Shown piece by piece: positions 1-49,165 of a DNA stretch of 49,165 bases. The first letter of the stretch is position 1. The number at the start of each line of letters is the position of its first letter. Made by a program: the position numbers and the translations under genes. Source of the stretch: an uncultured Alphaproteobacteria bacterium (GTDB lineage Bacteria; Pseudomonadota; Alphaproteobacteria; GCA-002720895). The notes below the pieces were generated by a model. The model was not told the DNA's origin. It saw only the letters and a list, made by a program, of their open reading frames with translations, and ran no database searches. The stretch spans positions 1 through 49,165 of the forward strand of contig CAYNCC010000001.1 of NCBI GenBank assembly GCA_964396035.1, read 5' to 3'.

Positions 1-1235
1 ATAATGTTAAAAAAATTATTCCATTAATGGAAAAAATTGCTTTTCAAGAATCTGGAACTTTGGGATTTATTAATCAGCCATCTATTTTTGGGAGAACAGC
101 TGGGGGTAGTAGAAAGATTGATATAAATTTTAGTGGTTCTGATTTAAATGAAATTTTAGATATAGCAAAAAAAGCTTTTTTTATTTCAACTAAAGTTTTT
201 CCTCAAAAAAATGGGAGTACTCAAATTACTCCTAAGCCAGGGTTAGAGCTTGGTACGCCAGAACTTAGATTTATTCCAGATATGGAAAAATTATCTGAAA
301 ATGGCATTACAGTAAAAGAATTTGCTAATAGTATGGATGCATTCAATGATGGCTTGTGGATTGATGAAATTGTTGCTGATGGAAAAAATATGGATCTAAG
401 AATAATTGGTAAAAAGGATCAAAATATTAATTTTACACAGCAAATAGCTAATATTCCTATTGTTTCAAAATCTGGAATTACCATTCCATTATCATCAGTT
501 TCTAAAAATGAAATTACCTCAAGCGCTGTTTCAATTCGTCATATTAACTTTAAAAGAACGGTTAGTTTGCAAATTAGGCCCCCTTCTCAAATTCCTTTAG
601 AAGTTGCAATAAAAATATTAGATGATGCAGTTGTAAAAAGTTTGAGTGATGAGGCATTTGAAAAAGGTATTACAATAAACTTATCAGGAACTGCTGATAA
701 ATTATCTCAAACCTTGGACTCAATGTTGATAACAATCTTCGTTGCTTTAATCTTAGTTTTCTTAAGTTTAGCAATTTTATTACAAAGTTTTATTTTATCA
801 CTGGTTATTATGATTGCTGTTCCTCTTGCAACAGCTGGGGGTTTTGTTGGCCTAAAAATTCTTAATCTGTTTACTTATCAAGCTCTAGATATGTTAACAC
901 TTCTTGGGTTTTTAATTTTAATAGGAATAGTAGTTAATAACTCAATTTTATTAGTGCTTCAAACCGTAGATTTAATTAGACAAAAAAAGATAGCTAAGAT
1001 AGATGCAATTTTTGAATCTGCAAGAACAAGAGTAAGGCCGATTTTTATGTCTACATTAACTAGTATATTTGGAATGTTCCCATTAGTGTTATTTCCCGGT
1101 GCTGGCTCAGAATTGTATAAAGGTTTAGGTTCAGTTGTAATTGGTGGGTTGTTTTTTTCAGCTATTCTAATTTTAGTAATCGTGCCTGCTTTATTAACTT
1201 TAGCCATTAATGAAAAAAAAATAATTAATAATTAA
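1..1235 (+). CDS. RND (AcrB-type) efflux transporter permease, C-terminal ~410 aa; the 5' end lies outside the window
   Basis: The frame of ORF 27..1235 stays open back to base 3. A soluble loop region is followed by a bundle of hydrophobic helices (LTLLGFLILIGIVVNNSILLV, PIFMSTLTSIFGMFPLV), typical of the last six TM segments of RND pumps. Confidence 0.8.
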   Translation, partial: NVKKIIPLMEKIAFQESGTLGFINQPSIFGRTAGGSRKIDINFSGSDLNEILDIAKKAFFISTKVFPQKNGSTQITPKPGLELGTPELRFIPDMEKLSENGITVKEFANSMDAFNDGLWIDEIVADGKNMDLRIIGKKDQNINFTQQIANIPIVSKSGITIPLSSVSKNEITSSAVSIRHINFKRTVSLQIRPPSQIPLEVAIKILDDAVVKSLSDEAFEKGITINLSGTADKLSQTLDSMLITIFVALILVFLSLAILLQSFILSLVIMIAVPLATAGGFVGLKILNLFTYQALDMLTLLGFLILIGIVVNNSILLVLQTVDLIRQKKIAKIDAIFESARTRVRPIFMSTLTSIFGMFPLVLFPGAGSELYKGLGSVVIGGLFFSAILILVIVPALLTLAINEKKIINN

Positions 1236-1456
1236 AGACTTTTACAAATAGAAATTATAAAAACATTATCTTTTTTAACTAAACTTTGAAATAAGCAATT
1301 CTTAACTTCACAGAATGCCTTAAAATCTTTTATTGCTTGAGGATCAGTAGTTAAAATCTCTAATATGTCTCCAGTATTTAATTTTTTTATTATTTTCTCT
1401 GCTTTTAATACTGGTATAGGACATCTTAGACCTTTAACATTTAAAATTCTTTTCAT
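1232..1456 (-). CDS. TusA/SirA-family sulfur carrier protein
   Basis: 74 aa. N-terminal LNVKGLRCPIPVLK contains the CPxP active-site motif, and the size is typical of the family. Confidence 0.75.
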   Translation of the reverse strand: MKRILNVKGLRCPIPVLKAEKIIKKLNTGDILEILTTDPQAIKDFKAFCEVKNCLFQSLVKKDNVFIISICKSL

Positions 1457-1516
1457 AAAAAAAATAATTAAAAGACTTGAAATTATCCTCCTTTTAAGGA
1501 AAAATTATATATAAAA

Positions 1517-1948
1517 ATGCTAATTAGAGATATATTAAAAGGTAAAGGTAATAAAGTATTTACTGCTACACAGAACACTACTATTGGTGAGATTTCTAGC
1601 ACTTTAGCAAAAGAAAATATCGGTGCAATAGTTATAACTGAAGGTGATAAAGTTGTAGGAATATTATCGGAAAGAGACATTGTAAGAGGTTTCACTCAAC
1701 AAAATGAATCTGTTAGAAATACTAAAGCTAAAGAATTAATGACAAAAAATGTAATTACCTGCACACATGAAGATTCAAGTGAAGAATTACTTGATTTGAT
1801 GGTAAAAAAACATTTTAGGCATATGCCTGTTATCGAAAAAGATAAATTGATTGGTGTAATAAGTATAGGTGATTTAGTAAAAGATCGAACTAAAAGATTA
1901 AAAAAAGAAATTGATCATTTAAAAACATACGTGACTAAATCTTATTAA
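1517..1948 (+). CDS. CBS domain pair protein
   Basis: Two CBS-like repeats: GAIVITEGDKVVGILSERDIV and RHMPVIEKDKLIGVISIGDLV. Confidence 0.8.
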   Translation: MLIRDILKGKGNKVFTATQNTTIGEISSTLAKENIGAIVITEGDKVVGILSERDIVRGFTQQNESVRNTKAKELMTKNVITCTHEDSSEELLDLMVKKHFRHMPVIEKDKLIGVISIGDLVKDRTKRLKKEIDHLKTYVTKSY

Positions 1949-2048
1949 ATTATGTTTTTTATTATTATCTATAAATAGATCTTTTTTAGATTGATTATCT
2001 GATTTATATAAGTAAATGTTTGTATAGAATATTTAATATCGTTTTTAC

Positions 2049-3020
2049 ATGAACTTATTTTTTAAAATTTTATTTTCCTTAATTGTAGTTTTTTACTTCA
2101 GTACTAATGCTATTTCAAAAACTAATGAATTAAATATTGGATTATTAAAATTTGGTAGCGTAAATTGGGAAATAGATATTATTAAGTCTAATGGGTTAGA
2201 TACAAAAAATAATATAAAAATAAAAACCAAATTCTTTTCCAATAAAAATGCTGCAACTATTGCTTTGCAAGGTGGAGCAGTAGATATGATTGTGACAGAT
2301 TGGGTATGGGTTTCTAGGCAAAGATCAGAAAATAGGAAATATGTTTTTTATCCACAGTCGATGGCATTAGGTGGTATTATAGTTCATCATGATTCAGATA
2401 TACTAAATTTAAGTGATTTAAAAAATAAAAAATTAGGTATTGCAGGAAGTTCTATAGATAAAAGTTGGTTATTATTAAGAGCATACTCAAAAAAAACATT
2501 AAATGAAGATCCAAAGAAATTTCTTAAACCTATTTATGCTGCCCCACCACTTTTAAATGAATTAATAGTAAGAAACGAATTAGATGCAGTTTTGAACTAC
2601 TGGCATTATAAAGCTCGTTTAGAAGCACAGGGATTGAGGGAATTAATTTCAGTTCAAGAAATTTTAAATGGCCTTGGAATTAAAACTAAAATACCTTCAT
2701 TTGGATGGGTATTTAGTGAAAAATTTGCTAAAGAAAATCCTGATCTAATAAATAACTTTTTTAATGCATCTGTAGAAGCAAAAAAAATAATGCTTTCTTC
2801 AGATACTGAATGGGAAAGAATTTTTCCTTTAACCAAAGCAAACGATAGATCTGCTCTAATAAGTTTACGAGACACATACCGTAGAGGTATTCCTCTAAAT
2901 TTTGGCGATAAAGAAATTAATGAAACAAAAAAAGTGTTTAATATTTTGGCCCAATATGGCGGAAGAGATTTGGTAGGTAAAAATAGTGAAATATCACCTG
3001 GAACGTTCTGGAGAAAGTAA
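2049..3020 (+). CDS. ABC transporter periplasmic substrate-binding protein (NitT/TauT, NMT1/THI5-like type)
   Basis: N-terminal signal peptide, a binding-protein-like sequence, and position directly upstream of the cognate permease and ATPase. The substrate cannot be inferred. Confidence 0.6.
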   Translation: MNLFFKILFSLIVVFYFSTNAISKTNELNIGLLKFGSVNWEIDIIKSNGLDTKNNIKIKTKFFSNKNAATIALQGGAVDMIVTDWVWVSRQRSENRKYVFYPQSMALGGIIVHHDSDILNLSDLKNKKLGIAGSSIDKSWLLLRAYSKKTLNEDPKKFLKPIYAAPPLLNELIVRNELDAVLNYWHYKARLEAQGLRELISVQEILNGLGIKTKIPSFGWVFSEKFAKENPDLINNFFNASVEAKKIMLSSDTEWERIFPLTKANDRSALISLRDTYRRGIPLNFGDKEINETKKVFNILAQYGGRDLVGKNSEISPGTFWRK

Positions 3021-3804
3021 AAATTATAAATTATTTAATTTTCTAAATTTCAAATCATTATTTAAGAATGATTTAATTAGAAGATTATATTCAATTATAA
3101 TATTTGTTTTACTTTGGGGTCTTATTGCGAATTTAATCAATGATACAAAATTTTTACCTTCGCCAAAAGAAGTTATGGTTTCTATCAATTATCATGCTTC
3201 CCAAGAATTATTCCAACATATAACTATTACTTTATATCGAGTTTTTGCATCATTCTTTATTGCTATGATAATCGGCATTGCTATAGGACTAGTAATGGGA
3301 AGAAAAAAAACATTTGATGATTATTTTGATGGTTGGCTAATATTGGCGCTAAATATACCTGCTTTAGTTACTATTATTTTATGTTTTATATGGTTTGGAT
3401 TAAATGAGATGGCAGCAATTATTGCTGTAGCAATAAATAAAATACCTACTGTTACGGTAATAATAAGAGAAGGAGCTAAAGCGCTGGACAACAAATTAAT
3501 TGATATAGGAAAAATTTATAATCTAACAAAATTAAATATTATAAAAAGAATAATTCTACCTCAGTTATTTCCATATATTATTTCATCTGCTAGATCAGGA
3601 TTAGCTCTAATTTGGAAAATAGTATTAGTAGTCGAATTATTAGGAAGATCTAATGGTGTTGGTTTCAAAATTAATGAATTTTTTTCAATGTTCGATACCA
3701 CATCAATACTTGCTTATACTCTTACATTTGTTGCCTTTGTTATGGCTATAGAATGGTTTGGAATAAAACCATTAGAAAGAAAATTAACTGAATGGAGGAT
3801 GTAA
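2986..3804 (+). CDS. ABC transporter permease (NitT/TauT family)
   Basis: Multi-span membrane protein between the binding-protein and ATPase genes. The true start is uncertain because the ORF overlaps the upstream gene by 35 nt. Confidence 0.75.
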   Translation: MKYHLERSGESKNYKLFNFLNFKSLFKNDLIRRLYSIIIFVLLWGLIANLINDTKFLPSPKEVMVSINYHASQELFQHITITLYRVFASFFIAMIIGIAIGLVMGRKKTFDDYFDGWLILALNIPALVTIILCFIWFGLNEMAAIIAVAINKIPTVTVIIREGAKALDNKLIDIGKIYNLTKLNIIKRIILPQLFPYIISSARSGLALIWKIVLVVELLGRSNGVGFKINEFFSMFDTTSILAYTLTFVAFVMAIEWFGIKPLERKLTEWRM

Positions 3805-3808
3805 AATT

Positions 3809-4552
3809 TTGAATTTTTTAAATATAAATATTAAAAAAAAAATTTTTTTCTTAAAAATAAATAATAAAAAGAAAGATAATTTAATTTTTAAAAATCTTAC
3901 TTTAAAAATACCTAAAGGGGAATTTACTTGTATTTTTGGACCTTCTGGTTGTGGAAAAACTACTTTATTAAATATAATATCTGGCCTTGATAATGAATAT
4001 AATGGAAAAGTAGATTTCAATAATGAAAGTTTAAAATCAAAAAAAAATAAAATAGGGTATATGTTTCAATCTCCAAGATTGTTTCCATGGCTTACAGCAA
4101 TTGAAAATATTAGATTTCCTATAAAAAAAAGAAATGATAGTTTAAAAAATGCAAGATTATTACTTAAAATGGTTGGGTTAGAGAAATTTGAAAACTCTTT
4201 TCCTCATAAATTATCAGGAGGAATGCAAAGAAGAATTTCTCTTGCTAGGGCTTTTTCAACTAATCCAAACTTACTCCTTTTAGATGAGCCATTTATTTCA
4301 TTAGACAAAAATATTGCTGATCAATTAAGAAGTCTATTAATAAATTTATGGAAAAAAAACAAACCTACAATTGTTTTTGTAACACATGATTTAGATGAAG
4401 CTATTAGTCTTTCAGACAGAATTATTTTTATATCAAAATTACCAAGCAAGATTCAATTAGACTATAAAATTAATTTGCGAAGACCTAGAAATGTTGACAC
4501 CACAAAAATTAAATCATTAAAAAGATTGTTAAGTGCTACTGTTAAAAATTAA
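3809..4552 (+). CDS. ABC transporter ATP-binding protein
   Basis: Walker A GPSGCGKTT, signature LSGGMQRR, Walker B LLLLDEPF. TTG start lies 8 nt after a GGAGGA. Confidence 0.9.
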   Translation: MNFLNINIKKKIFFLKINNKKKDNLIFKNLTLKIPKGEFTCIFGPSGCGKTTLLNIISGLDNEYNGKVDFNNESLKSKKNKIGYMFQSPRLFPWLTAIENIRFPIKKRNDSLKNARLLLKMVGLEKFENSFPHKLSGGMQRRISLARAFSTNPNLLLLDEPFISLDKNIADQLRSLLINLWKKNKPTIVFVTHDLDEAISLSDRIIFISKLPSKIQLDYKINLRRPRNVDTTKIKSLKRLLSATVKN

Positions 4553-4619
4553 TAAATTTATTGATTTTGTGATAAAATGAAATCTATTGATTCAGTTAAA
4601 GAGATTTACAAAATAAAGT

Positions 4620-4642
4620 TGTTGCTAAATTGCAACATTTTT
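4620..4642 (+). terminator. Weak intrinsic terminator after the ABC transporter operon
   Basis: TGTTGC-TAAATT-GCAACA hairpin (6-bp stem) followed by TTTTT. Confidence 0.35.
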
Positions 4643-4840
4643 ACTAAAAAAAACCTATTCTTACTATAGGTCAAAAAGCGTAAATATAATATAAGTGTTT
4701 GTTTTTACTTAATTATACTGATAATATGCCTTTTTTAATAAAATCCAGGTATTATGACTAGATAAAATATATTGCACTTTATAACAAATTATTAATATTA
4801 TATCTAATTATTATTAACTTTTTCTTTTAGGGAGGCTTTT

Positions 4841-6067
4841 ATGTTAGAAAAGAAAAAATTATTAGGCGCGGCCGCTGGTGTTGCACTTGCAACAGCTATG
4901 GCAGCTCCTGCGGATGCTAAAGTTACATTAATGGCAGATGAACCATCAGGTTGGGAATTCTCTGTTGATGGTAATGTTAATGCATTCTATGTTTATTCAT
5001 CTGGAACTGAGGATGCCAATCTTGGTACTGCTCATGCTGTTTCTAGAATGAATAACAATGACAGATCAAGAGTAAGAACTGGTCTATTACCTTCAAAATT
5101 TGGTTTTGGAGTACAAGGTCCGGCTTCTAATGGCGTACAACTTAGAGGTTATTTTGGTCTGTATCCACAAATACAAAATGCAAATACTAAAACTGCTCGT
5201 GGTGCTCAAATAGATATGAGAGAAATCTATGCTGCTGCTTCTGGTGATTTTGGTGAAGTACTTTTTGGTAGAACTTTAAGTTTATTCCAAAGAAATGCAA
5301 TTGTGCAAGATATGACATTATTTGGAGTTGGTGCTGATCACGGTGGTGATGCTGGTACTACTCTTGGTCGTATCGGTTTTGGTTATGTATATCCTGACTT
5401 TAATGCTTCATTTAGATATACTAGCCCAAGTTATAATGGCACAACTCTTAGTGTCGGATTTTATAATCCATCTCAAATCAGATCTACTACTGATGGTGCA
5501 GGTGTAGCAGCTACTCATACTGGTGCTGATTTTCCAAGAGTTGAAGCTGAACTTAATATTAATTTAAGTCAAATCAGTGAAGGCTCTAATTTAGTTGTTT
5601 CTGGTATGCATCAAGGTACTGATGATGCAGATGGTGACATTGAGGCTCAAGGTATTCACGTTGGTGGAACTTTAGCTCAAGGTCCTTTTGCTCTAACAGC
5701 TCACTATTACAATGGTGAATGTTTAGGTATTACACTACAAATGGATCTCAGTGCACTAAGTGGTGACAGTCAATGTCGTGATGCTGATGGTTATTATGTT
5801 CAAGGAACATATAATTATGGCTCCGGTAAAGTCGGTGCATCATGGGGTGGTTCTTATCAAGACAAAGTTGGTACTGATAGCGCAACTGCTTATGATGAAA
5901 AGGAAGAGCAAGAAATGCTAACCTTTGGTATTTATCACAATGCAGCTCCTGAGTGGCTATGGGTTGCTGAGTACTCTCATGCTGAAGAAGGATGGTATGA
6001 TGTAGATGCTGGTGATAAAGATGCGGAAAGTGATATCTTTTCTGTAGGTATGTTTTACCTTTGGTAA
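4841..6067 (+). CDS. Outer-membrane porin (beta-barrel)
   Basis: Signal peptide ending AAPADA. G/A/T/Y/D-rich sequence with alternating pattern, and a C-terminal FSVGMFYLW beta-barrel signature ending in an aromatic residue. Strong AGGGAGG Shine-Dalgarno at 4829-4835, and GC visibly higher than the neighbouring genes. Confidence 0.8.
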   Translation: MLEKKKLLGAAAGVALATAMAAPADAKVTLMADEPSGWEFSVDGNVNAFYVYSSGTEDANLGTAHAVSRMNNNDRSRVRTGLLPSKFGFGVQGPASNGVQLRGYFGLYPQIQNANTKTARGAQIDMREIYAAASGDFGEVLFGRTLSLFQRNAIVQDMTLFGVGADHGGDAGTTLGRIGFGYVYPDFNASFRYTSPSYNGTTLSVGFYNPSQIRSTTDGAGVAATHTGADFPRVEAELNINLSQISEGSNLVVSGMHQGTDDADGDIEAQGIHVGGTLAQGPFALTAHYYNGECLGITLQMDLSALSGDSQCRDADGYYVQGTYNYGSGKVGASWGGSYQDKVGTDSATAYDEKEEQEMLTFGIYHNAAPEWLWVAEYSHAEEGWYDVDAGDKDAESDIFSVGMFYLW

Positions 6068-6106
6068 TGATATAAAAAAAGCTTTCCCTAAAAACGATTT
6101 ATAAAA

Positions 6107-6138
6107 GGACGTATCGCGGAAGGTACGTCCTTTTTTTT
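6107..6138 (+). terminator. Rho-independent terminator of the porin gene
   Basis: GGACGTA-(10 nt loop)-TACGTCC followed by T8. Confidence 0.85.
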
Positions 6139-6202
6139 GTTGCCTCTTATAAAAATAAATAATTTCCACATTTTTTATTTTTTTTATATAGTTATATCAA
6201 AA

Positions 6203-7246
6203 ATGGAAATAATGAAATTTAACCTACAAAAAATATATAAAAACAAAAAAGTAATTAATTTTCTTTTATTAATATTTTTTATTAACTTTTCTTTCTCACA
6301 AGAAATTATAGCTAAGCTTTCTGATAAATATGCTGTTAGAACTTATTACAAAGAAGCTCCAATTATGCCTGGAGCTGCAGAATACTTTGTTAGATCAGAA
6401 AAGATAGAAAAGAAAACTAAGCTTTTAAACAATCATCCAATTAAAATACCTTCTAATGTTCTAAATAGAATGTTTGCCCAATTATCTTATAAATATGATC
6501 GTGAAGAAAATGCTATTCCTCTATTCTCTAATAAAGAATTAAATCTATTATCTGACAATGTTTCAAAAGCATTATCAGTAGCCAGACCAAATGAAGATAT
6601 TACATTTGTTATAAAAGGCCCACATTCAAGTACAAGATGGTCGTTTAGAGAAGATAGATTAAACGCTGGAAGAATATTTGTAGCTAATAATCAATTAAAT
6701 ATTATTCTAGGTGCTGTTCAAGTTGGTTTACAACCTACTCTTCCTGAAAGATATCAAGGAAACGTCTGGGAAACGCAGTCTATAAGCTACGATATCGGTT
6801 ACAGGAAAAAAAAAGCTAAATTTGATGGTTTAATTATTGTTTATGACGAAAAAAAGAAAGGTATTTTTAGAAAATCAGCAAAAAGGAAGGATTGGTTTAT
6901 TTTTACCAATGTAGCATATAAAAGAGCTCTTGGTGTTGATAACAGTAATAAGCAACAAAAAGGAATGTCTGATGCAGAATATAAAGATCTTCAACGACAA
7001 ATAGATAGTCTACAAAAAAGAATTGGTAATGAAAAATCTACACCTGCACCTGTGCCTAAACGAAATGTAAAAAGAACACCAAAGAATCAATCTAATCAAA
7101 ATTTAAACTCAAATAAATCTTCAAAAAAGAATAATTCTATAATTCTAGAACAAAGATTAAAAACTATTGAAAGTCTTTTCAAAAAAGGAATTTTGTCTGA
7201 GGAGGAGTATCAGAGAAAAAGACAAGAAATTTTAAGCGGCATTTAA
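6203..7246 (+). CDS. Secreted hypothetical protein with C-terminal SHOCT-like domain
   Basis: The internal ATG at 6203 gives a signal peptide (MEIMKFN...FFINFSFSQE). A K/N/S-rich linker precedes a C-terminus (LEQRLKTIESLFKKGILSEEEYQRKRQEIL) that matches the SHOCT short C-terminal domain pattern. Confidence 0.5.
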   Translation: MEIMKFNLQKIYKNKKVINFLLLIFFINFSFSQEIIAKLSDKYAVRTYYKEAPIMPGAAEYFVRSEKIEKKTKLLNNHPIKIPSNVLNRMFAQLSYKYDREENAIPLFSNKELNLLSDNVSKALSVARPNEDITFVIKGPHSSTRWSFREDRLNAGRIFVANNQLNIILGAVQVGLQPTLPERYQGNVWETQSISYDIGYRKKKAKFDGLIIVYDEKKKGIFRKSAKRKDWFIFTNVAYKRALGVDNSNKQQKGMSDAEYKDLQRQIDSLQKRIGNEKSTPAPVPKRNVKRTPKNQSNQNLNSNKSSKKNNSIILEQRLKTIESLFKKGILSEEEYQRKRQEILSGI

Positions 7247-7253
7247 AAAGGGT

Positions 7254-8207
7254 ATGTACTCTCCCATAAAACCTAATAAAAGAATATTTTTAAAAGTTGA
7301 TAGTTTGCACACTTTGTATGTTGAAGAGTGTGGTAATAAAAAAGGCATCCCTGCCCTATACTTACATGGAGGTCCTGGTGGTTCAATAAACCCAAATAAC
7401 AGAAGAATCTTTAATCCAAGAAAATATAGAATTATACTTTTTGATCAAAGAGGATCAGGTAAAAGCAAACCTAACAAATTAACTAAACAAAACACAACGA
7501 ATGATTTAATAAATGATATAGAAAAAATAAGAGCAAAATTAGAAATAAAAAAATGGTTAATTGTTGGAGGATCCTGGGGATCAACATTAGGGTTAACTTA
7601 TAGTATTAAAAATCCTAGCAAAGTTTTAGGTTTAGTTTTAAGAGGTGTTTTTCTTGGATCTAAAGATGAAACTTTTTGGGCCTTTAATGATTCAGCAAAA
7701 TATTTTTACCCAGAATTAATAAACAAAATTGAGAATAAAATAAAAAAAAATAAAAAAAATAATATTTTTCTGGAATTAGGTAAAATGCTTGATAGTAAAA
7801 ATAAAAAAGAAAGAAAAATTGCATCAAATATTTGGCATGATTATGAAAGAATATTGTCTGTTTTAGATCCAGGGAATTTAAATATTTCAAATTTTTTCAA
7901 AAATATTTCAAAACAAAAAAAAATTCCTACTAGCCCTTTTTTAGAATGGCACTATGCAAAAAATAATTTTTTCATTAAAAAAAAAGAAATCGAATTGGGA
8001 TTAAAAAAAATTAAGAATATCCCTGCTATAATTATTCAAGGTAGATATGATTTGATATGTCCTCCTAAATCAGCTTTTTTTATTCACAAGAATTTATCGA
8101 ATTCTGTCCTAAAAATTATAGAAAATAGTGGTCATGCAACGTCAGAAAATAAAATTAAAGTAAATTTAATTAAGGCAATAAATGAAATTTATAAAAAAAT
8201 AAAATAA
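7254..8207 (+). CDS. pip: Proline iminopeptidase (alpha/beta hydrolase)
   Basis: LHGGPGG oxyanion motif, nucleophile elbow GGSWGSTL, FDQRGSGKS, C-terminal GH. 317 aa is typical. Confidence 0.85.
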   Translation: MYSPIKPNKRIFLKVDSLHTLYVEECGNKKGIPALYLHGGPGGSINPNNRRIFNPRKYRIILFDQRGSGKSKPNKLTKQNTTNDLINDIEKIRAKLEIKKWLIVGGSWGSTLGLTYSIKNPSKVLGLVLRGVFLGSKDETFWAFNDSAKYFYPELINKIENKIKKNKKNNIFLELGKMLDSKNKKERKIASNIWHDYERILSVLDPGNLNISNFFKNISKQKKIPTSPFLEWHYAKNNFFIKKKEIELGLKKIKNIPAIIIQGRYDLICPPKSAFFIHKNLSNSVLKIIENSGHATSENKIKVNLIKAINEIYKKIK

Positions 8208-8208
8208 A

Positions 8209-8607
8209 TTATTCTATTTTTTTAAGAATAGAACATCCTGCAATAGCGTCTCTACCACTATCTAAATAACATGTTTCAATTTTTTTCTTATTTATTATAG
8301 TGCCTATTACTTTACCATCGTCATCACTACTATCTGCCCAGAAAAAACCTTTTAAGTCTGATTTAATAACTCCAACAAATTCCTCTTTTCCATTCTTATG
8401 AATTACATATCCTTTGAATAATCTATTTTTTTGCTCTGTAATTTCAACAATATTGTTACTTTTAACAAACCCTTTTTTAATACTAGATTTAATATTCTCA
8501 CCTTCCCATTTACCAATTAAATTTGGTATTTTCTTAGAAAAAGCAATATTAGGTAAAAATAAAAAAATAAATATTAAAAAAATATTTAAATATAAATTTT
8601 TTTTCAT
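8209..8607 (-). CDS. Hypothetical secreted protein
   Basis: Signal peptide (LIFIFLFLPNIAFS). No recognisable motif. Confidence 0.45.
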   Translation of the reverse strand: MKKNLYLNIFLIFIFLFLPNIAFSKKIPNLIGKWEGENIKSSIKKGFVKSNNIVEITEQKNRLFKGYVIHKNGKEEFVGVIKSDLKGFFWADSSDDDGKVIGTIINKKKIETCYLDSGRDAIAGCSILKKIE

Positions 8608-8640
8608 AATATGTTATTAATTATTATTCAATTATAAAAA

Positions 8641-10284
8641 ATGTACATTAAATTACCATTAATTTGTTTATTAATATTAATTCTATTAACTACTTCATGT
8701 GATGATTTTTACAATTTTGAAGCAAATAAACTTAATAAAAAAGTAGAAGAATTAATAAAAGAATCTGAGAATGTAAAAACTGTAGATGAAAAAATAATTC
8801 TTCTAGCAAATGCTATAGAAAAACTAAATAAAATACAACAGAAATATCCAAAGACAAAAGCTGCTAGAAATTTAAGAAAAAATAAAAAAATAGATGAATT
8901 AAATTTAAAAAAAAATAATTTAGAAAAATTATCTTCTATAGATAAAAAAGAGAAGAAGAAAACAATAACAATAGAAAAACTTAGAAACTTAATTGATTCA
9001 TCAAATTTAGAATTTAAAAATAAAAATTTTATTTTAAGCACTCAAAAACTTATAGAAGCAGCTGAATTATCTATACATGAATTAAAAGATAATAGATCTA
9101 AAGCAAGATTATTAAATAATATTAGTAGGATTAAGATTTCATTAAATGATAAAGAAGGTGCTTTAAAAAGCTTAAATATGTCTAAAGCTTTTCTAGATAA
9201 AACACATGTTGATTTGCCAAAAAAAATTAAGAATTTATCTCATATATATGAAATGTTAAGTGAATTAAATAATGAAAAGAAAGATGATGTAGAAAAAGAA
9301 ATATATAAAATTATTAATACGGAAATACAAAATAAAGATAATAAGGCAGTTGCATTATTAGAGGTTGTAAAAGCAAATGTAAATTTAAAAAATATTGAAA
9401 AAGTAAAAAAGGATATTGAAATAGCATCAAAATTTGCTGAAAAATCTAATGTATATTTAGAAATAGCAAAAATTTTTTATAGAATAAATAATTTACAACA
9501 GATAAAATTTTTCTTAGATAAAAGCAAAACTGCTGCAAAATCTAAAGATCAGGAATTCTGGATTGTAAGAGAATTAATCAATATAGCTGAATTTGAAAAT
9601 TCAATTCAAGAAAGTAGTGCTAGTAATAAAACTTTAATGGATGCAAAAGAATATGTACTTAAAAACTTAGATGAAAGAATATTCATTGAAATAATAAGTG
9701 CTTTTGCAAAAATAAATAATCTAGAACAAGCAAAAGAATTATTAAGTTTAATGAAACCTGGATATGAAAAGGCTATGGCAATGTCATTAGTTGCAAATGC
9801 ATTCGCAAATAAAAAAGATTCTTCTGTAATGGAATCTTTTGTAAATAATGCATTAAATACAGTTCCAGATTTAATTGGAGGAAAGTATGCTCTTGGATTA
9901 CCAGGTTTTTCAACAAAAGGGAAAATTTTTTTACATAGTGCTAGATCATATGCTTTAGCCGGAAACTTTGATAAAGCTCATAACCTTTTATCAAAAATAG
10001 AAAGTGATAGATTTTATAAAGAAGGAATAATTGATGTTTTATATTTACAAGCAAAAAGCAACAAGCCAGAAACAACTGATTTATCTATAAATATCTTAAA
10101 TCTAGGTGGAAAAATTATAGATAATAAATTTATTGGTGATATTGCTACTATATTGTCTATTAGTGGTGATATAGATAACTCTTTAAAAATAGTTAAAAAA
10201 ATGAAATTTAGCGTTGACCTAACACAAACTTTGATAAATCTTGCAAAAGAAATTAATCCTCAACAAGAAGATCCTTTAATTTAG
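8641..10284 (+). CDS. Hypothetical lipoprotein, helical-repeat (TPR-like) rich
   Basis: Lipobox LLTTSC. Long K/E/N-rich helical sequence with repeated A-x-x-x-L/A-K-type helix pairs. Confidence 0.5.
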   Translation: MYIKLPLICLLILILLTTSCDDFYNFEANKLNKKVEELIKESENVKTVDEKIILLANAIEKLNKIQQKYPKTKAARNLRKNKKIDELNLKKNNLEKLSSIDKKEKKKTITIEKLRNLIDSSNLEFKNKNFILSTQKLIEAAELSIHELKDNRSKARLLNNISRIKISLNDKEGALKSLNMSKAFLDKTHVDLPKKIKNLSHIYEMLSELNNEKKDDVEKEIYKIINTEIQNKDNKAVALLEVVKANVNLKNIEKVKKDIEIASKFAEKSNVYLEIAKIFYRINNLQQIKFFLDKSKTAAKSKDQEFWIVRELINIAEFENSIQESSASNKTLMDAKEYVLKNLDERIFIEIISAFAKINNLEQAKELLSLMKPGYEKAMAMSLVANAFANKKDSSVMESFVNNALNTVPDLIGGKYALGLPGFSTKGKIFLHSARSYALAGNFDKAHNLLSKIESDRFYKEGIIDVLYLQAKSNKPETTDLSINILNLGGKIIDNKFIGDIATILSISGDIDNSLKIVKKMKFSVDLTQTLINLAKEINPQQEDPLI

Positions 10285-11254
10285 TTTCAACAGTATTATA
10301 TTTTGATGATGATAACTTGTAGGACCAATTCTCTATATTTTCTACTAAAATATTATCTTCTTTTTCTAAATAATTAAAAGATTCCTCATCTACATTAAAA
10401 TTTATCCACTTTTCATTATCATCTTTGAAAACAATTGCATTTATAAATGTATTCTCAAAAAGCTCATATGTGATATTTGTAATAACATTATTTTCATAAT
10501 TTTTTTTTCTTATTGAAACATCTTCAAATGATAGATTTGATAAAAACTCCCCTAAAAAATTTGCTATCAAATCACTTTTTGGTAAATCGCCTTTAGATAG
10601 GTTTTTAATAATAAGATTCTCATTTTTGTCATCTTTTGATAATAACAAAATACTTTTATCGGAATGTTTTACTTTTATATTTTTAATTTTTTCATAATCA
10701 ACATTAAAAATATCTGATTCAAGCCAATCTATTTCATTAACAGACATTTTTAATATTCCTGAAGTAAGCCATGATTGCTTTTCGTCTAATTTCTTAATAT
10801 AAACTCCATTTTTCTTTGATTTACCGAGGATAAATTGTGATAAAATATTGTTTTCACCGATGTGTATAGATATTAGCTTTGAGTTTCCTTCTTCATCCTT
10901 AGGGTAATGTAAATCTAAACGAGAATATAAAAATTCCTCTTTGGTTTTTTTTTCAAAAAATCTTAATTGAGATACTTTTATAAGTTTTTTTTTGATAATT
11001 TCTTCATTGACTTTATAATTAAACTTACTCTCCATAACCCAGTCTGATTCATTTCTTTTTATAACTATTTTTTTTATACCATTATCAATATTTATCTTGT
11101 TAATATTGTTCAGTTGTTCATTTACGTTTTTAAAAACTAAGACTCCCTTGCTTATAGTAGTTTCAAATTTTGGTTGTATCAAATGTGAAACTAATGCAAG
11201 TAAAGATAATACAAAAGTAATAACGAACAAATATAAAAAAGATTTTTTTCCCAT
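10253..11254 (-). CDS. DUF4340-like protein, last gene of the GldG-type ABC system
   Basis: N-terminal anchor. It sits immediately downstream of the GldG-like gene, as is usual for DUF4340 partners. Confidence 0.5.
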   Translation of the reverse strand: MGKKSFLYLFVITFVLSLLALVSHLIQPKFETTISKGVLVFKNVNEQLNNINKINIDNGIKKIVIKRNESDWVMESKFNYKVNEEIIKKKLIKVSQLRFFEKKTKEEFLYSRLDLHYPKDEEGNSKLISIHIGENNILSQFILGKSKKNGVYIKKLDEKQSWLTSGILKMSVNEIDWLESDIFNVDYEKIKNIKVKHSDKSILLLSKDDKNENLIIKNLSKGDLPKSDLIANFLGEFLSNLSFEDVSIRKKNYENNVITNITYELFENTFINAIVFKDDNEKWINFNVDEESFNYLEKEDNILVENIENWSYKLSSSKYNTVETKLKDLLVED

Positions 11255-11257
11255 TTT

Positions 11258-13168
11258 TTATTCAGTTTCCTTAACTAGATATTTTTCATGTCTCTTTCTT
11301 TTTTTCATGATTCCTAAAATAATTGAGACAATAATTAATACAATTGGAACTAAAAATATGTTAAAAAATTTTAACCTACTATCTAATTTTTGAATATCTA
11401 TTCTTAGAGCATTTTGTACCTTTCTTAGTTCTGATCTAACTCTAATCATTTCAGATCTAAACTTTTCTATCTCTATTTTTTCATCGTCACTAATAATATT
11501 CTCTTCTTCATTCTTGCCAGTTTGTATATTTTCAAGTTTTTTTTGATATTCATTTAATTTCTCAAGAAGTTCTTGTTCTTTAGATCTAAACTTTTGCTCT
11601 GCTTTTTTTTGTATTTCTTCAACTTTAGTAAATGTGGTTGAAGAGCCACCTTTCCCTCTTAGGCCAATTAAATCTTCTGTTCCATTTAAATATTCTAATA
11701 AATTTACAGTAAAATCAGCATTATTTGCAATTGGAAGCGCTCCAGTTTGTTCATATCTGATCCAATACTCATCATAAAGCATATCTACGTCAGAAATAAT
11801 TATTAATGATGATTGTTTACTAGATTTATTTAAATGTTTATCTAATTCAAAATTGTCTCTATCAGTTGTTGGTGGACCATCGCTAAAATTTGAATTAAAA
11901 TTACCTTTTATTTCAGCAACCAAAGTAAATTCTTCATTAGAAGGTAAAAAATTCCTTAATAAAGATGTTGGGTCAGGAGCAAACCTTACATCACTAGAAT
12001 CAATTTCCATTGATTGTTTAGAAGTCCAAACAAGTCTTTTAAATTCATTTGAAGTTTTATTATTATTTTTTAATATACCTGCAGTAGCAAAAGTAAGCCT
12101 TTGCACTTTTGAAGTTGCTTGATGATTTTGGTCAATATTACTACTTTTAATATCAAGCCAAGCAATATAATCAGTAACAGAAGGCTGTTCTTGACTACCT
12201 ATTTCAACTCTTCTTGCAGATAAAAGATCTCCAACAACTTTATCTTCAACTACTTCCACACCCCATGTATCTAGTAGTTCTTTAAATGATGATGAATTAG
12301 ACTCATTATCAGATTGATTTGTGCGATTTGATGAGAATTTCTCTGTCTCAGCATTTGGATCAATAAAAATTAATAATTTACCACCACGCATAACAAATTG
12401 GTCAAGCATATATAAAAGTCTTTCAGGTAAATTTTTAGGATGAAGTACAGCTATTAATTCTAAATCATCTGGTATTTTCTTTGTTTTTTCATGAATTCTT
12501 TTTATTTCAAAAAATTCTTCCATTTGATTGTAAACTGCCCAAGGTGGCATTGTAGCTGCATCTTGACTTTGTGCTAATGGATTGAAAGTTCCTTTTATTG
12601 GAAGACTAGTATACATACCTATAACTCTTCTATTAGGATTTGCTAGGTTAGAAACTATTTTACTAAGATCGTATTCTAGAAAAGAATCTCTTTCTAATTG
12701 AAAAAAAATTATTTTTTCTTCATCATCTGTACTGTTAGTTGCAACTAAACCAAAATAACCATATACGCCTGCCATTATTTCGACACCTTGTAAGCCATAT
12801 TCAACTGCTTTATCTTCTTCATTAGAGAATGGTTCTGGATTGAAAATTTGTAATTTAATCTTATTATTTGATAAAATTACATATTGCTCCAACAACTCTT
12901 TCACTCTGCTGTAATAGTTTTGATATACTGGATTAGCATCTCCTATTTGTTTTGTATAAAAGAGTTTAAAATCTAATGGTTCATTTATTGATTTAAGAAC
13001 TGATTTAGTTCCATCAGATAAGGTATATACTTCATCTTTTGTTAAATCAAATCTAATATTTTTAAAGAAATTTTTGTTTAAAACATTAAATGATAAAAAA
13101 CTTATAATTGCTAAAATAACAATTAAGGATAATTTTCTTTCTTTATATAAAAGTTTTTTAAAAAACAT
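11258..13168 (-). CDS. GldG-like auxiliary component of an ABC-type uncharacterized transport system
   Basis: 636 aa with N- and C-terminal TM anchors, a large periplasmic domain and a C-terminal coiled coil. It follows an ABC-2 permease and ATPase. Confidence 0.65.
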   Translation of the reverse strand: MFFKKLLYKERKLSLIVILAIISFLSFNVLNKNFFKNIRFDLTKDEVYTLSDGTKSVLKSINEPLDFKLFYTKQIGDANPVYQNYYSRVKELLEQYVILSNNKIKLQIFNPEPFSNEEDKAVEYGLQGVEIMAGVYGYFGLVATNSTDDEEKIIFFQLERDSFLEYDLSKIVSNLANPNRRVIGMYTSLPIKGTFNPLAQSQDAATMPPWAVYNQMEEFFEIKRIHEKTKKIPDDLELIAVLHPKNLPERLLYMLDQFVMRGGKLLIFIDPNAETEKFSSNRTNQSDNESNSSSFKELLDTWGVEVVEDKVVGDLLSARRVEIGSQEQPSVTDYIAWLDIKSSNIDQNHQATSKVQRLTFATAGILKNNNKTSNEFKRLVWTSKQSMEIDSSDVRFAPDPTSLLRNFLPSNEEFTLVAEIKGNFNSNFSDGPPTTDRDNFELDKHLNKSSKQSSLIIISDVDMLYDEYWIRYEQTGALPIANNADFTVNLLEYLNGTEDLIGLRGKGGSSTTFTKVEEIQKKAEQKFRSKEQELLEKLNEYQKKLENIQTGKNEEENIISDDEKIEIEKFRSEMIRVRSELRKVQNALRIDIQKLDSRLKFFNIFLVPIVLIIVSIILGIMKKRKRHEKYLVKETE

Positions 13169-13170
13169 TT

Positions 13171-13905
13171 TTAATCAAATTTTTTGTATTCAACAATAAT
13201 AATATTTAGAAAAAGCCAAAAAAATATAACACTTAAATAAAATAAAAAATCTCGTATTTCAATAACTCCCTTAGTAATTGATTCAAAGTGAGTTAAAAAA
13301 CTCATTGAAGAAATTGTATTAACCAAAATTTCAGGAGCCCATAACTTAAAAAAATTTAATACCAAATCTACGCCCATCATAGTAAATAAAAAACAAACAG
13401 TTGTGCTTATTACAAATGCTATGACTTGGTTTTTTGTTATTGCAGAGATACAAGAACCAATTGATAAATAGGCTCCTGCCATAAATAAACTTCCTACATA
13501 TCCAGCAAATATAATTCCGTTATCTGGATTTCCTAAATAATTAACTGTTATCCAAATCGGAAATGTCAAAATTAAAGCAACAAAAATAAAAAACCATGCA
13601 GCAAAAAATTTACCTAGAACAGCATGCGTTGTAGTTAAAGGCAATGTCATTAGTAATTCGATCGTTCCTGTTTTTCTTTCTTCAGCCCACAAACGCATAG
13701 TAACAGCTGGTATTAATAAAATATAAACCCAAGGATGAAAAGCAAAGAATGAATTTAAATCTGCTTGGCCTCGTACAAAAAAATTACCTAGATAAAATGT
13801 AAACGAACCTATTAGTGCCAAAAAAATAACAATAAATACATACGCAAGTGGTGTTGAAAAATAACTTAAAAGCTCTCTTTTAAAAATGTTTATTAGTAAA
13901 TTCAT
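13171..13905 (-). CDS. ABC-2 type transporter permease (GldF-like)
   Basis: Six predicted TM helices; position between the ATPase and the GldG-like gene. Confidence 0.7.
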   Translation of the reverse strand: MNLLINIFKRELLSYFSTPLAYVFIVIFLALIGSFTFYLGNFFVRGQADLNSFFAFHPWVYILLIPAVTMRLWAEERKTGTIELLMTLPLTTTHAVLGKFFAAWFFIFVALILTFPIWITVNYLGNPDNGIIFAGYVGSLFMAGAYLSIGSCISAITKNQVIAFVISTTVCFLFTMMGVDLVLNFFKLWAPEILVNTISSMSFLTHFESITKGVIEIRDFLFYLSVIFFWLFLNIIIVEYKKFD

Positions 13906-13912
13906 AATATTA

Positions 13913-14638
13913 TTAAATTCTTTTCTTTCCTAATGTGATTTCTCTAAAAATATTATCTAAGTTCTTGTTTTTACTATGTTTTATTAGATCTTTTGGCTTT
14001 TTATCAATTAGTAATCTTCCTTTGGCTATAATTGTTGCACGAGTGCATACAGCATTTACTTCCTCAAGAATATGTGTTGAAATTATGATTGCTTTTGTTT
14101 TTCCCATTTCGTTAATCAATTTTCTAACATGATGCTTTTGATTTGGATCTAATCCGTCAGTTGGTTCGTCTAATACTAAAATTTCTGGATTATGAATAAG
14201 AGCTTGAGCCAAGCCTACTCTTCTTTTATAACCTTTTGACAAAGTTTCTATAGGTTGGTTAATAACATCAGCAATTTGAGTTTTGTGAACAACACTATCA
14301 AAAGCTATATTAAATTCTTTATTATTCATACCTCTTATAGATGAAATAAATTTAAGCATATTCTTAGGAGTCATATCGCCATATAAAGGTGCTCCTTCAG
14401 GCAAATAACCTATTAATTTTTTACAATCAATAGGATTTAATTCTAAATTCATATTGTTTATTTTTATAATTCCATTTGAAGGTTGAATAAAACCTGTAAT
14501 CATTTTCATTGTTGTAGATTTTCCTGCACCGTTTGGTCCTAAAAAACCAAGCACCTCTCCTTTTTTTATATTTAAAAAAAGATTATCTACAGCAGTAAAA
14601 TCTCCAAATTTTTTTGTTAAATTCTCAATCTCAATCAT
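13913..14638 (-). CDS. ABC transporter ATP-binding protein (GldA-like)
   Basis: Walker A GPNGAGKST, signature LSKGYKRR, Walker B ILVLDEPT. Confidence 0.9.
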   Translation of the reverse strand: MIEIENLTKKFGDFTAVDNLFLNIKKGEVLGFLGPNGAGKSTTMKMITGFIQPSNGIIKINNMNLELNPIDCKKLIGYLPEGAPLYGDMTPKNMLKFISSIRGMNNKEFNIAFDSVVHKTQIADVINQPIETLSKGYKRRVGLAQALIHNPEILVLDEPTDGLDPNQKHHVRKLINEMGKTKAIIISTHILEEVNAVCTRATIIAKGRLLIDKKPKDLIKHSKNKNLDNIFREITLGKKRI

Positions 14639-14706
14639 TTTTAATTAATAAAAAAATTCATATTAAAATAATAAATTATTAAAAAAATTAAACTAATCAA
14701 ATTTAT

Positions 14707-15081
14707 TTAGTAAGCCATTGAAGGTACGATTGGTTGTTTTTTTTTTGAATAATTAGTCTTTATATTACTTAAATTCTTATATTTAATTACTTTTATTTGG
14801 TTTTTATTAGAATTATATATAACTTGGCGTTGACCTTTCTTTATTTCTTTACATATAGCTTGTAATTTTAATGTTCTGGCCATAGAACAATCTCTGTTAA
14901 AAACATAAGAAATGAAATGATCAGATGTAGTTTTTTTAGTACTTGCATAACTAACTATATCAGCTCCTGTTTTAGAATAATTAAAGAACTCTACTAATCC
15001 TTGGGTTGTAAAACTACAATTATTCAAATTAAAGAAAATTAATAATATAAATATATGCTTAAAGGTTTTCATTTTTTTCAT
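14707..15081 (-). CDS. Hypothetical lipoprotein
   Basis: Signal peptide with lipobox-like LNNCS. No other motif. Confidence 0.4.
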   Translation of the reverse strand: MKKMKTFKHIFILLIFFNLNNCSFTTQGLVEFFNYSKTGADIVSYASTKKTTSDHFISYVFNRDCSMARTLKLQAICKEIKKGQRQVIYNSNKNQIKVIKYKNLSNIKTNYSKKKQPIVPSMAY

Positions 15082-15365
15082 TAGTTTATTTCTATAACAT
15101 TAATTCTTTTATTAGTATTTAAATCATAGATTATAATACTGTATTTACTATTTGATTTAATAGTTAATATTAGTTTTTCATTAGATATATTTGCATTTAT
15201 TACTTCTGATAAACTATCTAAATTTAGATTATTTAATTTATAGCTATTATCGTAATTAAAAATTTTTTTTGAATTAAATCTTTCGTATACAATATATATA
15301 ATTACTGCTGTTCCTAAAAAAATTAAGATGCCAAATGATATAACTATAAATTTCAAATACTTCAT
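15081..15365 (-). CDS. Hypothetical single-pass membrane protein
   Basis: N-terminal TM helix. Tightly coupled to the downstream ORF by a 1-nt overlap. Confidence 0.4.
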   Translation of the reverse strand: MKYLKFIVISFGILIFLGTAVIIYIVYERFNSKKIFNYDNSYKLNNLNLDSLSEVINANISNEKLILTIKSNSKYSIIIYDLNTNKRINVIEIN

Positions 15366-15388
15366 TTTTAAATTCTTTAAATTAAATT

Positions 15389-16126
15389 ATGACCTATAAA
15401 AATATAAAAATTTTACATGAAGATAAAGACATAATTGTTCTAAATAAACCGGCAGGATTAACAGTGCACCCTGGGGCTGGTAAAGAAAAAATAACTCTTG
15501 TTAATTTTTTACAAAGTTATTGTGGTAAAAATTTATCAAATTTATCTGGATTAGATAGACCAGGTATAGTTCATAGACTTGATAAAGACACTAGTGGCTT
15601 AATGTTAGTTGCAAAGAATAATATAACACATGAAAACATTTCCCAACAATTTAAGAAAAAAACAATAAATAGGCTTTATTTAGCTATTGTTTGGGGATTA
15701 TTAAACAAGAAAGAAGGTAAATATATCTCAAATATAGGCAGAAATCCAAAAAATAGAAAAAAGTTCTCTATTACAAAAAATAGTGGAAAAAAAGCTATTA
15801 CATATTTTACTGTTAAAAAAAACTTTTCAAATATTGCTTCTTTAATTGAATGCAAACTTCATACAGGTAGAACACATCAAATAAGAGTCCATTTATCAAG
15901 TTCAGGAAACTCTTTGATAGGGGATCAAAAATATGGTAAGAAAAAAATTAAATTTTTAAAAAATGTGGATAAAAGTATAAAAGAGTGCCTAATAAATTTT
16001 AAAAGACAGGCCCTTCATGCCTATTTTTTAGGCTTCATTCATCCGACAAAAAATAATTATATTAAATTCAGTAGTAATTTTCCTAGTGATATCAATAAGT
16101 TAATAGATAAATTAAAATTAGTTTAA
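15389..16126 (+). CDS. RluA/RluD-family pseudouridine synthase (no S4 domain)
   Basis: HRLDKDTSGL catalytic motif, LNKPAGL, GRTHQIRVH. The rluD-rpoH adjacency is common in Alphaproteobacteria. Confidence 0.85.
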   Translation: MTYKNIKILHEDKDIIVLNKPAGLTVHPGAGKEKITLVNFLQSYCGKNLSNLSGLDRPGIVHRLDKDTSGLMLVAKNNITHENISQQFKKKTINRLYLAIVWGLLNKKEGKYISNIGRNPKNRKKFSITKNSGKKAITYFTVKKNFSNIASLIECKLHTGRTHQIRVHLSSSGNSLIGDQKYGKKKIKFLKNVDKSIKECLINFKRQALHAYFLGFIHPTKNNYIKFSSNFPSDINKLIDKLKLV

Positions 16127-16174
16127 AAGCTTGATTTTTTCATAAAATTATGAGAAACTGTGGATAAGTTTGAT

Positions 16175-16215
16175 ATCTGATAATTTATAATAGAATCATT
16201 ATATAAGTATCAGAT
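16175..16215 (+). promoter_or_regulatory. Inverted repeat in the rpoH upstream/leader region
   Basis: ATCTGATA (16175-16182) and TATCAGAT (16208-16215) are perfect 8-bp complements flanking an AT-rich spacer, 28 nt upstream of the rpoH ATG. Confidence 0.3.
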
Positions 16216-16242
16216 TCAAATGTATTTTTTAGGATTTAAACT

Positions 16243-17154
16243 ATGACAGCAATATTCAGAGGTTTGCCAAGAATATTTTCAGATGATGGATTAAATAAAT
16301 ATTTACAAGAAATAAGAAAATATCCATTACTTGAGCCTGAATACGAGCAAGCATTAGCTAAAAAATGGCAAAATAAAAAAGATTTAAAAGCAGCTCATAT
16401 TTTAGTTACTAGTCACCTAAGACTAGTTGCAAAAATTGCTATGGGTTTTAAAGGTTACGGGCTACCTATCTCTGAACTGATTGCAGAAGGTAATATTGGG
16501 ATGCTTGAATCTATAAAAAGATTTGATTATAAAAGAGGTTTTAGATTAGCAACCTATGCGATGTGGTGGATAAGAGCATCTATTCAAGAATATATACTTC
16601 ATAGTTGGTCTCTTGTAAAAATGGGCACAACAGCTGCACAAAAAAAACTTTTTTTCAACTTAAGAAAAATGAAAACAAGCTTAAAAGCTTATGAAGAAGG
16701 CGATATGCTACCAGAAAATGTAAATAAAATATCAAAAAATTTAAATGTAACTAAGAAAGAAGTTACAGATATGAATAGAAGACTTTCTGGTCCTGATCAT
16801 TCTTTAAACGCACCTTTAAAAATAGACGGTGAAGGTGAATGGCAAGATTGGTTAGTTGATGAAAAACCTGACCAAGAAGTTTTAATTTCTAATTCACAAG
16901 AATTAATGCAGAGAAAAGACCTGCTTACTAAAGCTATAAGCGTTCTAACTCCTAGAGAGAAATTTATAATGATTGAAAGAAGATTAAAAGATAAACCAAA
17001 AACATTAGAGGATTTGAGTAATCATTATAAAATATCAAGAGAAAGAGTAAGACAAATCGAAGTTAGAGCATTTGATAAACTAAAAAAATCAGTCAAAAAT
17101 TTATTAGTTAAGGAAAATCTCGAAAGAGAAGAAGCTTCTGAATACACTGTTTAA
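16243..17154 (+). CDS. rpoH: RNA polymerase sigma-32 heat-shock factor
   Basis: Sigma-70 regions 2-4 plus the RpoH box (AAQKKLFFNLRKMK). Confidence 0.9.
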   Translation: MTAIFRGLPRIFSDDGLNKYLQEIRKYPLLEPEYEQALAKKWQNKKDLKAAHILVTSHLRLVAKIAMGFKGYGLPISELIAEGNIGMLESIKRFDYKRGFRLATYAMWWIRASIQEYILHSWSLVKMGTTAAQKKLFFNLRKMKTSLKAYEEGDMLPENVNKISKNLNVTKKEVTDMNRRLSGPDHSLNAPLKIDGEGEWQDWLVDEKPDQEVLISNSQELMQRKDLLTKAISVLTPREKFIMIERRLKDKPKTLEDLSNHYKISRERVRQIEVRAFDKLKKSVKNLLVKENLEREEASEYTV

Positions 17155-17155
17155 T

Positions 17156-18436
17156 TTAAATTTTTTTTAAATAAATTATATCATTTCTATCAGGCCCAGT
17201 TGACAAAATTTTTATAGGTACTTTAATCATTCTTTCTAAAGTCTTAATAAATTTTTTTGCTTGCTTTGGTAAATCATTCACATTTTTTACACCTTGGGTA
17301 TTAGATTGCCATCCTTTAATAGTTAAATATTTTGGTTTAACTTTGTTTAATAATGAAAGTGAATTTGGCATTCCTTTTAAAAGCCTTTTACCAATTTGAT
17401 ATGCATAACAAATATTAATTTCTTTAAAATCATCTAAAACATCAATTTTTGTTAATGCTATAGAATTAATATTTCCTATATTAATAGCTTTTTTACATTG
17501 TACACAATCAAACCAACCGCATCGCCTTGGTCGTCCTGTTACACTCCCAAACTCTCTCCCTTTTTTTGCAAGTTCAATGCCTACACGAGATTTAATTTCA
17601 GAAGGAAAAGGTCCTTCACCTACTCTTGTAGTATACGCTTTAACAATACCTAACACATGGCCAATTTTATCTGGATTCATACCTATGCTTGATGCTGCTA
17701 TAATAGGTAAAGTATTACTTGATGTTACATAAGGAAAAGTGCCATGATCAATATCAAGCATCAATCCTTGACCACCTTAAAATAATATTATTTTTTTAAA
17801 AAAATTCTTGTTATTAAAAAATTGCGATAAGTCTATAGAATAAGATAAAAGTCTTCTTCTTATTGATTTTAAAAATTTAAAAGTCTCAGAAAATGAAATA
17901 TTTTTTTTTGAAGAATTTCTTAAAAAAATATTATGAAAATTAATTAAATTTTTTAATCTAATTTTTAATGTATTTAAATCTTCTAAATCGCAAATTCTTA
18001 TACCTCTTCTTGCAACTTTATCCTCATAACAAGGTCCTATACCTCTGCCGGTTGTTCCTATCTTTTCTTTTGATAAAATCTTTTCTCTAATCTGATCAAC
18101 GATAGGGTGAAAAGGTAAAATTACTGAAGCGTTGTTGGCAATTTTTAAATTTTTATTACTAATATTAATTTTTTTTTTCCTAAACAAACTAATTTCTTTA
18201 AACAAATGCATTGGATCAATTACTACATTTGATCCTATAATACAAAGTTTGTTTCTTATTAATCCGGAAGGTAAAATACTTAAAATAAATTTCTTTTTAT
18301 TAATTATAATCGTATGTCCTGCATTGTGACCTCCTTGAAATCTAATAACAACATCAAATTTTTCGGACAAATGATCTACAATCTTTCCTTTTCCTTCGTC
18401 TCCCCACTGAGCGCCAACAATTGTTAAATTATTCAT
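17156..18436 (-). pseudogene. purA: Adenylosuccinate synthase interrupted by a single in-frame TAA
   Basis: ORFs 17777..18436 (GAQWGDEGKGK, GGHNAGHT, GTTGRGIGP) and 17156..17764 (LDIDHGTFPYVTSSNT) are in the same frame. The sequence reads ILF-TAA-GGQGLMLDIDHG against the canonical FEGAQGTLLDIDHG. Confidence 0.85.
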
Positions 18437-18448
18437 CTTATATATTCT

Positions 18449-19591
18449 TTATATTTTTTTTACTTTCCCATCTTTTAAAATGAATTTGCAATTATTTAGT
18501 TTTGCAATTTTAATATCATTTTTTTTATCAAAATTTTGAATAGTAACCCAACCTTTTTTTCTTAATTTATAATTATCTTTATTTAAAAGATCTTTAAAAG
18601 ATATTAAAACTCTTTTATTTTTATTCTTAGATTTTTTGTTAAACTGAAAAAATTGATTTAAATAAAAAGTTGATCCAACTGCATATTCCCCTTTCGAGGT
18701 TAAATATCTACCTCCTCTACAAATTTCCTTTTTTGAATTTATACAAAATATACTAAACGTTACACCTGTGTGATATTCAAACCCTCTTTGTTCAAGTAAA
18801 TCTATGGAAAAATTAAATTTATTAAATTGCTTAAATAAAATATTTGAAATATTAATAAAATTTTGTATTTCTTCTTTTGCTCTATCTCCAAACTTTATCT
18901 TTTTTATTTTTTCAATATTCTTACTTATTGGTCCTGAGGAATTAATTAACTGGCTTAATATTTCAAATAAATTTTTATTAAAATTTTTAATATCCTTAAT
19001 ATCTTTTTTTGCTATTAGTTTTTTTAATTCGTCTTTTTTATTATCCTTAATTTTTAAATCTTCAAAGATTTTTTCAATTATAATGGGCATATTTAAATCT
19101 AAACTAATATCTTTAAATCCAATTTGATAAAGCGATTCTAGACTTAAGATAATTACTTCAATGTCAGCATAAAAATCCTTAGATCCTATAAGTTCTACAC
19201 CTGCCTGTTTAAACTGCCTATCATCTGATAATTTAGGTTTATCAGCCCTAAAAACGTCACCAAAATAACATAATCTAAGAGGTCTAGAAAAATCTGATAA
19301 ACGATCTAATGCAATTCGTGCCAATTGTATTGTTATATCAGGTCTCAAAGATAAAGTTTCTTTTGTTAAAGGATCATTGAATTTAAAAGTTTTATCAGAT
19401 AATTTGTCGTTCTTAATGTCGAATAATGTTTTTTCATATTCTATTAACGGTGGTTCTATTAAATTGTATCCCCAATTATTAAAACTTTTAATTAATTGCT
19501 TACCGCAATCTAATTGAAGATTTGCTTCTTTTGTTAAAATATCTCTAAAACCAGTTGGTAGTAATTTTTTTTTGGAGAATGTTGGATTCAT
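18449..19591 (-). CDS. hisZ: ATP phosphoribosyltransferase regulatory subunit (HisRS paralogue)
   Basis: N-terminal LPTGFRDIL, class II aaRS-like motif 2 (FRADKP...RQFKQAGVELIG) and GGRY. 380 aa and the hisZ-purA adjacency support the call, but a short HisS cannot be fully excluded. Confidence 0.6.
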   Translation of the reverse strand: MNPTFSKKKLLPTGFRDILTKEANLQLDCGKQLIKSFNNWGYNLIEPPLIEYEKTLFDIKNDKLSDKTFKFNDPLTKETLSLRPDITIQLARIALDRLSDFSRPLRLCYFGDVFRADKPKLSDDRQFKQAGVELIGSKDFYADIEVIILSLESLYQIGFKDISLDLNMPIIIEKIFEDLKIKDNKKDELKKLIAKKDIKDIKNFNKNLFEILSQLINSSGPISKNIEKIKKIKFGDRAKEEIQNFINISNILFKQFNKFNFSIDLLEQRGFEYHTGVTFSIFCINSKKEICRGGRYLTSKGEYAVGSTFYLNQFFQFNKKSKNKNKRVLISFKDLLNKDNYKLRKKGWVTIQNFDKKNDIKIAKLNNCKFILKDGKVKKI

Positions 19592-19688
19592 ATATTTTTA
19601 ATTAAAAGGAAGATATTGTGATTAACCACAATATTTCAATTATACAAAAAAAATTAAATAAAAATTTATCATTATTTTACATTGTTAC

Positions 19689-19717
19689 TTGACGAATAAT
19701 ATAATTTGTTATTCAAT
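19689..19717 (+). promoter_or_regulatory. Candidate sigma-70 promoter for the thiC riboswitch transcript
   Basis: TTGACG, 17-nt spacer, TTCAAT. This would put the transcript start at about the first base of riboswitch stem P1. Confidence 0.35.
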
Positions 19718-19724
19718 ATTACTT

Positions 19725-19807
19725 AGTCTCTTAGGGGTGCTATAAAACTAGCTGAGAATATACCCTTAAGACCTGAACTAAGTAATTTTAGCGAAGGAAA
19801 AGGGACT
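19725..19807 (+). promoter_or_regulatory. TPP (THI-box) riboswitch
   Basis: P1 pairs AGUCUCUU with AAGGGACU. Conserved cores are present: AGGGGUGC, GCUGAGA...ACCC and ACCUGA...GCGAAGGAA. It lies directly upstream of thiC. Confidence 0.85.
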
Positions 19808-19834
19808 TTCAAGAATTTCTTTCCTTCATAATAA

Positions 19835-21673
<1,839 letters not shown>

Positions 21674-21687
21674 TTGGTCTAATTTCA

Positions 21688-21996
21688 ATGGGATCTCGCT
21701 TGGAAAAAAAGATTATTAACAACAAAGACTTTAAATCTTTAGTTAAAACAAGGTCTTTTGTTAGTTGGTTTCTATCAACTGTTACTCTTTTAACTTACTT
21801 TTCATTTATCCTTATAGTTGCCTTTTACCCTGAAATACTAGGACTTAAAATATCAGATGAATCAATTATAACAATTGGAATCCCAATAGGAGTTTCAATT
21901 ATACTCTTAGCTTTTGTATCAACAGGAACCTACGTTTACATAGCAAATCGAGAATTTGATCAAAAAGAAAAAATAATACTGAAAAAAAACAAATGA
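21688..21996 (+). CDS. DUF485 (YjcH-like) inner membrane protein
   Basis: 102 aa, two TM helices, ATGA overlap with the downstream actP-type symporter (classical yjcH-actP pairing). Confidence 0.7.
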
Positions 21997-23543
21997 CAAA
22001 TTACCCAGCCATAGCAATGTTTTTTATATTTGTTTTTGGGACTCTTTTAATCACCTTTTGGGCCGCCAAAAAAACTAAATCCCGTTCTCATTTTTATGCT
22101 GCAGGAGGGAAAATTACTAGCCTACAAAACGGATTGGCTATTGCAGGTGACTATATGTCTGCTGCATCCTTTTTAGGTATTTCCGGTCTTGTCTATCTTT
22201 CAGGATACGATGGCCTTATTTATTCAATTGGATTTCTAGTAGGTTGGCCAATTATATTATTTCTACTAGCTGAAAGACTACGTAATTTAGGAGATTATAC
22301 ATTTGCTGATGCTGCATCTCATCGTCTTAATCAAACGCAAATAAGATGCCTTGCTGCAAGTGGCTCTTTAATAACTGTTGCTTTATATCTAATTGCACAG
22401 ATGGTTGGAGCAGGTAAACTGATCCAATTATTATTCGGATTACCATATGAATTTGCTGTAGTTATTGTTGGTGTGCTTATGGTTCTTTATGTAAGTTTTG
22501 GCGGTATGTTAGCAACAACTTGGGTTCAAATTATTAAAGCTATTTTACTTTTATTTGGTGCAACCTTTATAACAATTGCAGTTATGTGGAATACTGGTTT
22601 TAATTTTGAAACGCTATTTCAAAAAGCAATAAATGTTCATCCTAAAAGTTATTCCATTATGAAACCTGGTGGGCTTATATCAGATCCTATTTCTGCAATA
22701 TCTCTAGGTATAGCTTTAATGTTTGGTACAGCAGGACTTCCTCATATTTTGATGCGATTTTTTACAGTCAAGGATGCAAAAGAAGCGCGTAAATCTGTTT
22801 TTTTTGCCACAGGATTTATTGGTTATTTCTATATATTAACCTTCATAATAGGTTTTGGAGCAATCATGTTAATTTCAACAAATCCTGAATTTTTAAACTC
22901 TGATGGAACGTTGATAGGAGGAAATAATATGGCTGCAATACATCTTGCAAATGCTATCGGAGGAGATATGTTTTTAGGTTTTATATCTGCTGTAGCATTT
23001 GCCACAATACTTGCTGTAGTATCAGGACTTACTCTAGCTGGAGCTTCAGCTGTAAGTCACGACCTATATGCTCATGCTTTCAAAAAGAATAAAGTTCAAG
23101 AAAAAGACGAATTATTTGTATCAAAAATTTCAGCTTTTATTCTAGGTTGTATTGCTATTTTCCTTGGGATTATTTTTGAAGAACAAAACGTAGCATTTAT
23201 GGTTGGCCTTGCTTTTGCTGTAGCAGCTAGCGCAAACTTTCCAATCCTATTTCTCTCAATGTATTGGAAGAAATTAACTTCTAAAGGTGCTTTAATAGGA
23301 GGTAGTGCAGGTCTTATTACTGCAACAATATTAGTAATTATAGGCCCAACAGTTTGGGTAGATGTATTTGGTTATGATAAACCGATATTTCCTTATAAGT
23401 ACCCAGCTTTATTTTCAGTAACTACAGCATTTATTATGACGTGGTTATTTTCTATAACAGATAAAAGTAAGTCATCAAAAAAAGAAAAGGCAGCATTTGA
23501 TAGTCAATTTATACAATCACAAATTGGTTTAAAGAAACAATAA
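21993..23543 (+). CDS. actP: Cation/acetate symporter (SSS family)
   Basis: Multi-span SSS-family sequence ([30 protein letters not shown]) and pairing with the DUF485 gene. Confidence 0.8.
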
Positions 23544-23550
23544 AAAAAAA

Positions 23551-23572
23551 GAGCCTTTAATGCTAAAGGCTC
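23551..23572. terminator. Bidirectional intrinsic terminator between the convergent actP and small membrane protein genes
   Basis: GAGCCTTTA-ATGC-TAAAGGCTC (9-bp stem), preceded by A9 and followed by TTTTATT, so a U-tract follows the hairpin on either strand. Confidence 0.8.
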
Positions 23573-23589
23573 TTTTATTCTTACTCTTA

Positions 23590-23639
23590 CACCATCACCG
23601 TGTCGGGATCTAATTCGGGAGGGTGAAAACTTTTTTTTT
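23590..23639. other. GC-rich imperfect hairpin followed by T9
   Basis: CACCATCACCG...CGGGAGGGTG can pair with one mismatch and one bulge, then AAAAC and T9. It lies in the 3' region of the minus-strand small gene. Confidence 0.3.
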
Positions 23640-23640
23640 A

Positions 23641-23877
23641 TTAGCTGATTGATCTTTTATTAAGTAACCAGCAAATAATGGCAAGTGCTACTAGGCCAAC
23701 TACTCCATTATTTCCAAGTTGGTTTAATAACGAAGTTATATTGGCAACAACATCTGTGCCAATGAAAGGAACGGCGCCTGGATAAAGTAAACCTGCTACG
23801 ATACCAAATGCAATCAGCATAAGGCCTACTTCGGTCAGCGCTCCTATCCATCTTTTTGCTACGTTTAAGGCATTCAT
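23641..23877 (-). CDS. Small (78 aa) two-helix membrane protein of unknown function
   Basis: Two hydrophobic helices (IGALTEVGLMLIAFGIVAGLLY and VVGLVALAIICWLL). GGGAGG Shine-Dalgarno 5 nt before the ATG. About 40 percent GC by hand count, against about 18 percent in the first 60 nt of neighbouring glmM. Confidence 0.6.
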   Translation of the reverse strand: MNALNVAKRWIGALTEVGLMLIAFGIVAGLLYPGAVPFIGTDVVANITSLLNQLGNNGVVGLVALAIICWLLNKRSIS

Positions 23878-23898
23878 GATTGCCTCCCTTTCTTTGGT

Positions 23899-23920
23899 TA
23901 GTAATTATACATAATTACTA
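23899..23920. promoter_or_regulatory. Perfect 10+10 bp palindrome overlapping a TATAAT box upstream of the small membrane protein gene
   Basis: TAGTAATTAT-AC-ATAATTACTA. On the minus strand the right arm contains TATAAT (plus-strand 23904-23909), about 27 nt upstream of the ATG. Confidence 0.4.
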
Positions 23921-24041
23921 CATATTGTAGTATTTATTTATCATACACTTAATATAGTATATAGAAAGAAAAAAAATATGATATATATACTACATGTTGT
24001 AAAATTACAACATACTTATTTTATATATTTTAAAAAAAATA

Positions 24042-25373
24042 TTAATTATTTCTTAACTTTTTTTTTAATGAAGTAAAAATATCTTTAGATAAACTATTGA
24101 TTCTACTAATTATTCTACTCTCTAAAAATATTCTTATTAATGGCTCTGTTCCAGATGCTCTAATCAAAACTTTTCCTTTATTACCTAATTTTTTATTGTA
24201 TAAATTCATTATTTTCTTTAACTCTATATCCTTAATTTTGTCCGAATCCTTTAATTTTATGTTTTTTTGAATTTGATAATAAGGTTTATATAAATTAAAA
24301 ATTTTACTAGCTTTATCTTTTAATTCAGAAATTATGGATAATAATTGTAACGCTACAAGAATTCCATCTCCAGAAGAACTATATTTTCTTAAAATTATAT
24401 GGCCTGATTGTTCTCCACCAATAACACAGTTTTTCTTTAACATTAGTTGATAAACAAATTTGTCTCCTACTGGTGATCGATAAAAATTTAAGCCTAAGTT
24501 TTTTACAAAATTTTCCAAACCCATATTTGACATTATTGTGCCAACAACCCCATTTATTTTCATTATTTTTTTTTCTTTATAGAATTTAACTAAACATGCG
24601 AGAATTTTATCTCCGTCAATTATTTTTCCTTTTTCATCGCAACATATAAGCCTATCCCCATCTCCATCAAAAGAAATTCCAAAATCTGCTGAATATTTTT
24701 TTACAGCTTTTATTATATTTTGTGGATACAAAGAACCGCATCTATAATTTATATTAGTTCCATTTGGTTTGTTATTAATCAATATGGCTTTGATTTTAAA
24801 TTTTGTAAAAATATCTTTTGCAAGTTTATATGTTGAACCATTTGCACAGTCCACTACCACCTTTTTATTATTTATTCTTTTAATTTTTAAAGTAGAAATA
24901 ACTTTCGTTTTATAATAGTTTTCCCTTTGTTTTATATTTATGACTTTACCTGACTTTAAATTTATTATTTTATTTTTATTAAATTTAAAAAATTTATTTT
25001 CTATTTTTTTCTCATTTTTATCAGATAATTTTTCTCCATTTTCATTAAAAAATTTAATTCCATTAAACTGGTATGTATTGTGAGATGCCGATATTATTAT
25101 CCCTAAATTACAATTTAATCTTTTAGTTAAATAAGATAAAGCGGGAGTAGAGATTAAACCTAATAAATATACATGAGCTCCTTGATTTTTTAAGCTTTCA
25201 ACAAATATTTTTTCAATTATTGGACTAGATTTTCTTGTATCTCTTCCTAAAGCAATTTTTTTATTTTTACCATTATCTAATATAGCTTTTGATAAAATAT
25301 TTAATGAATTTCTTTTAAAAATATCATTAGTTGCTAATTCTCTTATACCATCAGTTCCAAAAAGTTTTTTCAT
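24042..25373 (-). CDS. glmM: Phosphoglucosamine mutase
   Basis: MKKLFGTDGIRE N-terminus, active-site SASHN, FDGDGDR metal loop, GGEQSGH. ftsH-folP-glmM synteny. Confidence 0.92.
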   Translation of the reverse strand: MKKLFGTDGIRELATNDIFKRNSLNILSKAILDNGKNKKIALGRDTRKSSPIIEKIFVESLKNQGAHVYLLGLISTPALSYLTKRLNCNLGIIISASHNTYQFNGIKFFNENGEKLSDKNEKKIENKFFKFNKNKIINLKSGKVINIKQRENYYKTKVISTLKIKRINNKKVVVDCANGSTYKLAKDIFTKFKIKAILINNKPNGTNINYRCGSLYPQNIIKAVKKYSADFGISFDGDGDRLICCDEKGKIIDGDKILACLVKFYKEKKIMKINGVVGTIMSNMGLENFVKNLGLNFYRSPVGDKFVYQLMLKKNCVIGGEQSGHIILRKYSSSGDGILVALQLLSIISELKDKASKIFNLYKPYYQIQKNIKLKDSDKIKDIELKKIMNLYNKKLGNKGKVLIRASGTEPLIRIFLESRIISRINSLSKDIFTSLKKKLRNN

Positions 25374-25385
25374 ACAATTCTTTTA

Positions 25386-26207
25386 TTAATGACGTAATGC
25401 CTGCCAAACTAATTTGGCTTGCATTGCTTCTTTTACATCATGAACTCTAATAATTTCAACACCTTGTTCCATAACAAATTGGTTTGCCGCAATTGTACCT
25501 GGTAATCTATCTATAGGAGTCTCATTCTTACTTAAATCTGATATTAATCTTTTTCTTGAGAGTCCAATGAGAATATTACATCCTAATTTATGAAACATTG
25601 GTAAATTTTTTAAAATTTGTATATTATGTTTGTAATTTTTACCAAAACCTATTCCTGGATCAATAATAATCCTTTTCTTTGCTATTCCATTTGCTTTACA
25701 CTTTTGTATTTGTTTTTTTAAAAAATTATAAACATCTTTTGGAGCATTTTGATATTTTGGATTTTTTTGCATAGTTTCTGGAGTACCTTGCATATGCATT
25801 AAAACTAGAATACATTTAGAATTCTTAATTACATTAATACTTTCTGGATCATGATTAAGTCCAGAAACATCATTTATAATTTCAACCCCTTCATTTAAAA
25901 CAAAAGACATTGTAGATGAATTTCTAGTGTCTATAGAAATTCTTATATTTTTTCTTTTTAAACCTCTGATAATAGGTATTAATCTTTATATTTCTACTTC
26001 AGGTTTAACAAGCTTTGCTCCTGGTCTAGTAGATTCTGCACCAATATCAATAATATCTGCTCCCAATTGGTTCATCTTCATTGCAGCTATAATAGCTTTT
26101 GATGGTTTTAAAAAAAATTTTCCTCCATCAGAAAAACTATCAGGAGTTATATTTAGAATACCCATTATAGCAGGTGTCTTAAATCCTAAAGGTGGCTTTT
26201 TAATCAA
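25386..26207 (-). pseudogene. folP: Dihydropteroate synthase interrupted by a single in-frame TAA
   Basis: ORFs 25986..26207 (GILNITPDSFSDGG, GAESTRPGA) and 25386..25910 (INDVSG, DPGIGFGK) share one frame. The read-through sequence is PEVEI-TAA-RLIPIIRGLKRKNIRISIDTRNSSTMSF, which contains the conserved SIDT motif. Confidence 0.85.
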
Positions 26208-26221
26208 AATTAGAATGCCTC

Positions 26222-28144
26222 TTAATTATTATCAAATTGAGGTTCTGATAAAATTGGAGTAGTTTTTTTTCTCTTTTTTGAATCTGGCACAGAAGATCTT
26301 ATTTTAGAATTTTTTTGACTAAATATAGCAAATTCCTTTCTAATTTTTTTACCTTTTAGTACATTTTTAATTTCATCGCCAGTTAAAGTTTCATATTTTA
26401 ATAAACCTTTTGCTAATTTATGTAAATCTTTTATATGTTTCTTTATTATTTGTTTAGATTTATTGTAAGCTTCATCAATTATTTTTCTCACTTCTTTATC
26501 TATCTCTTGTGCTGTATGTTCAGAAACATTCTTTCTTTGAGTGACTGAATGTCCTAAAAAAACCTCCTGTTCGTTTTCGCCGTATGATAAAGGGCCTAAT
26601 TTATCACTCATACCCCATTCAGTTACCATTTTTCTGGCTATATCTGTTGCCATACTAATATCTGATGAGGCTCCTGTAGTTACTTTTGAGTGCCCAAAAA
26701 TTAATTCTTCTGCAATTCTTCCACCCATTGCTACAGCTAAATCTGCTTTTATTTTTATTCTAGGCATAGAAATTCTATCACTCTCTGGTAATCTCATGAC
26801 CATACCTAGTGCCATACCTCTAGGTATTATAGTAGCTTTGTGAACTGGATCAGAGTCTTTAAGATTTATAGCCACAATAGCATGACCAGCTTCATGGTAT
26901 GCTGTCAATTTTTTTTCTTCTTCTTTCATTACCATTGATTTTCTTTCAGCTCCCATTAAAACTTTGTCTTTTGCATCTTCCATATCTTGCATTGTAACAA
27001 ACCTTTTATTATTTCTAGCTGCGAGTAAAGCTGCTTCATTGACTAGGTTTGCCAGATCAGCTCCTGAGAAACCTGGAGTTCCTCTTGCAATAATTTTAGA
27101 ATTTACATTAGGCGCTTTAGAGATCTTCTTTAAATAAACATTTAATATTTTTTCTCTTCCAAGAATGTCTGGATTTGGAACTACAACTTGTCTATCAAAT
27201 CTTCCAGGTCTTAATAATGCTGGGTCGAGAACATCTGGCCTATTAGTTGCTGCAACTATTATCACACCTTCATTACTTTCAAAACCATCCATTTCTACTA
27301 ATAATTGATTAAGTGTTTGCTCTCTTTCATCATTTCCCCCTCCTAATCCTGCTCCTCTATGTCTTCCAACTGCATCAATTTCATCAATGAAAATAATACA
27401 AGGTGCGTTTTTTTTTCCCTGTTCAAACATATCTCTTACTCTTGAAGCACCAACTCCAACAAACATTTCAACAAAATCAGATCCTGAAATTGTAAAAAAA
27501 GGGACACTAGCTTCTCCTGCAACAGATCTAGCTAATAAAGTTTTACCACATCCTGGGGGTCCAATAAGTAATACTCCTTTAGGTATTTTGCCACCTAATC
27601 TTTGGAATTTACTTGGATCTTTTAAAAAATCTACAACTTCTTCTAATTCTTGCTTAGATTCATCGATGCCAGCGACATCTTTAAACGTAATTTTCCCAGT
27701 TTTTTCATTTAACATTTTTGCTTTTGATTTACCAAAACCAAGAGCTTTTCCACTGCCGGATTGCATTTGTCTCATAAAAAAAAGCCAGACACCAATAAGT
27801 AAAAGCATTGGAAACCAAGATAAAATAATACTTAGGAATGAAGAACCTTTTTCTGTCGGACTAACATCAATTTTTACATCTTTTTTTGAAAGTTTATCAA
27901 TTAAATTTGGATCGTATGGTGTATACGTTTCAAATTTTCTTCCATCAACTAAATTACCAGTTATTAAGTCACCTTTAATTTTTACATCTAAAACATTATC
28001 TTTATTTAATTCTTTTAAAAAATCAGAGAAAGCAATGTTTTGAGTTTTTACCTTTGTACTTGGCCCTACAACAATATTATAAAAAGAGGCAATTAAAAAG
28101 CCTATAATAATCCATATTAAGAAATTCTTTTTCATTTTTTTCAT
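26222..28144 (-). CDS. ftsH: ATP-dependent zinc metalloprotease FtsH
   Basis: Walker A GPPGCGKT, Walker [12 protein letters not shown] region, HEAGH zinc site. 640 aa. Confidence 0.97.
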
Positions 28145-28195
28145 ATTTATATTATATATTTAATCTTTTTTTTTTTAAGAACAATATATGCTTTA

Positions 28196-29542
28196 TTAAT
28201 TAAATCTAGTCAAACCTAAGCTCGGTTTAAAACTCATATTGATATTTGAAAAAAGTTTTTTGTTTCTCAAATTTGAATAATAATTTAAATGAGGAACTGA
28301 CAAAACATTTTTATTTTTATCTTTAAAAGCAGGTAATGAGCTAATTAATTTTATTAAAATTCTGTTATTTTTTTTTATTATCTTTTTCTTTGCCTTAATA
28401 TCCTTCCAACCATCTAATTTTAATTGATCAATATAAAGAGATTTATTAACTTTTTTTCTAAAATCTAAAAATTTTTTTTTCTTCATATCAATTTCAAATC
28501 TAGCATCCCAATAAAATTTATCATTTATTATCTTCAATGTTTGCTTTCTTGTATTTCTAATTATTTCTCTACAAATATAAATCTTGTCTGAGCCTTTCTT
28601 TTTATCTAGAAAAATATGACATCCGCCTAAATTAGAATCGGGAAAAATTTTATTAGATACAATTTTATTAAAAAAGTTAATTAAATTCTTATTTTTAATA
28701 TTATGAGCCTTCCCAGAAATAGTCATTAAGATTCTATTTAATATAATTACAAATTCTTTTTTATTCAAAAATAATAGACTTTTCTTAATAACTGTTGCAT
28801 AGCCTAAAGGATTTATTTCAATATTCTTAATAAGCCAATTTAAAATTTTATTTTCTAATAATTTTCTTTTTTTCTGCGCATTCTGTAAAACTTTTTGAAA
28901 CTTTTTATTAGTTAAACCTTCTTTCTCTAATATTGGTAAAGCTTTTCTATATCTATTTCTTGCATATTTTGAAGATTTATTACTTTCATCTTCAATCCAT
29001 TGTATTTTATGCTTTATTAAATAATTTTTAATTTCTTCTTTGTTTAAAGATAATAAAGGCCTCAAAATTCTAACCTTTTTTTTAAAAAGAATTTTTGACA
29101 TAGATGACAGACCATATACATCGCTATTAGAGTTAAGACGAATTAAAAAAGTTTCTTTCTGATCATCAAAATGATGACCAATTAATAAGTGAAAAATATT
29201 ATTTTTGAAACACCATTCTTCAAAAGTTTTATATCTAAAATCTCTTGCTCTTTCTTGCAAACTATTAATTCTTTCTCCACAATCCCATTTGAATGAATAA
29301 TTCGAAATTTTTTTCTTACTGAGGATTTTTCTTAATTGTTCACATTCTTTTTTACTATTTTTTCTTAATCCATAATCTATTACAAGTGCAGTAATCTTTC
29401 CGCCATTCCTTTTTACCCACTTTTCACATAATAAAGTTAAACAAAGACTATCTGATCCTCCTGAAACTCCAATCGCTAAATGAGGTTTATTCTCAAAAGG
29501 CCCTAAGGAATTCATAGTTTTAAAGAAAACATTCTCTATCAT
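28196..29542 (-). CDS. tilS: tRNA(Ile)-lysidine synthase
   Basis: PP-loop GVSGGSDS and GHHFDDQ. Position between cpoB and ftsH, as in other Alphaproteobacteria. Confidence 0.85.
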   Translation of the reverse strand: MIENVFFKTMNSLGPFENKPHLAIGVSGGSDSLCLTLLCEKWVKRNGGKITALVIDYGLRKNSKKECEQLRKILSKKKISNYSFKWDCGERINSLQERARDFRYKTFEEWCFKNNIFHLLIGHHFDDQKETFLIRLNSNSDVYGLSSMSKILFKKKVRILRPLLSLNKEEIKNYLIKHKIQWIEDESNKSSKYARNRYRKALPILEKEGLTNKKFQKVLQNAQKKRKLLENKILNWLIKNIEINPLGYATVIKKSLLFLNKKEFVIILNRILMTISGKAHNIKNKNLINFFNKIVSNKIFPDSNLGGCHIFLDKKKGSDKIYICREIIRNTRKQTLKIINDKFYWDARFEIDMKKKKFLDFRKKVNKSLYIDQLKLDGWKDIKAKKKIIKKNNRILIKLISSLPAFKDKNKNVLSVPHLNYYSNLRNKKLFSNINMSFKPSLGLTRFN

Positions 29543-29564
29543 TTATTTTTTATTTTTTTGATTT

Positions 29565-30470
29565 CTAACAACCCATTTGTTGAATTTCGTAATTTGCTTT
29601 TTTTAATATTGATTTATCACTATCTGGATATAACTTATTAATTTTTTTTAAAGCATCGCAAGCTTGTTTTGTTTTATTTAAATTCTCAAGAGAAATTCCT
29701 ATTTTTAACAAACTATCTGGAGCTTTTTTGTTTTTTTTATATTTTTTTATAACTTGACCATACATTAGTATAGATTCATCATACTTTTGTCTTACAAAAA
29801 GTGACTCGCCTGCCCAAAAATATGCCTCTGGGACTAAGTTATCCTTTGGATACTTTTCTATAAATCCTTTAAATGCATTTTCAGCATCTTCATAATTTAA
29901 GTTTAGTAAAGCTGTTTTTCCATATTCATACAAACTTTCAGGTGTTTGGAAATTTTTTGCAAATTCCATATTATCAATTTCTTTATTTGAGTCTTTTAAT
30001 GTTCCTAATATTTCAGTATCTCCTCCTGAAGCATCTATCTGTGATTTATTACTAGGATATGCATAAGTATCAGTTTCAGGTGTGGATCTTTTTTCAATCG
30101 ATTGATTGTTACCAGTATTTGATAATCTAAAATTTATATCAGAGTCTAGTTTATCTAATTTTTCCTGTAATTGATTTAGTCTAAAGAAAATTTCTTCAAA
30201 TTGTCCTGTAACTTTTCTAAAATCATTCTCTAATTTATTTATTCGAATTTCATGTCTTGATGAAATTGGCCCTTTTTTAGAAGATTCAGTATTTTCATCA
30301 CTACTTCCAGCATATAATGATTTTTGTATATCCGCCAATTCTGCTTCTATTCGATTTAATCTTTCATTAAGTAAATTAAAATCAAATTCATCTAAACTAT
30401 AGGTTGGTAAAATACTAAAAAAAAATACCAGAAATAAAATTATGAATTTTTTGTTATTTATTAATAGCAT
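29565..30470 (-). CDS. cpoB: Tol-Pal system protein CpoB/YbgF
   Basis: Signal peptide, N-terminal coiled coil, C-terminal TPR repeats. Immediately downstream of pal. Confidence 0.8.
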   Translation of the reverse strand: MLLINNKKFIILFLVFFFSILPTYSLDEFDFNLLNERLNRIEAELADIQKSLYAGSSDENTESSKKGPISSRHEIRINKLENDFRKVTGQFEEIFFRLNQLQEKLDKLDSDINFRLSNTGNNQSIEKRSTPETDTYAYPSNKSQIDASGGDTEILGTLKDSNKEIDNMEFAKNFQTPESLYEYGKTALLNLNYEDAENAFKGFIEKYPKDNLVPEAYFWAGESLFVRQKYDESILMYGQVIKKYKKNKKAPDSLLKIGISLENLNKTKQACDALKKINKLYPDSDKSILKKANYEIQQMGC

Positions 30471-30581
30471 TTGTTTTGTAATGATTAAAAAGCATAATTA
30501 ATGATATTAAGTAACATTAAAAATGTTTCAACGTTTAGATTACTATAAAATTTTATTTAGAAAACTTAAATAAGTGTCTTG

Positions 30582-31061
30582 TTATCTTTCTACATCCATA
30601 GTCGTAACTGATCTTCTATTTTGTGACCATGCATCTTCGAAAGCACCTTCAACATCTGGTCTTTCTTTTCCAAATGAAACAAGACTTACTCTTTCAGGAG
30701 CAACGCCTAGAGAAACTAAATAATTCTTTGTAGCGTTGGCTCTTCTTTCGCCTAATGCTAAATTATATTCCCTTGTGCCTCTTTCATCACAATGACCTTC
30801 AATTAAAACATATTTAGTTGGGTTTTCATCTAGCCAATTTGCTTGAAGATCTAATGTTGCTTCATCTTCACCATCAAGAATATACTCATCATAACCAAAG
30901 AAAATCTTAGCAGGAACCGTCAAACCTTTATCTAAATAAGACATTCCGCCTTTTTCATATAGACCGGTTGTGACATCTTCAACTGCACCTTGTTGTTGAG
31001 CACAGTTTGCTAATATTAAAATAAATAAAACTGATAATAAAGATCTAATATTCATAATCAT
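30582..31061 (-). CDS. pal: Peptidoglycan-associated lipoprotein
   Basis: Lipobox LANCA and an OmpA-like domain (GHCDERGTREYNLALGERRA). Confidence 0.92.
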   Translation of the reverse strand: MIMNIRSLLSVLFILILANCAQQQGAVEDVTTGLYEKGGMSYLDKGLTVPAKIFFGYDEYILDGEDEATLDLQANWLDENPTKYVLIEGHCDERGTREYNLALGERRANATKNYLVSLGVAPERVSLVSFGKERPDVEGAFEDAWSQNRRSVTTMDVER

Positions 31062-31147
31062 ACATCTCCCATTAATAATAAGCTATTAGCTAAATATAAA
31101 CTTAGCATAAGTATAATATCATGAATAAGTTATACAAGCATTTTTTT

Positions 31148-32467
31148 CTATTGAAGTAAAGGAGACCATGCAGGGTCTGAGGCTTCTAATGGTGTTATAA
31201 TCTCTTTTTCATTAAATCCAGTTAAATCAATTAGATAAATCCTCGTTTTCCCATCTTTTTTATTTTTAGGGTAATCTTTTTTAGTATATGCAATCATACG
31301 ACCATTAGGTGTCCATGTTGGTCCTTCAACTAAAAAACCTTTTGCTATAACTCTTTCTCCTTTACCTTCTGGAGTCATCACACCTATATAAAATGTTTTT
31401 TTATAAAATTTTGTAAATGCTATGTAATCACCTCTTGGAGACCAAACTGGTGTAGAATAATTTCCTTTACCAAAGCTAATTCTTTTAATTTTTTTACCTT
31501 GATTTGTCATTACATAAAGTTGTGGAGACCCTCCTCTATCAGAATTAAATACTATTCTTTTACTATTTGGTGAATAAGAAGGTGATGTGTCAATTCCTCT
31601 ATATTTTGTTATTTGTTTAGTTATATTTGTTTTTAAATTTAAAGTATAAATATCAGAATTTACTTCATGAGCTAATGTCATAATAACTTCATCGCCTAAT
31701 GGGGAAAATCTAGGTGCAAAAGTCATTCCAGGAAAATCACCTACAACCTCTTGTTTTCCTGTTTCAATATCCAAAAGATATACTCTAGGAATTCTCCCTA
31801 TATATGATAAATAAGTTAATTCTTGTTGAGAGGGAGAGAATCTTGGTGTTAAAACTAAGTTTTTTCCATTAGTTAAAAATCGATGATTTCCTCCATCTTG
31901 GTCCATTATTGCTAAACGTTTTATTCTTTTTTTCATTGGCCCACTTTCTGCAACATAAGCAATTCTTGTATCAAAATAACCTATTTCTCCTGTTAATCTT
32001 TCATAAATTTTATCGGCAATGCGATGTGAAATTTGTCTCCAATTGCTTCTTGTTGTATTGAATGCCCAACCAGCCATTTGTTGTTCTGCAAAAACATCCC
32101 ATAATCTAAATTCTATTCTTATGTTTCCATCTTCTTTGACTGCAACCGATCCAACAATTAATGCTTGAGCATTAATTACTCTCCAATCTGCAAATTTTGG
32201 AAGGATATTGATGTTTGAAATTTCTTCTATATATGCTTTTGGGTCTATTACTCTAAATAATCCTGAATTTTCTAAATCTTTCATAACTAAATTAGATATC
32301 TGATTTCCTAAAGTTTTTTCTTCTTCAATAATGCCAATAAAATTATTTATACCTATTGGAGTTGGTTCAGTGTATCCACTTGTTATATCAATTTTTAATT
32401 CCGCATTAGAATATGGAATTAAAATAAAAAATGCAAAAAAGATTAATATTATTTTTTTAAAAAACAT
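31148..32467 (-). CDS. tolB: Tol-Pal system beta-propeller protein TolB
   Basis: Signal peptide, N-terminal TolB domain, repeated P-x-x-SPDG-like propeller blades (PRFSP, PSYSPN, PVWSPRG, PTWTPNG). Confidence 0.92.
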   Translation of the reverse strand: MFFKKIILIFFAFFILIPYSNAELKIDITSGYTEPTPIGINNFIGIIEEEKTLGNQISNLVMKDLENSGLFRVIDPKAYIEEISNINILPKFADWRVINAQALIVGSVAVKEDGNIRIEFRLWDVFAEQQMAGWAFNTTRSNWRQISHRIADKIYERLTGEIGYFDTRIAYVAESGPMKKRIKRLAIMDQDGGNHRFLTNGKNLVLTPRFSPSQQELTYLSYIGRIPRVYLLDIETGKQEVVGDFPGMTFAPRFSPLGDEVIMTLAHEVNSDIYTLNLKTNITKQITKYRGIDTSPSYSPNSKRIVFNSDRGGSPQLYVMTNQGKKIKRISFGKGNYSTPVWSPRGDYIAFTKFYKKTFYIGVMTPEGKGERVIAKGFLVEGPTWTPNGRMIAYTKKDYPKNKKDGKTRIYLIDLTGFNEKEIITPLEASDPAWSPLLQ

Positions 32468-32472
32468 TTTAA

Positions 32473-33315
32473 TTAATAACCAATAACATTTTTTGGATCA
32501 AAGTTTAAAGTAATATTTTTCCATTTATCATATTTATCTATTGGAAGCGGTGCATTTCGACATCTAGGATTAAGCACAGCTCTTAAAGCGCTTTCAGCTG
32601 CAGTTCTAAAATATCGGTCTCTTTTCATACGGTTTATATCTAATATTCTTGCATCTAAAACATTCCCTTCTTTATTGAATCTAACTTTGATCTCAGCTGC
32701 TAGATTGCCTGCCTCTCTTGCGCCTGAAGGAATATTCCAGCATTGTTCAAAATGTCTTCGAATGGCATCTTCTTCACTTATTGTTAATGATATACCAAGT
32801 TTTTGAGGTGTTGCTTTTTTTTTATCCACTTCCACTTCTTTTTTTTTATCTTTATTCTTTTTTTCACCAAAATCTTTAGTAACTTCTTCAATAGATTTAA
32901 AAACACTTGTAAGTGTGTTAGGTTTTTTTTTTATTTTATCTATCTTAATAATGGTTTTTTTTTTAACTTTTTTTGTTTTTGGTTTACTTAAAGCTATTGC
33001 ATCATCATCTTCTTGATCAATTGATTGCTCTTCAAATTTTTGATTTTCTGATTTCTCAGTTGATTGAATATTCTTTGAATCATCTACAAAATCCTTTTTA
33101 AAATTAATTTTTGGTGCAGCGGTTTTGTCACTAATATTTATAATTTCTATCGGCAATGGTGGTAAAAACTCTGATCTATATTTAAACAAATTAGGAAGGC
33201 CATAATAACAAAGATACACAATCAAAATATGGAGAATAATTGATTGTATTAGATAATTTTTTTTATCTAATATTTCATTCTTTAATGGTTGAAAAAAAAA
33301 ATATTTAATATTCAT
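32473..33315 (-). CDS. tolA: Cell envelope integrity protein TolA
   Basis: N-terminal TM helix, lysine/glutamate-rich linker, C-terminal TonB/TolA-like domain. Position in the tolQRAB cluster. Confidence 0.8.
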   Translation of the reverse strand: MNIKYFFFQPLKNEILDKKNYLIQSIILHILIVYLCYYGLPNLFKYRSEFLPPLPIEIINISDKTAAPKINFKKDFVDDSKNIQSTEKSENQKFEEQSIDQEDDDAIALSKPKTKKVKKKTIIKIDKIKKKPNTLTSVFKSIEEVTKDFGEKKNKDKKKEVEVDKKKATPQKLGISLTISEEDAIRRHFEQCWNIPSGAREAGNLAAEIKVRFNKEGNVLDARILDINRMKRDRYFRTAAESALRAVLNPRCRNAPLPIDKYDKWKNITLNFDPKNVIGY

Positions 33316-33786
33316 TTATTTTTTTTTTAATTTTGGTTTTAGTTTTGGTTTTGGAAAATCTGTTACTAAAGCAATTTTATTAAAACCAGCTGAACTTATT
33401 AATCCCATAATTTTAACAACTTCGCCGTAGGACAAAATTTTATCAGCACGAATGAATATTTTTCTATCACTTTTATTTTTTGATATAGCAATAAGTCTCG
33501 GTACTAAATTTTCTAAATCTATTTCACTATCTTGTAAAAAAATTTTTTCATCTTTACTAATAGTTATAGATAAAGGGGTTTGATCTTCAGGTAATGCTTT
33601 TGCTTTTGTCTTCGGAAGATTGATTGGAATTCCAACAGTTAGTAAAGGCGCTGTTATCATAAAAATAACTAAAAGAACAAGCATAACATCAACCATAGGT
33701 GTTACATTGATTTGACTAATAGTTTTATTTCTTTTCAAAATTCTTGAAAATTTTAAACTATTATTTCTTTGAACATTACCAATCAT
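33316..33786 (-). CDS. tolR: Tol-Pal system protein TolR (ExbD family)
   Basis: INVTPMVDVMLVLLVIFMI motif. Size and position after tolQ. Confidence 0.88.
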   Translation of the reverse strand: MIGNVQRNNSLKFSRILKRNKTISQINVTPMVDVMLVLLVIFMITAPLLTVGIPINLPKTKAKALPEDQTPLSITISKDEKIFLQDSEIDLENLVPRLIAISKNKSDRKIFIRADKILSYGEVVKIMGLISSAGFNKIALVTDFPKPKLKPKLKKK

Positions 33787-33792
33787 CTTTTT

Positions 33793-34488
33793 TTATTTCC
33801 TTGTGACGCGACTAACAAATTCTTGGGCAAAAGTTTCTAAGCGAAGAGAATAATTGTCCAAAACACTAGATATTTTATTATAAGCAATAACTGCTGGTAT
33901 AGCAGCTATTGAACCTAATGCAGTTGCAAACAAAGCTTCTGCTATTCCAGGAGCGACAACTGCTAAACTAGTGTTTTTAGTTATTCCTATTGCCTGAAAA
34001 CTATTCATTATTCCCCAAACAGTTCCAAATAAACCAACAAATGGTGCAGCCGAACCTAAAGAAGCAAGAAATATCATATTTTTTTCTAACTTTGTCATTT
34101 CATTATTAATTGAAGAAATCAGTACATTGTTTAATCTTGATTCCATCTGATCTTTTAATTTTGTTCCTCGAATTCTCAGCCATTCAATCATAGCTTTATT
34201 AAATACTGCAATCATAGCATGATCGTTTTGCCCTTCAGTTTTTGAATATAATTCTTCTACTGAATTAGTTGACCAAAATAAATCTTCAAATTTCTTAGTT
34301 ACAGTTGTAATTTGTTTAATTTTCTTTGCCTTATTGATAATAATAGTCCAGCTCCATATAGAAGAAAAAAACAATCCAGCTATAACCATTTTTACAATGG
34401 GGTCTGCTCTTAAGAACAAAGATAAAATAGATAGATCGTATGTCCCATTTTGAACTAAATTAACAGCATCTACAGCTTGGTTTTCCAT
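33793..34488 (-). CDS. tolQ: Tol-Pal system protein TolQ (MotA/ExbB family)
   Basis: Three TM helices and the conserved LASLGSAAPFVGLFGTVWGIM segment. Confidence 0.9.
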   Translation of the reverse strand: MENQAVDAVNLVQNGTYDLSILSLFLRADPIVKMVIAGLFFSSIWSWTIIINKAKKIKQITTVTKKFEDLFWSTNSVEELYSKTEGQNDHAMIAVFNKAMIEWLRIRGTKLKDQMESRLNNVLISSINNEMTKLEKNMIFLASLGSAAPFVGLFGTVWGIMNSFQAIGITKNTSLAVVAPGIAEALFATALGSIAAIPAVIAYNKISSVLDNYSLRLETFAQEFVSRVTRK

Positions 34489-34558
34489 AATTTTATTTTA
34501 CTATTCTAAAATTATAACGAAAAAAACAAAGTATTATTTCTTTATAAAAATATAAAAC

Positions 34559-34867
34559 TTATTTTTTTTTAACTATATCAGATACTTTTTCCAAATCATC
34601 ACTGTGAACCATAACCCAAAAACCTGGTCTACCTGATTCACATAATGCAATAACTGGGGTTTTAGACTCTTTTTTCGCCATTTCATTTGTCTCGTCCCAT
34701 AGTGAAATTACTGAGTGTTTTTTTCTAAGCTTACATTCGACAAATAAATCTTGATGCAGAGAATCAGAACGTGTATGTCTTGAACTTCCGCCACTTAAAG
34801 GAGTTCTGTTCGTATTAAAATACTTAGCAACTTGTCTTTCTCTAGCTTTCCAGGTTTTATCTGCCAT
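34559..34867 (-). CDS. Small PD-(D/E)XK nuclease-fold protein, Hjc-like (putative Holliday junction resolvase)
   Basis: 102 aa with ARERQVAKYF, RTPLSGG, D35 and the strand DLFVECK (E-x-K), then TPVIALCESGRPGFWVMV. This layout resembles archaeal Hjc. It sits between the yebC-family gene and tolQ. Confidence 0.45.
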   Translation of the reverse strand: MADKTWKARERQVAKYFNTNRTPLSGGSSRHTRSDSLHQDLFVECKLRKKHSVISLWDETNEMAKKESKTPVIALCESGRPGFWVMVHSDDLEKVSDIVKKK

Positions 34868-34872
34868 AATTT

Positions 34873-35628
34873 TTAATAATTATCAAAGTCTATTGTATCA
34901 AAAACTTCTTTTGAAATATCATAATTTGAAGATATATTCTGAACATCTTCATTGTCTTCCAATTGATTAATAAGATTAAAAAGTTTCTTACCTTCTTCTT
35001 TGTCAACATTAACTTTTGTTTTTGATATCCAAGTTAAAGATACTGAGATTGGTTCTATTGATAACTCAGCAATTTTTTCTTTTATAGTAATAATTTTTTC
35101 TGGGTTACAATAAATTATATAATTCTCATCTTCATTAACAATATCATCAGCTCCGACCTCAACTGCTAAATCAAAAATTTTACCTTCTAAATTTTTATCT
35201 GCTTTATAAACTAATTCGCCTTTTCTTGTAAAACTATGCGATACACTTCCATTTTCAGCAATTGACCCCCCATTTTTAGAAAAAATTTGTCTTATCTCTG
35301 AAATTGTTCTATTTTTATTATCTGTCATTGTTTCCACAATTAATGAAGTTCCTCCTGGTCCAAACCCTTCATATTTGATTTCTTCTAAATTGTCAGTTTC
35401 ATTGCTAGAGCCTTTTTTGATAGCTCTTTCTATATTTTCTTTAGGAACATTAGCAGCTTTTGCAGCATCGATAGCGGTTCGTAATCTATGGTTTGAATCT
35501 GGTTCGGTTCCTCCTTGTTTTAAAGCAATTTGAATTTCTCTTCCTAATTTTGCAAAAATTTTAGCTCTTTTTTTATCTTTTGCTCCTTTGCGGAACATTA
35601 TATTTTTAAATTTCGAGTGTCCAGCCAT
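34873..35628 (-). CDS. YebC/PmpR-family DNA-binding regulator
   Basis: MAGHSKFKNIMFRKG N-terminus and full-length family match by eye. Confidence 0.9.
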   Translation of the reverse strand: MAGHSKFKNIMFRKGAKDKKRAKIFAKLGREIQIALKQGGTEPDSNHRLRTAIDAAKAANVPKENIERAIKKGSSNETDNLEEIKYEGFGPGGTSLIVETMTDNKNRTISEIRQIFSKNGGSIAENGSVSHSFTRKGELVYKADKNLEGKIFDLAVEVGADDIVNEDENYIIYCNPEKIITIKEKIAELSIEPISVSLTWISKTKVNVDKEEGKKLFNLINQLEDNEDVQNISSNYDISKEVFDTIDFDNY

Positions 35629-35652
35629 ACAAAATATATAATAATTCTAATT

Positions 35653-36459
35653 CTAGGACCAATTGCTTTGAAGTTTTCCGTCAACTATTATAGGCCTTAT
35701 TGATTTTGCCATGCCATTTCTATCATCAGTTTCCACAAAAACTCCTGATAGAGTTGCTTCTCCTGAAGCTGGGGATATACCTCCCACTGGTATTTTTCTT
35801 CTAAATCTCTCAAGAGATTTCTTTTTATCCATACCAATTATTGAATCATAATCTCCACACATACCTAAGTCAGTAATATAAGCAGTTCCATTATCTAAAA
35901 TACGAGCATCTGCTGTAGGAACATGTGTATGTGTTCCAACAATCAAGCTTACTTTTCCATCGAATTCAAATCCCATCGCCATTTTTTCACTTGTTGCTTC
36001 ACAATGAATATCAATTACTGATGCATGAATATCCGAGCCTAACAAATTACTACTAATTATTTTCTTTGTAGAGTCAAAAGGATCATCAAGAGGATTCATG
36101 AAAACTCTACCCATTACATTAATAACCATTATTTTTTTTTGTTTTTTCTCATAAATACCATATCCATTTCCTGGGGTATCATTAGGATAATTGGCAGGTC
36201 TTAATAATCTTTTTTCTTTATCAATAAAATTTAGAACATCTCTATTATCAAAAATATGATTCCCTCCAGTGATTACATCGATTCCAGAATTAAATAAATC
36301 ATCACATATTGTTTTTGTAATGCCTCTTCCATGTGAGGCATTTTCTCCATTAACTAAAATAAAATCAGGATTTAAATTCTTTTTAAAATATGGAAGTTTT
36401 TTTATTAAGGCATCTCTTCCTGATCTACCAAAAATATCACCAAAAAAAAGGATTTTCAT
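35653..36459 (-). CDS. YmdB-like metallophosphoesterase (TIGR00282 type)
   Basis: MKILFFGDIFGRSGR, VNGENASHGRGIT, GNHIFD and GTHTHV metal-binding motifs. Confidence 0.85.
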   Translation of the reverse strand: MKILFFGDIFGRSGRDALIKKLPYFKKNLNPDFILVNGENASHGRGITKTICDDLFNSGIDVITGGNHIFDNRDVLNFIDKEKRLLRPANYPNDTPGNGYGIYEKKQKKIMVINVMGRVFMNPLDDPFDSTKKIISSNLLGSDIHASVIDIHCEATSEKMAMGFEFDGKVSLIVGTHTHVPTADARILDNGTAYITDLGMCGDYDSIIGMDKKKSLERFRRKIPVGGISPASGEATLSGVFVETDDRNGMAKSIRPIIVDGKLQSNWS

Positions 36460-36803
36460 TTATTAAGAGATTGGAAATGATTAATCAAATTATGTATTTT
36501 ATCTTTAATCAAAGAATTTTTTTCCGAATTTTTTTGTTTTAGGTCTTCAAGATCTTTTTTATAGTTTTTTCCATATGGATTATCTATTTTAGCGCTCTCC
36601 TTTTGTATCTTTTCTAATTCTTCACATAACAAAATACCAGCTAAAACTAACAATCTTGGATGATCGACATTTTTTACTTTAAGTGATAAATTACTTACTC
36701 TTTCACTAAATTGTTTTGAAAGTTGTAGAACATATTTTTCTTTGCTTTTATCACAAGTGATGTCATAAAATCTTCCATGAACATTTATTCTAAGATTGGA
36801 CAT
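36456..36803 (-). CDS. zapA: Cell division protein ZapA-like
   Basis: 115 aa. INVHGRFYDITCD N-terminus and a C-terminal coiled coil. Divergent from tkt, as in many Alphaproteobacteria. Confidence 0.6.
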   Translation of the reverse strand: MSNLRINVHGRFYDITCDKSKEKYVLQLSKQFSERVSNLSLKVKNVDHPRLLVLAGILLCEELEKIQKESAKIDNPYGKNYKKDLEDLKQKNSEKNSLIKDKIHNLINHFQSLNK

Positions 36804-36976
36804 TATTTGTTTTTTTTAAATAAAATTTTTAAATTTATACATATATTTAAAGTATATATGTAAAGTATATTTTTTTATTTTATAATTAATAGCATAAATT
36901 AGGTTTGTAAAATAATAAGAATCAAATTGTGAAAGTCAAAAAAATTTTAAAATTAAACCATCTGAATTTAAATCTT

Positions 36977-38944
36977 ATGTCTAATGCTATAAGATTCTTA
37001 TCAGCAGATGCGGTAGAAAAAGCTAATTCAGGACATCCGGGAATGCCTATGGGAATGTCAGATGTAGCAACAATTCTTTTTAAATATTTTTTAAAGTTTA
37101 ATTCAAAAAACCCTTCATGGCCTGATAGAGATAGATTTATCTTATCAGCCGGTCATGGTTCGATGCTTTTATATTCTTTATTGTATTTAACTGGTTATAA
37201 AAAAATGACCATTGATCAAATTAAGAAATTTAGACAACTTAATAGTTTAACTCCTGGCCATCCCGAATATCATCTAACTGAAGGTGTTGAAACTACAACC
37301 GGACCTCTTGGCCAAGGTTTAGCAAATTCAGTTGGCATGGCTATAGCTGAAAAACATTTGGCATCAAAATTTGGAAAAAAATTAGTAAACCATTTTACAT
37401 ATGTTGTTGTTGGAGATGGATGTTTAATGGAAGGAATAAGTCATGAATCTATTTCATTGGCTGGTCATCTAAATTTAAATAAATTAATTGTTTTATTTGA
37501 CGATAATCAAGTATCAATTGATGGGCCTACTAATCTTGCTACATCTGAAAACCATTTAAATAGATTTAAATCATGTAATTGGAACGTTCAAAAAATTAAT
37601 GGACATAATTTTCAAGAAATTTATAACGCAATTAAAAAAGCAAAATTATCAAATAAACCATCTTTAATAGCTTGCAAAACTACAATTGGTTATGGATCGC
37701 CAAATAAAGCAGGAAAAAATACTAGTCATGGTGCTGCTCTGGGAATAGAAGAAATAAATAAAACAAGAAAGAAATTAAAATGGGAACATCCTCCATTTGT
37801 CATCCCTAAGAATATTCTTGATTTGTGGAGACAAACAAATTTGAAGGGTTTAAAAGAAAATAAAAAATGGGAAAATAATTTTAAAAAAATAAATAATAAA
37901 AAGAAAAAAATTTTTTTAGATTGCCTAAAAACAAAACTCCCAACGAATGCTTTTATAGAATTTAAAAAGTTAAAGAAGAAATTTCAAATGAATTCTGAAT
38001 TAATTGCTACAAGAAAAGCATCAAATTTAGCAATAAATTCTTTATCAAAAAACATTTCTTTTTTATTTGGAGGTTCTGCTGATTTAACGGAATCTAATTT
38101 AACAAAATCAAAAAATCAAAAAGTATTTAATAAAAATAATTCTAAAGGAACGTATATTTATTTTGGTGTTAGAGAGCATGCAATGATCGCTTCTCTTACA
38201 GGAATGTCATTGCATGGAGGCATAACGCCTTATGGTGGAACATTTCTAATATTTACAGATTATTGTAGACCATCGATCAGATTAGCTTCACTTATGAAAC
38301 AAAAAATTATATATATTATGACACATGACTCAATAGGATTAGGTGAAGACGGTCCTACTCATCAACCAATAGAACATTTAGCAAGCTTAAGAGCGATCCC
38401 TAATTTAAATGTTTTTAGACCTTGCGATTCTATAGAAACACTTGAATGTTGGGAAATTGCATTAAAAGAAAATAAACCATCAATAATATCTTTGACTAGA
38501 CAAAATGTTAAAACTTTGAGAACAGATAATTTGTCAAAAAACTTATCAAATCAAGGAGCTTATATCATTTCTGAAACTCACAAAAATAAAAGAGACTTAA
38601 CAATCTTGGCAACTGGTTCTGAAGTATCAATAGCTATAGAAGCAAAAGAAAAATTAGAAGAATCAGGTTTAAATGTAGTTATTGTTTCAATGCCTTGTTG
38701 GGAAGTTTTTGACAAACAAACAAAGGTATTTAAAGAAAAAATTTTAGGACCTATAAATAGAAGAATTGCAATTGAAGCTGCATCAAAATTTGGGTGGTCA
38801 AAGTATGTAAAAAATGATAAATATATTTTAGCTTTAGATAATTTTGGTGCATCTGCTCCAGCTCAAGATATTTATAATCATTTTGGTCTTAATTCTAGGA
38901 ATCTTGAAACATTAGGAAAAAAAATAATAAAAGAAAATAAATAA
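36977..38944 (+). CDS. tkt: Transketolase
   Basis: SGHPGMPMG, GDGCLMEG thiamine-diphosphate motif, GEDGPTHQP. The start is placed at ATG 36977 (MSNAIRFLSADAVEKA) rather than the upstream GTG at 36929. Confidence 0.95.
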   Translation: MSNAIRFLSADAVEKANSGHPGMPMGMSDVATILFKYFLKFNSKNPSWPDRDRFILSAGHGSMLLYSLLYLTGYKKMTIDQIKKFRQLNSLTPGHPEYHLTEGVETTTGPLGQGLANSVGMAIAEKHLASKFGKKLVNHFTYVVVGDGCLMEGISHESISLAGHLNLNKLIVLFDDNQVSIDGPTNLATSENHLNRFKSCNWNVQKINGHNFQEIYNAIKKAKLSNKPSLIACKTTIGYGSPNKAGKNTSHGAALGIEEINKTRKKLKWEHPPFVIPKNILDLWRQTNLKGLKENKKWENNFKKINNKKKKIFLDCLKTKLPTNAFIEFKKLKKKFQMNSELIATRKASNLAINSLSKNISFLFGGSADLTESNLTKSKNQKVFNKNNSKGTYIYFGVREHAMIASLTGMSLHGGITPYGGTFLIFTDYCRPSIRLASLMKQKIIYIMTHDSIGLGEDGPTHQPIEHLASLRAIPNLNVFRPCDSIETLECWEIALKENKPSIISLTRQNVKTLRTDNLSKNLSNQGAYIISETHKNKRDLTILATGSEVSIAIEAKEKLEESGLNVVIVSMPCWEVFDKQTKVFKEKILGPINRRIAIEAASKFGWSKYVKNDKYILALDNFGASAPAQDIYNHFGLNSRNLETLGKKIIKENK

Positions 38945-38945
38945 A

Positions 38946-39947
38946 ATGATAAATATAGCAATTAATGGATTTGGAAGAATTGGTAGATTGTTTTTAAGGG
39001 CCTTAAGTGAAAGTAAATTTAAAGAAAATATCAAAGTAAAAATAATCAATGACTTAGCTGATTTGGATTCAAACGTTCATTTGTTTAAATATGACTCAAT
39101 TCATGGTGTTTATAATAGAAAAATTAAAAAAACGAAAAATTCTTTTAATATTGGATATGGTTTTATTGAAACTATATCAGAAAAAGATCCTTTAAAACTG
39201 CCATGGAAAAAAAACAAAATAGACATTGTTATTGAATGCACAGGTATTTTAACATCAAAAAAAGATTCTTTAAAACATATAAAAGCAGGCGCAAAAAAAG
39301 TTATTATATCAGCACCGTCCGATAATCCAGATATTACTGTGGTTTATGGAGTGAATCATAATAGAATTAAAAATGATCATAAAATAATTTCAAATGCATC
39401 GTGCACTACAAACTGTTTAGCGCCAATAGCACATATTTTAAATGAAAAAATTGGTATTAAATACGGTCATATGACAACTATTCATTCTTTTACAGGAGAT
39501 CAAAATATTGTTGATACGTATCACAAAAGTGATTTGAGAAGAGCTAGATCGGCATCATTATCATTAATCCCAACAAAAACAGGAGCGGCCAAATCTATTG
39601 GATTGGTAATACCGTCATTAAATAAAAAACTTGATGGAACAGCAATAAGAGTGCCCACTGCAAATGTAAGTTTAATTGATTTTGTTTTTAATTCTATAAA
39701 CGAAACTTCCGCCAATGAAATTAATAAAATTTGTAAAAACGCAGCAAAAACAAATTTAAAAAATATTTTATCAATTACAAACGAACCCTTAGTTTCTATA
39801 GATTTTAATCATTCACCATTTAGTTCTAATTTTGATACTACACAAACAAAAGTTATTGACAAAAAATTATGCAGAATATTATCTTGGTATGATAATGAAT
39901 GGGGTTTTGCAAATAGATTAGTAGATTTAACAAAATATATTTCTTAA
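38946..39947 (+). CDS. gap: Glyceraldehyde-3-phosphate dehydrogenase
   Basis: INGFGRIGR, active-site SNASCTTNCLAP, WYDNEWGF. Confidence 0.95.
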   Translation: MINIAINGFGRIGRLFLRALSESKFKENIKVKIINDLADLDSNVHLFKYDSIHGVYNRKIKKTKNSFNIGYGFIETISEKDPLKLPWKKNKIDIVIECTGILTSKKDSLKHIKAGAKKVIISAPSDNPDITVVYGVNHNRIKNDHKIISNASCTTNCLAPIAHILNEKIGIKYGHMTTIHSFTGDQNIVDTYHKSDLRRARSASLSLIPTKTGAAKSIGLVIPSLNKKLDGTAIRVPTANVSLIDFVFNSINETSANEINKICKNAAKTNLKNILSITNEPLVSIDFNHSPFSSNFDTTQTKVIDKKLCRILSWYDNEWGFANRLVDLTKYIS

Positions 39948-39963
39948 TTTTTTTTAAAGAAAA

Positions 39964-40380
39964 ATGTCAAACTTAAAACAATTTAAAGTTATTGTTGTTC
40001 ATAATTATAATCACGCATTTTACGCAATGAAAGCTGCTGCGAAAATTAAAAAAAAAATATATATTTTAAGTCCTGAGAATGCAGCTTCATATATGGGGCC
40101 ACTTTTTTTTAAAAAATTATTAAAAAAAGCAGAAAAGTCATTTCCTAGAGTTAAGTATTGTGAGATACTAAACTGCAATAATGATATTGGTTTAGCTTTA
40201 GAAGCAATTCAATGTGGTATAAAAAGTATTGAAATTAAATGTAATCAATTAGTTTTAGAAAAAATAAAAAATATTTGTAAAAAAAAAGGTGTGAGTGTAA
40301 ATAATATTAACAAAAAGAAATTAGACTTAGAATATGTTGAAAATGTTTATGACGAATGCTTAAAGTGGTTTGATAATTAA
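39964..40380 (+). CDS. Hypothetical protein resembling the N-terminal half of class II fructose-bisphosphate aldolase, with catalytic residues replaced
   Basis: By eye: HNYNHAFYAMKAAAKIKKKIYILSPENAASYMG against FNxNNxE..AI..AAE...PVIL..SEGA..YMG. VKYCEILNCNNDIGLALEAIQCGIKSIEI against VPVALHLDHG......AI.AGFTSVMID. KKKGVSVNNIN against HGVSVEAELG. Only 138 aa. Confidence 0.4.
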   Translation: MSNLKQFKVIVVHNYNHAFYAMKAAAKIKKKIYILSPENAASYMGPLFFKKLLKKAEKSFPRVKYCEILNCNNDIGLALEAIQCGIKSIEIKCNQLVLEKIKNICKKKGVSVNNINKKKLDLEYVENVYDECLKWFDN

Positions 40381-40383
40381 TAT

Positions 40384-41403
40384 ATGGAAAATTTAGAAAA
40401 TATTGCTGAAAAGATTGTCGAAAATGGTAAAGGAATATTGGCAGCAGACGAAAGCACAAACACTATAAAAAAAAGATTTGATAGTATTAACATTGAATCT
40501 ACAGAAATGTCTAGATGTAATTATAGAGAAACTTTATTCTCAACTTCTGATATTTCTAATTTTATATCCGGAGTTATTTTATTTGAAGAAACTTTTTTTC
40601 AAAAAAATAAAAGCGAAGAATCTTTAAAAGAAAAACTAGAAAATGTTAATTGTTATCCTGGTATAAAAATAGATCAAGGACTTGAGCCTCTAAATAAAGA
40701 TGAAATTGAAACTTATACAAAAGGAATAGAAACATTAGATGAACGTTTAAAACCTTTTACTGATAATGGAGCTAAGTTTACAAAATGGAGAGCAGTTATT
40801 AATATCGGTAAAAATATTCCTACAAAAAAATGTTTGGAAAGAAATTCTTCATTGTTAGCTAAATATGCATCAATAAGTCAAAAAAATAATTTAGTGCCAA
40901 TTGTTGAACCAGAAGTAATTATGGATGGCAATCATAGTTTAGAAAAATGTTATGAAGTAACAAAAAAAACATTAAGCATGGTTTTTGACTCATTAGAAAT
41001 ACAAAATGTAAATTTAAAAGGAATTTTACTTAAACCTAATATGGTTGTTCCAGGTAACAAAAGTAATGAAAAATTAGATGTTAAACAATCTGCAGAAAAA
41101 ACTTTACTTTGTCTTCGCGATTGTGTGCCAGAAAAAGTTCCAGGAATTGTATTTTTATCAGGTGGGTTAAGTAGTATTAATGCAACAATGATATTAAATG
41201 AAATTAATAAATTAAATGATTGCCCATGGAAACTATCTTTTTCTTACGGTAGAGCATTACAAGAGGATGCTCTTAAGATATGGGCAGGAAAAAAAGAAAA
41301 TAAAGATAAAGCTCAAAGGATTTTTTTACATAGAGCGAAAATGAATTCATTAGCATGTCAAGGCAAATGGGATTCTATGTTAGAAGATGATTTTAAACTT
41401 TAA
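40384..41403 (+). CDS. fba: Fructose-bisphosphate aldolase, class I
   Basis: GILAADES, Schiff-base region LLKPNMV, FLSGG and SFSYGRALQ motifs. Confidence 0.9.
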   Translation: MENLENIAEKIVENGKGILAADESTNTIKKRFDSINIESTEMSRCNYRETLFSTSDISNFISGVILFEETFFQKNKSEESLKEKLENVNCYPGIKIDQGLEPLNKDEIETYTKGIETLDERLKPFTDNGAKFTKWRAVINIGKNIPTKKCLERNSSLLAKYASISQKNNLVPIVEPEVIMDGNHSLEKCYEVTKKTLSMVFDSLEIQNVNLKGILLKPNMVVPGNKSNEKLDVKQSAEKTLLCLRDCVPEKVPGIVFLSGGLSSINATMILNEINKLNDCPWKLSFSYGRALQEDALKIWAGKKENKDKAQRIFLHRAKMNSLACQGKWDSMLEDDFKL

Positions 41404-41410
41404 ATAATAA

Positions 41411-42073
41411 ATGAATTATCTTTTTCAAAAGAAAAAAAAATATTTATATTTAATAACTCCACCTAATCTTCTTAAAAAAGAATTACTATTAGACGAATTC
41501 TTAATAGTTTTAAACAAAGTTTTAAAAACTAAAAAAATTAAGTTTTTACAATTAAGATTAAAAAATAAAAGTGAAAAAAAAATTATAAAAATATCAAAGA
41601 AAATTAATGTTCTTTGTAAGAAATATAATACTTTATTTTTTATTAATGATTATGTTAGTGAAAAAATATTAAAATTTTGTGATGGGGTTCATTTAGGCCA
41701 AAAAGATTTATCCAAAAAAAAAATTAATTTAATTCATAAAAAAAAAAAATACTTATGAATAAAATGTAATAATTCAGAAAAATTTGTAAAAAAGGTAATG
41801 CGCTATAAGCCAAATTATATTTCATTTGGATCTTTTTTTAATACAGAAACAAAAAAAATTAAATTCTTAGCAAAAATTAAAAATATAAATTGGTTTAAAA
41901 AAAATTTTTCTATACCATGTGCTGCTATTGGAGGCATAAATATAAAAAACTGTAAAAAAATTTTAAATACAGAATGTGATTTACTTGCTATATGTTCAGG
42001 AATTTGGAATTTTGAAGAAGGCCCTATTAAAGCTGTGAATAAATTTTACAAAATTTTAAAAGAAAAAAAATGA
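41411..42073 (+). pseudogene. thiE: Thiamine-phosphate synthase interrupted by a single in-frame TGA
   Basis: ORFs 41411..41758 (FLQLRLKNKS, DGVHLGQKD) and 41798..42073 (YISFGSFFNTETKK, AIGGI) are in the same frame. The sequence reads KKYL-TGA-IKCNN where ThiE has ILGVSAH. Confidence 0.8.
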
Positions 42074-42636
42074 AAATATCAGCAAATGAAATAAAAATAG
42101 GGAATATTTTAGAAATAAACAATAAATTATGGAAAGTCTTAAAAACTGAGGTTACTAAACCAGGAAAAGGAGGTGCTTACATTCAAGTAGAATTAAAAGA
42201 AATTACTGAAGGAACAAAAAAAAACGAAAGGTTTAGATCAGAGGAAAATTTGGAGAAAGCTTATTTGGAACAAAGAAAATATCAGTTTCTTTATAAAAAA
42301 GAAGACAATTATGTTTTTATGGATAAGTCAAATTATGAACAAATAAGTCTTAATGAAAAAAATATTTTAGAAAATTTTTTACCCTATTTAAATAATAATA
42401 TAGAAGTAATATTGGAACTTAAAGATGAAACGCCAATAAACATAATACTTCCAGAAACAGTAATTTTATTAGTAAAAAGTGCAGAGGCTGTTACAAAAGG
42501 TCAAACAGCAACTTCTGGTTTAAAACCTGCAATTTTAGAAAACGGTGTTAAAGTAATGGTTCCATTGCACATAGAAGAGCAAATGAAAATAGTAGTAAAA
42601 ACATCAGATAACTCATATGTTGAGAAACTGAAATAA
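42070..42636 (+). CDS. efp: Elongation factor P
   Basis: KPGKGGAYIQVELK loop. 188 aa. Confidence 0.93.
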   Translation: MKISANEIKIGNILEINNKLWKVLKTEVTKPGKGGAYIQVELKEITEGTKKNERFRSEENLEKAYLEQRKYQFLYKKEDNYVFMDKSNYEQISLNEKNILENFLPYLNNNIEVILELKDETPINIILPETVILLVKSAEAVTKGQTATSGLKPAILENGVKVMVPLHIEEQMKIVVKTSDNSYVEKLK

Positions 42637-42649
42637 ATCTTGTTTTAAT

Positions 42650-43450
42650 ATGACTATAAAAAGCCCAATATTAAATGTAATGACAAAAGCAGCTTACAAG
42701 GCTGGGAATAAATTACTTAAAGATTTTAGAGAAATTGAAAATTTGCAAGTATCAAAAAAAGGAATTGGTGATTTTGTAACGTCGGCAGATTTAAATTCAG
42801 AAGAAACTATAATCAAAGAATTAAAAAAAGCTCATCCTGGAATTGAGATTGTTTGTGAAGAAAATAATCCAGAATTTGAAGAAGGGAAACAAGAAAAAAG
42901 ATTTATTGTTGATCCATTAGATGGAACTCTAAATTTTCTTCACGGTCTTCCTCATTTCTCAATTTCTATTGCTTTGATGCATAAAGAAGAAATAGTATCA
43001 GGAATAATTTATGATCCTATTAAAGATGAATTGTTTTGGGCTGAAAAAGGAATTGGTGCTTTTCTTAATAACTCGACGAGACTTAGAGTTTCAGGTAGAA
43101 GTGATTTAAAAAAATCATTAGTTTCTACAGGAATTCCTTGGAGAGGTATGGAAAATACACATAAAAACTTTTTGAAAATACTTCAAAATGCAATGCAAAA
43201 TTGTTCTGGTGTTAGAAGATTTGGCTCAGCAGCATTAGATTTAGCTTATATAGCAGCTGGTAGATATGATGCTTTTTGGGAATTTGGATTAAAAATATGG
43301 GATATTGCTGCTGGATTGCTTTTGGTAAAAGAAGCTGGAGGTTTTGTAGAAGATATATACAATAAAGATAATGTCTTATATACAGGAAATATTTTAGCTT
43401 GTAATAATAATCTAATTAATGAATTTAAAAATAATATAATATTAAAATAA
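42650..43450 (+). CDS. suhB: Inositol monophosphatase family protein
   Basis: DPLDGTLNFLHG and WDIAAG motifs. Confidence 0.88.
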   Translation: MTIKSPILNVMTKAAYKAGNKLLKDFREIENLQVSKKGIGDFVTSADLNSEETIIKELKKAHPGIEIVCEENNPEFEEGKQEKRFIVDPLDGTLNFLHGLPHFSISIALMHKEEIVSGIIYDPIKDELFWAEKGIGAFLNNSTRLRVSGRSDLKKSLVSTGIPWRGMENTHKNFLKILQNAMQNCSGVRRFGSAALDLAYIAAGRYDAFWEFGLKIWDIAAGLLLVKEAGGFVEDIYNKDNVLYTGNILACNNNLINEFKNNIILK

Positions 43451-43455
43451 AAATA

Positions 43456-44094
43456 ATGTTTAAAAAAAAAATAATAGTATTAACGTTTTTTAGTTTCTTT
43501 TTAATAATTAATAAAAATTGCTATTCCATAGATCCTGTTGAAATAGGCAAGCCATATAAAAAAGATGTCGAAATAAATTATTCAGTGCTTGAAAAAATAA
43601 AGGAAAATAAAGAAAAAATAATTTCTATTAAGAAAGATATAAGAACAAAAATAAAAAAAAATTATTTAGAAACAAAGAATGAAAAAGAAATTAAAAATAA
43701 AAATAAAGAAAATAAAATAAAAAAAAATTCTAAAAATAAATCATATGCTTATATTGATGACAATAAATATATTGATAATCTTAATAAAATCTCAATATTA
43801 TTTGATGAAAATTCAGCAAATATAAAAGAATCAGAATTAAATAAGATAAAAAATTTTTTAAATAAACAAGAAAATAAAGATAAATTATATTTAAAAATTA
43901 TGGCTTATGCTAAATCAAAGAATAATAATGATAATGATAGTTCTAGAAGAGTTTCTCTAGATAGGGCTATTAATATTAGATCAAGTATTATTGATGCAGG
44001 AGTTCCACCAGAAAACTTAATTGTAAAAGCTTTAGGAAATTTAAAGAATAAAAATAGTAGTAATAAAGCTGATATTGAAATTATAGAAAAATAA
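43456..44094 (+). CDS. Secreted protein with C-terminal OmpA/MotB-like domain
   Basis: Signal peptide and K/N-rich linker. C-terminus ILFDENSANIKESELNKI...SSRRVSLDRAINIRSSII fits the OmpA-like peptidoglycan-binding pattern. Confidence 0.5.
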   Translation: MFKKKIIVLTFFSFFLIINKNCYSIDPVEIGKPYKKDVEINYSVLEKIKENKEKIISIKKDIRTKIKKNYLETKNEKEIKNKNKENKIKKNSKNKSYAYIDDNKYIDNLNKISILFDENSANIKESELNKIKNFLNKQENKDKLYLKIMAYAKSKNNNDNDSSRRVSLDRAINIRSSIIDAGVPPENLIVKALGNLKNKNSSNKADIEIIEK

Positions 44095-44140
44095 TAAAAA
44101 ATCATTACAAATTTTGTAAAAAAATATATATTTTATCATT

Positions 44141-44440
44141 ATGAAAAAAAATAAACATCCAGATTACCATGAAATAGAAGTTGTAATGACTGATGGTACT
44201 AAATTTAATACTAAATCAACCTGGGGTAAAAAAGGAGATGTATTAAATTTAGATATCGATCCAAAGACACACCCTGCATGGAGTGGTGGCGAGCAAAAAT
44301 TAGTTGATAGTCAAGGGCAAATATCAAAATTTTCTAAAAAATTTAAAAATTACAAAAAATCTACTTCAGAAAATGAAATTTCTAACGAAAAAAAAAGTTC
44401 CTCAAATAATGAAGAAAATAAATCAAAAGATCCTAAGTGA
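44141..44440 (+). CDS. rpmE: 50S ribosomal protein L31 with a low-complexity C-terminal extension
   Basis: [19 protein letters not shown]...HPAWSGG...[10 protein letters not shown] matches L31. An extra ~25 residues rich in S/N/E/K follow. The TGA stop overlaps the GTG of the next gene. Confidence 0.85.
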
Positions 44441-45414
44441 AAGTTGTAGAAATTAATAAATTTGGTGGTCCAGAAGTTCTTAAAATTGGATCAAGACCAA
44501 TACCTAACCCTAAAAAGAATGAAGTTTTAATTAAAGTTAAAGCTGCTGGAGTAAATAGACCTGACATCCTTCAAAGAGAAGGTAATTATCCTCCTCCTAA
44601 AGGAGCTTCGGATATTTTAGGTCTTGAAATAGCAGGTGAGGTTGTGAAAATAAATAAAAGATCCTCAAACATTAAAATTGGTGATAAAGTTTGTGCGCTT
44701 GTAACTGGTGGAGGATATTCAGAATATTGTGTAGCTCCCTATGGTCAGTGTCTACCTATACCTAAAGGATTAAATTTTGAAGAAGCTGCATCATTGCCTG
44801 AAACATTTTTTACAATCTGGTTTAATTTATTTGTTCAAAATAAAATAAAAAAAAATCAAAAAATATTAATTCATGGCGGAACAAGTGGTATCGGAACTAC
44901 AGCAATACAAGTTGTAAAAAATTATGGTTTAGAAATTTTTACTACTACAAGAAATGAAAAAAACATTAAAAAATGTAAAAAGCTTGGAGTAAAAAACACT
45001 ATTAATGTGAGAAAAATGGATTTTGAAAAGTTTATAAAAAAAAAGACCAATGGTGAAGGTGTAGATTTAATAATTGATATAGTTGGAGGAACATATGTCC
45101 AAAAAAATATTAATATATTAAAAAGAAATGGAACGCTAATTAACCTTGGTTGGCTAACAGGATCTAATGTAAAAATAAATTTAATTATGGTAATGTTAAA
45201 AAGGTTAAAAATAACAGGATCAACATTAAGAGTTGGATCTTTAAAAGAGAAAGAGGAAATTGCAAAAGGATTAAAGAAATATATTTGGCCACTAATAGAA
45301 AAAAAAAAAATTAAACATATAGTTTTTAAAATTTTTAAAATTTAAAAAGTAAGAGATGAAAATTTTTATATGGATATGGGAATGAATTTTGTTAAATTAG
45401 TATTAAGAATTTAA
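44437..45414 (+). pseudogene. NAD(P)H:quinone oxidoreductase (MDR/zeta-crystallin family) interrupted by an in-frame TAA 23 codons before the natural end
   Basis: GVNRPDILQREGNYPPP, GGTSGIGT. After the TAA at 45343-45345 the same frame continues as KVRDENFYMDMGMNFVKLVLRI, matching the family C-terminus (..AH..M.SG.HIGKIVL). Confidence 0.7.
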
Positions 45415-45456
45415 TAAAATTTTGAATATATATCATAAAATTATTTTGGATTTATA

Positions 45457-46038
45457 ATGGCAAAAATTTTGATGCCAAAAGCTACAGCTATTTGGCTATT
45501 AGAAAATACTGGTTTAACTTTTAAACAAATAGCTGACTTTTGTAATTTACACACTCTTGAAGTGCAAGGAATTGCTGATGGTGTAGTTGCAGGAAAAATG
45601 CCTGGTATAAACCCTATTACAGAAAAAATCTTAACTGAGAAAGAAATTAAAAAATGTGAAGAAAATCCAAAATTAAAACTTTCAATAAATAAAAGTGATT
45701 TACCTAAACCAAAAAAGATCTCTAAAGGTGCAAAATATACTCCTATCGCAAAAAGACATGAACGTCCATCTGCAATCATTTGGCTTATTAAACAGTATCC
45801 AAATATTACAGATGCTGAAATATGCAAACTTTTAAGAACCACAAAAAATACCGTTGAATCTATAAGAAATAAGAGTCATTGGAATATTGAGAATATTATT
45901 TCAAAAGATCCTCTAAAATTAGGTCTATGTAATGAAAAAGATATATTAAAACTTACTGAAAAATATGGTAATAACAAAGATGAGGAAATTGAAGAACAAA
46001 AACAAGATAGTTCCTCAAAAGATAGTATTGTAGAATAA
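45457..46038 (+). CDS. DUF1013-family protein (alphaproteobacterial cell-cycle associated regulator family)
   Basis: LMPKATAIWLLENTGLTFKQIADFCNLHTLEVQGIADG, KYTPIAKRHERPSAIIWL and HWN motifs typical of DUF1013. Confidence 0.7.
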   Translation: MAKILMPKATAIWLLENTGLTFKQIADFCNLHTLEVQGIADGVVAGKMPGINPITEKILTEKEIKKCEENPKLKLSINKSDLPKPKKISKGAKYTPIAKRHERPSAIIWLIKQYPNITDAEICKLLRTTKNTVESIRNKSHWNIENIISKDPLKLGLCNEKDILKLTEKYGNNKDEEIEEQKQDSSSKDSIVE

Positions 46039-46048
46039 TTTAAATAAA

Positions 46049-46531
46049 ATGGCTGATACAAAGGTTGCAATAATTATGGGTAGTGAGTCTGATGCCGATG
46101 AAATGAAAAAAGCATCAGATATTTTAGATGAACTAAAGATTAAGAGTGAGACTTTAGTTATATCTGCCCATAGAGCTCCTGATAAATTAAGAGATTATTG
46201 TATAAGTGCAGAAAAAAAAGGTATTAAAGTATTTATTGCAGGGGCTGGAATGGCAGCTGCATTGCCTGGAGTCATTTCTGCTTATACTCATCTTCCAGTT
46301 CTAGGCGTTCCTATAGAAAGCAAAAGTTTAAAGGGTATGGACAGTTTGTTATCAATTGTTCAAATGCCACCGGGAATACCTGTAGGTACATTGGGAATTG
46401 GAGGTTCAGTTAATGCTGGATTATTAGCAGCATCCATTATTGCATTAGAAGACAAGGAAGTATCTGAAAGACTAAAAGATTTTAGAAAAAAACAAAGTGA
46501 AATAAAAGGCTACAAGCCTTTATCTAAATAA
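46049..46531 (+). CDS. purE: 5-(carboxyamino)imidazole ribonucleotide mutase
   Basis: VAIIMGSESD, SAHRAPD, GAGMAAALPGV. Confidence 0.92.
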   Translation: MADTKVAIIMGSESDADEMKKASDILDELKIKSETLVISAHRAPDKLRDYCISAEKKGIKVFIAGAGMAAALPGVISAYTHLPVLGVPIESKSLKGMDSLLSIVQMPPGIPVGTLGIGGSVNAGLLAASIIALEDKEVSERLKDFRKKQSEIKGYKPLSK

Positions 46532-46535
46532 AATC

Positions 46536-47132
46536 TTATAAAAATTTAGAAAATTTTTCTTTTAAATTTTCTTTTAAAACTGAAATAATGTTCATGTTCA
46601 TTATTGATTTTTCCAAAAACATATTAGTTTTATCTAATTTATTAGATTTATCATTTAGCCAAATTAAAACAGCACTACTATATATTGCAGCTAATATAGC
46701 TCTTTTTGTATAAAAATTAATATCTTTTGATTTATCTCCAATTAAATTCCAAGTAAAATCAACAATTTTATAAACTAATTTAGATGATAATATTTGATTT
46801 GAAGGTTTCGCTAAATAATTTAAACTTTTTTTAATAGCGTCTTTATTTTTATTTAAAATTTCAAATCTTATTTTTAAAGAGGTGAGAATTTTTAACCTTA
46901 AACTTTCTTTAATTCTCTTTTTGTTATAAAGAATTGAAACTTTTTCATTAATAAATGAATTAAAAAATAAGATTAAATCATCTAATTCATTTGGAAAACA
47001 ATCGTTAATAATCTTAGAATTACGTTTAAATTTCTTTTTTGTTTTATTAAAGGAATTTATATTCCATCCTTCTTTTTTAGTAATAGCTAAAAAAGATTTA
47101 AAAAATCTTGATTGCATTGAATTATTTACCAT
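46536..47132 (-). CDS. COQ9-like / rpsU-divergently transcribed protein
   Basis: ~200-aa helical protein divergent from rpsU, the arrangement that defines this alphaproteobacterial family. The sequence assignment itself is weak. Confidence 0.45.
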   Translation of the reverse strand: MVNNSMQSRFFKSFLAITKKEGWNINSFNKTKKKFKRNSKIINDCFPNELDDLILFFNSFINEKVSILYNKKRIKESLRLKILTSLKIRFEILNKNKDAIKKSLNYLAKPSNQILSSKLVYKIVDFTWNLIGDKSKDINFYTKRAILAAIYSSAVLIWLNDKSNKLDKTNMFLEKSIMNMNIISVLKENLKEKFSKFL

Positions 47133-47241
47133 TTTGTTAAAAAATAAATTGAATTTTTTTATTTTATTTATATTCTTTAGATCTAAAAGTATAGAATAAA
47201 AAACTTGTAATAAACATATAATTTTATTTGAGGAAAAAAAA

Positions 47242-47430
47242 ATAGTACAAATCTTTTTAAGAGATAATAATTTAGAAGCTGCCCTTCGTATACTTAAGAA
47301 AAAAATGCAACAAGAAGGCTTGTTTAAAGAAATGAAAATAAGAAGACATTATGAAAAACCTTCTGTTAAAAAAAAAAGAATAGCCTCTGAAGCATTGAGA
47401 AAAAAGAAAAAATTCAATAGATACTTTTAA
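47242..47430 (+). CDS. rpsU: 30S ribosomal protein S21 with no canonical start codon (ATA at the expected initiator position)
   Basis: Translation (I)VQIFLRDNNLEAALRILKKKMQQEGLFKEMKIRRHYEKPSVKKKRIASEALRKKKKFNRYF matches alphaproteobacterial S21 (MVQIFVRDNN...). GAGGA lies 7 nt upstream of the ATA. There is no ATG, GTG or TTG in frame back to the stop at 47197. This gene is absent from the ORF track. Confidence 0.8.
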   Translation: MVQIFLRDNNLEAALRILKKKMQQEGLFKEMKIRRHYEKPSVKKKRIASEALRKKKKFNRYF

Positions 47431-48773
47431 TTACGATTTATTTCACCTAATAATATTTTTTGATTTCTTTTTAAATCAACTAATTTAAAATTTTTAATTA
47501 AATTATTAAATAATTCATGCCAATTTAACTTAACATCTAGTCTCATAAACAAAGAACCCATTCCAATAGCAGCCCTATCCATAAAAACAAACTCTCTAGG
47601 AGGCTCTATGCCACCAACTTTTTTTAATTCTTTATATACTTTATTGGCAACATCAAATCCGTAACCTTTTTTACCATCGCCTTGTATTAATCTTTTTTTA
47701 TCTTCTAATAATGGTCCATAAATATAAGACGCCCATAAATTTAGTATTTTTATTAAATCTTTACTAACTTTTTTAAAACCCCATGTTTGATATGCCTTTA
47801 CACAAAGTTCTGTGTCATTATTTTTTAATGCATAATATAAATCTATAACTGCTTTTACAAATTTTACTGGAAAAATTCTAATACAGCCGAAATCATATAA
47901 ATTAACAGACCCATCCTTAGCAAATGAATAATTGCCAAAATGTGGATCGCCATGAATAACTGCAAAATTATAAAAAGGTTTATACCAAGCGTTAAAGATG
48001 TTTTTAGCAATTCTTTCTTTTGTTTTTTTGTTATTATAAGTTCTTATTGTTTGTTCCACTGGTAAGCCTTCCAACCAACTCATTGTGATTAATTTTTCTG
48101 TAGAATTTTTTTTAAAAACTTCAGGTATGTGAACATTTGAATCATCAAAAAATATATTCTTAAATATTCCCATATTGTATATTTCTTTTTTATAATCAAT
48201 TTCTTCGTAAAGTCTTTGACTTATTTCTGAATGAATCTTTTTAGTTTTGATGGCTTTGTTATATTTTTCAAATAAGTCTAAAATTATTTCTAATTGTTTC
48301 AAATCTGCTTTAACTGTAGATAACATATCTGGATATTGAAGTTTACATGCTACTAATTCTCCATTTACTAATTTGCCTTTGTGTACTTGTCCTAGAGATG
48401 CAGCATAAGAAGCTTGTTCATTAAAAAAAATAAATTTTTTATTCCAATGGTTTCCCAACTCATTTCTCATACGTCTTCTAACAAAAAATTTACCCATAGA
48501 TGGGGCTTTTGATTGTAATTCTATTAATTGATTTGCATATTCTTTAGGTATCGCATCTGGAATCATTGAGAGCAATTGCGCTATTTTCATAAAAGGACCT
48601 TTAACCTCTCCCAAATCTCTTTTTAAATTAAGCGCGTGTGACTTTTTATCCAAATTTAAACCAAGGTATTTATCTGCTCCAAGACGAGTAAGAAGCCCTC
48701 CTACTTGACCTGTGATTTGTATATATCTATTTAATCGCTTAGTAAAACCGTCTTTGTCTAATGTATTATCCAT
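47427..48773 (-). CDS. ubiB: ABC1/UbiB-family atypical kinase
   Basis: ABC1 domain motifs AASLGQVHKG, IHGDPHFGN and YDFG. Confidence 0.8.
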   Translation of the reverse strand: MDNTLDKDGFTKRLNRYIQITGQVGGLLTRLGADKYLGLNLDKKSHALNLKRDLGEVKGPFMKIAQLLSMIPDAIPKEYANQLIELQSKAPSMGKFFVRRRMRNELGNHWNKKFIFFNEQASYAASLGQVHKGKLVNGELVACKLQYPDMLSTVKADLKQLEIILDLFEKYNKAIKTKKIHSEISQRLYEEIDYKKEIYNMGIFKNIFFDDSNVHIPEVFKKNSTEKLITMSWLEGLPVEQTIRTYNNKKTKERIAKNIFNAWYKPFYNFAVIHGDPHFGNYSFAKDGSVNLYDFGCIRIFPVKFVKAVIDLYYALKNNDTELCVKAYQTWGFKKVSKDLIKILNLWASYIYGPLLEDKKRLIQGDGKKGYGFDVANKVYKELKKVGGIEPPREFVFMDRAAIGMGSLFMRLDVKLNWHELFNNLIKNFKLVDLKRNQKILLGEINRN

Positions 48774-48843
48774 TATTTCTATTTTTAAAGAATAAAATTA
48801 ATAATAAAATAATATAGTTTAATTTATTGATAGATTAACTAAA

Positions 48844-49165
48844 ATGTTAGAGGATCAAAGAAAATTTAATTGGAAGTCTCTTCCTGAAATGTTTTTTAAA
48901 GAAGCAGAAAAACATTTGGATAAGCCTCTTCTTTGGTACAAAACAAATAATCAATATAAATCATATTCTTGGAAGACTGTAAGAAAAAGAATTTTATTGC
49001 TTTCTTCTAAGCTTACTGAGTTAGGAATTAAAAAAGGAGATAAGATTATAATTATCTCAGAAAACAATCCAAATTGGTTTATTACTGATTTTGCCATAAT
49101 GCTTGCAGGAGGTATAACTGTTCCCGCTTATACTACATATACAAAAAAAGATTATGAATACTTAA
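48844..49165 (+). CDS. AMP-dependent synthetase/ligase (long-chain acyl-CoA synthetase-like), N-terminal fragment running off the window
   Basis: Open frame from ATG 48844 to the window end. YSWKTVRKRI...LGIKKGDKIIIISENNPNWFITDFAIMLAGGITVPAYTT is the typical N-terminal region of this family. Confidence 0.7.
   Translation, partial: MLEDQRKFNWKSLPEMFFKEAEKHLDKPLLWYKTNNQYKSYSWKTVRKRILLLSSKLTELGIKKGDKIIIISENNPNWFITDFAIMLAGGITVPAYTTYTKKDYEYL

Follow-up and report, generated by a model that had tools for sequence, protein, structure and literature searches.

Four in-frame stop codons as probable base-calling error patches, and a separate candidate ATA start of rpsU, in a marine Pelagibacteraceae-like contig

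Described systems and the contig analysed

Lesions linked to poly-A tracts are familiar from the pseudogenes that genome-reducing symbionts carry and from the poly-A slippage rescue of Buchnera and Blochmannia, and among unusual initiators the infC gene of E. coli starts at AUU, a non-AUG start used for regulation. Assembly-defective 30S subunits of E. coli initiate more readily at AUA (PMC6868393), and in Flavobacteriia bS21 is autoregulated via the Shine-Dalgarno sequence (SD) of rpsU (PMC9976891). Homopolymer-induced substitution errors have been described for Illumina instruments, and the two-channel dye code reads A as both dyes, C as one, T as the other and G as none (PMC11140927); for the Station ALOHA metagenomes, MiSeq and NextSeq 500 instruments were used (PMC9732441).

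The window analysed here is an entire NCBI contig of 49,165 bp from a low-GC, marine, Pelagibacteraceae-like (SAR11-like) bacterium. The comparison set comprised near-identical sister contigs (99.2–99.9%), with many ocean metagenomes represented, a related species at 94% identity (L041) and a more distant lineage (L071–L080). An earlier, sequence-only reading had reported one in-frame stop each in purA, folP, thiE and a quinone oxidoreductase gene (Qor), and an ATA in place of the rpsU initiator; all five codons were found as described. Overall, we conclude with a probability of about 0.85 that the stops in purA, thiE, Qor and, very probably, folP are error patches absent from the genome; the ATA of rpsU is a separate matter and likely a real start.

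No indels were detected against short-read sister contigs of at least 99% identity, the gaps otherwise being N-runs in scaffolds and those of error-rich or divergent contigs (L031, L037, L038 and L040). The reading frames run full-length after each stop, with Pfam matches spanning each lesion. The accompanying claims that each gene carries exactly one lesion without other decay, and that the conserved motifs are kept, did not hold, as each stop sits among further changes private to the assembly (or, for folP, shared with one scaffold) and motifs are lost in purA and thiE.

The four in-frame stops and their surroundings

The thiE gene (thiamine-phosphate synthase, 220 codons; 41411–42073, plus strand; Pfam PF02581) contains an in-frame TGA at 41756–41758. 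The contig holds exactly two 12-base homopolymers, both A12 on the plus strand, and the thiE patch starts 6 nt downstream of the first (41738–41749). It covers the 13 bp of 41756–41768, where four transversions are private to the window (G>T, T>A, C>A and C>A), with the effects G116stop, I117I, T118K and H120N, by which GITCH becomes a stop followed by IKCN. All six sister contigs contradict the window across the patch and carry GGA at the stop site, with the frame intact through the codon, and complete thiE gene calls of 220 aa were obtained from L002 and L003. In other assemblies (P0033, P0036 and P0038), thiE is frameshifted at the same poly-A tract.

Qor (zinc-ADH family, 325 codons; 44437–45414, plus strand; Pfam PF08240, PF00107 and PF13602) has an in-frame TAA at 45343–45345. 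Its patch (45317–45397), which starts 7 nt downstream of the second A12 tract (45299–45310), contains 14 private transversions in 80 bp, resulting in P294H, V296V, C297F, I299I, E303stop, S308E (two changes within a single codon), H309N, I310F, K314M, I316M, H317N, G319V and I321L. Across the patch, 9–11 contigs, L041 included, are unanimous against the window; the stop site reads GAA in 10 contigs and in the species at 94% identity, and Qor is intact at 325 aa in L020, L030 and L071. The homologous A12 tract is also a site of damage in the more distant lineage, where L078 is broken by a 1-base deletion and L075 by G>T, A>T, a deletion and C>A, its substitutions being all transversions.

The purA gene (adenylosuccinate synthetase, 426 codons; 17156–18436, minus strand; Pfam PF00709 at residues 6–421) has an in-frame TAA at 17777–17779. 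Four private transversions, at 17772, 17779, 17790 and 17818, form its patch (17772–17818), which lies in the context of a 30-nt pure A/T tract containing T7A7 (17793–17806). Besides the stop, they cause I207F, R216I and A222G, and EGAQG is turned into a stop followed by GGQG. All nine related PurA proteins read FINNKNFFKKRILFEGAQG, with E at the stop site, where the window reads FFNNKNFFKKIILF followed by the stop and GGQG, and in two independent sister contigs (L001/L014 and L015) the codon is GAA, within a 426-aa ORF.

The smallest cluster is found in folP (dihydropteroate synthase, 273 codons; 25386–26207, minus strand; Pfam PF00809 at residues 15–256), whose in-frame TAA lies at 25986–25988. 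Two plus-strand T>A transversions, 10 bp apart (25978–25988), produce K77I and K74stop among short T-runs, with no adjoining 12-base homopolymer. The gene is intact at 273 aa in L013, with AAA at the stop site, and all eight full-length cluster members read EVEIKRLKPII, with K at that site. Nevertheless, the K74stop/K77I pair occurs both in the window and in ENA scaffold_1346 (L001, Station ALOHA), and folP fragments of 174 aa and 73 aa are known only from these two sources. The occurrence in a second assembly implies either shared reads or a real allele. Scaffold_1346 has private transversions of its own that are contradicted by distant relatives, and of 16 exclusive alleles the window has 11 in common with scaffolds of one ALOHA-tagged sample.

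The relatives thus carry sense codons at all four stops; GAA in purA and GGA in thiE had been correctly predicted as ancestral, and the sister contigs add GAA for Qor and AAA for folP. The sequence-only reading had chosen none of its three explanations and had stated that sense codons in sister genomes would reduce the stops to assembly error; since such codons were found, its option of sequencing substitution errors is supported for purA, thiE and Qor, and probably for folP.

Spectrum and probable origin of the clustered changes

The clusters together hold 24 changes (purA 4, thiE 4, Qor 14 and folP 2), all of which are transversions. Away from the clusters, changes private to the window comprise 12 transitions and 4 transversions (Fisher's exact test, p = 3e-7), and the related species L041 differs by 180 transitions and 74 transversions (p = 2e-12). 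The 24 changes yield 4 stops, 17 missense and 3 silent changes, several of them at conserved residues, a split consistent with the 8% stop, 78% missense and 14% silent expected of random transversions, whilst naturally divergent patches of this contig have ~40% transitions and ~65% silent changes by manual count from the change list. Four broken genes among ~53 in the window are far above the expectation for an error-free genome; they are compatible with 24 unselected transversions in AT-rich coding sequence, which would give ~1.9 stops, with a probability of 0.12 for four or more. In a collection of 15 billion proteins, fragments of the broken PurA, ThiE and Qor come only from this NCBI contig.

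Variants absent from independent assemblies were observed in purA, thiE and Qor, and in folP save for one scaffold; a homopolymer context that recurs in other assemblies was observed for thiE and Qor and not for purA or folP; and both the spectrum and the coding effects fit miscalls. Neither the purA patch, with its T7A7 tract, nor that of folP is beside a 12-base homopolymer, and no errors were detected near the two 11-base homopolymers of the contig (20207 and 28166). Inherited lesions or a transition-rich, indel-containing spectrum, which would indicate pseudogenisation under relaxed selection, were not found among the 24 changes, which include no transitions and no indels and are private save for the folP pair.

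These comparisons indicate that the stop-bearing patches are miscalls, presumably of low-coverage Illumina reads, and not biology. Substitution errors from low-quality short reads would have entered the public contig at thinly covered places, and the stops would be the visible portion of short error patches, as ~8% of random transversions in AT-rich coding sequence create a stop codon. Miscalls are not subject to selection, so that conserved residues are struck as well. The reads would be of Illumina chemistry, in which a miscall of one channel in two-colour calling gives only transversions; the signal would worsen past long homopolymers, and the two poly-A sites may have been covered by reads of a single orientation only. 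The sister contigs carry coverage tags of ~2.6–4x. Interior sites so thinly covered are odd within a 49-kb contig, a counter-point to reading the patches as errors.

The patches resemble Illumina post-homopolymer errors in low-coverage metagenome assemblies in being substitutions only, in lying 3' of the two longest homopolymers, in recurring at the same tracts, in being absent from independent assemblies and in lacking a signature of selection. They differ in that the purA and folP patches have no adjoining long homopolymer and the folP pair occurs in two assemblies, and the likeness is judged here at the level of assemblies. Artefacts of 8-oxoguanine share with the window the G>T or C>A changes, which make up 13 of the 24 and three of the four stop-creating ones, but the other 11 are A>T, T>A, T>G or G>C; the suggested signature of oxidative damage thus covers only part of the spectrum. 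Oxidative artefacts are scattered singletons, as opposed to the patches of 13–80 bp after poly-A seen here. The exclusive occurrence of transversions, their grouping in patches and the position of two patches right after the longest homopolymers point to base-calling rather than DNA damage.

That the stops are instead real, very recent null alleles, carried by one cell or a minor subpopulation that was damaged, dying or mutator under AT-biased mutation, seems quite improbable to us. The majority of the changes are toward A/T, the window constitutes a separate haplotype with natural-looking variants of its own, and the folP pair is seen in two assemblies (the window and scaffold_1346). However, three of the clusters are unique to one contig, as against up to 11 others, and the lack of transitions among the 24 changes sets them apart from the natural spectrum of these data. 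In addition, two clusters directly follow the two longest homopolymers, at tracts where other assemblies are damaged likewise, and a simultaneous loss of purA, thiE, folP and Qor, together with missense changes in catalytic motifs, is implausible in a viable streamlined cell. Recent real alleles, which the sequence-only reading had offered as its second option, keep some plausibility for folP only, owing to the two changes shared with one other assembly, and are not upheld for purA, thiE and Qor. The resemblance to symbiont pseudogenes and to slippage rescue in Buchnera and Blochmannia lies in the AT-rich genome and the poly-A-linked lesions in housekeeping genes, but the lesions in the window are substitutions downstream of the tract and not length changes inside it, and they occur in one assembly only, with the relatives intact.

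Real mutations from a poly-A-linked process, such as replication stalling followed by error-prone (translesion) synthesis over a few dozen bases, are highly improbable. Two patches begin just 3' of A12 tracts and extend one way, and some error-prone polymerases are known to make transversion-rich multi-nucleotide mutations, but this would need independent events in several assemblies at the same tracts, never detectable in any population consensus, and leaves the purA and folP patches unexplained. Frameshifted versions at the same tracts elsewhere also speak against it, and indicate a technical hot spot.

Tolerance of the stops through read-through, suppression, site-specific recoding or an altered genetic code can be practically discounted, as the frames do stay full-length after each stop but the closest relatives use ordinary sense codons where a recoding site would be conserved, and conserved residues flanking the stops are destroyed too. 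A global code change had already been judged unlikely, in agreement with the TAA and TGA codons with which ORFs terminate all along the window, among them those in the ATGA/GTGA overlaps at 21993, 42070 and 44437. Reassignment of stops was rejected on these grounds and because only 4 of ~53 genes are hit, and programmed read-through or selenocysteine at the thiE TGA was rejected on the GGA in the six sister contigs. The window contains no tRNA genes, and a TPP riboswitch is its sole Rfam match, so no recoding element was found in it.

The ATA codon of rpsU

The fifth codon had been grouped wrongly with the other four as a recent G-to-A lesion. The rpsU gene (ribosomal protein bS21, 62 codons; 47242–47430, plus strand; Pfam PF01165 at residues 3–55) begins with ATA (47242–47244), with a GAGGA SD (47230–47234, plus strand) 7 nt upstream, and the same ATA is found in L030, L041 and L071–L080, across three lineages. 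All of these contigs keep an SD (GAGGA or AAGGAG) at 7 nt, which in the distant lineage is AAGGAG. The SD of rpsU ranks seventh of 52 genes for anti-SD pairing, and ~40 genes of the window have no SD. No ATG, GTG or TTG occurs upstream in the window as far as the TAA at 47197; in L071–L080 no alternative start was found either, as an in-frame TAA lies five codons upstream with only AGG AGA AAT AAA in between. Codons 2–21 differ between lineages by seven silent and three conservative changes (manual count), and this mostly silent or conservative divergence indicates that they are translated. The AUA is therefore likely, judging from sequence conservation, to be a real initiation codon in this clade, where translation probably initiates with fMet. 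No paper describing an AUA start of rpsU in this group was found in the literature searched.

A decayed start, with a 41-aa product from Met22 or none and bS21 dispensable or otherwise supplied, is an unlikely reading. Some bacterial lineages lack bS21, and gene callers predict the 41-aa product in many relatives, but codons 2–21 are under purifying selection between lineages, the SD spacing fits ATA and not Met22, and the Pfam S21 domain starts at residue 3.

As in infC of E. coli, the initiator of rpsU would be near-cognate in a gene for a component of the initiation machinery, and as in rpsU of Flavobacteriia a conserved SD stands in a mostly SD-poor genome. The present case differs in having AUA, not AUU, and in belonging to a Pelagibacteraceae-like alphaproteobacterium, in which initiation at the codon is predicted and any regulation conjectural. 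With the AUA taken as the start, synthesis of bS21 from a conserved AUA behind a rare SD would hinge on the stringency of the 30S subunit and IF3 against non-AUG starts. By analogy with infC and Flavobacteria rpsU, bS21-poor or immature subunits could, speculatively, preferentially make bS21 and so close a feedback loop; this combined proposal is tentative and rather doubtful as a whole. In relatives, the gene calls of rpsU are either 41 aa, from Met22, or 66–96 aa, with an N-terminal extension and the string K-IVQIF; if the AUA start is true, standard gene callers mis-annotate rpsU of this clade, reducing it to a 41-aa stub or extending it N-terminally to an ORF of 66–96 aa.

In-frame stops and the private changes around them

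The five codons singled out by the sequence-only reading were found as described, with TAA in purA (17777-17779), folP (25986-25988) and the quinone oxidoreductase gene Qor (45343-45345), TGA in thiE (41756-41758) and ATA as the first codon of rpsU (47242-47244). The frames are open apart from the stop, the Pfam domain extends across each stop, and no indels were detected against the short-read sister contigs of at least 99% identity, the only gaps relative to the sisters being scaffold N-runs and those of the error-rich or divergent contigs L031, L037, L038 and L040. When gene lengths were compared with those called on the sister contigs, no further broken genes were found in the window. The contig L031 (ena:ERZ25070185 ctg114041_2x_l), to judge by its name a 2x long-read assembly of this population, has 51 gaps and many split genes over 9.5 kb and was left out of the comparisons.

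Sense codons were present in sister genomes at all four stop sites, the outcome that the sequence-only reading had itself named as telling against a biological cause. At the purA site, two independent contigs read GAA and nine of nine related proteins have Glu; six contigs read GGA at the thiE site, and ten, together with the 94%-identity species, read GAA at the Qor site. For folP, the related contig L013 has AAA, and all eight full-length relatives have Lys. In a collection of 15 billion proteins, this one contig is the sole source of the truncated PurA, ThiE and Qor products.

A base-by-base comparison with the sisters revealed that every stop lies within a patch of further private changes, so the claim that motifs were kept with no other decay proved wrong. 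The purA patch holds four private changes in 47 bp (I207F, R216I, E220* and A222G), which turn the EGAQG motif into *GGQG, while the thiE patch holds four in 13 bp (G116*, I117I, T118K and H120N), with GITCH becoming *IKCN. The Qor patch contains 14 private changes in 80 bp (P294H, V296V, C297F, I299I, E303*, S308E, H309N, I310F, K314M, I316M, H317N, G319V and I321L), S308E representing two changes in a single codon. In folP, two private changes stand 10 bp apart (K74* and K77I), and this pair also occurs in the related ENA contig scaffold_1346.

Every one of the 24 changes in the patches is a transversion (eight C>A, five G>T, four A>T, four T>A, two T>G and one G>C), whereas the window-private changes outside the patches comprise 12 transitions and 4 transversions, and the differences from L041, a relative of about 94% identity, comprise 180 transitions and 74 transversions (Fisher's exact test, p = 3e-7 and 2e-12, respectively). 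The mutation spectrum of the patches is not natural. On translation, the 24 changes give four stops, 17 missense and three silent substitutions, against an expectation for random transversions in the window's genes of 8% stop, 78% missense and 14% silent; about 1.9 stops are expected from 24 hits, with a probability of 0.12 for four or more.

Sequence context, recurrence and a proposed source of the errors

The longest homopolymers of the contig are exactly two runs of 12 bases, A12 at 41738-41749 and A12 at 45299-45310. The thiE patch begins 6 nt past the first, and the Qor patch begins 7 nt past the second and extends 80 nt; the purA patch falls within a 30-nt pure A/T tract with T7A7, and the folP pair interrupts two short T-runs. 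Several thiE products of other assemblies (P0033, P0036 and P0038) are frameshifted at the same poly-A. At the homologous Qor A12 of a more distant lineage, the contig L078 carries a one-base deletion (position 1018), and L075, a LUOE20-1 scaffold, carries G>T, A>T, a deletion and C>A, together with a second transversion-only trio that truncates Qor. The breakage in the related-lineage assemblies (L075 655-704 and 1008-1036, L078 1018, L079 230 and L077 3381-3406) affects Qor, through patches of transversions alone or the loss of one base at poly-A, and UbiB, which is split by an N-run; false pseudogenes seem to be common in this AT-rich group. In the Station ALOHA scaffold_1346, five private T-for-A changes (L061/L001; window 12083-12105, 12983 and 13013), four missense and one silent, lie in a 636-aa ABC-transporter accessory protein. 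Nine outgroups agree with the window and not the scaffold at all of these positions that they cover, showing that scaffold_1346 has the same error class, without stops. The coverage tags of the sister contigs are 2.6-4x. The context of the patches is technical.

The likely mechanism is miscalling under the two-colour Illumina dye code, in which A is labelled with both dyes, C and T with a single one each and G with neither (PMC11140927). An error in a single channel would yield A<->C, G<->T, A<->T or G<->C, all of them transversions, with zero transitions. Under this code, 15 of the 24 changes would be flips in one channel and nine in the other, none needing both. Homopolymer-induced substitution errors on Illumina instruments are cited in the same paper (PMC11140927), and MiSeq and NextSeq 500 were used for Station ALOHA metagenomes (PMC9732441). 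Since 11 of the 16 window-exclusive alleles are common to scaffolds from one LUOE20-1 sample, the window probably derives from that sample or from comparable data. We infer a tie of SAMN05991682 to the NextSeq/MiSeq Station ALOHA series on the strength of the LUOE20-1 tag and PMC9732441, and the platform, depth and base quality of the source reads are likewise a matter of inference; a literature search found no papers mentioning SAMN05991682.

The stops in purA, thiE and Qor are miscall patches private to the assembly, and the folP stop very probably arose in the same way. The alternative for folP is a genuine rare allele, and it draws on the presence of the pair in a second assembly, scaffold_1346, which a common origin in LUOE20-1-type data would also explain. 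Oxidative damage, put forward by the sequence-only reading, accounts in its pure 8-oxoG form for 13 of the 24 changes, and leaves the other 11 and the clustering unexplained. Natural recombination from a divergent allele was rejected because truly divergent stretches contain transitions and are mostly silent, the opposite of the lesion patches. As a natural control, the stretches 1-280 and 4936-5209 (against scaffold_1346) and the scaffold end 33909-33993 show transitions and mostly third-position silent changes; the 1-280 stretch has 15 transitions and 22 transversions, with 24 silent and 13 missense changes (counted by hand from the change list). The divergent stretches, in AcrB-like, porin and exbB genes, differ by 10-25% between the window and scaffold_1346, and have the appearance of natural differences between strains or of recombination, or else of contig ends that are chimeric between strains. 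A diversity-generating retroelement or other targeted hypermutation was dismissed, as the changes are not adenine-specific, and no reverse transcriptase was present among the Pfam-annotated genes of the sister-contig or window calls. An alternative code or suppression was discarded because relatives carry sense codons, TAA and TGA both serve as terminators and the window has zero tRNA genes, in line with the earlier view that a global code change was unlikely. The idea that the lesions had been planted in the window was likewise rejected, since the NCBI contig itself is the recorded source of the broken fragments. Global recoding, read-through and pseudogenisation are not supported, and the pattern seen across the five genes is no biological phenomenon.

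The probable ATA start of rpsU

The rpsU ATA had been counted as a lesion and is instead a conserved, probable non-AUG start, identical in the related contigs L030 and L041 and in ten distant-lineage contigs (L071-L080, around position 2938), whose upstream sequence is otherwise unrelated to that of the window. A Shine-Dalgarno (SD) sequence, GAGGA or AAGGAG, lies 7 nt upstream of the ATA in each case (window 47230-47244), and the two are kept together across at least three lineages. The distant lineage has an in-frame TAA five codons upstream of the ATA, with AGG AGA AAT AAA in between, and ATA is the sole near-cognate start in that stretch. Codons 2-21 differ between lineages by seven silent and three conservative changes (counted by hand), and are on this evidence translated. 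In the relatives, the gene is called either as a 41-aa stub from Met22, one cluster of which was found on 47 contigs, or as an ORF lengthened at its N-terminus to 66-96 aa, with the sequence '...K-IVQIF'; MVQIF occurs in only one of the closest relatives in the protein collection (at least 80% identity).

About 40 of the 52 window genes have no recognisable SD, marking the genome as SD-poor, and rpsU ranks 7th of the 52 in anti-SD pairing; strong SDs precede the porin (4841) and a 78-aa ORF (23641-23877). The rpsU ATA probably serves as a genuine AUA initiation codon. Any part that it plays in regulation is speculation, and would resemble that of infC, whose AUU start is IF3-sensitive. The other parallel would be bS21 autoregulation in Flavobacteria (PMC9976891). 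Immature 30S subunits are also more permissive at AUA (PMC6868393). Among the papers searched, none described initiation at AUA either for rpsU or in SAR11.

The window among its relatives and the meaning of the patches

By exact sequence match, the window is a complete NCBI contig of 49,165 bp. It combines 27% GC and dense gene packing with an alphaproteobacterial Pfam set (TrcR, COQ9, UbiB, TolB-Pal, FtsH-FolP-GlmM, and ThiC behind a TPP riboswitch). Many marine metagenomes, including Tara and the Station ALOHA-tagged 'LUOE20-1' assemblies, carry near-identical contigs (99.2-99.9% nucleotide identity), and one related bS21 bears the source name 'Pelagibacteraceae bacterium'. Among GTDB species representatives the nearest, with 94.4% nucleotide identity, is a bin from an uncultured alphaproteobacterium. 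A scan of the genome-contig collection returned one relative at 95% amino-acid identity, and the metagenome scan mostly relatives of about 58% identity, which serve as outgroups only. Exact-sequence look-ups gave no match for contigs encoding the 219-aa PurA fragment, the 408-aa porin or the 547-aa protein. Surface SAR11 strains reportedly lack thiC, and thiC may here mark a different, deeper-water clade. The TPP riboswitch (Rfam RF00059, 63.6 bits) lies at 19723-19816 (+), upstream of thiC (19856-21673). Two conserved ORFs without a Pfam match, 23641-23877 (-) of 78 aa and 39964-40380 (+) of 138 aa, are intact in all sister contigs, the SD of the former being among the strongest in the window.

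The pattern gave the look of recoding, or of genes beginning to decay, in an abundant ocean bacterium, but it comes down to the quality of an assembly in a public record, and the interest of the five-gene finding as posed is low. Miscalls can be recognised by patches made up of transversions alone, above all where these lie just 3' of long poly-A/T runs in an AT-rich genome, and comparison of sister contigs can reveal such patches without reads. Such patches can yield false pseudogenes in metagenome-assembled genomes, which would raise pseudogene counts and skew metabolic predictions; the pathways hit here, purine, folate and thiamine synthesis, are much-discussed SAR11 traits. The conserved, probable ATA start of rpsU is the sole real feature among the five, a modest side result that exposes a systematic annotation error worth correcting and offers a clue, open to experiment, to how translation is controlled in a streamlined genome poor in SDs.
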